Assembly: GCA_052171895.1 (NCBI GenBank)
Contig: JBQMRN010000007.1
Coordinates: forward strand, 2,111 to 66,110
Direction: 5' to 3'
Source of the DNA: Arsenophonus sp. NEOnobi-MAG3
GTDB lineage: Bacteria; Pseudomonadota; Gammaproteobacteria; Enterobacterales; Enterobacteriaceae
Length of the DNA: 64,000 bases
The notes beneath the pieces are model-generated. The model saw only the letters and a list, made by a program, of their open reading frames with translations. It was not told the origin of the DNA and ran no database searches. How positions within the stretch are numbered: position 1 is the stretch's first letter; every line of letters starts with the position of its first letter. The translations under genes and the position numbers were made by a program. This document shows, one piece after another, positions 1-64,000 of this stretch.

Positions 1-827
1 ATAAGTTTTATTTTTAAAATAGCGCCTTTTTTGTTGGCAAATTGCCTCAAAAAGAATAGCCACAGAAAAATATTGTTTATCAGCAGCAGAGGTCTGGCGG
101 CAACTGTTTTATCAAAAATTTGGCGAATCTCTCAATCTTGAAATAAGATTAAAAAATATGCCGATTAATTCTGAATTAGGTTATAGTGCCTCCTCAGTAG
201 GAGGCAGCGCTGACAGCATTAAATAAATATAGCCAGTCGCCATTTTGATAAAAATAGCTTGTTATTAATGATTAGATAATTGGAAGGGTATATTGCTGGT
301 AGTATTCATTATGATAATGTTGCGCCCTATTATTTAGGGGCATCCAACTGTTCGTTGAACAAAATAATGTAATGAGTTAATCAATTCCTATTTTTGCTGA
401 TTGGATTTTGGTGATGGCTTACCTCTGAATCAAGATTGCCACGGCAGAAGTAAGGGTGATTTTACCTAGCCATTATCAACAGAAGAATACAATTAAGTAT
501 GGTCGATTATTAGCTGGTTTTATTCATGCCTGTCATACTTAGCAAACTAATTTAACGATTGATATGTTGCAGGATGTGATCGCTGAACTCTATCGAGTTC
601 AAGTATTGCCCGGTTTTATAGCAAACCGCAACAAAGTAAAAATATCGGCGCAGTTGCTTCTTGTATCTCTGGTTCTGGGCCGACATTATTTGCTATTTGC
701 TATTTCCTATGAAAAAAAGATAGCAGAAAAAGTGATGCAATGCTTAACATAATATTATCTAAAAAATACAGCAGATTTTGTGCATATGTGTCGTTTAGAT
801 CAACTTGGTGCAAGAGTGATAGATTAA
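1..827 (+). pseudogene. thrB: homoserine kinase pseudogene (5' end outside window)
   Basis: Fragmented frames give ThrB motifs: [69 protein letters not shown]. Many stops and frameshifts. Confidence 0.9.
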
Positions 828-829
828 AA

Positions 830-1359
830 ATGAGATTATATAATTTAAAAATTAAACTGAGTAGGTCAGTTTTTAGCAGGCAGTTAAACAAGTGCTTGGT
901 TAAGGAGCAGGGTCTTTTTCTCGCTTGATTTACTAAAACTGAGTTATAAAGCGCTAACTAAATGGTTACAATAGAATTTTATCACCGTAGTAAGCATATA
1001 TTATTAGCGCTTTATTAGCGATGAAATACCGTTTAAACAACTGATATAGAGTGGGTTAAGAATGCGTTTAATTTTCCGTTAGTTTGTTAAATCAATAGAA
1101 GAAAATATTACTAGCCTGGAGAGTTGTATCATGATCAAATCTTAGCATTCAAAAATTTTGGTGGCCGGTTTGTTTTATGGCATAAATTCCAAGTAATCAA
1201 CCTATTACTATTTTAACCGCTACTTCAATGGTAGGTAGCGTAGCGCCGGTGCACATACTTTTTATCGTTTCAAGAATATTCAGGTGATTATTATTGATTT
1301 GAAAATAAGATCACGTCTTTAACAGGAAAAGTTATTCTGTATACAAGAGAAGAAAATAT
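830..1359 (+). pseudogene. thrC: threonine synthase pseudogene, 5' part, cut by IS1595 (very decayed continuation possibly at 2423-2568)
   Basis: ATG at 830 reads MRLYNLK, followed by Q-GLF, AFISDEIP, ELYH---LAFKNFGGRF, ITILTATS and QEKLFC remnants. Directly follows thrB as in thrABC. Confidence 0.85.
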
Positions 1360-2422
1360 GGCTATGTTGGCAAAGGTTGTTGCTAGAATTTCTATACTAT
1401 AAGAAAGGATTTTTGCTAGAAGAGAGGTTATTATAAAAAAGCAAATAATTATCCCTCAAAGAGACTCTTTCTTCACTTTCCCTGCTAATATTAAAGCTGC
1501 ATTTCATTAGTTAGCTAGTTAGATTGCTGACAATCTGTTGGATGATGTCGATTCATGCATTGAAGCAACTCATTCCGCTTTATCTTGCCTATACTATTAC
1601 AGTAAATATCTTATCTGCTGGGAATATTCATTAGGGTTACAGTGCAATATCGTTGCAAAATCCCTGATTTTAGGAAAATATTTAACAATCATATTGGAAG
1701 TCTTCTGGCGAAAATTACATCATATGGATAAATGCTTTAGTTATTTGCATGTATGTTGCATAGCTTGACGTTACACGTGAGTTAGCGAAACAAGTAAGGT
1801 ATTAATTTAGAAACAGCGTTTAGAGCTGTCCTCACTGCTTCATTACTTCAGCTGGCGACAGATCAAGATAAATGTACTAAGTGTTATTGTTGAAGTCGAC
1901 GAGATATTTTCTCATAAATTCTTCAAATAGAAGCGTTATATCCTTCATATAGGAAAGCTAGAAAACACAAAAAAGGAAGACATAAAAGGAAAGAATGAAT
2001 CCGGGCGAGTCTTCCATAGCCTGAGATCAATAGTGGTCATGTGAGCGATGAGATGAGATTCTTAAAGAGTTTTATGCAGAGTATGCTTTAGCTGTTTTCT
2101 TGAGGCGAACATCGATAAAGAGTCCATCCTTTACTTGGCTGGAGCTAAATGGTATAAAACGTTTGCTAGGGAGTATGAAATTAATCACCATCGACTAATA
2201 AGGTTGAATAATTAGAGACTTATTGATAATGAATTTCATATTCAAGATATGAAGAGTTATATCAGACGATTAAAAGGATGCCTAAGTAGATTCCATTGTA
2301 TAGGGTTGTTTTATTTACCGAATTATCTGGCTTGAGAATATTGTTTGAATCCATAAGAATTGATATACAGACGTGGCTACAAATTGCTCTGCGAGCAAAG
2401 CAATAACCTTGCCAACATAGTT
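1360..2422 (+). mobile_element. IS1595-family element, degenerate transposase
   Basis: Left end GGCTATGTTGGCAAAGGTTGTTGC and inverted right end GCAATAACCTTGCCAACATAG. Remnants of an N-terminal Zn-ribbon (CP-C...GLQRY-CKS), VEVDE and FHIQ--SY-SRLKG. Homologous to 34330-34826, 35233-35990 and 58996-60036. Confidence 0.8.
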
Positions 2423-2568
2423 AAAACCATTCATAATATTTTATATATATATTCTTTCTCTAAAAGAGGCAACTTTGCATTTAATGTACTTTTTTGAATA
2501 TTCTGTGAAGTTAGTTACATTATTGTAATTGAATTTGAAGCTACTGTCTATTCCTCGGTTAATTAAGT

Positions 2569-3990
2569 ACATATGCTCATTTCTGGTATATTGAGTTTCG
2601 AAGATGGCGGTGTATACTGTGATTGATTTCGTGAATGGTTTCAATAACAAAAAAATGATATGCCATGAAAGTCTATCCTATATCCTATATAAGTATCCGA
2701 AAAAACAGATACTTAGCTGTGATTTCCTTGTATGAACTCATCTGTAATGTGTTGCCAGGTAGCTGATAGCCAGCCCAGCGTTGAAGCTGAGCTAGAAGGA
2801 ATGCTGCAACAACAAATGCTAAAACCTCCCCGCCTTGTCGACGGGCGGCACATTTCCGTCGTCAGTAACAGTTATTTGCTATAGCAAACTTATAATACAG
2901 ACTAGTATTGGCGATTTTAAAATTAAAGTGCCTAAAATTATGGATTTCAGCAGTAACGTGATATGCTTCAACAATTTATTAGTACCGCCTTATTTTAAGC
3001 GTGTAAAAAGCGTCAAAGAGTTGTTACCATTGTTGTACCTGCGAGCCATATCTCCAGCGGAGATATACTAAGCTCTGAACGTTTCTCGCTGAAAGTACAT
3101 AGTCTCTCTCCCAGTACCATCAATCAGCAAATTGAAACAGCAATTGCCTGAAGAGCACAGGCAATGGTTGTTCGCCTGATTTAAGCGATACCGCTACCTT
3201 ATTTTTTGGAATATGGCATATATATACGCCTATCAGGCGCAAGATAATCCTTTTTGCCTCCTGGTCATTATTGGCGTCAGTAAGCATGGACGTAAGGAGC
3301 TGTGGTTGTGCTCGAAGATGCTTATTGAGCGTCAAAAGCGAACTCTGAGGGCTAAATTTCTCAATGGTCTACGAGCGCGTGCCTTAACCGTATTTCTTAG
3401 GATTGCTACTGGAGACGCTGCCCTTGCTTTTTAAAATACAATGGCAAAGATATTCCTGGACACGCAGCACCAACGCTGTTGGGTACATAAAACAGCTAAT
3501 GTGCTGGTTTCACATGTAACCGAAAGTTAAGGCTGAGCTGCGCGATGGGGGTCCTGGTCTCCCTGCCTAGTACAGAGAGTTTTGATGCCGCTAATAACGC
3601 CATTGATATTTTGCTGATAAAGCTTTCAGCGAACTATCTATCCTCTGCAGCGATAAGAAGCTGGAGAAAGATCGAGAAGAATTGCTGGCATTCTAAGACT
3701 TCCCCTCAGAGCACTTGGCGTCAATAAGAACGATAAATCCAATTGAATCAGTTTTTTTACAGTGAAGCTACTAAGAGCTGACGCGCGAAGAACTATGCTT
3801 TGAAAGAAAAACACCCACTTTCAATGCTTATTTAATTGCTATAGTTTATTTAAAAAAGCTGAAACCAGCTAAAGAGATTTTTGAGCAGCTGATCCTAGTA
3901 GTAAAAAACGTCTAATTTAAGGATGGAGAACAGACTTATGAAGCATTAGAGTGGAGCCTGATCGTCATACACTAAATTTACTAATAACTC
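2569..3990 (+). mobile_element. IS256-family element, near full length, transposase shattered
   Basis: Imperfect ~24-bp terminal inverted repeats (left GAGTTATGCTyATTTyTGGTrTAT type; right ATACACyArATTTrCTAATAACTC). Mutator-type motif QRCWVHKTANVL at ~3470-3505. Confidence 0.9.
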
Positions 3991-4131
3991 CATGGCTGGA
4001 GTTGCGTGTCCGGGCATATCTTTGCCATTGCATTCCAAAAATAAAGGGCACCGTGGACCACCCCACTAAGCTTAGGAGATACAGTTGGCAACGATGTGCT
4101 CTTATGCCATTGAGAAGAAGCAGCTAAGTTT
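3991..4131 (-). mobile_element. IS256 internal fragment, cut by the oriIS end of IS91
   Basis: Minus-strand GALYFWNAMAKICPDTQ-Q matches the other IS256 copies. Confidence 0.8.
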
Positions 4132-5511
4132 ATGGTTAAGAAATTAAATAGCTCTTTAAGTGAAGAGCAAAAGTTAGCCATTTTTGCTAAATGGAGATAG
4201 AATTGGTTTATTGGGTGTCTATTGTCAGTTAAAATTTCATCAAAGTGTGTATTCTTTGACCTAATTCACTAATTTTAGAGATAAAAACCTTAAGTTAAGC
4301 TTAATAAGCATCGTTATTTTCAATTTAATGCATTCTTTCTAAGAAGAATTTTCTTCCTTATTTGGTAAAGTGTGTGAGCCTCATTAAAAAGTAGCCTGTC
4401 GTCACACAGAATGCATTTGTACAGATCTATGCGGAAGAATCCTTTCATCAAAATGACTAACCTCTGTTTTTGGGTGGTCGTCATCTCCAGTGTCTAATAC
4501 ACCTTCGGTAATAAACTGCTTTGTTTATTATTCAACAAGAAACAATAATAACGTACTATCTTAATATGCTTAGCGATGGGCATAGTGAAAGTAATGTGTT
4601 GCCAGTGCAAATTGGGTAAAATATAAGCACTGCTGTGCTAATCACAGTTTGGTAGCTTGACTCAGCATGAACTGCAGCTTTTGACTTACAGCTTTTGGAG
4701 AAAAACGGCTGTTGGAATCTTCAGAAGAGGCATAGCAGTAGGGCTTGGTTTTGATGGACACCCATGGCATAAAAGTGTTGTAGGTAAGTATTCGCTAGAC
4801 AGATAGACGGGTTCACGAGTTAACACTTTCACCCTGTTTTTCAAGAAAATTATTCCAGCTGTCATCAATGCTGAAAGCAGTTTAGTTTTTTGGTATACAT
4901 CTTGGTATCTGGGTAAATATTACCCTCTTGGTATCTTGCCAGAAAAATAAAAATCGTCCTTCTGTTCAAATTTGTCAGTTCTATTGGCTAAGTTATCTTT
5001 GTGTTTGTTTTATGGTAGCGAAGGAGACGTTGGATTATTCCTATTTCCTTATAGGTTATGAATTCATCATCAAGCATAGTTTCCTCATTTTCTCAATCAA
5101 TGCAGTTATATTCATCGTTATCAGGCTTGTCTGGGCTGTTTGTTTGAATGCAGGGATAATCGTGACTATAGGGGAATAATAGTTATGTATCAAAAAATTG
5201 GGAACTAAGTTGGAGGCATTGCTGTATGGCCTCTTTTTGGGTATCATGAAAAATTCAGTCGGTCTGTTATTATTAATTTCGGAAGGGGGATCATAAAGCG
5301 GTTCGGATAAACCAGACGCTATAATACGTGAAGTCACATGTTGTTTTTCTAATTTATTTGGAGGGTTACGCTTTTTAGGAGATTTATTTTGAGCCATCTA
5401 GATGAATTTCTTAAAAATTAATATATAGCGAAATATAAAACAGTATTCTAATCATGAATATCCCAGAAGCAGTATAGCTTTATCGTTCATACCATAGTGT
5501 GTGCTATTTTC
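4132..5511 (-). mobile_element. IS91-family rolling-circle element with internal deletion of the catalytic core
   Basis: oriIS-like end ATGGTTAAGAAATTAAATAGC at 4132 and terIS-like end near 5511. TnpA remnants include the MY---KLLF start, C--C--C and WQHITFTMPH. Sequence jumps at ~4572 from the KMVRYY region to HITFTMPH, removing the HUH and YxxxY motifs. Upstream ORF remnant at 5056-5397. Confidence 0.8.
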
Positions 5512-5619
5512 CATGACAGGAGTGTATATGCCATCGTTGGCCTAAAAATAATGTAGTGCGTATCATTAAATTATGGAGCAAGCGCAGTGCCTGTATTTTC
5601 TAGCTATTATTATTTTAAT

Positions 5620-6197
5620 TTAGTGAGGGTAGTGGTATTCCAAGAGAGACCATATGCTCTCACTGAGAAGCTCTCCTTAATGAGTTTCTCAGTGAAAATT
5701 ACCGGTGAGAGAGATGCCTAGTAGCTATGCTATGATAGCAACTTTTCGATGTTTTTTGCACGCTTCAGTTAAGGTGATAGCAACGAGCTGTTGAAGCATA
5801 TTCCGTTGCCGATTGGTATATCCCCTCTGGGGGGACCCTTAGGCACTTTACTCTCAATATTGCTAATACCTGTCTGTATAGTATATTTTGGCAAATAATA
5901 ACCATTACGGACGACGGCGCAACATGACGGCTGCGAGAATGCAGTATGTTCAGGATGTTATTGCAGCATGACTTTGTGCTCATGCCTCAAAGGCGGTGGC
6001 TATCAGATGCTTGGCAGGATTACTACGGATGAGTTTATACAAGGGAACAGATGTGATATCTAGTTTCGTGGATACTTGGTATGGTAGACTTTTCATGGTA
6101 TATTATCTCTATATTATTGAAATTATTGATAAAATTAATTAGCAGGAAATACGCCAGCATCTTTAAAATCCAATACACAAGAAATGAGCCTAAACTC
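5620..6197 (-). mobile_element. IS256 5' half
   Basis: Left terminal repeat at ~6175-6197 on the minus strand. Colinear with the first ~550 nt of the other copies. Confidence 0.85.
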
Positions 6198-6610
6198 TAA
6201 GAAAATTATTTTCCATATCTATTTTTTATTTGTTGTTTATTCTTTGTTATTTATTAGGCTAGATTAATTATATTTTTGTAATTTAGAGTATTAAGTTGTG
6301 ATGGACATCATATTAATTAGTTTTCAGATTAATATTCGATCAAATTTGTATTATATATTTCGATGAAAATTAGTTTTATATTTTATTTAATTTCTATTAA
6401 ATCATTATTTTCTATATGTTTTGGAAAATATTAAGTTGATTTTTTATTTTCTATGCCCTCCTGCGAGGGAGTGATTTCATTTATGGCAATGAAGTAAAAT
6501 AGACAATAAAGTAAAAATTACTCATCTAATTATTAATGACTTAACAAGATTATTCTGAATTAGATTTATTAGTCATTTACTTGCTAGTAAATTTATTTGC
6601 TAAATTTATC

Positions 6611-6664
6611 TGAGATTTAATAAGAAAACCAATCAGTTATGATTGGTTTTCTTATTAAATCTCA
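6611..6664. repeat. perfect 25-bp inverted repeat with 4-nt loop, immediately 3' of the decayed tRNA (possible perfected terminator)
   Basis: TGAGATTTAATAAGAAAACCAATCA-gtta-TGATTGGTTTTCTTATTAAATCTCA, checked base by base. Confidence 0.9.
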
Positions 6665-6745
6665 AGCTACGTGAAAGGATTTTTACCCCTAGACTCCCGA
6701 TATCCAATGAGAGTGTACGCTGCCACAGGCTGCAATACATTCTGT
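6665..6745 (-). pseudogene. proL: decayed tRNA-Pro (proL) gene
   Basis: Minus strand CAGAATGTATTGCAGCCTGTGGCAGCGTACACTCTCATTGGATATCGGGAGTCTAGGGGTAAAAATCCTTTCACGTAGC resembles enterobacterial proL as I recall it (CGGCACGTAGCGCAGCCTGGTAGCGCACCGTCATGGGGTGTCGGGGGTCGGAGGTTCAAATCCTCTCGTGCCG). proL normally lies directly downstream of yejM. The T-loop TTC and acceptor stem are broken. Confidence 0.75.
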
Positions 6746-6825
6746 CCAATATAAACTTATTTTATTATAAAATTCATTTTAGTTCAGAATCAATATCAAG
6801 TACTACGACTGCTTGATTTTAAGCA

Positions 6826-8574
6826 TTAATTAATATAAAAATGGGTATATTCAGCAAAAGCTCTTAATAGTTGAGTTAAATCAGGTTTTTCATCTTTTAT
6901 TTTTTTACCTTTATCATCAAAGATATAAACCTTTCCATTTTGATTAATGTATAGCGTTTTATTGGTAAAGTTAATAATCAATGCTTGTTCATCACCTGAT
7001 AAAATCCAGGGTTGATTACGTTTAGGGGTAAAAAGATCTTCACCTTGAGAATAGTCTTTTGGTGAATTATCAACATACAGTAAACGTTGCATTAAGGTGG
7101 TCATAATATCTTGATGACTGGTTAGCTTATTAATCTGTAGCGAGCTATTATTGGGCCAATATACCCATAAAGGCACCTTCATTTGTTTAAAATTAAATTT
7201 ACCATTGTTACTGAGCCATTTTTTTGCTTCATGAGTCTCTGTATTGCTACTATTGTTTGCTGTAATGACGAGAACGGTATTGTTTAACATATTTTTTTGT
7301 TTTAACGTATCAAGTATGCGTTTAATCTCATGATCTAATTGTAATTTATTGTCACTTTGTGATTGATGATTATCAAAACCATTAAGATTAAGAAAAGAAA
7401 ACCAGCGAATATGGTTTTTTATCCTATATAACCATTTAATCCATTCATCGGTAGTTCTATAATCATTACTGGCAGTATTTTCTGGTAATGAATAATCTGC
7501 CAGAATTGCATGACGGAATAATGGCGAGTTAAATCCAGCCGATGAAAACAGACCAAATTGATAGTTTTGATATTTTAATGCTTCAAGTAGGGCGGAAGGT
7601 TTTCTGCTATTAAGTATACTATCTAAATAACTAGGTGATAAACCGTAGAATAGGCTAAATAGCGCGCGTTGATTTTGAATACCTGCACTGAGATGCTGAT
7701 TGAATTGTGTACTTATTGCTTTAACAGCATTTAATGCTGGCATATCTTCAGTAATATTTTGATAACTAAGATTATTAACGACAAGCAGTAATAAATTATA
7801 TTTTGGTGTTTGTTTTTTGTAGCTAAGTGGTTTAAGTGGATATTCAATAGATAGTGCTGAAGGATTGCCTTCTTGTTGTATTTTTCGTTGATATTCCATT
7901 TTGTCAAGATAACCATAGCGTTCAAGAAATTTTCGTGCTGTCATTGGATGACATAGCGGATAATTAGCTCGTTGCATAGTTATTGGGCGATAAAAATTTG
8001 CATCAGCCAAAATATACATTAAATGTGATGCAACAAATGCTATTATGAATATACTTACCAAGAGTTTAGTAAGTGGTTGACGGGTTAGGCTATTTAATTT
8101 TTGCCAACTCCAGGTAGCAAATAACATCTCAATTAAAAAAATAATTGGTACAGAAATAAACATCAACTCCCATTCTCGTACAATTTCACTGTTTTTAGGA
8201 TTTATTAATAATTCCAATAGTAATGGCGTTAAATGGAGGTTATAGTGCGAAAAAAAAACGATATCAAAAATAAGAAAAATTAGTATGCTTGTAGCAAGAA
8301 TGATGTATAGAAATCTTAGTAATCGCTCTGAACAAATAATGAAAGTGAGAGGAAAGATGATTAAAAGATAGCAGGCAAAAATAATAAAGCTAAAATGTCC
8401 AAGCCAACTGACAATAGCGTAAATGCGGCCGAATGATGTACTCGGCCAATCAAAAACAAACAGATATCGGCTACTTAATACTAAACTGAGTATTATATTA
8501 AATAACGTAAACCAATGTCCCCAGCTTATCATTTGGGAAATTTTTTTACGATAGTTTTGAGAGTTGGTTAGCAT
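6826..8574 (-). CDS. yejM: inner-membrane LPS homeostasis protein YejM/PbgA/LapC
   Basis: 582-aa ORF. N-terminus YRKKISQMISWGHWFTLFNI, five TM segments, YRPITMQRANYPL-HPMTARKFLE, C-terminal sulfatase-like domain. Confidence 0.95.
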   Translation of the reverse strand: MLTNSQNYRKKISQMISWGHWFTLFNIILSLVLSSRYLFVFDWPSTSFGRIYAIVSWLGHFSFIIFACYLLIIFPLTFIICSERLLRFLYIILATSILIFLIFDIVFFSHYNLHLTPLLLELLINPKNSEIVREWELMFISVPIIFLIEMLFATWSWQKLNSLTRQPLTKLLVSIFIIAFVASHLMYILADANFYRPITMQRANYPLCHPMTARKFLERYGYLDKMEYQRKIQQEGNPSALSIEYPLKPLSYKKQTPKYNLLLLVVNNLSYQNITEDMPALNAVKAISTQFNQHLSAGIQNQRALFSLFYGLSPSYLDSILNSRKPSALLEALKYQNYQFGLFSSAGFNSPLFRHAILADYSLPENTASNDYRTTDEWIKWLYRIKNHIRWFSFLNLNGFDNHQSQSDNKLQLDHEIKRILDTLKQKNMLNNTVLVITANNSSNTETHEAKKWLSNNGKFNFKQMKVPLWVYWPNNSSLQINKLTSHQDIMTTLMQRLLYVDNSPKDYSQGEDLFTPKRNQPWILSGDEQALIINFTNKTLYINQNGKVYIFDDKGKKIKDEKPDLTQLLRAFAEYTHFYIN

Positions 8575-8591
8575 GTAATATTTTATCTGCT

Positions 8592-8826
8592 AAATTAGTG
8601 AATTTTTTCTTCATTAAAGAAGCAAGTAATGCTTAAGAAAATATGCTACTAGCCGCGCTGCTAGGCTGAGTTAGCGTAGCAGTTGTAAATTAAGTTTTTA
8701 CCGTGTCAACTGATACTATCAATGATAGTATCAGTTTGATGCTTTATGTTTTTCTAATACTTTGACTAATGTTTAGGAGCAGATGTTTAATTTTCTTATC
8801 ACTATAACTTGATGATCGTGGGATAA
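8592..8826 (-). pseudogene. yejL: YejL pseudogene
   Basis: Minus strand P-SS-YSD---K-LL, VLEKHKA-TD, T-V-NLI and FNEEKIH* match YejL. Start codon lost (ATC), frameshifts present, syntenic just upstream of yejM. Confidence 0.8.
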
Positions 8827-9077
8827 TAAAATCCTGAATGAATAAAGCTTTATGCTTTAGCGTATTGTTGCGTTTTTTGCTGTAGATTTTGTCTGATTTT
8901 ACTGCATAAATTCATTTAGTAATATTTTAAATTAACCTGTTTCCATGACTTATAGATCTTATTATATGCCAATAATACAAAAATGTTATATGAATAAATA
9001 TCAATTTTTGGCGTGAGAAAAGGTTATTAATATTTGACTATTATTTATCTTTATGCCATAAGGAAAGAAAGAAGTAA

Positions 9078-9113
9078 ATGATAATTCTGGATTATTAGCC
9101 AGATTGCTTTACA
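9078..9113 (+). pseudogene. yejK: first ~11 codons of nucleoid-associated protein YejK, cut by IS256
   Basis: CTG GAT (T) ATT AGC CAG ATT GCT TTA CA gives LD-ISQIAL, compared with YejK MSLDINQIALH. Divergent from yejL as expected. Confidence 0.6.
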
Positions 9114-10577
9114 GAGTTATTAGCAAATTTGGTGTATGGCGGTTGTTAGGTTACCATGCACTCTGATGATTTGTGAATTTGTTTGCATCCTTAAATTGGA
9201 CGTTATTTATCACTATGGTCGAGATTAAATCCCCTTGAGTGTGCTGGTTCCAGCTTTTCTGAGCAGACTAGTAGTAGTTAAATAGCATTGAAAGGGAAGG
9301 GTTGTTTTCTCGAATCACAGTTTTCGCGTGTCTGGCTTCGTATAGTTTCACTCGCAAAAAAACTGATTCTAATCGGATTCCTCGTTTTTATTAATACCTG
9401 TCTTCTGACGGAGAAGACGTAGAATGCCAGCAATTCTTCTTTTTGATCTTTCTTCAGCTTCTTCATCGCTGCAGAATATTTCTCTAAAAACCTTGGCAAG
9501 AAAACATCAAGGGCTTTATTAGTAGTATTATCCCAGCTCTCTCTGCTAGATACAGAGCTCCTTGCTGCAGCTAAGCCTTAACTTTTTGTTGCATGTCTTT
9601 TGGGAGTGAAGAGATCAGTACATTAACTGTTTTGTATACCCAACCACCTTTGTTGGTTGCTGCGTGTCAAGGAATATCTTTGCATTGTATTCAAAAACTA
9701 AAGGCACCATCTCCCCTAGCAAGCCTTGTGGATACGGTTAAGCTATGTGCTCGTAGCCTATTGAGAAATTCGGCCAAGTTAACTTCTGACTTTTAATAAC
9801 TATTTTTGACCATATCTAGCTCCTTATGTCCATGCGTTATTGACGCCAATAATAACCAGCAGGCAAAGACTATTATCTTGCGCCTGATAGGCGTGTATAT
9901 ATACCATCGGCAAAGAAATAAATGTAGCCTGGTATCGCTTAAATCACGCGAACACCATTACCTCTACTCTTCATGCCATTGTTGTTTCAATCTGCTGATT
10001 GATGATTGTACTTACTGGATGATGGTACTTACTGACAGAAAGACTATGTACTTTTCAGCGAGAATCGTCTAGAGCTTCGTAAAAATTATTGGTGGATATA
10101 CCCTCGAAGCTATATCCATGGTAGCAACTTTTTGAGGTTTTTTGCATATTTCAGATATGTTGATAGCAACGAGCTGTTGAAACATATTCTGTTCCTGCTG
10201 CGATCCCTGATCTTAGACAGTTTACTTTCAATATTCCAATATCAATTTGTATTATAAGTTTGCTCTAGCAAATAATCATTACGGACGACGGGGGGGATGT
10301 GTGAGACGCCCATCTAGAAGGCAGCGTTTTTAGCATATGTTGTCGCAGCATGCCTTCTAGCTCAGCTACAACGCGGCGGTGGTTATCAGCTGCCTGGTAG
10401 CATTACGGATGAATTTATGTAAGGGAATCACAGCTAATATCTGCTTTTGCCGATATTTGTAGGGTAGACTTTTCATGGCATATACCATCTCTCTCTTGTT
10501 GAAATTATTCACAAAATCAATCAGCAGGAACCCCCCAGCATCTTTGAAACTCTATACACTAAAAATGAGTATAACTC
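9114..10577 (-). mobile_element. IS256-family element, full length, degenerate
   Basis: Both terminal repeats present (GAGTTATTAGCAAATTTGGTGTAT at 9114; ATACACTAAAAATGAGTATAACTC ending 10577). No shared flanking duplication. Confidence 0.9.
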
Positions 10578-11535
10578 AGCATATGCCTTGCTCACCTAAT
10601 CTAACAGAGTATTTAACCCATTAGGTAAGTTATATAACTAATCAGTAAGCTGTACACAGTTCTCCAAATATGCTAAATCTTCTATTTTAAAATTTCTCTT
10701 CCAAAAATGATATTACCAAAAAAAGTCGTTGATAAAATAGCCGGCTCTTATTTCAGTATTGTAATACAATTACGCAACAGTTGATGAAAAACTGAAGACA
10801 GTTAGCCTCCATCAATTAATATTTGTACTTTTTGGCAGGAGGGGCGAAGGGGGGATACTCATTAATAAGTTAGTAATCGTGCTTTTCCGATAGCTATATG
10901 TCCAACTAATGCGACAAATTCATTGTCCTCTATCTGTAATCAATATCGTACAATACATGTTTATTATCAGAATAAGAAAAAGAAAGCTTTTCATATCTAT
11001 GCGCCATGACAATAAAGGTAATTGATCATAGCCATAACATTGGCGTTGGCGGCTTACCTATCAATTTAAAAATTCTTTCGCTTGAAACTACTGTTTTTTG
11101 CAATACAGATTGCTGTGAAGTTAATTTAATTAATGGTTCATTTAAACATCAAAGATAATTAATAAAAGCCTAGAAAATAGCCAACATCAATAACATCTAT
11201 TCCATTAAATCCAAATAATAGAACTGACTTTATAAAGAGCTAATGCAGAAAATAAATTCAATAATTGGTGTATAGTAAAGTAACAGTATCTAACTTTAAT
11301 ACCTGCATTTGTGCTATATAGTGCTGAATATTTATTACTAATCTTTTATTACCAAATCAGGTGGCGCAGGCCTTTATAAATTGTTGAATAAGAGTCATAT
11401 CATTAATGATTTCATTAAAAGCATCATTGATGTCAGTTAGATCAAATGCACATTTGAGGAACAATTGTTGTACTCAAACGCTGGTAAATTATCATGATCA
11501 AAAATACGATAGGAAAAATTAACCTAGCGATAATT
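10578..11535 (-). pseudogene. mdlB: internal fragment of ABC transporter MdlB
   Basis: Minus-strand remnants IFP-V---IIYQR-ST, DINDAFNEIIN-M-LIQQF, LNEPLI-LT-QQ, FVALVGH---GKST (Walker A) and TVQL...GL-T-LGEQG. Both ends cut by IS256 copies. Confidence 0.85.
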
Positions 11536-11538
11536 GTG

Positions 11539-12890
11539 AGAGTTCTAGTGTATATGGGTTTGAAAATAGTAGCGTATCATTCTTATTATTTTTATGAATA
11601 ATTCAATAACATAGAGATGTTATACTATGAAAAGTTTATCCTACATGTATCCGCAAAATCAAATATTACCTGTGGATTCCCTTGCATGAATTCATCCGTA
11701 ATGCTGCCAAGAAGGTGATAGCTACTCTGGCGTTGAGGCAGAGTTAGAAGCCATGCTTCAAGAACATCTTGAACTCCGCCTTATCGATGGGCGATCACAT
11801 CCATCAGTTGTCAGTAACCGTTATTTGTCACAGCGAACTATATAGACTGATATAGGCGATATTGAGATTAAAGTGCCTAAGATTAGAGATATCGCAGCGG
11901 CAACGGAATATGCTTTAACAGCTCGTTGCTACTGCCTTACCTTAAGCGTACAAAAACGTTGAATAGTTTCTACTATAGTTGTAGCTGCTATGGCAGCTCC
12001 AGCTTGGTGATTTTCACGAAGCCTTGGTGGCGCTTCTCGGTGAAAAGCATATGGTCTTTCTGCCAGTATCATCAGCAGACTGAAACAGGAATGGATTGAA
12101 AAGCAGAGGTAGCTGCCCTGCATAATTTAAGCAATAGACGCTACCTTTATTTCTTGGCCGATGGCATAGAAAGTCCTATCAAGCAAGCTGAATCGGATTT
12201 TCTTGCTGGTTATTTTTGGCGCCAGGTGAGCATGGACGTAAGAAGGTAGTTGTAGTCGAAGATGCTTATCGAGAGTCAGAAGTTAACTTGGCTGAACTTT
12301 TAATGCCCTAGAAGCACATGGCTTAATCGTATCTTCCAGGCTTGCTAGGGGATATGGTGGCGTTGGTTTTTGGAATTCAATGACAAAGATATTCCCGAAC
12401 ACATAGCACCAACGAACGCTGTTGGGTACAAAAAACAGCTAATGTGCTAGCTTCACTCTCCAAAAATATGCAATAAAAAGTTAAAGCTTAGTTTGCGAGA
12501 GGTATATGACTATCGGAGATGTCGGGATGCTGGTAATAAAGCTCTTAATGTTTTTTTTGAAAGGTTTTTAGCAAAGTATCCTGCAGCGTGATGAAGAAGC
12601 TGCAGAAAGATGGAGAATAACCGCTAGCATTCTATGCTTTTCCCAGTTAGCACACTGGGCCAGTAACGTCAATAAGAACGATGAATACGATTAAATCAGT
12701 TTTTGTAACAGTGAGGCTACGAAGCTGACGTATTGAGAACTGTGCTTCGAGAAAAACAATACTTTCAATAGTATTTAACTGCTATAGTCTGATTAAAAAA
12801 GCTAGAAAATTGGCTAAGCTGTTTTGACCTTGCTGGTAAAAATATTCAATTTAGATGAAAAAACTTTATAAGCATTTTTAATCGAAAGTA
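11539..12890 (+). mobile_element. IS256-family element, degenerate, right end eroded
   Basis: Colinear with other copies, including QR--CWVQKTANVL at ~12410-12450. Confidence 0.85.
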
Positions 12891-12942
12891 GGTATAAACA
12901 TTAACACTACATTTACTTTTTAATTAAGTGTGTAATTTGTCA

Positions 12943-14427
12943 TTAATGTTTTTTAAGATATGCGATTAGACGTTTACGTTTACGTAACTGCGTTGGTGTC
13001 AATTTATTTTTCTTTGCGGCATAAGGGTTGTTATCGCCTTCTTTAAATTGAATGCGAATCGGCGTCCCGATAACCTGTAATGTGCGGCGAAAATAGTTCA
13101 TTAAATAACGTTTGTAAGAATCTGGTAATTTAGCGACTTGATTGCCATGAATAACCACAATCGGTGGATTATAACCACCGGCATGAGCATATTTTATTTT
13201 CACTCTTCGGCTTCGTATCAGAGGTGGTTGATGCTCTTCTTCTGCCATTTTTGTAATACGTGTTAATAATGACGTACTCACTCGCCGTGTTGCCGATTCA
13301 TAAGCTTCATTAATAGATTTAAATAAATTACGAACACCGCTACCATGCAGGGCTGAAATAAAATGCACTTTGGCAAAATCAATAAAACCTAATCGCAAAT
13401 CCAGCATATTTTTTACCAATTGCTGATCATCTTGCGAGATTGCATCCCACTTATTGATTACAATTACCAGAGAACGCCCAGCATTCAAAATAAAGCCTAG
13501 TAATGATAAATCTTGATCAGAAATTCCTTCTCTCGCATCAATAACAAGTAAAATAACATTAGCATCTTCGATTGATTGCAACGTTTTGATTACAGAAAAT
13601 TTTTCAACAGTTTCAGTTATTTTCCCCCGTTTACGAACACCTGCTGTATCAATCAGTACATATTTATATCCATCCCGTTTCATCGGAATATAAATGCTAT
13701 CACGTGTTGTACCTGGCATGTTATAAACAACTACTCGATCTTCTCCTAAAATATGGTTAGTTAAAGTTGATTTACCGACATTTGGGCGACCAACAATCGC
13801 TAATTTAATCGGTAGTGAACGCGGATCAAAGGCTTCTTCTTCACTATTGTTAATCGCCTCTTTTTCTTTTTGAGCCACCCAATAAGCCGCATTGGCCTCC
13901 TCTGGTGATAATTCAATATCATTAGCTAATTTTTGTGGCGAATAGAGAGAAAGTACTTTTTCAATCAATTGAGTAACACCGCGTCCATGAGATGCAGCAA
14001 TGGGATAAATATCTTTGATGCCAAGTGAATAAAAATCGCTTAAAACTATATCAATATCTAAACCATCAGTTTTATTTGCTACCAAGTAACTATCTTTCTT
14101 GCGACTGCGTAAATATTTCGCAATCTCATGATCTGCAGGCATCAACCCTGAACGAGCATCAAGCATAAAAAAAACAATATCAGCTTCTTCAATTGCCAGT
14201 AAGGCTTGAGAAGCCATATGGATTTCTATCCCCTCTTCTGAACCATCGATACCACCGGTATCAATAATAATAAATTCCTGCCCTGCAAATTCTCCCTTAC
14301 CGTATTTTCGATCACGCGTTAAACCTGGAAAATCAGCAACCAGCGCATCCCTAGTTCTAGTTAATCGGTTAAATAAGGTAGATTTTCCTACATTTGGACG
14401 CCCTACTAGCGCAATGATAGTTATCAT
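12943..14427 (-). CDS. der: ribosome biogenesis GTPase Der (EngA)
   Basis: Two GTPase domains ([15 protein letters not shown]; [13 protein letters not shown]), DTGG, DTAG and KH-like C-terminus. Start placed at the ATG at 14427 (RBS GAGG) rather than 14457. Confidence 0.97.
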
Positions 14428-14551
14428 TTTAAGATGCCTCATAAAGATTAAAATCACTATTCTGATTTCATTCTTTAGAATACTAAAAAATAAAACGACT
14501 GTGGAAATAAGCAGCCGTTATTTCTATCTGAAAAATAAAAATGTCAGACAA

Positions 14552-15730
14552 TTAACGTTCAATTAGATATACAGTTCCATCTTTTGCCTGAATGAGTAAT
14601 TTATCAGTGGCAATAATCGGATGGCTGCGTAAACCAAAACTATTAAGTTTATTTTGTGCTACAAAGTGACCATCTTGGATATTTAACCAATGAAGATAAC
14701 CTTCCCCATCACCAACCACTAAATAAGCATCAAAAATAGTTGGTGCAGTTAAATTGCGATGTAATAAGGCATCTTGACTCCATAAAGTGACACCATCATT
14801 TTTACGAACTGCTAGTACACGATCATTTTGATCAACTAAGTAGATAATATCATTGGCAACAATAATATCATTCACTGTTCCTAAATTACGTTTCCAGATA
14901 ATTTTGCTAGAGTGTATATCCATTGCAACTAAATAACCATTATACGCAATAGCAAAGATAGCGTCTGAATTGGTATCAATAACTGGAGTCATATTAACAT
15001 CATGTAAACGATCAATTTCAGTTGCACCACGGATCTGAGAAATATATGCTTGCCAAGCAATTTTCCCTTCAGCAAGCATTATGGCAGTAATACGTCCACC
15101 ATGACTACCAACAATCGCAATTCCATAGGCAGTACCTGGCGCTGATTTTCCTCTTATTGATAATGTTGAGGTGTTTAAATTAATATTCCATTTACTTTGT
15201 CCAGTCTGTGCATCTAACGCTTGTAACACACCGTTACTGGTATGGATCAATAGCAAACCATTACTAACTGCTGGGTGCGAAAGCGCTTCTCCGGCAACAT
15301 CTATTTCCCATGCTATTTCTCCATTAGCTTTATTCAATGCTATAACTTTGGCTGTTTCTGTTCCAATATAAAGTTTATCTCCTGAAACCGTTAATCCGCT
15401 GGAAAGTAAGGCTGGTAAATTAGGTGTGAAAAACCCAACTTGTTGTGATAAATCAATGGACCATAAGATCTCACCTGAATTAAGATCCATTGCTTTCACC
15501 GTTCCTTTACGATCGGCTGCATATACAATAGAATCATCGTAAGCCGGTGAAAGTTGAGAATAAAATTCTCCACTACCATATCCTATCGAGCGATGCCAGA
15601 GGATAGAAGGGGTAAATTGATTATCAACTTTAGGTAGAGGAGACATTACGATAGAATCTTTTTCTGTTGAGCACCCAATTAACAAAATTACTGCCAACAA
15701 ACTAACCAAGAGCGTTCTAGTCAATTGCAT
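14552..15730 (-). CDS. bamB: outer-membrane assembly lipoprotein BamB
   Basis: Lipobox LIGC, PQQ-like beta-propeller repeats, GATEIDRL-DV. Position between yfgM and der. Confidence 0.95.
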   Translation of the reverse strand: MQLTRTLLVSLLAVILLIGCSTEKDSIVMSPLPKVDNQFTPSILWHRSIGYGSGEFYSQLSPAYDDSIVYAADRKGTVKAMDLNSGEILWSIDLSQQVGFFTPNLPALLSSGLTVSGDKLYIGTETAKVIALNKANGEIAWEIDVAGEALSHPAVSNGLLLIHTSNGVLQALDAQTGQSKWNINLNTSTLSIRGKSAPGTAYGIAIVGSHGGRITAIMLAEGKIAWQAYISQIRGATEIDRLHDVNMTPVIDTNSDAIFAIAYNGYLVAMDIHSSKIIWKRNLGTVNDIIVANDIIYLVDQNDRVLAVRKNDGVTLWSQDALLHRNLTAPTIFDAYLVVGDGEGYLHWLNIQDGHFVAQNKLNSFGLRSHPIIATDKLLIQAKDGTVYLIER

Positions 15731-15743
15731 GTTAATATTCTTC

Positions 15744-16364
15744 TTAGTTTGGCAAGTTATTAATTTTTATTTTTAATATTGTCTTCATTATTTCAGTTCC
15801 AGTTGATTTAATTCCTTTAAAATAAGCTTCACGAGCACCAGTGATATCACCTTTTTTTAGTAAAATATTGCCACGAATATCTTCAACAATCATACTCCAT
15901 CCTTTATCCTTTACTTGAGTCAAAGTAATTAAAGCTTGATCTGTTTTGTTTAAAGCTAACTGTACACGTGCCAATCTGATATTGATTAAATCTTTAAGAT
16001 CATTTAATTTTGCATTAGTTAATGCCATTAGTAATGCTTTTTCTGCACCAGTAATATCACTCTTTTCCAGCGCAATTTTGGCTAGTTCAATATTGGTCAA
16101 TACACCATAAATATTATTTGTTTCATTAGCAAATTGCTCAGCAGAAGCAAGCGCTTGTTTTGAACCTGTCTGCAATTGAGAAGAAATTTTCTCAAAAATT
16201 TGAGCACTTTCTTGCAAACGATGTGCTTGATGTGATTGCCAATAATTCCAACCAATAATCGCACTAACTCCAACAGCTAGCCCTATTACTAAGGCTTTGG
16301 TATTGTTGATAAAAAAGCGTTTGATGGCATCTCTCTTCTTATTTTCAGTAGTATAGATTTCCAC
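15744..16364 (-). CDS. yfgM: ancillary SecYEG chaperone YfgM
   Basis: MEIYTTE, one TM helix, GWNYWQSHQ, RLARVQL TPR-like region. Lies between hisS and bamB. Confidence 0.92.
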   Translation of the reverse strand: MEIYTTENKKRDAIKRFFINNTKALVIGLAVGVSAIIGWNYWQSHQAHRLQESAQIFEKISSQLQTGSKQALASAEQFANETNNIYGVLTNIELAKIALEKSDITGAEKALLMALTNAKLNDLKDLINIRLARVQLALNKTDQALITLTQVKDKGWSMIVEDIRGNILLKKGDITGAREAYFKGIKSTGTEIMKTILKIKINNLPN

Positions 16365-16374
16365 AAAGTCTCCT

Positions 16375-17652
16375 TTAATATAAAAGTTTAGTTAAACTTA
16401 CAGCAATATTCTGCTGAGAAATTTTTTCTTGTTTACCTGTACGTAAATCTTTTATGGTGACTTCACCAGATTGACACTCATCTTCAGCTAAAATCAAGGC
16501 AATTTTCGCCTGGTATTTATCTGCTCGAGCTAACTGTTTTTTAAAATTACCGCCGCCATGATGAGTCATTAATTTTAAAGCCGGCAGTTTATCACGAATT
16601 TTTTCTGCCAGGACTAATATTGCTTGTTGACTTGTCTTACCACAAGCAAGCAAATAAACATCGACTAAGTTATATTCAGCAACAAAATCTGAGTTAATCT
16701 GACGCACTAGTAACACTATGCGCTCCATTCCCATCGCAAAACCTACTGCGTAGGTCGCTTGTCCACCAAGCTGCTCAACTAGAGCATCATAACGGCCCCC
16801 AGCGCATACTGTACCCTGCGCACCTAATGCATCAGTAACCCATTCAAATACAGTGCGATTATAATAATCTAAACCACGAACTAAACGTTGATTAATTCGA
16901 AATTGAATACCTGCTACATCAAGTAATTTACAAAGTCCAGCAAAATGCTGTTTTGATTCATCATCAAGATAATCAGCAAGTAATGGAGCATTATTAAGCA
17001 GTTTTTGCACGTCATGATTTTTTGAATCAAGGATGCGTAATGGGTTAGTTGATAGTCGACGTCGGCAATCTTCATCTAATTTATCTTCATACTGTTGCAA
17101 AAAAGTAACTAATGCCTGACGGTATTTTGCTCGAGCTGCTAATGAGCCAATCGAGTTTAACTCCAGTGAAACATCTTTAACAATCCCCAATTCACGCCAG
17201 CAACGTGCTGTTATAATGATAAGTTCGGCATCAATATCTGGCCCGGTTAAACCAAAAACTTCAGCACCTAACTGATGGAATTGACGATAACGTCCTTTTT
17301 GTGGCCGCTCATAACGAAACATCGGGCCTAAATACCAGAGACGTTGTTGCTGATTATACAATAAACCATGTTCGATCCCAGCACGTACACAACCAGCTGT
17401 ATTTTCTGGACGCAGTGTTAAACTATCACCATCCATGTCATCAAAGGTGTACATCTCTTTTTCAACCACATCACTGACTTCACCTATTGCGTGAGAAAAT
17501 AAAGAGCTTTGCTCTACGATTGGAGTTCGAATCTCACTAAAACAATAACTAGCAAGGATTTGTTTTAATTTTTTTTCAATTTTTTGCCAGAATTGAATAT
17601 CGGTAGGAAGACAGTCATTCATACCGCGAATAGATTGAATCTTTTTAGCCAT
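16375..17652 (-). CDS. hisS: histidine--tRNA ligase
   Basis: [45 protein letters not shown] and AGGRYD. Confidence 0.98.
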
Positions 17653-17800
17653 GTTATTTCTCTATTTAAAAATCTATTATAATAGAATATGGATTCTAAA
17701 AATAAATATTAAGATGGTGCATTCATAAAAATTAGTTTATTACTTTATAAGCTATAATTGATAATTTTAGCTTTTGATATACCATTTATATTGATTATGA

Positions 17801-17821
17801 CAGTTGCTATCTTAACAACTG
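17801..17821. promoter_or_regulatory. probable MprA/EmrR operator (9-3-9 inverted repeat)
   Basis: CAGTTGCTA-TCT-TAACAACTG (8/9 symmetric), 22 nt upstream of mprA. E. coli EmrR binds an imperfect 21-bp inverted repeat at the equivalent position of its own promoter. Confidence 0.7.
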
Positions 17822-17843
17822 AAACTAATAAGGTATATAAATA

Positions 17844-18380
17844 ATGGAAAGCACAAAAACAAAAAAAGAAATTTCGTTTTCTCCCATCGAGCAATTACTT
17901 AATAAACGCAAAAAGCAGCACAAAAAATCAACTATTCCCCTACCATATCAGCAAATTTTGCTAACTCGTTTATGTATGCATGTGCAAGGTAAATTATTAG
18001 AAATTAGAAATAATATGCTTAAGAAACAAGGAATTAATGAAACATTATTTATGGCATTAATCATTCTTGATATCCAAAAAACACAAAGTATACAACCATC
18101 TGAACTCAGTGATGCTTTAGGCTCCTCGAGAACAAATGCAACACGTATTGCAGATGAACTGGAAAATCACAAATGGATTGAACGCAAGGAAAGTCACAAT
18201 GATCGCCGATGCTTACATCTTCATTTAACAGAAAATGGTTCAAACTTTCTAAAAAAAATACTTCCTCTCCAAACTGAAAATTTAGAAAAAATTTGGTCTG
18301 TTTTTACTGTTGAAGAAAAAAATATTATAGAAAAATTGATGAGAAAGTTATTAGTTAATCTTAATGAGCTTGACAATTAA
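17844..18380 (+). CDS. mprA: MarR-family repressor MprA (EmrR)
   Basis: [53 protein letters not shown] and DRRCLHL-LT are near-identical to EmrR. Confidence 0.93.
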
Positions 18381-18392
18381 ACAGTATTTTAA

Positions 18393-19778
18393 GAATTATG
18401 CTTATTTCTGGTATATGGAGTTTTAGAGATGCTGGCGTATTATCCTTCTGATTAATTTTGTGAATGATTTCAACAATAGAGAGATATGTCATAAAAAAGT
18501 CTACCTTAGAGGTAAGGTATCCGCGAAATCAGATATTACTTATGATCCTTTGCATGAACCCATCTGTAATGCTGGTAGCAAGCTGATAGGCAACGCTGTT
18601 GAGGGGCGCTGATCTTCCCCCCTCGAAGCTATGCTGCTGCGACAATATGTGAACACCGTCTTGTGAAGTAAAGACTGGCGGCTTCATGTCCGCTCGTAAT
18701 GGTTATTTGCCACAGCGAACTATAGCAGATTGCTATTGGTAATGTTGAGATTAAAGTAAAGTTTCTAAGGTGATTAGGGATCTCAGCGGCAAGGAAATAT
18801 GCTTCAACAGCTTATTACTACCGCCTTATCTTGAGTGTACAAAAAAGCATCGAAGAGTTGCTATATCATGGCTGTACCTATGAAGGGCAGCTCCAGCGAT
18901 GATTTTACGAAGCCATTTTGGGGCGCTACTCGATAAAAAAGCAGATAGTATTTCTGTCAAGTAGCATCAGTAGACTGAAAAAGAATGGCTTGAAGAGCAT
19001 ATGCAATGCTGCTTGCGTGATTTAAGATATACGTGTTACGTTTATTTCTTGGCCGATGCTATAAGACAGTTCTGCTAGGCAAGATGATTGCCTTTGCCTA
19101 CTGGCCATTATTGGCATTATTGAGCATGGAGGATAAGAAGTTAGTTGTGGTCGAACATGGTTATCGAGAATTAAAATTGAACTTGGCTAAACTTCTCAAT
19201 GTCCTGCAAAAGCACATGGGTTAAGCGTATATCCCAGGCTGCTTACGGAAGATACGATGCCCTTGCTTTTTTGAATTCAATGGCAAAGATATTCCAGGAT
19301 ACAGAGCAGCAACGCTGTTTGGGATAGAAATAGATAATCTGCTTACTTCACTTCCAAAAGGCATGAAAGCAAAAGTTAAGGCTAAGCTGCGTGAGATCTC
19401 TGGCTAGCAGAGAGCCGTGATGCCGATAATAATGCCATTGATCTTTTATTGGCAAAGTTTTTAGCGAAGTATCCTGCAACAATGAAGAAGCTAGAAAAAG
19501 ATCGTGAAGAACTGCTGGCATTCTACAACTTCCCATCAGATCAGTGATAGTCAATACCCCGACATGCGAAGAACTGTAGTTAGAGAAAAACAACCCTTTC
19601 AATGCTATTTAGGTTGCTACAGCAGCCTGCTAAGAAAAGCTGGAACTGCCTAAGGGGGATTTGATCTGCTGATCAAGGTGCTAAACAACGTTCAATTTAA
19701 GGATGAAGAACAGATTCACGAAGCATCAAAGTGGAACGTAGCCCCCTGACTGCCATATACCAGATTTGCTAATAACTC
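18393..19778 (+). mobile_element. IS256-family element, full length, degenerate
   Basis: Both terminal repeats present. Starts ~12 nt after the mprA stop codon. Confidence 0.9.
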
Positions 19779-20150
19779 ATTAACAAGATTAAATCAGTTA
19801 TTCCGTAATCATCGTAATAATAAAATTAAAACCATTGATCTGAAATTATTTGATTAGATTTATTTATTACAATTATTAATGGGAAGCAATAAAGTTGTTC
19901 AACTAGTTTTTTTATCGCTCAGTCGAAACCAATAATGTACTTCTACCTAAAAGAAGTGGGATTGCTAAAATAGCTATCATACCCACCCCATGGGTAAGCA
20001 ATAGATTTTCATATTAAAAAGGATCGAACTTAAGCATATGTATAAAGCAGCATTAAAAATGCGAGCGGGTGAAGAGTAAGCTAGGCTATTATACACTAAT
20101 GCTATTTTTATTCATATTGATATAGCAGAGGACCTGTTAAAAAATAGTAA
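19779..20150 (+). pseudogene. mepK: 3' part of peptidoglycan endopeptidase MepK (YcbK)
   Basis: LNQLFR--RNNKIKTID--LFD, YRS-ETNN, SYH--GKAIDFHI, KAALKMRAG-VGYY and F-HID-GP match YcbK. 5' part removed by IS256. Confidence 0.8.
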
Positions 20151-20199
20151 TCTATTAGATTTTAAATAAATTATTATTTAAATAATGGACTTACTATTT

Positions 20200-20683
20200 A
20201 TGAAGTTTAAAATTATTTCTGTAACCGATTTTATGCAGAATTATACGCTAATTTTGGATGAAAGAGCTGAGATGCTCGCCTGGATGCTGAAAGTAAAATT
20301 AATTGCTACGCTTACAAAGCAAAGCGTTCATTAAATTTACAGTTTAATCCATGGGTATTTTTAATCAAGGGAATTTCCTATTCAAAGCCAAATGTTTGAT
20401 GTGGTACAATGTTCATATTTTACGCCAGATCGTTACTTGCAAGAGCGATAATGAAATTACTTTTGCTGATATCAAACTAGTTGTTTTTCATTGCCATTGG
20501 GCAATACGCCAGGACATGTTATCTTTGTTAATCATGCAGATAAATTAATTTCTATGGAAAATCTGCTTTTCAAGGTGGAATTGGTCGTACTGATTTTTCT
20601 AAAAATAATCATGCAACATTAATCACTGCTAGTATATACACCGCTGCTGGCCTTTTTATTTTAATTATGATAAATAGCAAAAA
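20200..20683 (+). pseudogene. gloC: MBL-fold hydrolase GloC (YcbL) pseudogene
   Basis: MKFKIISVTDFMQN-TLI, FTPDR-L, HC-G-TPGHV-F and FQGGIGRTDF remnants. Internal deletion and frameshifts; follows ycbK. Confidence 0.8.
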
Positions 20684-20687
20684 ATTT

Positions 20688-22667
20688 ATGGTTAAGATAT
20701 TGAATCGCTCTTTAAAGGAGCGCGAAGAGGTTTGTTAGGTAGGTATATTGTAAGTTAAAATTTTATCGTAGTGTGTATTCTTTGAGATAAGACGCTAAAA
20801 TTAAAGACATTTAAACCCTAGGTCTTTGGCTTAATAACCATTATTTATTTCATTTTATGCATTTTTTCAATAATTTCGTTGCCTTTTTACTAAGCTTGAG
20901 GGTCGATAAAAAGTACTCTGTTACCAGATAGAATATATTTGTATGAATCTATCCGTAGGAATCCTTTAATCATAAGGAGGAGGGAGCGAACCTTGGGTTT
21001 TCTGGTTTTTTGCGAACCGTGATCATCCCAACGCCTTATACATTTTCGATAATAGTATGCCTGGTTTACGATTCGACAAGAATCCATAGCAACGGATACT
21101 CCTTAAAATGCCTTGTCGGGAATCTGGCTAATATAGCGCGATCATATTTTCCTGCGTCATGGTCTTGCTGCCAGTACTGCTTAGTTTGCTGCTGATAGTA
21201 ATGATGTACAACCTATTCTGCCTAGCAGAATGCCGTAGTTTTGAGGTGTGGATACCAAGCCGTTTAAGGTAGCGCCTGAGGTATTTCAAAGCTATGCGCG
21301 CGCCTTTCGTTTTTTTAGCGAAGTGTACTTTGCCAGTAAGGTCCGTACTTATAGTTTCAGATGTAACGCTGTCATTGCTTCCTTGCTCGGATATACCCAA
21401 AACCAGGAAGAGTAGTTGGATTTATAGGTCATAGCTGTAATACGATCCGCTAGATAAGGGTGCCTCGCTAGATTTGTTCTACTGCTCTTTTTTTTTGAAG
21501 AACAACTCGTGTCGTACAGCATGTTTAATATCTAACCAGCACGATCACTGGTAATGGAGACATGAACATGCGGATATTGATTGAGTTGTCGAGCATAAGT
21601 GTATAAGGCAGAGAAGATACCAATTTCAATATCTTATTTGCGTTACCCACTGCAGCATAGCATAGATGCCAACAAAAAACAAAGCGTTGAGTTGCAGCGC
21701 TAGTTATTGTTGAAAGAAGGCTAAAAGAAGATGGGGCATACTGAAAGTAATCTCTTGCCAGTCGTAGTTGGGTAAAATATAAGCACTGCTGTACTAACCA
21801 CTGTTCAGTAGGTTTAAAATCGCATGAATTACAGGCTTTTTAACTTACAGCTTTAAAAGAAAATGGCTGTGAAAAACATTCAGGAAAAGGCACAGCAGTA
21901 GGCACTGGACATTCATGGCAAAAGTACCGCAGGCAAGAATTTGCTCGACAGATAGACGGGTCTACGAATTGATACTTTCCCCGTGTTTTCAAGAAATTTA
22001 TTCTAGCCCTTATCAAGGGTAAAAAGTAGTTTAGTTGAGCCGTGGTATATCATCTGAGTAATTTATCTTCTTGGTATCTTCTCAGAGAAATAGAAATTTT
22101 GTCATCCTGTCCGAATTCGTCAGATCTATCGGTCCAGTTATTTTTCGTTTATCTAACTGGACGAAGGAGATGAGATTATCCCTAGTTTCTTTTAGGTGAT
22201 GAATTCATCGCCAAGCATACTTTTAGTTATTATCCCCATCAATGCAGTTGTATTCAGCATTATCGGCTGATCATTATGGGCTCTATTGCTAAAAATTCTG
22301 CATAATCCTGACTAGATGGAATAATACTTGCGTGTCAAGAAAAAATTTGAGGACCGAGTCTCCTACTATGATGCGAATTGGTATATGAGCTCTTTTTGGG
22401 TATCATAAAAATTTAGTCGCTCTATCATCATTAATTTCTGGAGGGAGATTATAAAGCGCTTCTGATAAATAGGCAGTATAACAACATGAAGTTGTGTTTT
22501 ATCTTCCTGATTTACCTGGTTTAGGCTTTCTAAAAGATTTATTCCGATCTATCTGGATGAATTCCTGAAAAAATTAACATATTGTAGAGTATAAAACACT
22601 ACTCAGATTATAAACATCCACGAAGCAGCGTAGCTGCGCCGCGCTCATACCATAGTAAGCTAGCTTC
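20688..22667 (-). mobile_element. IS91-family rolling-circle element, near full length (~2 kb), degenerate
   Basis: oriIS-like end at 20688 and terIS-like GC-rich hairpin end at 22620-22667. TnpA remnants QLNQYPHVHVSIT (HUH), KVHFAKKT-GA---KYLRRYLKR (YxxxY), HFK---YYG-L-NRK and KGFLRIDSYKYILSG. Upstream ORF remnant at ~22050-22560. Confidence 0.88.
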
Positions 22668-22674
22668 CCTATTA

Positions 22675-22734
22675 TTTACATTTTGAAACATAAATTTTCT
22701 TCTTGTAAGAAATATTGTATTTTTGTATCCTTTT
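22675..22734 (+). promoter_or_regulatory. three tandem 20-bp OmpR boxes (F1-F2-F3-like) upstream of the porin
   Basis: TTTACATTTTGAAACATAAA / TTTTCTTCTTGTAAGAAATA / TTGTATTTTTGTATCCTTTT, in the arrangement of E. coli ompF F1-F3. The first box matches the high-affinity OmpR consensus TTTACATTTTGAAACAT. Confidence 0.75.
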
Positions 22735-22876
22735 CAATGTAGATAAAAATATTTACCAATGGAACTCTGGACGCAGAAAGGAGATAACACTAATCTTTTA
22801 GAGATAGTTCCCAATGGTTGGGAATTTATTTTTGGCAATGGCAGGTGTCTGAATAACACCAATGAGGGTAATAATA

Positions 22877-24001
22877 ATGATAAAGCGCAATATTTTTGCA
22901 ATAGTTATCACGGCGGCATTCTTAGCTGGTACAGTAAATGCAGCTGAAATTTATAACAAAGACGGCAATAAACTGGATCTATATGGTAAAGTTAGTGTTC
23001 GTCAGTTATTTAGTAAAAACAGTGGTAGCGATGATGATTCGCGTGTACGTTTTGGTATTAAAGGTGATACTCAAATCTCTGATCAATTAACTGGTTTTGG
23101 TCGTTTTGAATGGGAAATCAAAACCAACAAAAGTGAAGCTGAGAACAAAAATACAAATTCTCTAGCTTATGTCGGCTTGAAAATTGCTGACTTTAGTTCA
23201 TTGGACTATGGTCGCAACTATGGCGTTCTTTATGATGTCAACACATGGACTAACGTTCTGCCTCTTTATGGTGGAGACTCTATGTCTCAGGCTGATAGCT
23301 ACTTAACTGGCCGTAACCTGTTAACTTATCGTAATACAGATTTCTTTGGTCTGGTCGATGGCTTGAACTTTGCCCTACAGTATCAAGGTAAAAATACAAA
23401 AAGCAATAAATCAGGTAGTTTAGATTACTTAAAAAACAACGCTGATGGCTTCAGTGTAGCTGCTAACTACGATATCGGGTGGGGCGTTGCACTGGGTGCA
23501 GGCTATGCCAAATTTAATCCTGACATTGACATAACTGATGCTAATAAAGATTTAAGTAGCGATGGTGGTAATAGTGCTGATAGCTGGAACGCTGGTATTA
23601 AATATGATGCCAACAATCTATATTTGGCAGCAATGTACGGTGAAACCCGTAATATGACCCACTTTGATCTTGCTACTGATCCTAGCACTAGTAGCCTAAC
23701 TCAAGTCGCTAACAAAACTGAGAACTTTGAATTGGTTGGTCAGTATCTGTTTGATGAAATTGGTCTGAAACCATCTATTGCTTATGTGCAGTCTAAAGGC
23801 AAAAATTTAACTGATACTGTCTACTCTCAGAAGCAAGATTTGATGAAATACGTTTCTCTTGGTGCTTTCTATTATTTCAATAAAAATCTAACCGCAGTTG
23901 TTGATTATAAAATCAACCTAGTCAATAGCAATGGTTTCACAAAAAAATATGCTATTGGCAGCGACAACCTGGTTGGTTTAGGTTTAGTTTACCAGTTTTA
24001 A
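22877..24001 (+). CDS. ompF: general porin OmpF
   Basis: Signal peptide then [18 protein letters not shown]-terminal GLVYQF. Leader GGCAGGTGTC...ATGAGGGTAATAATAATG matches enterobacterial ompF; adjacent to aspC. Start at 22877 follows RBS GAGGGT. Confidence 0.9.
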
Positions 24002-24047
24002 TTATCACTTAGCGATAAATTAACAGTAAAAATGAAAACGTAAATTT

Positions 24048-24082
24048 AAAAAGCAGCGCTTAGAAAGAGTGCTGCTTTTTTA
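24048..24082 (+). terminator. Rho-independent terminator of ompF
   Basis: AAAAAGCAGCGCT-loop-AGTGCTGCTTTTTT. Confidence 0.85.
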
Positions 24083-24252
24083 TCAATTTATGTTAATTGG
24101 CAAAAAATTGTTAGCAGCTGAACAATATCAACCTAAACAAATATCACAAGTTTGCCTTATTTTTATCGCAGAGTGTTGGCAAATCATTTTCATCGCGTTA
24201 ACCTGAGATCCCTCGATTACCAAATCACAACTGAATTATTGGAATTATAAAT

Positions 24253-25443
24253 ATGTTGGAAAATATTATTACTGCTCCTGCCGATCCTATTTTAGGCTTA
24301 GCAGAGAGTTTTAATTCTGATCCACGTAAACAAAAAATCAATTTAGGTATTGGTGTTTACAAGGATGAATCAGGGAAAACCCCCATTCTTATTTCCGTAA
24401 AAAAAGCAGAAAAATATTTATTAGACAATGAAGTAACTAAAAATTATCTTGCTATTAGCGGCATACCAGAATTTGCTAGCGTTACTCAAACATTACTGTT
24501 TGGCAATAAGCATTCAATTATCGCCGAAAATCGTGCTCGCACTTTACAGGCACCAGGCGGAACAGGTGCATTGCGTATTGCTGCTGAATTTATTGCTAAA
24601 CAGACGTCCACACAACGGGTCTGGATTAGTCAACCAACCTGGCCAAATCATGAGAATATATTTAAAGCGGCCAACTTGACAAGCTGTTATTACGATTACT
24701 ATCATGCTGAAAAGCATAATCTGGATTTTGTTGGTATGTTAACCAGCTTAGAAGATGCGAAGCCTGGTGATATACTATTACTACATGGTTGCTGTCATAA
24801 CCCTACCGGTATCGACCCAACGCTAGATCAATGGGAAATTCTATCTACTCTTGCAGCAGAAAAAAATTTATTACCTGTTTTTGATTTTGCCTATCAAGGT
24901 TTTGCTAAAGGTTTGGAGGAAGATGTAAAAGGTTTACATATTTTTATCAATAAAAATCCTGAGATCATCATTGCTAGTTCCTACTCAAAAATTTTTGGCT
25001 TATATAATGAACGGGTCGGTGCCTGTACGATTATTGCCAATGATAGTGATCAAGCAGAACAAGCATTTAGTCAAATAAAATTGATTATTAGAGCAAACTA
25101 CTCTAACCCCCCTGCCCATGGGGCAGCCATTGTTACCACGATTTTATCTGATGAAGTTTTAAAGAAAGAGTGGATCGAAGAGCTGACAACCATGCGGAAG
25201 CGTATTCAACGTATGCGGCAGCTATTTGTAAATACATTAAAAAAAAAAGGCGCTAAGCAAGATTTTAGTTTTATTAGCAAACAAAATGGTATGTTCTCTT
25301 TTAGTGGTCTTAATCAAGACCAAATAATTCAGCTACGTGAAAAATATGCTATCTATGCAATTAGATCAGCTCGAATTAATGTCGCGAGCTTAACGTTAGA
25401 AAATATGGTTCCTTTATGTAAGGCTATCATTAATGTTTTATAA
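24253..25443 (+). CDS. aspC: aspartate aminotransferase
   Basis: [51 protein letters not shown] (PLP lysine) and RINVA. Confidence 0.97.
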
Positions 25444-25584
25444 AAATAATGTTAATTTAGATATTTACCAATTATACCAGTAGCCTAATCGCTTTTATTA
25501 TGAATAGCTAACTATAAAATTCTAGTCTTTAAATAAAATTATCCTTGATAAGAGAGGATTAAATTGATATTTATCATTCAAATT

Positions 25585-25837
25585 GAGTTATGCTCAATTT
25601 TGGTGTATGGGTTTTCAGAGATGGTTAGGCAATGTCCTGCTGATTAATTTTGTGGATGATTTTAACAATAGAGAGATGATATGCCATGAAAGGCTATACT
25701 AAATGTATCTGTGAAACAAAATATTAGCTCTGATCCCTTGCATAAACTCATCCATAATGGTGCTAGGCAAGTAATAACCAGCGCCGTTGAAGCTAAGCTT
25801 GAAGCCATTCTGAGATAACATACTGAAGACCGTCTTG
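25585..25837 (+). mobile_element. IS256 5' fragment, ending at a CTTG IS91 target site
   Basis: Left terminal repeat GAGTTATGCTCAATTTTGGTGTAT. Ends ...GACCGTCTTG at 25837. Confidence 0.85.
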
Positions 25838-27006
25838 ATGGTTAGGAAATTGAATTACTCTTTAAGTGAAGAGTAAAAGCCATCCCTTATTGCTAAAATG
25901 AGATAGAATTAGTTTATTGGTTTATTGTAAGTGAAAATTTCATTTGAGTGTGTATTCTTCTTTGAACCTAATGCACTAAATTTAAAGATATTAACCCTAG
26001 GTAATTAGGCTTAATAAGCCTCGTTTTTTATTTTATGCATTCTTTCTGACAACAATTCTATTACCTACTCAGCCAAGCTGCTGAGCGTCGATAAAAAGTA
26101 GCCTGTTGCTACATAGCATGTATTTGTACGAATTTATTCGAAGAAGAATCCTTTCATCAGAAAGGCAAACTCCAGTTTTTCCTGTTTTTTGCGAACAGTC
26201 ATCTCCAGCGCCTTCTATACCTTCGGTAATAGAGGTATGCCTTACATTTTTACGAACTCGATTCGATAAGAAAGCATAGTAATAGATAATCTTAAAATGC
26301 TTCGCTGCAATATACTAAATATTCCCTAATATAGCAGTTAATCATCTCTTTTTTCATCAGGATTTGCTGCTTATATTCCTTAAGTCTGGTCCTCACATAG
26401 TAATGATATGCAAGCAGTTCCCATTCAGTAATGCCGCAATTTTAACGCGGATACTCCGGATGGTTTAAGGTATCGCCAAAGGTATTTCACGCTATGCCAC
26501 ACCCATTTTGTCTTTTTAGCCAAGTGCACTTTCCAGTAATGTCCCTACTGTGCCATTCAGGTAACGCTCCCACTGCTCTTCTTGTAGCGGACTGCTCTTC
26601 TTGTAGCTGATATACCCTAAAAAAACAGAAAGACTAATTGGATTTATCAGGTCATAGCTATGACGCAGAAGCTGGATGACAGCACCTCGCCAGATTTCTT
26701 TAACCCCATTTTTTGAAAAATAGTTCATATCATATAGTATCTTTAATATCTAGATCGCCACAAGATGACAGAGGTATGAACATGTAGATATTGATTAAAT
26801 TGTTAATAATAAGTGTGTAAGGCACAGAAGATAGCAATTTTAATACTCTCTTTGCGTGCCCACTGCAGAATAGTGGGGGTGGAAGAGAAAGGAAGGCCGC
26901 GTGAAATAAAGCGTTGAGAGTAGAGGACAGTTATTGTTGAAAAATGGCAAAAAAGATAGCGGATAGTGAAAGTAATGTGTTGCCATGTCAAAGTTTGGTA
27001 AAATAT
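25838..27006 (-). mobile_element. IS91-family element, 3' part of tnpA plus oriIS end
   Basis: oriIS ATGGTTAGGAAATTGAAT directly after CTTG. WQHITFTIR, AIFCALHTY, KVHLAKKTK and KYLWRYLK-S remnants. Cut at 27006. Confidence 0.85.
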
Positions 27007-27679
27007 GAACGTAGCACACTATGATATGAGCAGCGCAGGTAGTAGGCTGGCCACTTCTTCGTGGATATTCATGATCTGATTACTGTTTTATACTTTTCGA
27101 TATGTTCTTCTTTTCAAGAATTTAGTTAAGAATGTAGGTAGATAGCTCGGAATAAATCTGCTAAAAATGACAAATCAGGTAAATTAAAAAGACAATACGC
27201 GACTTCAGGTATTACACATCGCTTGTTTATCCAAATTGCTTTATGATCTCTCTCCCGAAATGAATGATGACAGACTGATTGAATTTTTTATGACCACTAA
27301 AAGATGCCATACAGCAATATGTCTCCGACACTCTGTCCCCAATTTTTTCTTGATACCCAAGTATTATCCGCCTCTATAGTCACGATTATCGGGAGTTTTG
27401 ATCAACACAGAGCGTTTTGGCGGCTACTCCCAACAACAAGGAGCCAAGCTGAATGACGTTGGATACAAGTGGATTCATGAGGAGCAATGACTGAAAATAT
27501 GCTTGCCAATGAATTCATCATCTAAATGAATTCATCATCTATAGGAAACTAGGTTCAAAGAATACATACTCTGATAAAATTTTAACTTAAAATAGATTAG
27601 TAAACTAATTCTATCTCCTTTTACCAATAAAAGATGGCTTTTGTTCTTCATTTAAAGAGCGATTTAATTTTCTAACTAT
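27007..27679 (+). mobile_element. 673-bp non-autonomous mini-IS91 (terIS + upstream ORF remnant + oriIS, no tnpA)
   Basis: Starts GAACGTAGCACACTATGATATGAGC (terIS end shared with the other copies) and ends ...GATTTAATTTTCTAACTAT followed by target GAAC. The upstream ORF joins the ori region at a 17-nt tandem duplication (AATGAATTCATCATCTA x2, ~27508-27541). Confidence 0.8.
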
Positions 27680-28819
27680 GAACACCGCCTTGTCGATGAG
27701 CGGTCTTATGCTATCATCCGTAAGGGTTCTTTTCCACAACGAACCATAGAGATTGCTATGTGCAATATTGAGATTACAGTTCCTAAGATCACAAGGAAGG
27801 ATCTTCAGAAGCGGCAACGGAATATGCTTCAACAGCTTGTTGATACCCTCTTATCTAAGAGGGTGCAAAAAGCGTCGAAGAGTTGGTAGCGTGCCTCTAC
27901 CTACTAAATATCTCAACCGAAGATTTTCACGAAGCTCTATGGGAGTTTCTCGGTGAAAAAGCACATGCTCTTTCTGCTAATACACCATTACAGCAGACTG
28001 AAACAGCAATGGCTTCAAGAGCACAAGCGGTTCCTTCATGATTTAAGCGATACGCGCTACCTTTATTTCTTGGTCAATGGGATATAGCCCCATGTTAGGC
28101 AAGGTGATCACCTTTGCCTGCTGATTATATCGGCGTCACTGAACATGGAGGTAAGGAGCTCGTTTCGCTCAAAGATGATTATCAAGAATAAGAGTCGAAT
28201 TGGGCTGAACTTATCAATGGCTTCTTGCAAGCGCATGGGTTTAACCGTATCTTTCAGGATTGATACGGGAGACGGTGCCCTTGGTTTTTGGAATGCAATG
28301 GCAAAGATATTCTCGAACATGCAGTACCAACGATGTTGGGTATACAAAACAGCTAATGTGCTAACTTCAGCCTTACAGAAGGCATGCAACTAAAAGTTAG
28401 GCTGAGCTGCGCGGGAAGGTTTGGCTAGCAGAGAGGTGCCATATATCGGTAATAAAACTCTTGATATTTTGTTGGCAAGGTTTTCAGAGAAATATCAGAA
28501 TTTGCTGGTATTTTACGACTTTTCGTCAGCAAAGTAGGCGTCAATAGAGCGATGAATCTGATTGAATCGGTTTTTGCAACATGAAGGCTACGAAATCGTC
28601 GTGGGAAGAACTATGGTTCGAGAAAAACAACCCTTTCAATGCTATTTAAGCTGCTACAGTCTGCTCAGAAAATCTGGAAGCAATTAAGAGAATTTACCTT
28701 TTTGACCCTGGTAGTAAACACACCTTGCAATTTAAAAATGGAGAGAGATTTACAAAGCATCAGAGTGGAACGTAACCTAACCACCGCCATCATAGATACA
28801 GCAGATTTGCTAATAACTC
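27680..28819 (+). mobile_element. IS256 3' part, degenerate
   Basis: GALGFWNAMAKIFSNMQYQRCWVYKTANVLTS (ORF 28145-28393). Right terminal repeat ends at 28819. Confidence 0.9.
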
Positions 28820-29000
28820 CCCTTCGCCTAAGTCATGTCAGAGAAGTTTTATAATTTGAGATGCAGAAGTGGATGATACTAAATATGGTTTTGTTGCTGC
28901 AGAACATTTGAATTCACAGAAGGTTCAAATTTTGCTAGAATTAGTATTGATCTAAACCCATGTTCCAATAAAAATTCAAGCAATGTTTGATAAGTATTAA
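28820..29000 (+). pseudogene. ansB: C-terminal remnant of L-asparaginase II
   Basis: DAEVDDTKYGFVAAEHLNSQKVQILLELVL...IQAMFDKY* compared with AnsB [30 protein letters not shown]...IQQIFNQY*. Confidence 0.85.
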
Positions 29001-29144
29001 TTCATTATCTAAAATGTTGTTTAGCAGACAATTATTTTTTACGCAATTAAAAATTAAATTTTTGCAGCTGTTCAGTGCTAATGTTAAAACTTAATCAGAG
29101 ATTAAGTAATAGTAGAAGGTTAATCATATCAATAAGGGTAGGTG

Positions 29145-30236
29145 ATGAGTCAAGTATATAATTTTAGCGCTGGTCCGGCCATGTTACCGGTAGAAGTTTT
29201 GCATCTTGCACAACAAGAACTTTGTAATTGGAATGGTATGGGGGTTTCGGTTATGGAAATAAGCCATCGTGGTGAAGCATTTATGGAGATAGTCAACCAA
29301 GCTGAACAAAATCTGCGCCAATTACTAAAAATACCTAAAAACTATAAAGTCCTTTTTTGTCACGGTGGTGCTAGAGGTCAATTTTCTGCCTTACCATTAA
29401 ATTTATTTCAGCCTGATGAAACCGTTGACTATATTGTTGGTGGTTATTGGGCAAAGTCTGCTGCGGAAGAGGCAAAAAAATATTGTATTGTTAATGAAAT
29501 TGATATTCAGCTAGAAAAATTAGCTTATTTGAGTGTGCAAGCAATGGATCAATGGCCATTAACAACCAGTGCAAAATATCTTCATTATTGCCCGAATGAA
29601 ACGATTGATGGTATTGCTATCCATACGCTACCTGATTTTTCTGCTGATAAAGTTGTGATTGCTGATTACTCCTCAGCGATCTTATCACGGCCACTTGATG
29701 TCAGCCGTTTTGGTGTTATTTATGCCGGTGCGCAAAAAAATATCGGGGCAGCAGGTATCACATTGGTCATCATTCGTGAAGATTTGTTGGGTCAAGCAAA
29801 AAAGGCAACACCTTCTATCCTTAATTACACAATACTGGCTAAAAATAACTCAATGTATAATACACCAGTAACTTTTGCTTGGTATCTATCAGTAATGGTA
29901 TTTAAATGGTTAAAACAGCAGGGTGGTTTACAAGAAATAGAAAAACGAAATCAAGAAAAAGCCTGCTTGCTGTATGATATTATTGATAATAGCCAATTTT
30001 ATATTAATCGAATCAATCCAGTTAATCGTTCGGTAATGAATATTCCATTTCGAATGGTAAAACCTAACTTAGATAATGAATTTATCAAAGCGGCAGAACA
30101 GCAAGGGCTGCTTTTTCTGAAAGGGCATAAAGCGGCGGGTGGTGGCATGCGTGCTTCAATTTATAATGCTATGCCATTGGCTGGTGTGCAAAAGTTAGTT
30201 AATTTTATGATTGATTTTGAACAGCGAAATAAATAA
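29145..30236 (+). CDS. serC: phosphoserine/phosphohydroxythreonine aminotransferase
   Basis: [43 protein letters not shown] and [10 protein letters not shown]. Confidence 0.97.
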
Positions 30237-30354
30237 ATTAAATCATCTTTTTTGATTAGATTGGTAATAATATTATCGTCTAATCTTATCAAATAAATAT
30301 AAATATGATTTAACTAAATTATCCAACTGTGTTACTGGAGAGAGCCTACGTTTA

Positions 30355-31641
30355 ATGCAAGTCCTAACAATACAACCCATTTCTTACGTTGAAGGTACTA
30401 TCAATCTTCCTGGCTCGAAAAGTATTTCTAATCGGGTACTATTGTTAGCTGCATTAGCTCAAGGCAAAACCGTATTAAATAATCTTCTTGCTAGTGATGA
30501 TATTCGTCATATGCTTAATGCGCTGACAGCATTGGGTATCGAATATCAATTATCCCAAGATCTTACTACCTGTATTGTAAAAGGTGGCGAGCAATATTTT
30601 AGCAATAAAAAAGGTTTAGAAATTTTTCTCGGTAATGCGGGAACGGCTATGCGGCCATTAAGTGCGGTTTTAGCGTTGACGCACAATGATATTGTCTTAA
30701 CAGGTGAGCCAAGAATGAAAGAGCGCCCTATCAGTCATCTCATTGATGCATTAAAGCAATGTGGGGCAACTATTGATTATCTTGAACAACCAGGTTATCC
30801 GCCTATAAGGATAAAAGGAGGCTTTCAAGGTGGGAATATTACAGTCAATGGCTGCCTCTCTAGTCAATTTTTAACTGCACTTTTAATAGCTGCACCGTTG
30901 GCGCATAATGATACGATTATCCAAATAAAAGGAGAGCTTGTTTCTAAACCTTATATTGATATTACCCTGGCACTGATGCGTAAATTTGGCATTGTTGGCG
31001 TTGAAGTAGACAATCAATATTTTTGTCGATTTCATATTAAAGCTGGACAACACTATATTTCACCAGGTAATTATCTTGTTGAGGGCGATGCCTCTTCTGC
31101 TTCTTATTTTTTAGCTGCAGCAGCAATTAAAGGAGGTACCGTTAGGGTAACAGGTATTGGCAAAGATAGTTTGCAAGGTGATAGCAAGTTTGCTGTTATA
31201 CTTGAAAAAATGGGTGCCAAAATACGATGGGGTAAAGATTTTATAGAATCTCAACGAGATGAGTTAATTGGTATTGATATGGATATGAATGCGATCCCGG
31301 ATGCGGCGATGACGGTTGCGACGCTTGCGCTCTTTGCTCGAGGTGAAACGATTATTCGTAATATTTATAACTGGCGGGTAAAAGAAACTGATAGATTAAA
31401 TGCAATGACGACTGAATTAACAAAAGTTGGTGCTAAAGTAGAAGAAGGCCATGACTATATTCGTATTTTACCACCTAAATTATTTCAGCATGCTGAAATA
31501 GCAACTTATAATGATCATAGGATGGCGATGTGTTTTTCACTTGTCGCTTTGTCAGATACGCCGGTTACCATTTTGGATCCAAAATGTACCGCTAAGACTT
31601 TTCCAAGCTATTTTAAGTCACTAGAAAAATTAAGTTATTGA
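30355..31641 (+). CDS. aroA: EPSP synthase
   Basis: [46 protein letters not shown] and [10 protein letters not shown]. Confidence 0.98.
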
Positions 31642-31666
31642 TATAGAGTATGCCAATAAAATTAGC

Positions 31667-31884
31667 TGTCACACCCCGAAATATAGCATGGGGTTTTTAA
31701 CAATTCATCTTTAATTTTCAACCAATCTTTCATATAGATTACAATGGAGTTTTAGTACACAATATTAATTTGGGTAATTTCTAAATGTAGAAGCAAACAT
31801 ATTGATGTAGAGTAATCTCAAACTTTTTGATAAGGATTAAAATGATGGCTTTGCAGCCAATCTTCTATTCGCCAATTAAATCGC
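31667..31884 (-). mobile_element. IS481 3' end fragment
   Basis: Starts at TGTCACACC (minus-strand ...GGTGTGACA terminus). Colinear with 39460-39671 and 63151-63340. Confidence 0.75.
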
Positions 31885-32300
31885 GAGTTATGCTTATTTC
31901 TGATATATAGAATTTCGCAAATGGTGGCGTCTATTATACTAATTAATTTTATAAATGATTTCAACACCATAAAATGATATGGCATGAAAAGTCTATCCTA
32001 CAGATAGTTGAAAAACTAGATATTACCTCTGATCCCTTGCATGAATTCATATGTTAAGGGTACCAGGCGACTGGTAGCCACCATTGTTGTGGCTGAGTTA
32101 GAAGTCATGCTGCGACAATATGCTGAACACAACCCCTAGTTGACGGGGTTGTGACGACCAGGCTGTGCGTCGTTCGTAACGACTATTTACCAGAGCGAAT
32201 TATATAGACTGGTATTAGAGATATTAAAATTAAAGTGTATAAGGTCAGGGGAGAGGATCGCATCGGTAACTGAATATGTTTCAATAGCTATGTGGTTGCT
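31885..32300 (+). mobile_element. IS256 5' fragment
   Basis: Left terminal repeat GAGTTATGCTTATTTCTGATATAT. Cut by the next copy. Confidence 0.85.
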
Positions 32301-33757
32301 GAGTTATTAGAAAATATGGCGTATGACGGTTAGGGTACCCTCTGATGCTTCGTGGATCAGTTTCCCATCCTAAAATTAGATATTGTTTACCACCAGGGTC
32401 AGCAGGTTAAATGCATTTAGCCGGTTTCAGCTTTTCTGAGCAGACTCTAGTAGTTAAATAAGTATTAAAAGGGTTATTTTCTCTAACCACAGTTTTCGCG
32501 CGTCTGCTTAGTAGCCTCATGTCGTAAAACCCAATTCAATCAGATTTGTCGTTCTTATTGACGCTCACCCAGTGAGCTCTTGACGGGAAGAGCGTGAATG
32601 CCAGTAGTTTTTCTCGATCTTTTTCTAGCTTATTCATTGCTGCAGGACATTTTGCTGAAAACCTTCCTAACAAAACATCAAGAGCTTTATTATTGGTATG
32701 GCACCTCTTTGCTAGCCAGCCCTCCCCCCTCCCCCCCCGTAGCTCTCAACCTTAACTTTCTGTTGCATGCCATTTTGTTAGTGAAGCAAGCACATTAGCT
32801 GTTTTCCTATACCCAACAGCGTTAGTGCTGTATGTCCGGGAATATCTTTGCATTGCATTCCGAAAATCAAGGCAGCGTCTCCCATAGCAACCCTGGAAGA
32901 TACGGTTAAATCATACGCTCGCACAGGCCATTGAGAAGTTTTGGCAAGTTATGCTTCTGACTATCAATAAGCATCTTTGACCGCAAGTAACTCCTTATGC
33001 CCATGTTCAAAGTGACGCCGATAATGATCTAGCAGGCAAAGTCGATCATCTAATCTGATAGAACTATATATACCATCAACCAAGAAATAAACGTAGCACG
33101 TACCGCTTAAATCCAACAGAAGCCCACCAGCGCGCATACCATTAGCTATGTGCTTTCAAGCCATTACTGTTGCAATCTGCTGATGCTACTCTCTGCCAGA
33201 GATAGACCATATGCTTTTTCACTGAGAATTCGCCAAATGACTTCGTGAAAATCACCGGTGGATATGCCTTGCAGGAAGAAAACCATAGAGGGGCACGAAC
33301 TTTTTTGACAATTTTCCACACTTCAGATAAAATTGATAACAACTAGCTATTGAATAATATTCCTATTGCTGCTACGTTATCCCCTAATCCCCTAACTTAG
33401 CTACTTTAATATCAATATTAGCAATACCAGTTTATCTATATAGTTTACTGTGGCAAATAACCATTACAGATGAGGGACATGGATGGCACTCAAGAAAGAG
33501 TGGCGTTTAACATGTTGTCACAGCATGAGCTTTAAGCTCCCCCATCAACGTGGGGGAGGGATGTATCAGGTGGCTGGCACTATTACGGATGAGTTCATGC
33601 AAGAGATCACAGGTAATATCTGGTTTCGCGGATAGCTGTAGAGTAGGCTTTTCATGGTATATCATCTCTCTGTTGTTGAAATCATTTATGAAATCAATTA
33701 GCAGGGGGGGATACCCAGTATCTCTCAAATCACCATACACAAAAAATAAGCATAATT
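32301..33757 (-). mobile_element. IS256-family element, full length, degenerate
   Basis: GAGTTATTAGAAAATATGGCGTAT at 32301 and ATACACAAAAAATAAGCATAATT near 33757. Confidence 0.9.
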
Positions 33758-34074
33758 AGATAGTTGCTTATTCATTTTAATATCCTTCTAAATTCTTCAT
33801 AAATCCCATTGTTCAGATGGTGGCGGGGGTGCTCTGATACTTAATATCGCTAAAAAACGGCCAACAGTTTTTTCAAGTAGGGTGTAGGGTTATTACATAT
33901 ACTGTTTGCTATCAGACCATAAGAATCTATTGTCGTAAAAAACTGCATTATTTTCTGGTACGGTATTATCTGCTTCAGGGTGTGTGTTCAGAACTTTTTA
34001 AGAACTATATGGCATGATTTCTTCTTTCGTTAATGGTTATCTTAGATAATACTTAACGAAAAGGAGGATTCACG

Positions 34075-34315
34075 ATTGGTTAGTTGCATTTGATGCATTA
34101 AAATTTGTTAAAGCGCTGCTTTACAAAAAATCAGGCTAAAGTAATTTCTTTAGCTGTTCGTGAATCATACAATGTTGTTGATATAGCGACTAAACGAGAT
34201 TTAGGAGATGTTCATAAAGAAATAGACAGCAGATTTGATAGAATTGATGATGTTTGCTTTTGGAAAATTGAGAAATCAAATAGCTGATGTCCCGCAAAGA
34301 CTTATTTATTGATAA
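34075..34315 (+). pseudogene. DUF1640/CCDC90-like coiled-coil protein remnant
   Basis: After RBS AGGAGG: VAFDALKFVK-L, FTKNQAKVISLAVRESYNVVDIATKRDLGDV-KEID-RFDRID and QIADV-KDL. Resembles a small family common in Arsenophonus and related symbionts. Family assignment is from memory and needs a profile search. Confidence 0.6.
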
Positions 34316-34329
34316 TTTATAACAGCTGT

Positions 34330-34826
34330 AAAGATTTTTCTTTTAAGAAAACTTTACTCTGAAAAGATGTTGAAGCGTTAATTGCCTGTTTGTTTCGCTG
34401 ACTCCAGTAAACTCAATCCATTCAAGATACATTGCAGATAACTAAATCATTTATCCTTGTGATGTAGCCTCGCCAGAGGACTTTCTCAGTAAGATTGTTA
34501 AATGTTTTCCTATAATTATGGATTTTTCAACGAGATATAGCTGTTTTTTAACCCTAGCTAATAAATGTCTCAAGCGGATAATATATTCACTTTGATATAA
34601 AGTGGGCAGGATAAAAAAGTGAAATGAATTGCTTCATGCATGAATCGATATCATCCGACAAATTATCACCGAACCAAGTAATAAAATGCAGCTTTATGTT
34701 GGTAGGGAGTGAGGAAAGAGTCTCTTTGAGCTGTATGACTATTTGCTTTTTCATAATAAGCCTCTGTAGGAAAAATCTTTCATATAGTATAAAAGATTTC
34801 CACAAACAACCTTTGCCAATATAGTC
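34330..34826 (-). mobile_element. IS1595 5' half
   Basis: Minus-strand left end GACTATATTGGCAAAGGTTGTTTG at 34826. ORF 34587-34871 contains the transposase start MKKQIVIQLKETLSSLPTNIKLHF. Confidence 0.8.
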
Positions 34827-35232
34827 AAACTGATCCAGTAATGATTTATTACTTTGATGGTTCATTTTCATACAAGGCTCATATCTGGTTCATCTAAGCT
34901 AAAATATTGCCATTTTGATAGGGAAGAGATTATTGCTTTTGACTTGCAAGGGACTGATATCCGAGTTTATGTTGTATAGAGACACGTGAACAGGCGTTTG
35001 TTCAATGAAATCTAAGAAGATTACGATGTCATTGTTATAACGATGATAGAAAAGATGAATCAGCTAGTTTGATTTTGTTAAAAATCCTTGATGACAATAT
35101 TGTTCTGACTTTAATTCATTCCAAATAGTCTGGCGAAAATGACTCAGCTGCTAGTCTTAAAGATCTTTAGGAAGTATGTGAGCAAGCATAAGACGTGTAT
35201 TCGTTGAAAGTAGCTTAATATTGAGTATTTGT

Positions 35233-35990
35233 GGCTATGTTAGCAAAGGTTGTTTGTGGAAATCTTTTATACTATATGAAAGATTTTTGCTACAGAGGGT
35301 TATACTATGAAAAAGTAAATAGTCATACAGATCAAAGAGACTCTTTTATCACTTCCTACCAACATAAAACTGCATTTCATTACTTGGTTCGGTGATAATT
35401 TGTCGGATGATGTTGATTCATGCATTGAAGCAACTCATTTCACTTTATGCTGCTAATAAAGCTCTTGATGTTTTTTGGTAAGCTTTTTAGCTAAGTGTAT
35501 CCTGCAGGGATGAAGATGCTGGAGGAAGATTGAGAAGAACTTTTGTTGGCATTCTATGAGTCTCTATCAAGGAGCACTTCACTTGGAGTCAATAAGAACG
35601 ATGAATCCGATTGAATTGATTTTTGTGGCAACTGAGGCTACGGACGCCTACGCGAAAAGAACTGTGCTTATAAAAAAACAACCTTTTCAATGGTATTTAA
35701 GCTGTTCCCCTCTGCTCAGAAAAGCTGGAAGCAGCTAACCTGAATCTAGGATTTGATACGATTGATCCTGTTGGTAAACAACGTCCAGTTTAAGGACGGA
35801 GAACAAATTCACGAAGCATCAGAGTGAAATACATAGATAGCCTAATCGCCATACACTAGATATTGCTAATAAGTCATTATCTGCTTTTTGGAAAAGATTG
35901 TTTGAATCCACAAGAATTGAAATATACAGGCGTGGGTGGTTGGGTTACACATTTTCTGCGAAAATGCAATAACTTTTCTCAACGCATAGA
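35233..35990 (+). mobile_element. IS1595 with its centre replaced by an IS256 3' fragment
   Basis: Left end GGCTATGTTAGCAAAGG at 35233, IS256 sequence at ~35451-35875, then ~115 nt of the IS1595 3' end. Confidence 0.8.
35451..35875 (+). mobile_element. IS256 3' fragment nested in IS1595
   Basis: SIRTMNPIE-IF-AT motif. Right terminal repeat ATACACTAGATATTGCTAATAAGTC. Confidence 0.85.
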
Positions 35991-36149
35991 TACCCCTATT
36001 CTTCTTATCAAGAAGAATCCGTCAGCATGACGTGACGGCAATAGAGAAATTTCGTATTTAAAATTAACGCTAATTAGCAGAGGAAACGTAATTTAATTCC
36101 CCTTGTAATCATTATTACAATTATTTTTAATGAGAAAAATCCAATTTGA

Positions 36150-36560
36150 TCCAATTTATAGCATGGCTAATTTAGGTTGTAATTCGTTAAATGATGAAGG
36201 AATAAGTTTCAATGTAGTACTGGTGGCTTCCATCTAATAACTGGATATAGTAAGGCACGCGATAGCAAAAATTACTGTAATAAGTTCTCTTCCCTGGTTG
36301 GTTGTCTTTTAACCCGGATAAAGTTTCTATAATTAACTTAAATTTTCCAGGTAAATTCAAAATCAATGTTTGCTTATGGGATCATACCAACTTAGCGTTA
36401 TAGGATTACCAATGCCACAAAATATAAATTAATTTGTCGCATTTGTTTAGAACATGCGCAACTCATCCAATGATATCCCTTTCAATTCGATATTGAAAGG
36501 AAAATGTTTAATTCTGAATCTATTCAACTTATGCTATTGTGATATAAAAGTAAATAATAT
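36150..36560 (-). pseudogene. mog: molybdopterin adenylyltransferase remnant
   Basis: Minus strand KQMRQINLYFV, VG-I-KQTLILNLPGK-K-I-ETL-G-KD and PYYIQLLDG match Mog. Follows talB as in talB-mog. Confidence 0.75.
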
Positions 36561-36655
36561 TATTTACTAGCATGAGGCATAAAATCAGAGTAGCAAGTAT
36601 AAGCTAAAACCTAGTAAATAATCTATTTAGATTTATAGTTTATAACAGAGAAAAA

Positions 36656-37616
36656 TTAATTACAACTGCTCTGCAACCATTTTTCTAATTTTTCTTGATC
36701 AATGGCAAATTTACGAATACCATCAGCCAGTTTTTCCGTCGCCATGGTATAAGCATGATGTTGCCAATAGAATTCTGCTTCTGTCATCAGTTTAGGCGCT
36801 AATTGAATTTGACCATTAAATGTTAATTTAAGCACGACTTCGCCTTGCGCCTCAGAAAGCTCTTTAATTAATACTGTAGAAATCGTTAACCGATCACAGC
36901 CTGCCAGTTGCAAGATTTCCTCTTTGATTGTGAAAACTTACCCCCATTACAACAGTTTTATAGCCATGCTGTTTATAATAATTATAAATTTCTGTAACAG
37001 AAATAACGCCAGGATCTTCTTGTGCTGCATAGTCCTTTATATCAGTCAGTATTCCCTTTATATCAATCAAGAATATGACCGACAAAATGTGAAATCAGAT
37101 AAACGCCGGCTTCAGCACAAGCTCGTGCCTGAGCAAAAGAGAATAATAGCGTTAGATTAGAGTTAATATTCTCTTTTTCTAACTTTTCTGGCGCGCGGAT
37201 CCCTTGCCAAATTGAAGCTAACTTGATTAAAATACGCTCATTTTTAATGCCTGCATGATTATAAAGTTCAATAATATGGCGCGCTTTTTTAATACAGGCT
37301 TCAGTATCATAGGAAGTCGCGCATCAACTTCCGTTAAAATTCTTCCCGGAATTAATTGTAAGATTTCTAACCCAATATTAACAGATAATTTATCACACGC
37401 ATCAATGATTTGTTGCTCACGTGACTGGCTTTGTTCCAGTGCCAAAGTGATTGCTTCATCAATGAGTGGCTGATATTCTGGAATCTTAGCCGTATTAAGG
37501 ATCAAAGAGTGGTTAGTTGTTGCATCTTCAGGTTTATAAAGCTTTATTATGCTAATATCACCCGTATCTGCTACAACCGTTGTCATTTTACCTAAAGAGC
37601 TTAATTTATCGGTTAT
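36656..37616 (-). pseudogene. talB: transaldolase B pseudogene
   Basis: Three ORF fragments (TTVVADTGD...[10 protein letters not shown]; [24 protein letters not shown]; LAGCDRLTI...[13 protein letters not shown]). Start codon mutated to ATA at 37616 after RBS AAGGAG. Confidence 0.93.
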
Positions 37617-37866
37617 TTTAATCTCCTTATTATTGAAATGATCCTGAGGCTAAGGATCCTATTTTGCTCTAAAATATCACGTATTGATATTACAACAAAT
37701 AAATTCACCAACCATTTCTGTTAAAACAAATTTCGTTTGCTTATTTTTCACACCAAACTATCGTTTGAATAGCAATAATTAACGTTAAATGATAAAATAA
37801 CCCAATGATACCCATTCAGTATTTTGATTAAAGTTGTTTATTTTTGAATATTATTAGGTATTAATT

Positions 37867-38585
37867 ATGCTTATCATGATCTCATCACCCAAAATATTTG
37901 ATTATGAAAGTCCGCTTGCTAGCATAGAATATAGTCAGCAAACCCTGTTACACAGACAGAGCACTTGATTGAAGTTTTTGTAAACTTACACCACAGGAAA
38001 TTAGTAGTATAATGTAAATTAGTGATAAATTGGCCGATTTAAATGCAACGCGTTTTTGATAGTGGCATGCTAATTTTACCATAGAAAATATCCAACTTGG
38101 ATCCCCTGGTTTTTAAAAGTGATGTCTATACCAGATTCCAAGCGGAAAGTTTTATGCAAAAAGATTTCATCTTTGCCAAAAAGATCTTCGTATTTTATCA
38201 GCCTTATAGGCTTATAATGGCGTATTACGCCAATTTAGCTTTATACCTTTTGGTAGAATATTTTTACTGAAATCTTAATCAAGGCTCTATATAAAGCAGC
38301 CAAGTAATAATATTCTGATTAATTTAGCATCAGATGAATATTTTAATGCCGTTATTGCAAAAAATTGTATGCTTATATTTCCCTATTTTTTAGATGAAAA
38401 TAGGGAAAATATAAAGTCATCAGTTTCTATGCAAAACAAGCTCATGGGGTAATTAGTTGTTTTATTTATTTACAATCAACTAAAAATGTTAAATAACTGA
38501 TTGAATTATTTAACTTAGTCGCTTCTAAATTTGATAACTCTGCTTCCAAAGATAATTAGCTAGTCTTTAAACGATCATAACTTAG
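37867..38585 (+). pseudogene. yaaA: peroxide-stress/DNA-binding protein YaaA pseudogene
   Basis: MLIMISSPKIFDYESP, NATRF, FKSDVYT-FQAE-F, FLDE--GKYKVISFYAK-A-G and LVFKR. Divergent from talB. Confidence 0.85.
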
Positions 38586-38590
38586 TTAAT

Positions 38591-39671
38591 TATTTGGTCC
38601 CGGATCATTATATAGACCCTCGTCAACACACTTCTATTCATGGCAATAGACCTACTGATGGATATTGTTGAGGGGAAAATATCATGATGATTAGGCTCCA
38701 TCGTCAGCCAACTATAATACTTAAAATTAGAGCTGCTCTTCAGTCAAGCAAAGAGCCTGCGTCTACTTTGCCTAAGAGTTTATTGGATGTCCGAACTTAG
38801 CGTTTCTGAAGGGTAAAACGAGATGATATTGATGATCATAGTCATATTCTTCATCGTTTGCCGACGATGCTATTACTCGTTTAGGAAAGCTGTAGTAGTT
38901 TTTTTCGAAAAATATTTTTCTTCCTCTCGAGGAAGAGGCTCTGCTGGTACAAATCGTACGCGAATTCCCTAACCAAATTTGTATCTTGATCTTGCCTTGA
39001 TCACTGTTTACGCAGGCAAGTATGGGCAGGATTTGCGTGAAATGAGGTAGAAAACAGCGAAGCCAAAGCATAAAGTATTTAAAAGCTACGAGTCTGGTAT
39101 TATTTGTACGTAGATGTGAAATATTTTCCGAAAATCCAAAACGAAACTTTATAACGTTATCTTTTTGTAGGGTAGCTATAGACCACGCAACTCGATTGCT
39201 TTTTATTCTTTTTTAGAAGGATAAGACTGTGCTAAATATTTGATGCTTCTTACGTAATCTTAACCGAGCATCTCCCATGGGTATCCATCAGGTACTTACA
39301 GATAATGGCAAAGAATTTATAGATCGCCTTTTTGGTCTGTGAAAACGTTCAGCCACCGGAAAAACATAAATTCGCCAGTTTCTGTAGAGAGCTTGCTATA
39401 GAATAATGACTTTTTAGCCAGCCGATCTATTCTCAAACAAATTGTATGGTTCGAGCGATTTAATGAGCGTATAGAAGATGGGATGCAAAGGCATCATTTT
39501 AATTCTGCTAAAGAGATTGAGATCACTCTGCATCGATATGTTTAGCTGTATAATCATGAATTAGCAAAATTAGTAATTATGTAATAAAACTCGATTGCAG
39601 TCTATGAAAGATTGCTTCAAAGTTAAACTTGAATTATTCAAAAAAACCATACTATCTTCTTGGATGTAATA
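38591..39671 (+). mobile_element. IS481-family element, full length, degenerate
   Basis: ~1.08 kb with decayed TGT...ACA-type ends. Transposase remnants MMIRLH, KAFKSYE-G-L-VDVKY, AID--TR, LTDNGKEF and QTNGMV-RFN. Flanks differ (GTTAAT / ATTAGC). Confidence 0.88.
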
Positions 39672-39701
39672 ATTAGCTTATAGTAAAGGAATTCTTTTGG
39701 C

Positions 39702-40457
39702 ATGAAACTTATGTATGATAATGATAGCTCACAGCAACGAATTCCAAAGCATGTTGCTATTATTATGGATGGTAATGGACGCTGGGCGAAGCAACATGGA
39801 AAGTTAAGAATTAATGGGCATCGAGCAGGGACAGAAGCGGTGCAAAAAGTGGTTAAATTTGCTGTTGAAAATAAAATTCAGTCTTTAACGCTCTATGCGT
39901 TTAGTAGTGAAAATTGGAGTCGACCAGAAACTGAAGTTACTGCTTTGATGGAACTTTTTACTTGGTTTCTAGATGATGAAGTTAAAAACTTAAATATTCA
40001 TAATATTAAATTAACGATTATTGGCAATATAAGCCAATTTAAGTCTAAATTACAAAATCGAATTAAACACGCGGTTGACTTAACCGCAAATAATACTGGA
40101 TTGCAACTTAATATTGCCGCTAATTATGGTGGTCGTTGGGATATTACCCATGCAATGGGACTTATTGCTGAAAAAATTAAGGAGGGGTCATTATTACCAG
40201 AAAATATTAACGAAGATACGATAAATGAATTTATTAGTCTACATGATCAACCAACCGTTGATTTAGTTATTAGAACTGGGAGAGAATATCGAATTAGTAA
40301 TTTTCTTTTATGGCAGATTGCTTATGCTGAATTTTATTTTACCGATGTTCTCTGGCCGGATTTTGATGAGGAAGCTTTCAAAAGTGCAATTGTGGCTTTT
40401 AATCAACGTGAACGACGTTTTGGTAACAGTGAGCCTGATGATATCAATGAAGAATAG
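39702..40457 (+). CDS. uppS: undecaprenyl diphosphate synthase
   Basis: PKHVAIIMDGNGRWA, LYAFSSENWSRP, AANYGGRWDI, RISNFLLWQIAYAE and RERRFG. Confidence 0.97.
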   Translation: MKLMYDNDSSQQRIPKHVAIIMDGNGRWAKQHGKLRINGHRAGTEAVQKVVKFAVENKIQSLTLYAFSSENWSRPETEVTALMELFTWFLDDEVKNLNIHNIKLTIIGNISQFKSKLQNRIKHAVDLTANNTGLQLNIAANYGGRWDITHAMGLIAEKIKEGSLLPENINEDTINEFISLHDQPTVDLVIRTGREYRISNFLLWQIAYAEFYFTDVLWPDFDEEAFKSAIVAFNQRERRFGNSEPDDINEE

Positions 40458-40467
40458 GGGGACTCTT

Positions 40468-41322
40468 TTGCTAAACTTAAATGCTCGTATCATTACAGCT
40501 GTCATACTAATTCCATTAGTTATTGCTGCAATTTTTTTCTTACCTCTTAATTTGTTTGGTTATCTTATAATTATTATTTGCTCGTTAGCTGCTTGGGAAT
40601 GGAGCGAATTTATTGGGTGGACGGTACAGATAAAACGAATTATAAGTGCTGTTTTATTTGGTATTTGTTTATTGGGTTTGCAATTGTCATTTCAAGATCT
40701 TAGTCTTTTAATAAAAGAGCCTTTGATTACTTATATTTTATCGGCTGGATTAGTTTGGTGGTTAATTGCGATAATATTTGTTGTCACTTTTCCTACTTCT
40801 TCTCGATTCTGGTCTCAGTCAGTAATATTAAAAATTTTGTTTGGTATTTTAACTATTTTACCTTTTTACTGTGGCATGTTGGTTTTAAAAAGTATCGATT
40901 ATTATATTGACGATTTTATCGGTGCTTGGTGGGTGCTTTATGTCATGCTATTAGTTTGGAGTGTAGATAGTGGCGCTTATTTTTTTGGTCATTTATTTGG
41001 TAAACACAAACTAGCAGCGAAGGTTTCTCCTGCTAAAACCCTGGAGGGTATGCTAGGTGGTATGCTGACAGCAGGTATTATAGCCTGGATATTTAGTTTA
41101 TTTGTTCCTGTTTTATTAACATCTAAGAATTTATTATTTTCTTCTATTATTGTTGTAATTATCTCTGTTTTTGGTGATTTAACGGAAAGTATGTTTAAAC
41201 GTCAAGCTGGCATAAAAAATAGTAGTTATTTAATTCCAGGGCATGGTGGCGTATTAGATAGAATCGATAGCTTGACAGCGGCTATACCTGTTTTTGTAGG
41301 ATTGACATGGTTATTTTTTTAG
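40468..41322 (+). CDS. cdsA: phosphatidate cytidylyltransferase
   Basis: LAAWEW, DSGAYFFG, KVSPAKTLEG, GDLTESMFKRQAGIK-S and IPGHGGVLDRIDS. Start reassigned to the in-frame TTG at 40468 (RBS GGGGGA); the ORF-track start at 40318 overlaps uppS. Confidence 0.93.
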   Translation: MLNLNARIITAVILIPLVIAAIFFLPLNLFGYLIIIICSLAAWEWSEFIGWTVQIKRIISAVLFGICLLGLQLSFQDLSLLIKEPLITYILSAGLVWWLIAIIFVVTFPTSSRFWSQSVILKILFGILTILPFYCGMLVLKSIDYYIDDFIGAWWVLYVMLLVWSVDSGAYFFGHLFGKHKLAAKVSPAKTLEGMLGGMLTAGIIAWIFSLFVPVLLTSKNLLFSSIIVVIISVFGDLTESMFKRQAGIKNSSYLIPGHGGVLDRIDSLTAAIPVFVGLTWLFF

Positions 41323-41337
41323 TTTTTAATGTGTATT

Positions 41338-42690
41338 ATGGGAATACTTTGGAGTTTAGCTACATTTTTTATTGCATTAAATATGCTAATTATTGCACAT
41401 GAATTTGGCCATTTTTGGGTGGCTAGGCGCTGTGGTATTTATGTTGAGCGTTTCTCCATTGGTTTTGGAAAAGCCTTATGGGGTAAAGTTGATCGCCATG
41501 GTACAGAATTTGTTATTTCCCTGATCCCCTTGGGTGGTTATGTTAAAATGTTAGATGAGCGAGTTGCTCCTGTAGCGCTAGAGCGTCGCCACTTTGCTTT
41601 TAATAATAAAACAGTAGGTCAGTGTGCTGCAGTAGTTAGTGCTGGGCCAATAGCTAATTTTTTATTGGCAATATTTTTTTATTGGTTAGTTTTTATTATT
41701 GGTATACCTTCCGTACGTCCAGTCATTGAAGATATTCAGTCAAACTCGATTGCTGAGCAAGCAAATATTTCACCAGGTATGCAACTAAAATCAATAGATG
41801 ATATCGAAACCCCTGATTGGAATGCAGTTCGTCTCGCTTTAATTAGTAAAATTGGAAATCAAGAATTAAGAGTGAAGGTTTTACTTATTGAAAATTCAAC
41901 ACCAATAAAAAAACTAATTAATTTAAGAGAATGGCATTTTGATCCGGACGTTCAAGATCCGGTTTTATCTTTGGGGATTATGCCAGTTAGTGACAGGCAA
42001 GATCCTGTTGTGCGTAATATTCAACCTGGCTCAGCGGCAGCATTATCAGGTTTACAAATAGGAGATAGAATTGTAAAAGTAGGTGAGCAGGTAATAGATA
42101 TTTGGCATCCATTCACCTACTTTGTTCAAAAAAGTCCTAATATTCCATTGTTATTGACGATTGAAAGAGAAGGTGAACAGCAGCAATTAACGTTAACACC
42201 GGAAATAAAAACGATAGCTAAAAGGCGGCAAATTGGATTTGCTGGGCTTGAATTATCAGTAATACCACTTGCAGATGAGTATAAAATCACTCAGCAATAT
42301 GGTCTTTTTTATGCGTTGTACCAGGCAACCGATAAAACTTGGCAGTTGATGAAGTTGACAGTTAGCATGATAGCTAAATTAGTTACTGGTGATATTAAAC
42401 TTAATAATCTTAGTGGACCTGTTTCTATTGCAAAAGGAGCCGTCATTTCTGCTGAGTCTGGTTTAGTGTATTATCTGATGTTTATTGCATTGATTAGTAT
42501 TAATTTAGGAATCATTAATCTGTTTCCTTTGCCTGTATTAGATGGTGGACACTTACTTTTCTTGCTAATCGAAAGGATTAAAGGAGAGCCAGTGTCTGAA
42601 CGTGTACAAGATTTCAGCTATCGTATTGGTGCTATTCTATTGATATTATTAATGGGGTTTGCACTTTTCAATGATTTCTCTCGTCTTTAA
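41338..42690 (+). CDS. rseP: intramembrane site-2 protease RseP
   Basis: HEFGH zinc motif, two PDZ domains, [18 protein letters not shown] and FNDFSRL. Confidence 0.97.
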
Positions 42691-42724
42691 GAGACAAGAC
42701 TAGTTAGGAATACTCATAACAATA

Positions 42725-45133
42725 ATGGCGATAAAAAAGTTGCTCATAGCAACGCTGCTATTTTGCAGCGCCCTTGCATATGGTTCAGATAGGTTTGTAG
42801 TACAAAATATTCATTTTGAAGGTCTTCAACGTGTTTCTGTTGGTACAGCATTATTGAATATGCCTATTCGGGTAGGAGATACGATTAATAATGACTATAT
42901 AGGTCGTACTATTCGAGCGCTATTTTCAACGGGTAATTTCGAAGATATTAGAGTTTTTCGTGATGGAAATACGCTAATAGTTCAAGTAAAAGAGCTGCCA
43001 ACAATTGCAAGCATCACATTTTTTGCTAATAAGTCGGTTAAAGACGATTGGTTAAAGCAAACTCTTGATGCTTCTAATATTCGAGTTGGTGAAGTCTTAG
43101 ATCGCACAAAACTGGCGAATATCGAAAAGGGTCTTAAAGATTTTTATTACAGTCTCGGTAAATATAATGCGATAATTAAAGTGCTAGTCACGTCGCTACC
43201 AAGTAATCGTGCTGACTTAAAATTAATTTTTTCTGAAAGCATTTCAGCTAAGATCCAACAGATTAATATCGTCGGTAATAAAGCATTTAGCACAGATGAG
43301 TTGGTAAATCGTTTTCAATTACATGATGATGTACCCTGGTGGAATTTTATTGCTGATCAAAAATACCAAAAACAAAAACTGGCTGGCGATTTAGAAACAT
43401 TGCGCAATTTTTATCTTGACCGGGGTTATGCAAAATTTAATATCGATTTAAGCAATGTTAGTCTGACACCTGATAAGAAAGCTATTTATGTTACTATCAA
43501 TGTGACAGAGGGAGATAGATATACTATATCAAGCGTTGAATTAAATGGTGAAACCGCTGGTCATTATGATGAAATCAAGCAATTAATCACCATCAAACCT
43601 TCTTCGCTTTATAATGGTACTGAAGTCAAAAATATGGAGAATAAAATCAAGGATTTTTTTAGTCGTTATGGTTATGCTTATCCCCGTATTATTACCCAAC
43701 CTGAAATCAATGATGAAGATAAAACAGTTAAGTTACATGTAAATGTAGATACGGGTAGTCGTTTCTATGTTCGCCAAATCCGTTTTGTTGGGAATCATGT
43801 TAGTAAAGATTCTGTTTTACGTCGTGAGATTCGCCAAATGGAAGGTGCTTTGTTAGGCAATGATTTGGTTAACCTGGGTAAAGAACGATTAAACCGGACC
43901 GGTTTTTTTGAAACCGTCGATGTTGAAATGCAACCTGTACCAGGTACACCTGATCAAGTTAATGTTATCTATAAACTTAAAGAACGTAATACCGGTTCGA
44001 TGAATTTTGGTATTGGTTTCGGTACTGAAAGTGGTATCACTTTCCAAGTCGGCGTTCAACAAAAAAACTGGCTTGGTACAGGTAATGCCCTTGGTATTAG
44101 CGCGAGAAAGAATGATTATTCAACTTATGCTGAATTATCATTAACAGATTTTTACTTTACCGTTAATGGTGTTAACTTAGGTTGGCGATTATTCTATAAT
44201 GATTTTAGTGCCAAAGATGCCAATCTTTCACGCTATAATAACAAAACTTATGGCGTTGATAATACCTTGAGTTTTCCTTTTAATGAAAACAATTCGTTTC
44301 GAATTGGGGCAGGTTTTGTTCATAACTCTTTATCTGATATGAAAGCTCAAGTCGGCATGTGGCGTTATTTACAAAGTATGGGTAAAAATCCTAATTTTGA
44401 TGATAAGGCATGCTATAACGCTAATGATTTTAGCCTTAATTTAGGCTGGATTTATAATAATCTGGATCGTAATTTCTTTCCGACCACGGGGAATAAAAGC
44501 TCATTAAATAGTAAAATTACTATTCCAAGTTCCAATAACCAATATTATAAGATTTGGTTTGATACATCGCAATATTATCCTATTGATGAAGATAAAAAAT
44601 GGGTATTATTAGGTCGGACACAGTTAGGTTATGGTAATGGGTTTGCTGGTAAAGAATTACCATTTTATGAAAATTTTTATGCTGGTGCTGCTGGTATGGT
44701 ACGTGGTTTCCGTTCTAATAATATCGGCCCTAAAGCAATTTATCTTGAAGAAAAAAAAGGTGTAGTAATAGTAAGTTCAAAATCAGGTACTCCATTAACT
44801 GATGCTGTTGGTGGCAATGCAATGGCAACAGGGTCATTAGAGCTAATTATGCCAACCCCCTTTATTGATGAAAGGTATCCTAATTCGATCAGAACTTCTT
44901 TTTTTATTGATGCAGGGACTGTATGGGATTCAAATTGGAGTAACACTCCAGTAAGCTGGAGAACAGGAATGCCTGACTATGGTAAGGCATCCAATATTCG
45001 AGTTTCAACAGGGATTGCATTGCAATGGATGTCACCGCTTGGTCCACTGGTCTTCTCTTATGCAAAGTCAATAAAAGATTATGAAGGTGACAAGTTTGAA
45101 GAGTTTCAGTTTAATATTGGTAGAACGTGGTAA
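42725..45133 (+). CDS. bamA: outer-membrane assembly factor BamA
   Basis: Five POTRA domains, [11 protein letters not shown] motif and C-terminal FQFNIGRTW. Confidence 0.98.
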
Positions 45134-45192
45134 AACGTCAATTCAATTCATCGATTCGCTTGTGGTAAAGATCAAGAGATAAGGAGTTTAGT

Positions 45193-45684
45193 ATGAAAAA
45201 ATTGTTGTGTGCAGCCGCTTTAGGTTTGATTTTATTCGTATCTGCCAGTGCTTATGCAGAAAAAGTTGTCGTTATTAACGTCGGGGAAATTTTTCAAAAC
45301 ATAGTAACCAGTAAAGCGGTATCTAAGCAACTTGAAAAAGAGTTTAAAGGACGCGTTGATGAGTTAGAAAATATGGAAAGAGATTTACAGGCTCAGGGGG
45401 AAAATTTGCAAAAAAGTGCCGCTAAACCTAATGAGAAAGATCTGCAAGCATTTGAAGCTAAGCGGACAGACTTTCTTAAGAAAGCACAGCAATTTGAACA
45501 AGATAACCAACGTCGTCAGCAAGAAGAGCGCAATAAAATATTGCAAATAATAAAGATAGCGACTAAAGCGCTTGCAGAAAAGGAGCGTTACGACGTGGTG
45601 GTTGACATAAATGCGGTTCTCTATCCAGAAAACAGTTCAAACTTGAAAAATATTACCGATCTAGTTATTAAGAAGGTTAAATAA
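45193..45684 (+). CDS. skp: periplasmic chaperone Skp
   Basis: MKKLLCAAALG signal peptide, LEKEFKGR and FEQDNQRRQQEERNKI. Lies between bamA and lpxD. Confidence 0.92.
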   Translation: MKKLLCAAALGLILFVSASAYAEKVVVINVGEIFQNIVTSKAVSKQLEKEFKGRVDELENMERDLQAQGENLQKSAAKPNEKDLQAFEAKRTDFLKKAQQFEQDNQRRQQEERNKILQIIKIATKALAEKERYDVVVDINAVLYPENSSNLKNITDLVIKKVK

Positions 45685-45687
45685 TAG

Positions 45688-46725
45688 ATGGTTTCTATTC
45701 GATTAGCTGATTTAGCTAAAAAATTAGACGCGCAGCTACACGGAGATGGTGATATTATTATCACCAGTATTGCGCCTATGCATTTAGCGAAGGAAGGGCA
45801 AATTACTTTTCTATCATCGGTTAGCCGTTGTTATCTAACACAATTAGCAGAATGTAAAGCTGCTGCTGTGGTATTAAAGCAAAAGGATCTACCAGATAGT
45901 AAAATAGCAGCATTAGTGGTTAAAGATCCTTATTTAGCTTATGCTCAATTAGCTCAAATTTTGGATACCACGCCTAAACCTGCACAAAATATCCACCCTT
46001 CTGCGGTTGTTGCGGAAGATGTTCAGCTCGGTGAAAACGTTTCCATTGGCGTTAATGCTGTTATCGAGTCAGGTGTAATATTAGGTAATCAAGTTATTAT
46101 TGGTGCAGGTTGCTTTATTGGTAAAAATGTCAAGATCGGGCAGTCTACGCGTTTATGGGCAAATATTTCTATCTATCATAATGTTGAAATAGGTGAACAG
46201 TGTCTTATCCAATCAGGAACAGTTATTGGTTCAGATGGTTTTGGCTATGCAAATAAAAAAGGGCAATGGATAAAAATACCTCAATTAGGTTCAGTTATTA
46301 TTGGTAATAATGTTGAAATTGGTGCTTGTACTAGCATTGATCGCGGCGCACTGGATAATACAATTATTGGTAATGGGGTCATCATTGATAACCAATGTCA
46401 AATTGCTCACAATGTGATTATAGGTGATCATACAGCTATTGCCGGTGGGGTAATTATGGCCGGTAGTTTGAAAATAGGCCAATATTGTATGATTGGTGGT
46501 GCTAGCGTTATTAATGGACATATGGAAATTTGTGATAAAGTTACTATAACCGGAATGGGAATGGTTATGCGTCCAATTAGTGAGCCGGGAATATACTCTT
46601 CTGGCATTCCATTACAGCCAAATAAGGTTTGGCGAAAAACAGCTGCTTTAGTTTTGAATATTAATGAAATGGTTAAGCGAATGAAGGTACTAGAACGTAA
46701 GGTATTTATTAGTAAAGATAACTAA
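45688..46725 (+). CDS. lpxD: UDP-3-O-acylglucosamine N-acyltransferase
   Basis: Hexapeptide repeats, IGSDGFGYA and [11 protein letters not shown]. Confidence 0.97.
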
Positions 46726-46750
46726 ATACTGCATATAGATTTGTTAATTG

Positions 46751-46793
46751 CGGCCTGCAGAATACCTTATTTAGGTAGGGTTAAAGCAGGCCG
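46751..46793 (+). promoter_or_regulatory. GC-rich stem-loop in the lpxD-fabZ spacer
   Basis: CGGCCTGC...TACCT-tattt-AGGTA...GCAGGCCG. I recall a similar CGGCCTG...CAGGCCG hairpin at this position in E. coli. Confidence 0.6.
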
Positions 46794-46841
46794 AATTATT
46801 CATATTTAATTTTTTAAATTTAAACAAGAAGAGTCTTTTCT

Positions 46842-47294
46842 ATGAGTGATAAATATACTCTGGATATAGAAGAAATTTTAGGGTTATTACCACATCGCTA
46901 TCCTTTTTTATTAGTTGATCGTGTATTGGATTTTGAAGAAGGAAAATTTTTACGTGCAGTAAAAAATGTCTCTTTTAATGAACCTTTTTTTCAAGGTCAT
47001 TTTCCTGGTAAGCCAATATTTCCTGGAGTATTAATTCTTGAGGCTATGGCTCAAGCAGCTGGTATTTTAGCTTTCAAGAGTGTTGGAAAATTAGAGCCTG
47101 GTGAACTATATTATTTTGCTGGTATTGACGAGGCAAGATTTAAACATCCTGTTCAACCTGGCGATCAGATGATCTTTGAGGTAATGTTTGTTAAAACAAA
47201 GCGTGGTTTAACGCTTTTTAAAGGTGTTACAAAAGTGGATGGAAAAGTTGTTTGTGAAGCGACAATGATGTGTGCTCGTAGCCAAGAAGCATAA
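46842..47294 (+). CDS. fabZ: 3-hydroxyacyl-ACP dehydratase
   Basis: [14 protein letters not shown] and [23 protein letters not shown]. Confidence 0.98.
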
Positions 47295-47307
47295 AATGAG
47301 AGCTGAT

Positions 47308-48105
47308 ATGATTAATAAAACAGCGATTATTCATCCTTCTTCTATTATCGAAGAGGGCGCGATTATCGGTGTAAATGTCCGTATAGGCCCGTTTTGTTAT
47401 ATTGGTTCTCAGGTTGACATTGGTGCAGATACAACACTTAAATCTCATGTGGTTGTCAATGGTAATAGCAAAATTGGTTGTAATAACCAGATATTTCAGT
47501 TTGTCACTATAGGTGAAATTAATCAGGATCTAAAATATCAAGGAGAGCTAACTCAAGTTGAGATTGGTGATCGTAATCGTATTAGGGAGAGTTGTACTAT
47601 TCACCGTGGTACCCTACAAGGCGGAGGTTTAACAAAAATAGGTAATGATAATCTATTGATGGTAAATACCCATATTGCCCATGATTGTTTGCTAGGGAAT
47701 TATTGTATTATTGCTAATAACGGTACGCTTGGAGGACATGTTAAACTGGATGATTATGCCATTATTGGTGGCATGAGTGCGGTGCATCAATTTTGTCAAA
47801 TTGGTGCTTATGTTATGGTTGGTGGTTGTTCTGGTGTTGCCCAAGATATTCCACCTTATATCATTGCGCAAGGTAATCATGCAACTCCTTATGGAGTGAA
47901 TATTGAAGGTTTAAAACGTCGAGGCTTTGATAAAGAATCACTACATGCGATTAGGAATGCATATAAGATCCTTTACCGTTGTGGTAAAACGCTAGACCAG
48001 GCTAGAGAAGAATTGCTCATTCTAGGTGAAAATAATCGACAGGTAAAAATACTGAGTAATTTTTTAGAGAATTCAGCGCAATCTAACCGGGGGATTATTC
48101 GTTAA
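47308..48105 (+). CDS. lpxA: UDP-GlcNAc acyltransferase
   Basis: [33 protein letters not shown] and HIAHDC. Start set at the ATG at 47308. Confidence 0.97.
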
Positions 48106-48106
48106 C

Positions 48107-49187
48107 TGTTTGGTCCAGGATTATTATATATAGACCCTCCTCGCTAAGCCCTATTCATAGGAATAGGGCCTACTGATAGGATATTATTGATGGTATATAT
48201 CATGATAATAAGGCTTTATCGTTAAGCAATTAAAATACCTAAAATCAGAGCTGATCTTTAGGTAAACAAAAAGCCTGAATCTATTTTGGCTAAGCCTTAT
48301 GGGATATTCGAACTTATCTTTAATTAAAGGATAAAACGAGATAATGTTGATTATCATAGCCATATTGTTGTCAATCGTTCGGAGACGGAGATATTTGCCC
48401 CCTCAGGAAGCTGTAGTTGTTTTTCTCCCTCTCGCCAATCTGCTTGTAGTTGTATGCAAATTTCTGAACCCCAGTTTCTATTTCGATCTGGAATAGATCG
48501 CTGTTTATGGAGGCTAGGACTGGTGGAATTTGCGTGAAATGAGGCAAAGGGGTGGAGAAGGAGGAGAGCCCCATGAAGAGATAAAGTATAAAGCGTTTAA
48601 AAGCTACGAGCCTGATTATCTGCACGTAGATGTGAAATATTTCCCGTAAATTTCAAGGGAAATTTCACGATGTTATCTTTTTGTAGGCATAGATCGCGAA
48701 ATTCAATGGATTTTTATTCGTTTTTATAAGGCCAAGATCCTGACTAATGCTTGATACTTTTTAGGTGATCTTAACTGAGCATCTTCCATGGCTATCCATT
48801 GGGTACTTACAAACAATGGTAAAAAATTTATAGGCCACCTTTTGGTCTGTAAAAACGTTCAGCTACTGGAAAACATGAATTCACCCGTTTGTGTACAGAG
48901 CTTTGTTGTGTATAGAGCTTGGTATAGAACATCAACTTTAGCCAATTGATCCATCCTTAACCGAATGGTATGCTTGAGCAATTTAATTAGCGTATAAAAG
49001 ATGACTACAAAGCTATTATTTCAATTCTGGTCAAGAGCTTGAGATCACTCTGTATCGATAAGTTTGCCTGTTAATCAAGAATTATTCCAATCAGTATTGG
49101 GTAGTAAAACTCTATTACAGTCTATGAAAGATTGGTTTAAAGTTAAACCTGAATTATAAAAAATATACTATCTTCCGGGATATGAGA
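48107..49187 (+). mobile_element. IS481-family element with 6-bp target duplication GTTAAC, between lpxA and lpxB
   Basis: Begins TGTTTGGTCCAGG and ends CCGGGATATGAGA. GTTAAC at 48101-48106 and 49188-49193. Transposase remnant YKAFKSYEPDYLHVDVKY. Confidence 0.9.
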
Positions 49188-49217
49188 GTTAACAAGCAAT
49201 CTGAATAGGAGAAATCT

Positions 49218-50390
49218 TTGGCAAATACTCATCAAGTTGTAATTCAACAACGACCTTTGATTATTGGTCTCGTTGTTGGAGAAATATCAGGCGACATACT
49301 TGGTGCAGGGCTTATTGGTGCACTAAAACAGCAAGTCCCTAATGCGCGTTTTGTTGGTGTCGCAGGTCCATTAATGCGAGCAGAGGGCTGTGAGGCTTGG
49401 TATGAAATGGAAGAATTTGCTGTGATGGGGATTGTTGAAGTTTTGGGACGACTTGCACGCTTATTACAAATTCGCGCTAACTTAACTAGGTGTTTTTCTA
49501 AATTGCAGCCTGATGTATTTGTTGGGATAGATGCGCCTGACTTTAATATTACCCTTGAATGGAAATTAAAACAAAAAGGTATAAAAACTATTCATTACGT
49601 CAGTCCTTCTGTTTGGGCCTGGAGACAGGATCGTATTTTCAAGATAAGAAAGGCAACCGACCTAGTGCTTGCTTTGTTACCCTTTGAAAAAAGGTTTTAT
49701 GACCGCTACAATATTCCCTGTCGTTTTATCGGGCATACTATGGCTGATAGTATACCGCTACAGCCTGATAAGAAGGGTGCTAGAGCACAACTCAATATAA
49801 CCAATGATGCTAAGTGTTTGGCCATCTTGCCGGGTAGCCGTCGTGCTGAAGTTGAAATACTGAGTGCTAATTTTTTGCACGCTGCACAAATTTTGATAAA
49901 GGATTTTCCTTATTTACAAATCTTAGTTCCTGTTGTTAACCAACAACGTTGGCAACAATTTGAAGCGATTTATCAAGAGATTTCGCCAGCTTTACCACTG
50001 AAAATTTTAGATGGTAAAGCGCAGATAGCTATGATTGCAGCCGATGTAACTTTATTAGCTTCAGGGACAGCTTCATTAGAATGTATGCTAGCAAAGTGTC
50101 CGATGGTAGTTGGATATCGAATGAAACCAGTGACTTATTGGCTAGCTAAACGCCTGGTTAAAATTCCTTTTATTTCATTGCCTAATTTATTGGCAGGCGA
50201 AGAGTTGGTTAAAGAATTTATTCAGGAAGATTGTCAACCTGAACGATTAGCCGGCTCACTTAAGTCCTTACTGATAGATAAAAAAAAGGTTAACCAGCTA
50301 AAACAAACCTTCTTGCAATTACATAAAAGTATCCTTTGCCATGCAGATCAACAAGCAGCAGAAGCAGTCTTGGAGCTAAGTAAAAAATGA
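49218..50390 (+). CDS. lpxB: lipid-A-disaccharide synthase
   Basis: [39 protein letters not shown] and [11 protein letters not shown] start after AGGAG. Confidence 0.96.
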
Positions 50391-50975
50391 ATAATTTTAT
50401 TTATCCTAGAGCAAAATTTATTGCTGGTGTTGATGAGGTTGGTCGAGGACCTTTAGTCGGAGCAGTGATAACAGCCACAGTGTAGATCCAAAACAGCCAA
50501 TAATAGGATTAGCTAATTCTAAAAAATTAACTGAAAATGGCATAGTAATATACTATATATTGAGATTTAAGACAAAGCATTATCTTGGAGTATTGGGCGT
50601 GTGCAGTGGCAAAAGAGATAGATAATATCAATATATTTCAGTCCACTTTTTACCCATGTATACGGAGTGAAGGGACTTATCACTATGCATGATTTTATTT
50701 TAAAAGATGGCAATAAGATCCCAGCTTTTCCTGTACCTTCTCAGGCGATTATTAAAGGTGACAGTTTAGTGCAAAAAATTAGTGCCGCATCAATATTACC
50801 AAAAGTGATCTGAGATAGAGAAATGAGAGACTTAGATATCCTTTTCCAGAGTATGCTTTTTCTCAACATAAAGGCTATCCAACGGTATTTTATCTAGAAA
50901 AACTAGCTCAACATGGTCAAATACAGTTTCATCGCAAAAGATTTGCCCATCTTCGCCGAAGACTGAATTGTAAAA
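50387..50975 (+). pseudogene. rnhB: ribonuclease HII pseudogene
   Basis: [28 protein letters not shown], then frameshifts and stops. Later remnants DGN, IKGDS-V--ISAASIL-KV, HKGYPT-F-LEKL--HG and HRK-F. No ORF of 60 aa or more. Confidence 0.93.
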
Positions 50976-50991
50976 ATATATAGTTAAGAAA

Positions 50992-53900
50992 ATGGCCAAA
51001 CCACATTTTATACACTTACGTGTACATACTGACTATTCCATTATTGATGGATTAGCAAAAATTAACCAACTCATTAATCGAGTGGTAGAATTAGGCATGC
51101 CTGCATTGGCAATAACCGATTTTACTAATCTTTATGGTTTAATAAAATTTTATAATGCGGCACATTCTGCCGGAGTTAAGCCAATTATTGGTGCAGATTT
51201 TTATCTAGAAAGTGAATTACTCGGCGATGAAGTTGCTCATTTAACTATTCTGGCCAGGGATAATAAAGGTTACCATAATCTAATACTACTCATTTCCGCA
51301 GCCTATCAAAAAGGCTATGACGCAATCGGACCAACGATCAGGAGAGAATGGCTGATAATCCATAAAGAGGGGTTATTATTACTTTCTGGTGGCTGTATGG
51401 GCGATGTGGGTAAATTTTTATTACGTGGAAATCAACAACTGGTTGATCAATGTTTAGATTTTTATCAAACTTATTTCCAGGATAACTATTATTTAGAACT
51501 TGTTAGAATTGGGCGCCCTGATGAAGAGAGTTATTTACATGCCGCTGTCCAATTGGCTGCACAAAAAAGTGTGCCAGTCGTTGCTACCAATAATGTACGC
51601 TTTATTAATACTGATGATTTTGCTGCACATGAAATACGGGTAGCGATCCATGATGGTTTTACACTTGCTGATCCAAAAAGACCTAAAAATTATACTCCTC
51701 AGCAATATCTACGCACTGAACAGGAAATGGTTGAATTATTTGCCGACATTCCTGAGGCATTGGAAAATAGTATCGAAATTGCTAAGCGCTGTAATGTGAT
51801 GATGCGTTTAGGTGAATATTTTTTGCCGCAATTCCCAACTGGTGATATAGCAACGGAAGATTTCCTTATCAAATGTGCAAAAGTAGGTCTGGAAGAACGT
51901 TTACAATTTATTTATTCCGACGAGAACGAAAGAGCTGAACGGCGGGTAGCATATGATGAACGTTTAGATATCGAGTTACAAGTGATTAATCAGATGGGAT
52001 TTCCTGGTTATTTTCTGATTGTAATGGAGTTTATTCAATGGTCAAAAGATAACGCTATTCCTGTTGGCCCTGGGCGAGGTTCTGGTGCTGGCTCATTAGT
52101 TGCTTATGCACTAAAAATTACGGACTTAGATCCGCTTCAATTTGATCTTTTATTTGAACGTTTTCTTAATCCTGATCGTGTTTCCATGCCTGACTTTGAT
52201 GTTGATTTTTGTATGGAAAAACGCGATCAGGTCATTGAACATGTTGCGCAAATATATGCTCGTGAAGCTGTCTCACAAATTATTACTTTTGGTACAATGG
52301 CTGCAAAAGCTGTTATTCGAGATGTTGGTCGGGTACTGGATCATCCGTATGGATTTGTTGATCGAATCGCGAAATTAATTCCGCTGGATCCTGGTATGAC
52401 GATTGAAAAGGCGTTTGTTGTAGAGCCACAATTGCAAGAAATTTATGATTCTGATGAAGAAGTTAAGTTGTTGATAGATATGGCCCGCAAACTTGAAGGT
52501 GTGATACGTAATGCAGGTAAACATGCTGGTGGAGTAGTCATAGCGCCGACCAAAATAACAGATTTTGCACCACTTTATTGTGATCATGAAGGGAAAAATC
52601 CGGTTACCCAATTTGATAAAACTGATGTTGAATACGCCGGTTTAGTAAAATTTGATTTTCTTGGTCTTAGAACTTTGACAATCATTAGTTGGACGTTAGA
52701 TATGATTAATCAACGTCTGGCAAAACAAAATTTAGCGCCCATCGATATCGGGACGATCCCTCTTGATGATCAAAAATGTTTTGAACTATTACAACGGGCC
52801 GAAACAACAGCGGTATTCCAACTAGAATCTTGGGGTATGAAAGACTTGATTAAGCGATTGCGCCCTGATTGCTTTGAAGATATGATCGCTTTGGTTGCAC
52901 TTTTTCGTCCAGGCCCATTACAGTCAGGGATGGTGGATAATTTTATTGATCGTAAGCATGGGCGCGAAGCTATCTCTTATCCTGATGTTGAATGGCAGCA
53001 TGACTCATTACAACCGATTTTAGAGTCTACCTATGGTATCATTCTTTATCAAGAACAAGTTATGCAGATTGCTCAGGTGCTTGCTGGTTATACGCTAGGG
53101 GGAGCAGATATGCTTCGCCGGGCTATGGGCAAAAAAAAGCCTGAAGAAATGGCGGAACAACGCTCAGTTTTTGAAGCTGGGGCGGTTAAAAATGGTATTG
53201 ATGGTAAGTTAGGGATGAAAATCTTTAATCTACTAGAAAAATTTGCCGGTTACGGATTTAATAAATCACATTCTGCAGCTTATGCATTAGTTTCTTACCA
53301 GACTCTTTGGTTAAAAACACACTATCCAGCTGAATTTATGGCGGCAGTTATGACAGCGGATATGGATAATACTGAGAAAGTAGTTGCTTTAGTTGATGAA
53401 TGTTGGTCTATGGGGTTAAAAGTATTACCGCCTGATATCAATAGTGGGTTATATCATTTTCATGTCAATGCTAGTGGTGAAATTGTTTATGGAATTGGTG
53501 CAATTAAAGGTGTTGGTGAAAGTCCAATAGAAACTATTATTGAATCGCGTCAAAAAGGAGGTTATTTTAAAGAAATTTTTGATCTTTGTGCACGGGTCAC
53601 TAAAAAGCTTAATCGTAGAGTGATGAAAAAATTAATTATGTCCGGTGCTTTTGATCATTTAGGTCCACACCGTGCCGCGTTAATGTCTTCATTAGAAGAT
53701 GCATTAAAAGCGGCAGATCAACACACTAAAGCAGAATCTATTGGACAAACTGATATGTTTGGCGTATTAGCTGAAGCGCCTGAACAGATTGAACAATCTT
53801 ATGGTAGTGTACCTAAATGGCCTGAACACTTCATATTAGAAGGTGAACGAGAAACATTAGGTCACTATTTAACTGGGCATCCTATTACCGCTTATTTGTC

Positions 53901-54471
53901 TGAAATTAAATATTATACCAGTGGATTGAGATTAAAGGATGTGAATCCAACACCTCAGGGACAGATGTCAACGGTGGTTGGTTTAGCGATGACAGCTAAA
54001 GTACTAACCAGTAAACATGGCAATAGAATAGGCAAATGTACTTTAGATGATCGTTCTGGACGCTTGGATATAATATTATTTTCAGATACTTTAGAAAAGT
54101 ATCAGCATTTACTTAAAAAAGATAAAATATTAATTGCCATAGGTCAAGTCAGCTTTGATGATTTCAATGGTAATAATAAAATGTCTGTTCGTGAATTGAT
54201 GGATCTTAGTGAAGCTCGTGAAAAATATGCTAGAGCTATTGCTATTTCATTAACAGATAAACAAATTGATGACCAATTATTAAACCGTCTTCGTAGCATA
54301 TTGGAACCTTATCGTTCAGGAACAATACCGGTTCATCTTTATTATCGGAAGAAAGATGCTTGCGCTAAATTAAAATTAGGCGTCACTTGGCGAGTTGTTC
54401 CAACTGATAATCTTCTAACTGAGCTTCGAGCTCTGCTAGGTAATCAGCAGGTAGAATTAGAATTTGAGTAA
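50992..54471 (+). CDS. dnaE: DNA polymerase III alpha subunit
   Basis: [14 protein letters not shown] domain, [34 protein letters not shown] and YGFNKSHS. Confidence 0.99.
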
Positions 54472-54482
54472 ATAGGAATATT

Positions 54483-55442
54483 ATGAACCTTAATTTTTTG
54501 GATTTTGAACAGCCAATTTTAGAGTTGGAAGCAAAAATAGACTCATTAACAGCAATAAATCGTCAGGATACCAAGCTAGATATTGATCTAGATGAAGAAG
54601 TCACTAGACTTCGTGAAAAGAGTTTAGAGTTAACACGAAAAATTTTTTCTGAATTAGGTGCTTGGCAAATAGCACAACTTGCTCGGCACCCTATGCGACC
54701 TTATACTTTAGATTATGCTAAGCGTATATTGACGCATTTCCAGGAGCTAGCTGGTGATCGTGCTTATGCTGATGATAAAGCTATTGTTGGTGGGTTGGCT
54801 CGATTGGATGGGCGTCCAGTAATGGTTATTGGTCATCAGAAGGGGCGTGAAACAAAAGAAAAAATTCGACGCAATTTTGGCATGCCAGCACCAGAAGGAT
54901 ACCGTAAGGCTTTACGGTTAATGGAAATCGCTGAGCGTTTTAAGTTACCGATTATTACTTTTATTGATACACCAGGAGGATATCCTGGTGTTGGTGCTGA
55001 GGAACGTGGTCAGTCTGAAGCGATTGCCCGTAATTTACGTGAAATGTCTCGGCTTTTTGTTCCTATTATCTGTACGGTAATAGGTGAGGGTGGGTCTGGA
55101 GGTGCTTTAGCGATTGGTGTTGGTGATAAAGTCAATATGCTGCAGTATAGTACTTATTCTGTAATTTCACCCGAGGGCTGTGCTTCTATTCTTTGGAAAA
55201 GTGCGGATAAAGCACCATTAGCTGCTGAAGCGATGGGAATCACCGCTTTACGTTTAAAATCACTTAATCTAATTGATAATATTGTTGAAGAACCGTTGGG
55301 TGGCGCACATCGTAATTATGAGCAAATTGCGCATAATCTTAAACAGCGTATTTTAAATGATTTAAGTGATATTGATTTATTTAGTCCTGAAGAATTGAGA
55401 AACCGTCGTTATCAACGCTTAATGGAATGTGGTTATTGCTAG
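54483..55442 (+). CDS. accA: acetyl-CoA carboxylase carboxyltransferase alpha
   Basis: [32 protein letters not shown] and [10 protein letters not shown]. Confidence 0.98.
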
Positions 55443-55461
55443 TTTTGTAGTAGATAATAAA

Positions 55462-55515
55462 TAAAAAATAGAAATAACTATTAATTATTAATTTAATGAT
55501 TATTTCTATTTTTTA
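55462..55515. repeat. 16-bp perfect inverted repeat with 22-nt loop in the accA-tilS spacer
   Basis: TAAAAAATAGAAATAA ... TTATTTCTATTTTTTA. Very AT-rich, possibly a terminator. Confidence 0.6.
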
Positions 55516-55601
55516 ATGTTTAAAAATTTATTTTTTATTTTTATACAAAATGTTTATTTACAATAAATTATATCACTATTAATAGTATAATAAGTGAAAA
55601 T

Positions 55602-56975
55602 ATGGCAATAAATAATTTCGATAGAGGTAGTAAGAGTAATATGAATGCTGATGATGAGCCTAAATTACTGAACAAAATTATAAAAACCATCGCCTCTACC
55701 TCTACACGCCGAATATTGCTAAGTTTTAGTGGTGGACTGGATTCAACAGTTTTATTACATGCTTTAGTGTCATTACGTCAAACCACAGTGCCAAACCTTA
55801 AGATTCGCGCGGTTTTTATTCATCATGGACTTAATGATAAAGCTGATGATTGGGCTAGCCATTGCCAAAAAGTTTGTTTTGACTGGCAGGTAGAGTTTTA
55901 TTCACAGCATGTTTATATCGATCCAGCTAAAAAAGGGATCGAAGCAGCGGCCCGTGATGCACGATATCACGTCTTTCGTAAAATATTATTACCAGAGGAA
56001 ATTATTGTTACTGCCCAACATTTAGATGATCAAGCAGAAACTTTTTTATTAGCATTAAAACGGGGGAGTGGGCCAGCAGGTTTATCTTCCATGCCAATTT
56101 CTATTCCATTTGCTGATACCTATTTAATTAGGCCCCTATTATCATTCAGCCGTCAGCAATTAATTTTATATGCTCAAAAAAAATCGCTTTCTTGGATAGA
56201 AGACGATAGTAATCAAGATCAGCGCTATGATCGTAACTTTTTACGTTTAACTATAATGCCGCATTTTAATCAGCGTTGGCCGTATTTTTCGCTAGCAGTG
56301 GCAAGAAGTGCTAGTTTATGTGCAGAACAAGAAGCTTTATTAAATGAATTACTAAAAGATTATTTATCTCAGCTAATAATAGCAGAAGGAGCCTTGCAGC
56401 TTGATGCTTTAGTCAGTTATTCTGAAATAAAACGTAATGCAATATTACGTCGTTGGTTGAGTTTACATCGAATTTTGATGCCTTCTCGTGTTCAATTAAA
56501 ACAGATTTGGCAAGACGTGATCTGTGCGCGTCCAGATGCAGAGCCACAATTTATATTAGCTAACAATAATGTTATCCGGCGTTTTAAACAACAGCTTTGG
56601 TTGCTGCCACAATTTAACGATTTGACTAAAATTTGTTTAGCGTGGCAGCTGCCTGCTGCAATTAAATTGCCCGATAGCTTAGGTGTGCTAATAATCACAG
56701 ATCATGGAACGCAGTTTCGTGCGCCGTTATCAAATGAGAAGGTTACTATTCGATTTGGATTAAAAGGAAATATTAAAATTATTGGTCGTCAACACACTAG
56801 ACGGAGTAAAAAGCTTTGGCAGGAGTTAGGCGTAGCACCTTGGTTAAGGGATAGAACGCCTTTGATTTATTATAATGATGAACTTATTGCAGCTGTTGGC
56901 GTATTTATTACTCAATCAGGCCAATGTATTCAAGGGCAGCCTGAATTGAAAGTAAAATGGATAAGGGATAAATAA
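55602..56975 (+). CDS. tilS: tRNA(Ile)-lysidine synthetase
   Basis: SFSGGLDSTVLLH, HHGL, EAAARDARY, TAQHLDDQAET, RPLL and EDDSNQD-RYDRNFLR. True start may be the ATG at 55641. Confidence 0.96.
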   Translation: MAINNFDRGSKSNMNADDEPKLLNKIIKTIASTSTRRILLSFSGGLDSTVLLHALVSLRQTTVPNLKIRAVFIHHGLNDKADDWASHCQKVCFDWQVEFYSQHVYIDPAKKGIEAAARDARYHVFRKILLPEEIIVTAQHLDDQAETFLLALKRGSGPAGLSSMPISIPFADTYLIRPLLSFSRQQLILYAQKKSLSWIEDDSNQDQRYDRNFLRLTIMPHFNQRWPYFSLAVARSASLCAEQEALLNELLKDYLSQLIIAEGALQLDALVSYSEIKRNAILRRWLSLHRILMPSRVQLKQIWQDVICARPDAEPQFILANNNVIRRFKQQLWLLPQFNDLTKICLAWQLPAAIKLPDSLGVLIITDHGTQFRAPLSNEKVTIRFGLKGNIKIIGRQHTRRSKKLWQELGVAPWLRDRTPLIYYNDELIAAVGVFITQSGQCIQGQPELKVKWIRDK

Positions 56976-57034
56976 CCTTTATCTTAAATAGTAAGGCTTA
57001 TTATTGTGCCGGTATAATAATGGTTTCTTTTATT

Positions 57035-57260
57035 ATCTAGTAAAGATAATATAACTATCTTGTCAATTTCAGGATAAGTAAAACTAACAATATATCTAAT
57101 CGCAGATGCTTTTTTCACTAGCAATATCAACAAGCAGATATTTAATCCGTTTTTAAAACCAGATCAATTGATCTGGTTTATGATTATTTAGAACTACGCT
57201 TGCCAGCGTAGTTCTAAATAATCATAGTCATCGCAGTTGATTGGTTTGTATTTACTATAT
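57035..57260 (-). pseudogene. rof: Rho-binding antiterminator Rof pseudogene with its centre replaced by palindromes
   Basis: Minus strand KYKPINCDDYDYLEL...DLV-K-RI-YLLVDIA-EK-HLRLD-IVSFTYPEI compared with E. coli Rof YQPINCDDYDNLELACQ...DLVSRKNVEYLVVE...LRLDKITSFSHPEIG. Downstream of tilS on the opposite strand, as in E. coli. Confidence 0.85.
57156..57226. repeat. two abutting perfect palindromes (24-bp palindrome; 22-bp-arm hairpin with 4-nt loop)
   Basis: AAACCAGATCAA|TTGATCTGGTTT (57156-57179) and TATGATTATTTAGAACTACGCT-tgcc-AGCGTAGTTCTAAATAATCATA (57179-57226). Confidence 0.92.
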
Positions 57261-57442
57261 TTAAATGTAATCCCTTCTTTATCCCCCCTCACCACTATTA
57301 TTAAGTAGCAGTTATTTGCTGCCTCCTTTGAATATTTGTAATTTTAAGCATTTACTGCTTAAAGTGCATAATAGCACCATGCTTTTTTAAGAAAAGATAA
57401 AAAATCAGCATGAAATCTCACTTATTAATATTTATTATATGC

Positions 57443-58902
57443 GAGTTATTAGCAAATCTGGTGTATAACGGTCAGGCTACGCTTCGCTCTGATGCTTCAT
57501 GAATCTCTTCTGCATCCTTAAATTTTACGTTCTTTACTACCAGGGTTAGTAGGTTAAAATTCTATTACCCAGTTCCCGCTTTTTTGAGTAGACTGTACAA
57601 GCTTAAATACCATGAAAGTGTTGTTTTTTCGAACTACAGTTCTTCTCGCTTCGCTTTCGTAGTCTTAGTGTCGCAAAAGCCGATTCAATCGGATTCGTCG
57701 TTCCTTATTGACCACAAGTGCTCTGACAGGAAGTTGTAGAATACCAGAAGTTTTTTTCGATTTTTCTCCAGTGTTTTCATCGCTGTAAGATATTTCGCTG
57801 AAAAGATTAGATTAGCAAAAAAAAGGTTAAGAGCTTTATTAGCAAGATCGCCGGCCCTCTTGCTAGGCAGAGAGCTTCCCGTAGCTTAACTCAGCCTTAA
57901 CTTTCGATTGCATGCCTCTTTTTGAGGACTGACGCCAGCCCATTAGTTGTTTGTATACTCAACAGCGTTGGTTATGCGTGTCCTAGTGGGATATCTTTGC
58001 CATTGGATTCTAAAAACTAAGGCCACCGTCTCCCTAGTAAGGCTAGGATATAAGGTTAAGTCGCGCGCTCGCAGGGCACATTAATAAGTTCGCGGCTCTG
58101 TTTGATTTGACTCTCGATAACTATCTTCGAGCTGAACTAGCTCCTTTACATCCATACTCACTGACATAAATGATGACTATCAGAGCAGGAAAAAGCAATC
58201 ATCTTGCCTGATATGATTGTATATGTCATCGGCCCAGAAATAAACGTAGCGCGTATCACTTAAATCATACAGGCACCATATTGTCTATGTTCTTTCAAGT
58301 TATTGCTATTTCAATCTCCTGATTGGGTACTACCAGAGAGAACCATGTGCTTTTCAGCGAGAAACCTTCGCCCCTCGAACTTCGTGAAAATCATCGGTGG
58401 AGATGTGGTATTGCAAGAAGTATACAGCCAGCATGGTAGTAACTTTTTAAGGCTTTTTTCACGCTTCAGATAAGGCGATAGCAATGAGCTGTTGAAGCAT
58501 ATTCCGTTGCGGTTGCGGATCCCTATCCGCTCCCTGTGAATTTAGACACTTTAATCTCAACATTACCAATATCACTCTGTATAGTTAGCTCTGGTGAATA
58601 ATCGTTACAAAGACTACGAATGACTCCAGTCGAAGAAGGTGGGGTTCAGCATGTTATATATTATCGCAGCGTAGGCTTTGAGTTCAGCCTTAACGGCGGT
58701 AGCTATCAAGCTGCGCCACTGGCACCAGTATGGATGAGTTCATGCAAGGAATCAGAGGTAATATCTAGTTTTGCGGATACTTGTATGGGGGTAGACTTTT
58801 TTATGGCATATCATCTCTCTGCTGTTGAAATTATTCACGAGATCAATCAGCAGGATAGGTTAGTTTCTCTAAAACACTATACACCAGAAATGAGCATAAC
58901 TC
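57443..58902 (-). mobile_element. IS256-family element, full length, degenerate
   Basis: GAGTTATTAGCAAATCTGGTGTAT at 57443 and ATACACCAGAAATGAGCATAACTC ending 58902. Confidence 0.9.
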
Positions 58903-60141
58903 CAAGCAAAGAGCCTGCGTCTACTTTTACTAAGCGTTATTGGATATCTGAACTTAGCTTTGCTAAAGGGCAAAAACTAGATGATGTTGATAATCTGCCA
59001 TGTTGCCAAAGGTTGTTGCTAGAAATCCTTTATACTGTATGAAGAATTTTCTATATAGTATTATCATGAAAAAGTAAATAATCATACAGATCAAAGAGAC
59101 TCTTTCTTTACTCTCTACTAACATAAAGGTGCATCTCATTAGTTAGCTCAGTGACAATCTGTCGGATGATCTCGATTCATGCATTGAACCAATTCATTCT
59201 AGTTTATCCTGTCCATATTGCTACAGTGAACATGTTATCCGATAGGGAGATTCATTATGGTTAGAGCGATATTGTTGCAAAATCCTCGATTGTAGGAAAA
59301 GATTTAATAATCTTACTGGAAGTCCTCTAGCGAAACTATGTCAGAAGGGAAGGATAAATGCTTTAGTTATCTGTTCTGTATCTTGAATAGCTTGACTTTA
59401 CGAGAGTCAAGCGAAACAAACAGATATTATTTGAAAACAGCATTTAGATAGCGTCACTGCTTCCTTGCTTCATCGGCGAGAGCTAACATAAATACACTAA
59501 ATGGTATATTGTTGCAGTCGATGAAACATTTTTCCTGAATCCTTTAAAGGAAAGGTTATATTCCACATGGGAAAGCTAAAAATGCGGGGGAGCAGGAGAT
59601 AACAGGAAAAGAACAAATCGTGCGATTTTAATCGCTAGAGATCGACAGGTTCATGTAAACGATGAGATTCTTAAAGAGTTTAATGCAGAGAGAGTGTGCT
59701 AGCCGTTTTCTTAAGCCGATTTTTGATAAAGAGTCCATCCTTTTGTTGGATGGAGCTAATGGATGGTATAAAAGCTTTGCCAGCGAGCATGAAATTAGTC
59801 AATATCTTCTAATAAGGTTGGATAATCAAAGAGTTATTGGTAAGGGATTTTATATTCAAAATGTGAACAGTTATATCAGCCTATTAAAAGGATAGCTGAG
59901 TAGATTCTACAGTGTAGGGGTTGTTTTATTTACTTAATTATCTAGCTGAAAAAGCTTATTTGAAACCAGAATAATTAAAATATAGATATGGCTAAAAATT
60001 GCTCTGCGATCAAAAACAATCTTTTCCAACATAGCCTGATGATCGCAGGCATATTTCTTATCATTTGCAGACGACGCTGTTGTGTCAGCTCAGGAAGCGG
60101 AATCGTTTCCTCAGAAAACTGCTCTCTCGAAGATTTGCTGG
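58903..60141 (+). mobile_element. IS481 internal fragment (58903-58995 + 60037-60141) split by IS1595
   Basis: SKEPASTF-KRY-ISELSFAK...DDV continues after the IS1595 as DDRRHISYHLQTTL--AQEA, colinear with 38750-38950. Confidence 0.75.
58996..60036 (+). mobile_element. IS1595-family element with 8-bp target duplication
   Basis: Ends TGCCATGTTGCCAAAGG and CTTTTCCAACATAGCC. Flanks TGATAATC (58988-58995) and TGATGATC (60037-60044). DKESIL--DGA--YKSFA...FYIQNVNSYIS-LKG. Confidence 0.85.
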
Positions 60142-61051
60142 AAGTTATGCTCATTTCTGATCTATAGAGTTTCGGAGAGATGGTGGCGTAGTATCCTGCT
60201 GATTGATTTCGTGAACAGTTTTAACAAGAGAGAGATGATATGCCATGAAAAATCTACCACCATACAAGTATCCGCGAATATCCGCGAAACCAGATATTAC
60301 CTCTAACCTCTTGCATGAACTTATCTCTAACGGTTATTTAGTAGAGCAAACTATGCTTATTGAGACTCAGAAGCAAACTTAGCCGAACTTCTCAATGTCC
60401 TTCTGAGCGGCTAGGCTTAACTGTATCTTCCAAGCTTGTTAGGGAAAAACAAGGTACCTTTCGTTTTTTAGAACGCAATAATAAAGATATTCTCAGACAC
60501 GCAGTATCAATGCTATTTGGTATACAAAACAACTAATGTGCTGACTTCACTCTCCAAAGATATGGAATAGAAAATTAAGGCTGAGCTGCACGGGAAGAGA
60601 GGGGGTCTTGTCCGGCCCCCTCTCTGCCTAGTTAGAGACCTGTGATGCCGCTAATAAAGCCCTTGATGTTTTGTTAGCAAGGTTTTCAGCGAGTATCATG
60701 CAGAGATGAAGAAATTGAAAAAAGATCGAGAAGAACTGCTTGCATTCTACGACTTTCTGTTAGAGCGCTAGAAGCGTCAATAAGAATAATAAATCCGATT
60801 GAATCAGCTTTTTTGTAACAGTGAGACTTGAGGCTACGAAGCTAACAGGCAAAAAACTGTAGTTTAAGAAAAACAACCATTTCAATGGTATTTTAGCTGT
60901 TATAGTCTGTTCAGAAAAGCACCGGCTAAGGATTTGACCTGCTGACCTTTGTGTGTAAAGAACGTCTAATTTAAGGATGAAGAACAGATTCACGAAGCAG
61001 CAGAGTGGAAAAATATGGATGACCGCTGTATACCAGATTTACTAATAACTT
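60142..61051 (+). mobile_element. IS256 with internal deletion
   Basis: Both terminal repeats are recognisable. About 500 nt of the N-terminal transposase region is missing at ~60330-60345. Confidence 0.85.
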
Positions 61052-61359
61052 AGTATTCAGAAATCCATGTTGCAGGTTAGTAAAATTTCCTAATAATTAT
61101 TCTCGGTAAATGAGAAAATTTGAGCAAATTCAATGGTTAAAATGATATATGTTTTATAGCAAAATGGACGTCATCTAATGACGGAGTTATCAATCAGCTT
61201 GAAGTCAACTTAGTAGTATTTTAGTCCGAGAGAATACTTTTATTCAATTTATTATAGTGTAATAAATGAGATTGAAAATAATAGTATTAATAGATATTGC
61301 TTAAATATTGAGGTAGTGAATTCCAGCTGACTAATAACGTTGATTTAATTAAATTTTTA

Positions 61360-61640
61360 TAAAATATTAGCTATCATATCTTCAAGTTTATGATGGGAAA
61401 ATTGAATAATTGCTGCTAATGCTTTGTTCTTTATCTGGACTACTTATTTCTATATCGATATAACTACCTTGTTATGAGTCTAGCATCAACATCACTATAA
61501 CACTATCTGCTTGAGCTTCTATATTATGGAAATTGCGTAACAGTACCATAGATTCAAATTATTTGATCAGTTCACAAAGCATTATTATTGGCCTGCCATA
61601 CATAATGATACCTTGCTGGTTTTTATAATAATGCTCTGAT
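61360..61640 (-). pseudogene. npr: PTS(Ntr) phosphocarrier NPr pseudogene
   Basis: G--GRP, VLLRN, EAQADSVI-MLMLDS--G-YI-IE and ALAAII compared with NPr GMHARP...VLLRN...EAEANSVIALLMLDSAKG. Follows rapZ. Confidence 0.8.
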
Positions 61641-61646
61641 AGATGG

Positions 61647-62501
61647 TTATGATTTTCTCTTTTCTAACGTTCGATGACGTGACTGAACATTTTTGCCTCT
61701 TGAGCAAAAGTAATCAGCTAGTTGTTTGGCAACATAAACTGAACGGTGTTTACCGCCGGTACAACCGATAGCAATTGTCAAATAGCTACGGTTATTAGAC
61801 TCTAACATGGGTAACCATAATTCAAGATAACTACGTGTTTGATAAATAAAATTATGAACTTCTGTGTATCGGTCAAGAAAGGCCGCAACAGGGTGATCAA
61901 GACCTGTCATAGGACGTAATTTGGGATCCCAATGTGGATTAGGTAAAAAACGGACATCAAATACATAATCTGCATCGATCGGAATACCATGTTTAAAACC
62001 AAAGGATTCAAATACCATAGTCAATTCACGTTCTCGTTTACCTAATAAACGTGCTCTAAGCATTTCAGCCAGTTCATGTACTGACATTTCAGAGGTATCG
62101 ATAAGTAAATCGGCGCGTAAGCGGAGTGGCTCTAATAGATCATTTTCTTCATCAATAGCATTTTCTAATGATAAATTTTTGCTGGAGAGTGGATGTAGAC
62201 GGCGTGTATCACTATATCTTCTGATCAGTGTATTACGATCTGTATCAAGAAAAAGTAATTGCGGTAAAAAACTAGCCGGTAGATTTTTTAAAGCTTTTTC
62301 AAAAATTATCGGCTTGTATGGCATATTACGAACATCAATACTCACGGCAGCAGAAGTTTGTCGTTCAGCAAGTATATTTGCTAATTTTGGCACTAAAATA
62401 ACGGGTAAATTGTCAACACAATAAAAACCCATATCCTCCAGTGCTCGTAGAGCAACTGATTTACCTGAACCAGAACGCCCACTGACTATCATCAGCACCA
62501 T
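61647..62501 (-). CDS. rapZ: RNase adapter RapZ (YhbJ)
   Basis: [51 protein letters not shown] and [12 protein letters not shown]. Confidence 0.97.
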
Positions 62502-62566
62502 AACTCATATCCATTAAGTTTCTTCAGAATAAAAAAAATTTTTTGATTTAGATTTTTTAGAAACAG

Positions 62567-63032
62567 TTATTCAGTAATGATTTTATAGAATTCTTCATTA
62601 CTTTTCTCAGCACGTAAACGACGACATAGGTTCTTATCAGCTAACCGTTTTGCAATTAAAGAGAGTGTATATAAATGTATTTTATATTTCTGCAAAGGAA
62701 TTAATACTGCAAACAGTAAATCAACTGATTGATTATCAATGGCATCAATAGCAATTTGTTCATCTAAATGGAGAAAAACACCAACTGCGGTGAATGAATT
62801 GTATTTATTTAATTTTCCATGAGGGATTGCAATACCTTCACCGATACCAGTTGTGCCGACTTTTTCACGGGTTAATAATGAGTCAAAAACAATATTTTCA
62901 GGTACATTCAGTGCAATTGAAGCAACTTCACTAATAATCTCTAGTGCTCTTTTTTTACTCGTGCAATGTACATTATTTAGTGTACATGATGGTGTTAATA
63001 TTTAGCTTAATGATAATTTTTTTATTGTTCAT
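62567..63032 (-). pseudogene. ptsN: EIIA(Ntr) gene with lesions only at the 5' end
   Basis: The ATG at 63032 frame stops after 19 codons. The PtsN frame (SKKRALEIISE...TREK-GTTGIG-GIAIPHGKL...DLLFA...KRLADK--CRRLR) is open for ~144 codons to TAA at 62567, but follows an A-run frameshift and an in-frame TAA. Confidence 0.85.
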
Positions 63033-63035
63033 TAG

Positions 63036-63130
63036 ATTTATTCGCTTATGGTAAAATATACCAGATATTCATAATGAATATCTGGTATGAACAATACTGG
63101 CATTGATAATCTATATTTAGTGTCATAGTG
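63036..63130 (-). pseudogene. hpf: collapsed remnant of hibernation factor hpf containing a 31-bp palindrome
   Basis: AAGGGCACACT-ATG ACA CTA AAT ATA resembles the hpf start (GACACT ATG CAG CTC AAC ATT). Position directly upstream of ptsN; only ~95 nt left. ATACCAGATATTCAT-a-ATGAATATCTGGTAT at 63058-63088. Confidence 0.5.
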
Positions 63131-63150
63131 TGCCCTTGTTTTTTAATAAT

Positions 63151-63756
63151 TGTCACTTCCAGGAAGATAGTTGAGTTTTTTAAATAATTCAGATTTAACT
63201 TTGAAGCAATCTTTCGTAGACTACAATGGAGTTTTATTATCCAATACTGATTGGGGTAATTCCTAATTGTACACCCAAACATATTGATGCAGAGTAATCT
63301 TAAGCTCTTGACCAGAATTAAAATACTGGCTTTGCAGCCATCTTCTATATGCCTATTAAACAGTCTAGCATATATATTATTTATTTGAGTATGCCTCGGC
63401 AGTTTAAGAAGTCGCTGCATACCAATCTCTGTATACAAATTCATGAATTCATGTTTCCCAGTGCCTTAACGTTTTCACAGATAAAAAAGGCGGTCTGTAA
63501 ATTCTTTATCATTGTTTATAAAGTAGCAGATGGGGATAGCCATTGGAGATAGAGATGCTCGCTTAAGATCACGATAAGAAGCATTGATCATTATCCGAGC
63601 TCTTGGCTTTATAAAAACGGATAAAAACCCATCGAGTTGTGCGATCTATACCTACGAAAAGATAACGTTGTGAAGTTTCGTTTAGCATTTTCGGAAGATA
63701 TTTAACATCTATGTGCAAATAATCAGGTTCATAACTTTTAAAGGCTTTCTGCTTCA
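63151..63756 (-). mobile_element. IS481 3' part
   Basis: ORF 63569-63757 KAFKSYEPDYLHIDVKYLPKM--ETSQRYLFVGIDRTTRWVFIRFYK. Terminus ...GGAAGTGACA at 63151. Confidence 0.9.
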
Positions 63757-64000
63757 AGTTATTAGTAAATCTGGTATATGGCTGTTATGGCTATTGTTCC
63801 ACTCTGATGCTTCATGAATTTGTTCTTCATCCTTAAATTTGACGTTGTTTACTAACCAAGGTGAGTAGGTCAAATCCTTAGCCGGTGCTTTTCTGAGCAG
63901 ACTGTAGAAGCTTCAATTTCATTGAAATAATTGTTTTTCTTAAACTACAGTTTTTTGTTTGTTGGCTTCGTAGACTCAAGCCTCACTGTCGTAAAAAAGC
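63757..64000 (-). mobile_element. IS256 3' end (runs off window), truncating the IS481
   Basis: AGTTATTAGTAAATCTGGTATAT terminal repeat followed by the transposase C-terminal region. Confidence 0.85.

Follow-up and report, generated by a model that had tools for sequence, protein, structure and literature searches.

Perfect palindromes in decayed DNA of an Arsenophonus-like genome as probable footprints of replication template switching

The stretch of DNA analysed here (the window; 64,000 nt) belongs to an Arsenophonus-like insect symbiont, with a GC content of 36%, and 57% of it lies outside intact genes. Its decayed part holds the thrB, yejL, yaaA, rof and rnhB pseudogenes, a decayed proL tRNA, a decayed rpoN–hpf–ptsN cluster and decayed copies of an IS256-family insertion sequence, and its intact genes include aroA, dnaE, accA and tilS. 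The window contains six perfect inverted repeats (arms, 12–25 bp; loops, 0–7 nt), compared with 0.08–0.13 expected, and all six fall outside intact genes. An initial annotation of this DNA had listed 11 inverted repeats, all of which were recovered where it had put them or no more than a few bases away.

Such repeats might be products of chance or low complexity in decaying DNA rich in A and T, or might have been inherited as ancestral palindromes. In the non-intact DNA (36.4 kb, GC 35.7%) there are 40 repeats with arms of at least 8 bp (11.75 expected), 16 with arms of at least 9 bp (3.3 expected), nine with arms of at least 10 bp (1.0 expected) and six with arms of at least 12 bp (0.08 expected), and none of 100 shuffles attained the observed counts. 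Over the whole window, dinucleotide-preserving local shuffles gave 0.13 repeats with arms of at least 12 bp, and the longest arm among 60 such shuffles was 13 bp. The intact coding sequence (27.6 kb, GC 36.5%) showed no enrichment, with seven repeats against 9.35 expected for arms of at least 8 bp and none against 0.07 expected in the shuffles for arms of at least 12 bp; the GC content is equal in the two classes. The longest inverted repeat within an intact gene has 10 bp arms and no loop and lies in aroA, where the sister genome has the same repeat. These counts bear out the initial annotation, which had found long repeats lacking in intact genes and had made its case depend on a higher density in dead DNA than in composition-matched shuffles. 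Mirror repeats and two hybrid pairing rules, applied to the same non-intact DNA, gave only 11–16 matches with arms of at least 8 bp and 0–1 with arms of at least 10 bp, fewer than the Watson–Crick repeats; as these controls are not enriched, the excess is specific to Watson–Crick complementarity and is not a matter of low complexity. Among the short repeats chance has a larger share: 11.8 with arms of at least 8 bp are expected in the non-intact DNA, and the 8–9 bp cases in thrB (187–206, 8 bp arms and a 4 nt loop), in the dead DNA that had been labelled mog (36478–36500, 9 bp arms and a 5 nt loop) and in the IS256 copy at 32128 each lie within the chance range. For repeats of this size, gain in the window and loss in the sister are equally likely at a divergence of about 10% per lineage; 36478–36500 has no alignable sister orthologue, and its identity as mog was not confirmed. 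A weak GHMP_kinases_C match lies near the thrB repeat. The repeat at 27509–27535 results incidentally from the tandem duplication, without mismatch, of a 17-bp unit. For the long palindromes, chance or inheritance is rejected by the shuffles, by the control rules and by the relatives, in which the perfect forms are absent, and is hardly credible. A simple birth-and-decay model predicts imperfect long repeats to be at least as numerous as perfect ones, whereas the window contains six perfect long repeats and two with 1–2 mismatches. Five repeats with arms of at least 12 bp were also found in 8.9 kb of an Arsenophonus-like contig with a GC content of 23%, all of them outside called genes.

Alignments with up to seven relatives confirmed that the long palindromes are derived rather than ancestral, the five longest being polarised by 3–7 relatives. 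They grew from seeds of 6–11 bp, with a new arm that matches the reverse complement of the other exactly, and the changes from the weaker repeats are nearly all pair-creating, often in both arms and in successive steps. The hairpin energies of the long palindromes moved from near the shuffle level in the ancestral forms to z = −4.6 to −12.5. In the yejL pseudogene, where the ATG is gone and several indels have accumulated, a perfect palindrome with 14-bp arms and a 1-nt loop lies at 8708–8736. yejL is an intact gene in outgroup relatives; five of seven relatives have AACTGAT-CTATCATTGATAGTATTAGGT at this site (11 of 14 pairs at homologous columns, with a 6-bp perfect core), and the perfect form is absent in all seven (7–12 of 14 pairs). 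The window has gained an A on one arm and has T>C and G>T on the other, all three changes being pair-creating, and the hairpin energy is −10.1 kcal/mol compared with −1.6 kcal/mol for the ancestral form. A second perfect palindrome, with 15-bp arms and a 1-nt loop, lies at 63058–63088; the initial annotation had assigned it to hpf, and the repeat is real but is located in the hpf–ptsN spacer of the decayed cluster, about 30 nt upstream of the ptsN start. Four relatives have 6–11 of its 15 pairs and the perfect form is likewise absent from a fifth (L092), and of the two pair-creating changes AG>GA is common to the sister MAG and A>G is specific to the window (−11.6 compared with −3.5 kcal/mol for the ancestral form). 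In the yaaA pseudogene, a near-perfect palindrome with 17-bp arms and one bulge lies at 38373–38414, around a perfect core at 38378–38408 (12 bp arms and a 7 nt loop). The sister (L089) keeps seven of the 12 pairs, and in the window the left arm has become complementary to the right arm through a 4-nt deletion and substitutions. This site is polarised by the sister as the one relative and by the sequence of Escherichia coli YaaA; from a reading-frame comparison with the latter we take the length in the sister to be ancestral.

The rof gene is intact in outgroup relatives, and its pseudogene in the window contains two long palindromes. The first, at 57156–57179, has 12-bp arms and no loop; at homologous columns, six to nine of the 12 pairs are present in the outgroups, nine in the sister MAG and 12 in the window. 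The sister MAG has a perfect core, GATCAATTGATC, and a 26-bp deletion common to the window; the palindrome arose in two steps. The second, at 57179–57226, has 22-bp arms and a 4-nt loop, with 12–14 of the 22 pairs in the outgroups, 13 in the sister, where some corrections are common with the window, and all 22 in the window. Most of its left arm has been changed so as to complement the ancestral right arm, its right arm has gained a T that matches the left arm, and its loop, TGCC, agrees with the inverted ancestral GACA at three of four positions. The hairpin energy is −21.2 kcal/mol, compared with −2.0 kcal/mol for the ancestral segment, which folds no better than shuffles (z = −0.03). Growth was stepwise at both rof sites and in the hpf–ptsN spacer, from the outgroups through an intermediate in the sister to the perfect form in the window. 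At 57031–57051, a small derived palindrome (8 bp arms and a 5 nt loop) has replaced the outgroup sequence TTATGATCCAGAATGATCA by TATTATCTagtaaAGATAATA, and the sister has a different palindrome here, with 12 bp arms and an 11 nt loop (ATATCTTTCTTT..AAAGAAAGATAT); the sister lineage has thus built its own, different palindromes within the same pseudogene. The initial annotation had spoken of the perfecting of palindromes, with quasi-palindrome template switching as its cause. The pair-creating changes agree with this, but several of the starting sequences, such as the ancestral rof segment, were poor quasi-palindromes, and what is seen is as much the creation and extension of hairpins from 6–11-bp seeds as their correction.

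The longest palindrome, with 25-bp arms and a 4-nt loop, lies at 6611–6664, directly 3′ of proL and downstream of yejM (− strand). proL is a decayed tRNA, since ARAGORN found no tRNA in the window and tRNA-Pro(GGG) in three relatives. The proL terminator of seven relatives has an 11-bp stem (13 bp in Bemisia Q2) followed by a T-run, whereas in the window the reverse complement of the proximal flank stands in place of the distal arm, with a gain of about 8 nt and loss of the T-run. The stem has grown from 11 to 25 bp, and the DNA hairpin energy is −24.3 kcal/mol, compared with −10.2 kcal/mol for the ancestral form. The loop sequence, AGTTAT in the relatives, is inverted to ATAACT, and the reverse complement of the left arm plus the loop GTTA equals TAAC plus the new 25-nt right arm. 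A single four-point template switch would explain the loop inversion and the 14-bp extension together.

Three hairpins lie in decayed copies of the IS256 family. Three translated fragments of a consensus of seven decayed copies match Transposase_mut (PF00872; E = 6e-14, 3e-6 and 4e-10), which identifies a Mutator-type DDE transposase; single copies gave no match. The hairpin at 5660–5695 has 14-bp arms with one mismatch; six other copies are without its 6-nt insertion and the substitutions that build its right arm, and have only TCAC..GAAG/CTTCGTGA at this site. At 32128–32153 (9-bp arms and an 8-nt loop) both arms have changed together: other copies carry a shorter hairpin of different sequence in this position (CCGCC..GGGCGG), and the orthologous copy of the sister MAG is without the hairpin. 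The hairpin at 60596–60625 has 10-bp perfect arms and a 10-nt loop, and not the 12-bp arms first ascribed to it; seven other copies are without about 20 nt that are present here (the alignment being uncertain in a G-rich stretch) and have a different, ancestral 7-bp hairpin just downstream (CTCTCTG..CAGAGAG). The sister copies are without the perfect versions, as the initial annotation had noted in arguing that these hairpins post-date insertion. Taken over the sites, the events left net length changes of −26 nt in rof, −4 nt in yaaA, about +8 nt at proL and +6 nt in the IS256 copy at 5660.

Palindromes might also result from faulty assembly or polishing, or from a family of small mobile elements that are themselves palindromic (MITE, REP or RPE-like). 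Logan contigs of SRR34985935 are 100% identical to the window over 5784–9142 and 52605–57661, and four long palindromes recur in that assembly, among them those at proL and in yejL (contig L091) and the one at 57179–57226 in rof (contig L001), although these contigs possibly derive from the same reads; intermediates at the same sites in the independently assembled sister MAG also argue against an artefact. No second copy of any arm was found in the window with 1–3 mismatches allowed according to arm length, the arms consist of local ancestral sequence, and target-site duplications are absent. REP/BIME sequences, Rickettsia palindromic elements and MITEs likewise place short palindromic DNA in the non-coding or even coding DNA of reduced genomes, but they are multi-copy and have a common sequence, whereas the palindromes of the window are unique and locally built. 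A MITE- or REP-like family, which would be multi-copy with inserted and empty sites, was rejected on the single-copy arms and their local ancestry, and an artefact or a mobile element is extremely unlikely.

Selection for hairpins, in which functional RNA or DNA structures (terminators, mRNA stabilisers or protein binding sites) are kept or improved by compensatory evolution, has to be weighed at two sites in particular. The hairpin at 55462–55515 (23-bp arms with two mismatches) lies between intact accA and tilS and had been counted among the palindromes of dead DNA, where it does not belong: it is an ancestral terminator, probably functional, with a 14–15-bp perfect stem and a T-run in relatives. 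A compensatory G:C>A:T change arose once in the window and, independently and in the adjoining pair, once in the sister, and the loop has a 12-nt insertion in the window. The accA–tilS and ancestral proL hairpins are conserved across Arsenophonus, selection would be expected to give compensatory changes there, and they alone combine the marks of rho-independent terminators (a stem and a T-run, 3′ of a gene, conserved). The rof, yejL, yaaA, hpf–ptsN and IS palindromes and the extended proL form do not have this combination. The long derived palindromes of rof, yejL and yaaA lie within former coding sequence, and the proL extension destroys its T-run and follows a dead tRNA; the palindromes are AT-rich, with no U-tract and no family match in Rfam, and each is unique and lineage-specific. 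Selection is thus a very unlikely origin for them. The repeat at 54085–54103 (8-bp arms), inside intact dnaE, shows the same perfecting behaviour in a gene under selection. Before the window and the sister diverged, two perfecting changes, with Ala>Thr, turned the outgroup form GATGCGTT..AAAGTATC into GATACTTT..AAAGTATC, and the sister later acquired a compensatory pair change (GATACCTT..AAGGTATC).

From the sequence comparisons, we consider it likely (with a probability of about 0.8) that the palindromes are footprints of replication template-switch mutations that accumulate in DNA free of selection. In the mechanism that we infer, a nascent strand would come off its template just after one arm of a short inverted repeat (the 6–11-bp seed) had been copied. 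It would then anneal to the complementary arm, located either in that strand itself or in the same-sense strand on the far side of the fork, copy backwards for some distance and return. Sequence made during the excursion would match the reverse complement of its neighbour base for base, which would clear the stem of mismatches and bulges and lengthen it beyond the seed. The return would add or delete a few bases, and an excursion that crossed the loop would invert it. Longer stems would fold more readily, so that the same site could be struck again with either arm as the template, and such positive feedback would give rise to stepwise growth, changes in both arms and long repeats that are mostly perfect. 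In intact genes selection would remove such changes unless they were tolerated, and they would persist in pseudogenes, in dead IS copies and in the terminator that follows a dead tRNA. A cluster-based template-switch scan against the sister returned only 1–2 events, because differences in the dead DNA, at 80% identity, chain together.

Because both arms have changed, yejL and the 22-bp rof palindrome each need at least two switch events, which requires either site-specific recurrence or a different correction process. Such a process could be heteroduplex correction in a hairpin or cruciform, in which the arms pair within one strand (for example the lagging-strand template) and stem mismatches and bulges are repaired either way, as in gene conversion. 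Patchwise bidirectional repair would make the convergence of both arms at these two sites a single event, and would fit the mostly perfect long repeats and the compensatory pair changes in the accA terminator and dnaE. It is, however, unable to extend a stem into non-complementary flanks (11 to 25 bp at proL), to invert a loop or to yield the 26-bp deletion or the 6–8-nt insertions, and the ancestral rof segment offered no stable stem to repair. We therefore regard heteroduplex correction as unlikely and template switching as the better account.

The signatures seen here agree with those described for template switching, namely reverse-complement copies, net indels where the strand switches and inverted loops (PMC5453318, PMC8794818, PMC5941160), and arm homogenisation with spacer inversion has been described as a footprint of the mechanism (PMC8604942). 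In the quasi-palindrome template switching of E. coli (Ripley's model; the lacZ QP5/QP6 reporters and thyA hotspot of the Lovett laboratory; PMC7202029, PMC6357072), imperfect repeats likewise become perfect through multi-base changes in which one arm is the template for the other, with gain or loss of small frameshifts, and either arm is convertible (leading- and lagging-strand reporters), as in the window. The events in the window differ in being fixed evolutionary changes in which stems outgrow the seed (11 to 25 bp and about 7 to 22 bp), and the genetic dependence on ExoI, RecBCD and chain terminators pertains to the E. coli system. The four-point model (Löytynoja and Goldman 2017, PMC5453318; Monttinen and Löytynoja 2022, PMC8794818; in yeast PMC8604942, PMC13100816) rests on the same single-event reverse-complement copy, which can yield a de novo perfect stem, stem fixing, multibase 'compensatory' changes, arm expansion and spacer inversion; those studies concern primates, rRNA genes and yeast, whereas the window offers neutral dead DNA of a bacterial symbiont and a three-stage series at the same sites. 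Among the perfect inverted repeats of Proteobacteria (Lavi et al. 2018, PMC5941160), the excess over the null rises with arm length, as here, and the mostly perfect long repeats of the window fit the proposed preferential correction of imperfect ones. Maintenance was inferred there from conservation in functional genomes, whereas here creation is polarised directly and intact coding sequence is not enriched.

The initial annotation had called the process a major mutational force, for which we found no support: no rate elevation over other bacteria was apparent, template-switch footprints make up, as a rough estimate, 1–2% of the changed positions in dead DNA, and the density of repeats with arms of at least 12 bp (0.094 per kb) equals that of free-living relatives, as measured in A. 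apicola loci, where such hairpins are terminators. The initial annotation had linked such switching to the loss of mismatch repair or of ssDNA exonucleases; xonA, xseAB, recJ and recBCD lie outside the window, and the sole relevant loss seen within it is that of rnhB, a pseudogene here and in the sister; in yeast, RNase H2 loss raises quasi-palindrome mutations (PMC3820800). It is conceivable, though doubtful, that palindrome growth by template switching is a self-reinforcing, lineage-specific decay signature of this Arsenophonus clade, with a rate raised by the loss of RNase HII and possibly other nucleases, and that it also contributes to gene death, since the 26-bp deletion in rof and the +1 frameshift in yejL are themselves parts of perfecting events. 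If so, dead symbiont DNA would be a natural, selection-free readout of the rate, strand bias and hairpin-length dependence of template switching.

In conclusion, the palindromes of this window are probably a new and unusually clean natural example of a known mechanism. Template switching is well known from reporters and, by statistical inference, from large genomes. Natural bacterial cases that are both clean and polarised are few, since selection eliminates or obscures them. This window shows the same sites at three stages (free-living-like relatives, the sister symbiont and this genome), and functional and dead DNA adjoin at equal base composition. Selection is not required for multi-base 'compensatory' changes or new hairpins to appear, which calls for caution in covariation-based RNA structure calls and in terminator prediction in reduced genomes, and clustered changes of this kind break the assumption of independent sites in symbiont alignments, dating and estimates of pseudogene age. 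Dead symbiont DNA could be used to measure the template-switch rate, its dependence on arm length, its strand bias and the effect of rnhB and exonuclease losses.

The window has a GC content of 36%, and 27.6 kb of it comprises 23 intact enterobacterial housekeeping genes, which include yejM, der, bamB, hisS, mprA, a porin gene, aspC, serC, aroA, the uppS-cdsA-rseP-bamA-skp-lpxD-fabZ-lpxA cluster, lpxB, dnaE, accA, tilS and rapZ; TilS shares 87–90% identity with Arsenophonus proteins. The other 36.4 kb consists of pseudogenes, spacers and many decayed repeat copies with a mutual identity of only 65–78%. Taken singly, the decayed IS fragments gave no Pfam match and a consensus of copies was required; the consensus of seven copies of the main repeat, when translated, was assigned by Pfam to a Mutator/IS256-type transposase.

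The initial annotation listed a series of inverted repeats, every one of which was found in the window, and proposed comparing the density of such repeats in dead DNA with that in intact coding sequence, against shuffled sequence. Over the whole window, six perfect inverted repeats with arms of 12–25 bp and loops of 0–7 nt were observed compared with 0.13 expected, and arms reached at most 13 bp in 60 local dinucleotide shuffles. In intact coding sequence (GC 36.5%), the observed and expected numbers were 7 and 9.35 for arms of at least 8 bp, 3 and 2.4 for at least 9 bp, 1 and 0.7 for at least 10 bp, and 0 and 0.07 for at least 12 bp, whereas in the other DNA (GC 35.7%) they were 40 and 11.75, 16 and 3.3, 9 and 1.0, and 6 and 0.08, respectively. 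The excess is thus confined to non-intact DNA, where the observed counts were reached in none of 100 shuffles; the GC content is equal between both classes, and the long repeats cannot be due to chance. In the same DNA, mirror repeats and two hybrid pairing rules gave 11–16 repeats at arms of at least 8 bp and 0–1 at arms of at least 10 bp, equal to the shuffle expectation, so the excess is specific to Watson–Crick complementarity and does not reflect low complexity. Every long palindrome is single-copy, and an origin from mobile elements that carried the palindromes in is excluded, since they are unique and their arms are of local ancestry. Logan contigs of run SRR34985935 carry four of them at 100% identity, and an assembly artefact is unlikely because this second assembly and independently assembled intermediates agree. 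Within dead DNA, positions 27508–27541 hold a perfect 17-bp tandem duplication (AATGAATTCATCATCTA, twice), and the self-complementarity of ATGAATTCAT alone makes it appear as a 10/7 inverted repeat (arm length/loop length). The duplication suggests that slippage-type template switching likewise leaves fresh footprints.

The ancestral states were reconstructed from relatives. The contig of a sister genome, Arsenophonus sp. NC-PE1-MAG3 (L089 and L090), was found by synteny starting from a protein search with a TalB fragment, the matches of which were mostly short fragments. It is collinear with the window over 29.2–63.9 kb, has the same rearrangements and some IS insertions in common, and is about 80% identical in dead DNA and 86–87% identical across mainly gene-bearing blocks. 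A. apicola (L002), the Aphis craccivora symbiont (L005) and a Logan contig (L004) served as outgroups, together with eight Arsenophonus-clade genomes for the yejM region (L006–L013, seven of them aligned) and four further outgroup loci for the rapZ region (L086–L088 and L092). IS256-family and other repeat fragments make up a 3.6-kb block (57450–61054) that is missing from the otherwise collinear sister contig, and the junction of the tilS–rof region with the rapZ–ptsN region is common to both genomes, which indicates that IS-mediated rearrangement both preceded and followed their split. In a second repeat family, two copies placed back to back form a 215-bp inverted repeat (34616–34827 and 35232–35446) with 91.6% mutual identity, compared with 76–81% among the other copies; either a recent inverted duplication or arm homogenization at a larger scale could underlie it.

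The clearest case for the mechanism, as far as the aligned sequences show, is the proL terminator (6611–6664; 25-bp arms, 4-nt loop). In the relatives, tRNA-Pro(GGG) is followed by a terminator, made up of an 11-bp stem (AAAACCAATCA/TGATTGGTTTT), the loop GTTA and a T-run. In the window the proximal flank is unchanged, and from the loop onward the sequence exactly matches the reverse complement of flank, stem and loop (TAAC followed by TGATTGGTTTTCTTATTAAATCTCA). A single excursion, primed by the 11-bp stem and back-copying along a same-sense strand, would at once invert the loop, lengthen the stem by 14 bp, add about 8 nt net and remove the T-run. Homogenization and expansion of the arms and inversion of the spacer have been published as hallmarks of template switching (PMC8604942, PMC13100816, PMC5453318, PMC8794818). 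Selection for structure could be proposed instead, yet it fails for this palindrome, which destroys its own T-run, and for those that sit in former coding sequence. The proL gene itself (about 6665–6745, minus strand) is decayed, and is intact at the same position in three relatives; neither ARAGORN nor Rfam found a tRNA anywhere in the 64-kb window, and Rfam likewise gave no match of any kind there. In the Arsenophonus of Bemisia tabaci Q2 (L007, 3679–3708), the proL terminator has an inverted loop (ATAACT) on a 13-bp stem, where six other relatives have AGTTAT or AATTAT; this loop either shares its ancestry with that of the window or flipped independently.

The other loci also bear out the proposal that the palindromes were not inherited but perfected later, and it is well supported by these alignments that the long palindromes are derived states, probably perfected repeatedly by template switching in dead DNA. 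The rof gene is intact, with 88 codons, in A. apicola and the Aphis symbiont. In the 22/4 palindrome of the rof pseudogene (57179–57226), 12–14 of 22 positions pair in the outgroups, 13 in the sister and all 22 in the window; the outgroup form folds no better than shuffles (z = −0.03), and some corrections (TATGGTTA to TATGATTA, TGAA to TAGA) are common to the sister and the window. At the adjoining 12/0 palindrome (57156–57179), where the outgroup sequence is GCAAATCAATTGCTTTGC, the two genomes have a rewritten right arm (TTGATCT) and a 26-bp deletion in common, and the extension of the stem to 12 bp is found in the window only. At yejL (8708–8736), AACTGAT-CTATCATTGATAGTATTAGGT is present in five of the seven relatives, and all seven lack the perfect form (7–12 of 14 pairs); the window, with 14 of 14, has gained an A on one arm and T-to-C and G-to-T changes on the other, all three of which create pairs. 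The perfect form of the hpf–ptsN spacer (63058–63088) is absent from all five relatives, with an AG-to-GA correction common to the sister and the window and an A-to-G change in the window alone. This event was the sole recovery of a cluster-based template-switch scan of the window against the sister, in which the differences in dead DNA chain into clusters over the length limit; the scan was replaced by per-repeat comparison and complementarity controls. In yaaA (38378–38408), a 4-nt deletion and substitutions made the left arm complementary to the right arm; the sister's reading frame is of the length that we take to be that of E. coli YaaA. The perfect IS256-family hairpins are absent from sister copies of the element, as originally claimed: these lack the 6-nt insertion that completes an arm at 5660 and about 20 nt at 60596, and carry a shorter hairpin of different sequence at 32128, so both arms co-varied in the latter copy. 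In most events the rewritten arm is the left one (plus-strand coordinates); the loci concerned have weak or mixed GC skew and lie in a region that IS elements have rearranged. The ptsN gene (62570–63121, minus strand) encodes a full-length PTS_EIIA_2 domain (E = 4e-27), and its 5′ poly-A tract, with 7 A where relatives have 9 A, puts the ATG out of frame; the gene either became a pseudogene recently or is rescued by slippage. Upstream, the window has apparently decayed rpoN and hpf, as do several other Arsenophonus MAGs.

At yejL and the rof 22/4 palindrome, changes lie on both arms, which a single contiguous reverse-complement tract cannot alter, so at least two events would be needed at each site. 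Bidirectional correction of a hairpin heteroduplex accounts for both-arm changes, but not for stem extension, loop inversion or indels. The sister intermediates record stepwise histories in agreement with recurrent template switching, and one part of rof gained a 12/11 palindrome in the sister and a different one, 8/5, in the window. Of the eight repeats with 12 or more matched pairs, six are perfect and the other two have one or two mismatches, whereas simple birth and decay would leave the mismatch classes about equally occupied (binomial estimate for at least six of eight perfect, about 0.02). In the model of Lavi et al. (PMC5941160), longer arms make correction more likely, and the mostly perfect long repeats of the window fit it; a very recent burst is a possible alternative. 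Transposon excision footprints were rejected because relatives have no IS at the palindrome sites and the arms far exceed P-nucleotide tracts, fold-back repair of a double-strand break because it predicts large inverted duplications and not local rewriting, and association with restriction or Dam sites because the palindrome centres have no common motif.

The accA–tilS hairpin, initially counted as dead DNA, is instead the accA terminator, for which relatives have a perfect stem of 14–15 bp and a T-run. Independent compensatory changes from G:C to A:T occurred in the window and in the sister at adjacent pairs, for which selection and template switching are both possible. In dnaE, which is intact and essential, two substitutions, which cost an Ala-to-Thr replacement, perfected a repeat with 8-bp arms (54085–54103) in the ancestor of the window and the sister, and a later compensatory pair change followed in the sister. 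The process is therefore probably not limited to dead DNA, and is visible there because nothing removes the changes.

Template switching in E. coli is restrained by ExoVII, among other nucleases. ExoI and RecBCD also restrain it (PMC6357072 and the title of Laranjo 2017 cited there). The genes for ExoI, RecBCD and ExoVII are all absent from the 64-kb window. Between lpxB and dnaE, rnhB (RNase HII; 50391–50991) is a multiply frameshifted pseudogene, as is the sister copy (L090, 4754–5351), and it is intact with 200 codons in A. apicola, L004 and L005. Quasi-palindrome mutations become more frequent in yeast when RNase H2 is lost and transcription is high (PMC3820800); a literature search found no bacterial test of RNase H loss on such mutations. 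Loss of rnhB may be taken as a lead for a contributor to palindrome growth.

Palindrome perfecting is established as recurrent and clearly detectable, although its description in the initial annotation as a major mutational force, and a link to lost repair functions, go beyond what was established. The density of arms of at least 12 bp (0.094 per kb) equals that measured in the A. apicola and Aphis-symbiont loci, in which stems of this length are terminators. The rof pseudogene was selected for its palindromes; there, derived columns make up 29% inside palindromic spans, with the 26-bp deletion set aside, versus 26% outside. On the basis of an excess of about 28 repeats over 36 kb, template-switch footprints would amount to roughly 1–2% of changed positions. 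The mechanism is already known, and the literature search found no paper describing template-switch palindromes in symbiont pseudogenes; the window is a new and unusually clean natural instance. A more degraded Arsenophonus-like Logan contig of run SRR7014896 (L087; GC 23%) carries five perfect repeats with arms of 12–22 bp in 8.9 kb, compared with 0.17 expected for arms of at least 12 bp, all of them outside called genes (for example 1908–1958, 2457–2491, 5345–5368 and 7693–7718). The repeats, unpolarized because the dead DNA of this contig is unalignable to relatives, suggest that the palindrome excess is general in the decaying genomes of the Arsenophonus clade.

Follow-up and report, generated by a model that had tools for sequence, protein, structure and literature searches.

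Template switching at quasi-palindromes is a classic mutational hotspot mechanism of Escherichia coli (PMC7202029, citing Ripley 1982 and Rosche et al. 1997), and its rate is modulated by 3' exonucleases and fork direction, among other factors. In the Ripley 1982 model, in the E. coli thyA, rpsL and lacZ quasi-palindrome (QP) reporters and in the intermolecular strand switch of Rosche, Trinh & Sinden 1997 (cited in PMC7202029 and PMC5941160), an imperfect inverted repeat is perfected by copying from one arm to the other, which leaves clustered, templated multi-base substitutions and 1-nt indels and keeps the flanking sequence. In proteobacteria more broadly, the correction of imperfect to perfect inverted repeats by template switching has been argued for in a study that surveyed E. 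coli K-12 and saw no short inverted repeats whose arms reach 20 bp (PMC5941160).

The same process has been traced in yeast and in RNA genes. In 2021, Abraham & Hazkani-Covo (PMC8604942) reported that arm homogenisation and spacer inversion can take place in one intermolecular template switch in yeast, as in REG2, where 5-bp arms became 16-bp arms and the spacer was inverted in one event. In RNA genes, including those of miRNAs, template-switch mutations (TSMs) create hairpins, perfect or extend stems and invert loops, mostly of 4 nt (PMC8794818), and have been described with a four-point model (Loytynoja & Goldman 2017, PMC5453318; Monttinen & Loytynoja 2022, PMC8794818).

Here, we describe a locus of an Arsenophonus symbiont at which two adjoining imperfect inverted repeats, lying in an already dead rof gene, were very probably perfected by replication template switching. 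The locus is part of a 64-kb stretch of DNA, analysed as a whole and called the window below, and the rof remnant in it has lost its start codon (ATG>ACA equivalent, 57266-57268) and carries several further indels and stops, being recognisable by YKPINCDDYDYLEL at its 5' end and ...VSFTYPEIDKIV at its 3' end. The coordinates of all features are collected in the table.

Table. Features of the window that bear on the palindromes in rof, with related hairpins and genes.
Feature	Position	Strand	Description
rof (Rho-modulator) pseudogene remnant	about 57030-57268	-	Identified by translation, tblastn with E. coli Rof and DNA alignments
tilS	55602-56975	+	Intact, convergent with rof
Hairpin 1	57179-57200 / 57205-57226		Perfect inverted repeat (100% match), 22-nt arms, 4-nt loop
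Hairpin 1, source arm	57205-57226	-	rof-sense 5' arm, codons YDYLEL + A
Hairpin 1, loop	57201-57204	-	GGCA in rof sense, TGCC on the + strand; inverted
Hairpin 1, target arm	57179-57200	-	Place of codons (Q)HSLQLTI; overwritten to the exact complement of the source arm
Palindrome 2	57156-57179		24 bp, perfect; one base in common with hairpin 1
Palindrome 2, rof-sense 5' half	57168-57179	-	Place of codons KLD; CTGG>CCAG
Palindrome 2, rof-sense 3' half	57156-57167	-	Codons IDL; TTGATCTG ancestral; likely source
25-nt deletion junction	57170-57171	-	Centre of palindrome 2; AATGGAGAGATTATTGAAGGCAAAG in L010 (codons NGEIIEGK + one base)
tRNA-Pro terminator hairpin	6611-6664	-	Perfect, 25-nt arms, 4-nt loop
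Degraded tRNA-Pro(GGG) gene	6665-6748	-	Intact in four relatives, undetectable in the window
yejL hairpin	8708-8736	-	Perfect, 14-nt arms, 1-nt loop; within the yejL (DUF1414) pseudogene
Fourth hairpin	63058-63088		Perfect, 15-nt arms, 1-nt loop; on the upstream side of the ptsN remnant, about 40 nt away
rnhB (RNase HII) pseudogene	50387-50977	+	Many in-frame stops; between full-length lpxB and dnaE ORFs

The orthologous rof loci of relatives were fetched through tilS, whose product is 70-91% identical to TilS of 16 Arsenophonus and Phlomobacter genomes. Among these relatives, rof is intact in A. nasoniae, Ca. A. triatominarum, Ca. A. nilaparvatae and Ca. Phlomobacter, and decayed in a clade of five MAGs (L003, L005, L007, L008 and L017); aligned as DNA in rof sense, the window is collinear with the orthologous rof in 14 relatives. 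The nearest relative by TilS (91%), L002 (AFZbadi-MAG3), carries a deletion of about 105 bp with a 7-nt filler, GATTCGG (L002:5374-5794 versus window 57134-57237), which takes the whole palindrome block together with 11 and 22 nt of its flanks, so that L002 cannot date the palindromes and their immediate ancestor is not observed. This deletion might itself have been stimulated by the palindromes.

The surroundings are in an advanced state of decay. The window holds just 25 ORFs of at least 120 aa, no RNA genes were found anywhere in it by Rfam (at gathering thresholds) or ARAGORN, and synteny with A. nasoniae stops at 57388, all of which points to heavy pseudogenisation and rearrangement. The genes yaeP, yaeQ, arfB and nlpE were not found after rof in the window.

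The preliminary description had reported a hairpin with 22-bp arms and a 24-bp perfect palindrome in the rof remnant, and both are present, at 57179-57226 and 57156-57179, respectively. In palindrome 2, TG>CA at 57174-57175 is the sole change that makes the 5' half complementary to the 3' half. The two structures greatly exceed chance expectation: a match to the hairpin 1 arm occurred in 0 of 100 shuffled sequences, and the 83-nt palindrome block, folded as single-stranded DNA, reaches -29.3 kcal/mol (z = -14.5). All stem pairs of the two structures taken together are Watson-Crick (34/34, with zero G-T), a pattern that agrees more readily with templating by DNA than with selection for RNA folding. 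At 57149-57159, palindrome 2 is adjoined by a third, near-perfect mini-palindrome, GTTTTAAAAAC.

Palindromes of this kind can be made by chimeric fold-back reads, and REP or MITE elements are themselves palindromic, so that an assembly artefact or an inserted MITE/REP-like mobile element comes to mind; we regard either origin as extremely improbable. A Logan assembly of SRR34985935, possibly built from the same reads as the window, is 100% identical to it over 52605-57661, palindromes included, and a second Logan contig of this run is identical over 5826-9142; the Logan assemblies thereby match the window across all three hairpins considered here (rof, tRNA-Pro and yejL), and the identity across the palindromes makes an artefact unlikely. 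A 48-bp hairpin is also shorter than a typical short read, which counts further against it. As for a mobile element, this origin was rejected on the grounds that the hairpin 1 arm has no other match in the 64-kb window with up to 3 mismatches allowed, and that the locus holds no inserted length relative to its relatives.

Comparison with the relatives separates two layers of change in rof. In the preliminary description, about 20 codons from the middle of Rof had given way to inverted flank copies; eight codons were indeed lost, in an old shared deletion, but about twelve are still in place, in rewritten form. The only sizeable gap in the window rof is 25 nt long, and its junction falls in the middle of palindrome 2 instead of separating the two palindromes. 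It is common to L003, L005, L007, L008 and L017, as is a 1-nt deletion (ATCAT-AAAC), and since these five relatives have the gap without having perfect palindromes, the deletion predates the perfect palindromes. It made the core GATCAATTGATC of palindrome 2. Intact rof orthologues, for their part, carry no such palindromes.

What the relatives carry instead is an imperfect version of the same structures. An imperfect inverted repeat is already present at the same position in L003, L005, L007, L008 and L017, and in L005 and L007 the outer 8 bp of hairpin 1 (TATGATTA/TAATCATA) are already paired contiguously. Counted at homologous columns, with 25 nt removed from intact rof for the comparison, the Watson-Crick pairs of hairpin 1 go from 9/22 in intact rof through 12-15/22 in the decayed clade to 22/22 in the window, and those of palindrome 2 from 2-8/12 in intact rof through mostly 8-9/12 in the clade to 12/12. 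The clade and intact rof agree in three states that the window does not have (GTCTTC within the 3' arm, CTGGAT at palindrome 2, and how the loop is oriented), which means that the window state is the derived one. This contradicts the converse view, in which perfect palindromes would be ancestral and the imperfect ones of the relatives would have decayed from them.

The direction of copying can be read from the two arms of hairpin 1. The source arm equals the sequence of the relatives bar the insertion of a single base (either A at 57209 or C at 57208), and the 3' arm has been rewritten at every mismatch. The insertion itself (GAACT-CGCT > GAACTACGCT) is found in no relative, so at least one extra mutation is needed; a mosaic origin, with the inserted A templated from the other arm as in yejL (see below), gave no base-for-base fit, and the insertion was left as an independent indel. 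In an automated one-event template-switch search, which accepted only exact reverse-complement matches with the relatives as they are today, copying of arm 1 into arm 2 came out best for 7 of the 9 relatives that were scored (the exceptions being L003 and L011, with L017 outside the scored set), and one inverted copy from arm 1 reduces the edit distance to most relatives. The drop in edit distance is just 4-7 in the four clade relatives with this solution, because the relatives have diverged and the source arm has its 1-nt insertion. States unique to the window fall on 5 of 31 sites in the target tract versus 8 of 170 elsewhere in rof (one-sided Fisher p = 0.03), a modest enrichment that comes from a conservative count and from a tract whose alignment is ambiguous. 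The reading of the altered sequence, on each side, as an inverted copy templated by the flank next to it is borne out.

The preliminary description had attributed these copies to a double-strand break in rof, with some 20 codons lost and the ends either folding back and self-priming or being hairpin-sealed and reopened, like P-nucleotides, before they were joined. Superficially, such a break fits the geometry: the tracts that were overwritten (57179-57204 and the half of palindrome 2 next to it) lie end to end, each mirroring its own outer flank, and the loop is inverted. Yet we consider it highly improbable. There was no net loss at this step, the span from TATGATT to CATA measuring 48 nt in the window, 48 nt in intact rof and 50 nt in the decayed clade; the arms of hairpin 1 stop exactly at the edges of the ancestral quasi-palindrome, with no run into new flank beyond the existing complementarity; the sole deletion is the 25-nt one at the centre of palindrome 2, shared with relatives that have no perfect palindromes; and the same conversion, loop flip included, is found at an isolated hairpin with neither deletion nor junction. 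Enterobacterales are not generally known to have Ku/LigD end-joining, which also counts against a break. A break whose ends were rejoined across a deletion of about 60 nt is thus largely refuted by the collinearity with relatives, the conserved span and the position of the older deletion elsewhere.

The loop of hairpin 1 adds a second signature of template switching. Read in rof sense, the window has ...CGCT GGCA AGCG... and the relatives have ...CGCT TG(C/T)C AGCA..., GGCA being the exact reverse complement of the TGCC found in L011, L012 and L015; most other relatives have TGTC. The inversion is exact if the ancestor had TGC, as these three do, and holds at 3 of the 4 positions if it had TGT, as in the clade. 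The flip rests on 2 of the 4 bases and needs an ancestral TGCC, and the clade that has the window's 25-nt deletion carries TGTC. The loop flip that had been proposed for hairpin 1 is therefore seen, as GGCA against an ancestral-like TGCC, and the accompanying remark that ACQR now reads on the opposite strand is right for ACQ but not for R, since that codon is not ancestral (relatives have H or Q) and is merely the start of the arm. Hairpin 1 as a whole can be written as L + revcomp(L + loop), 26 nt (loop and 3' arm) having been replaced by an opposite-strand copy of the 5' arm and loop.

The same signature recurs at other places in the window, which contains 6 perfect hairpins with arms of at least 12 nt, versus 0.08 expected from simulated sequences of the same composition. 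Two further hairpins of the window were traced against the yejM loci of relatives, and with one in Ca. A. melophagi this brings the hairpins traced to template switching to three in the window and one outside it. At the tRNA-Pro terminator, relatives have a stem of about 12 bp, GAAAACCAATCA GTTA TGATTGGTTTTC, which is extended in the window: the arm that is 5' in yejM sense is collinear with that of the relatives, and its complement has replaced 13 nt at the distal end of the other arm. The loop has changed from GTTA to TAAC, an exact inversion at 4/4 positions, and the polarity of the source arm is as in rof.

In yejL, relatives with an intact gene have the quasi-palindrome AACTGAT-TTATCA T TGATAGTATTAGGT, and the window has AACTGATACTATCA T TGATAGTATCAGTT. 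Here, each arm has been partly corrected against the other, a +1 frameshift included, and the loop is unflipped; with both arms changed as a mosaic and no flip, at least two events are called for, so that not every case can be put down to a single intermolecular event. The remnant of yejL (minus strand, about 8595-8825) has also lost its start codon (ATG>ATC) and carries another 1-nt insertion.

In Ca. A. melophagi, a perfect hairpin with 34-nt arms and an 8-nt loop lies 3' of tilS (L014:5803-5878). It extends a terminator stem of about 8 bp, the right arm being collinear with relatives and the left overwritten. Another perfect hairpin of the same genome, with 14-nt arms, stands directly after tilS (L014:5386-5414). 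In one of the decayed-rof MAGs, L005:2802-2831 is a perfect hairpin with 14-nt arms that pairs at 13/14 positions in its sister L017 and is imperfect in other clade members, which makes it a candidate for another correction.

A fourth hairpin of the window lies near the ptsN remnant. For this site, a metagenome scan with RapZ gave just distant Enterobacterales (about 89-91% protein identity), none of which aligns there in DNA. The ptsN remnant (62570-63016) has an early in-frame stop, npr (61391-61603) has in-frame stops, and rpoN and hpf gave no tblastn match in the window.

These additional loci also bear on the number of steps at rof. It is possible, although in our view unlikely, that the perfect arms were produced by intramolecular fold-back of the nascent strand with the loop unchanged, and that the 4-nt loops were flipped later by separate events. 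Inversions confined to the loop of an inverted repeat that is perfect to begin with form the commoner class both in yeast (9/10 events, PMC8604942) and in rRNA (69 cases, PMC8794818), and the yejL arms, corrected in both directions with no loop flip, indicate that intramolecular events occur in this genome. This course needs more events, however, and both hairpins with a 4-nt loop are flipped and have the same source-arm polarity, as one intermolecular event predicts, a weak argument at n=2 (chance about 0.25). For hairpin 1, we infer a single intermolecular event in preference to arm correction followed by a separate loop flip.

The perfection of the hairpins could also reflect selection for a function, e.g. 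as a replacement transcription terminator or barrier 3' of tilS. A scan of the + strand turned up a single terminator-like site, formed by palindrome 2 and the T-rich tail that follows it, at a distance of 180 nt downstream of tilS, and the conserved tilS/rof terminator hairpin of relatives (CCCTTACT...AGTAAGGG), at 56976-57005, is degraded in the window. Nevertheless, the count of one terminator-like match equals the shuffle expectation of 1.0, the match itself is weak (10 pairs, 4 of them G-C, with the tail ATGATTATTT), and hairpin 1 has no U-tract on either strand. Neither rof hairpin is perfect in relatives. The 34 perfect Watson-Crick pairs, with no G-U among them, and the clustered and templated nature of the changes point to a mutational origin, and the same conversions are seen in dead yejL and beside a dead tRNA gene, where no function is expected. 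We therefore hold selection to be improbable as the origin of the hairpins, and any function could have been acquired only afterwards, by co-option. The intergenic terminator hairpin between accA and tilS (55455-55522), which has perfect 12-15-nt arms in most relatives (AAAAATGGAAATAACTAT...ATGGTTATTTCCATTTTT), is down to 83% complementarity in the window.

Under replication template switching, hairpin 1 would have formed as follows. The nascent strand, in rof sense (the minus strand of the window), would first have copied the 5' arm of hairpin 1. Across the fork, it would next have paired with the imperfect 3' arm of the parental strand of the same sense, and copied 26 nt backwards on that strand, first the loop and then the 5' arm. 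It would then have resumed its own template where the outer 7-8 bp (TATGATT/AATCATA) were matched beforehand, leaving L + revcomp(loop) + revcomp(L), a perfect 22-bp stem with a flipped loop and unchanged length. At palindrome 2, the 3' half would have served as template for the change of CTGG to CCAG in the 5' half, either in a second event or by a further switch in the same one; the target half of palindrome 2 is contiguous with the target arm of hairpin 1. GC skew is positive on the + strand, which suggests that this strand is leading and, more faintly, that the nascent minus strand was the lagging one.

In its outcome, the rof locus resembles the QP reporters of E. coli in that an imperfect repeat was perfected by arm-to-arm copying, with clustered templated substitutions, 1-nt indels and a preserved flank, but it differs in scale and in the kind of evidence. 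In the reporters, few bases are corrected, in stems of about 10-18 bp, and the event is observed, whereas at rof about 7-10 mismatches would have been corrected at once or in few steps in 22-bp arms, and the event is deduced from the phylogeny of a pseudogene. The yeast REG2 case (Abraham & Hazkani-Covo 2021, PMC8604942) matches rof in its arrangement of L + revcomp(spacer) + revcomp(L), in its 4-nt spacer and in having arms of more than 9 bp. The yeast cases are coding and under selection, in contrast to rof and tRNA-Pro, which concern dead DNA of a bacterial symbiont, with arms of 22 and 25 nt and, at rof, two abutting palindromes. With the TSMs of RNA genes and miRNAs, our loci have in common that the four-point model fits, as L...(1), revcomp of (3)..(2), (4)...R in the order 3<1<2<4, and that stems are extended (at the tRNA-Pro and L014 terminators) and 4-nt loops are inverted; unlike those TSMs, they show no sign of a functional RNA product and lie in neutral, decaying sequence.

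In chloroplast non-coding DNA, minute hairpin-associated inversions, in which short loops between inverted repeats flip to their reverse complement, were reportedly described by Kelchner and Wendel in 1996. In those cases the stems pre-exist and are perfect, while at rof the perfection of the arms coincides with the loop flip.

In the rof palindromes, a mutational mechanism that is already known can be seen at work on neutral DNA, in a new and unusually clear case. The preliminary description had presented them as an unusual route of gene decay, a label that does not hold, since template switching is a common and documented mutational route (PMC8604942, PMC8794818). The value of the locus lies in its being a phylogenetically polarised natural example of template switching in a bacterium, graded from intact gene through quasi-palindrome to perfect palindrome, with source and target arms identified and with loop inversion at two independent loci. 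A literature search, limited in range, returned no paper on template switching in endosymbiont pseudogenes. The example carries a caution for the reading of such genomes: when pseudogenes show clustered substitutions, or deletions that seem to have been filled with inverted flank copies, a single template-switch event is the reading to try first, ahead of exotic break repair or many independent mutations.

The rate of such events may be raised in this lineage. In yeast, loss of RNase H2 raises the frequency of quasi-palindrome-extending mutations (PMC3820800), and the dead rnhB of the window may bear on the rate of template switching. Further genes of relevance here, those for ExoI, ExoVII, RecJ and SbcCD, are located beyond the window. 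Together, the unusual arm lengths and the dead rnhB hint at a raised template-switch rate in reduced symbionts. We suggest, tentatively, that template switching in reduced Arsenophonus might reach unusually far and occur unusually often, so that dead DNA would be progressively palindromised into perfect hairpins of 22-34 bp, perhaps through loss of restraining enzymes (rnhB being dead), and that these hairpins might then seed deletions, as the deletion of about 105 bp in L002 would illustrate. The wider interest of the finding would hinge on a systematic enrichment of long template-switch hairpins in reduced symbiont genomes. Should long perfect hairpins prove as dense in the whole genome as here, and should their density track the loss of RNase HII or 3' exonucleases from one symbiont lineage to another, they would offer a simple sequence-based gauge of a fault in replication fidelity and of one way in which genomes erode; and, if the suggestion is true, palindromisation followed by deletion would be a distinct and measurable route by which symbiont genomes erode.
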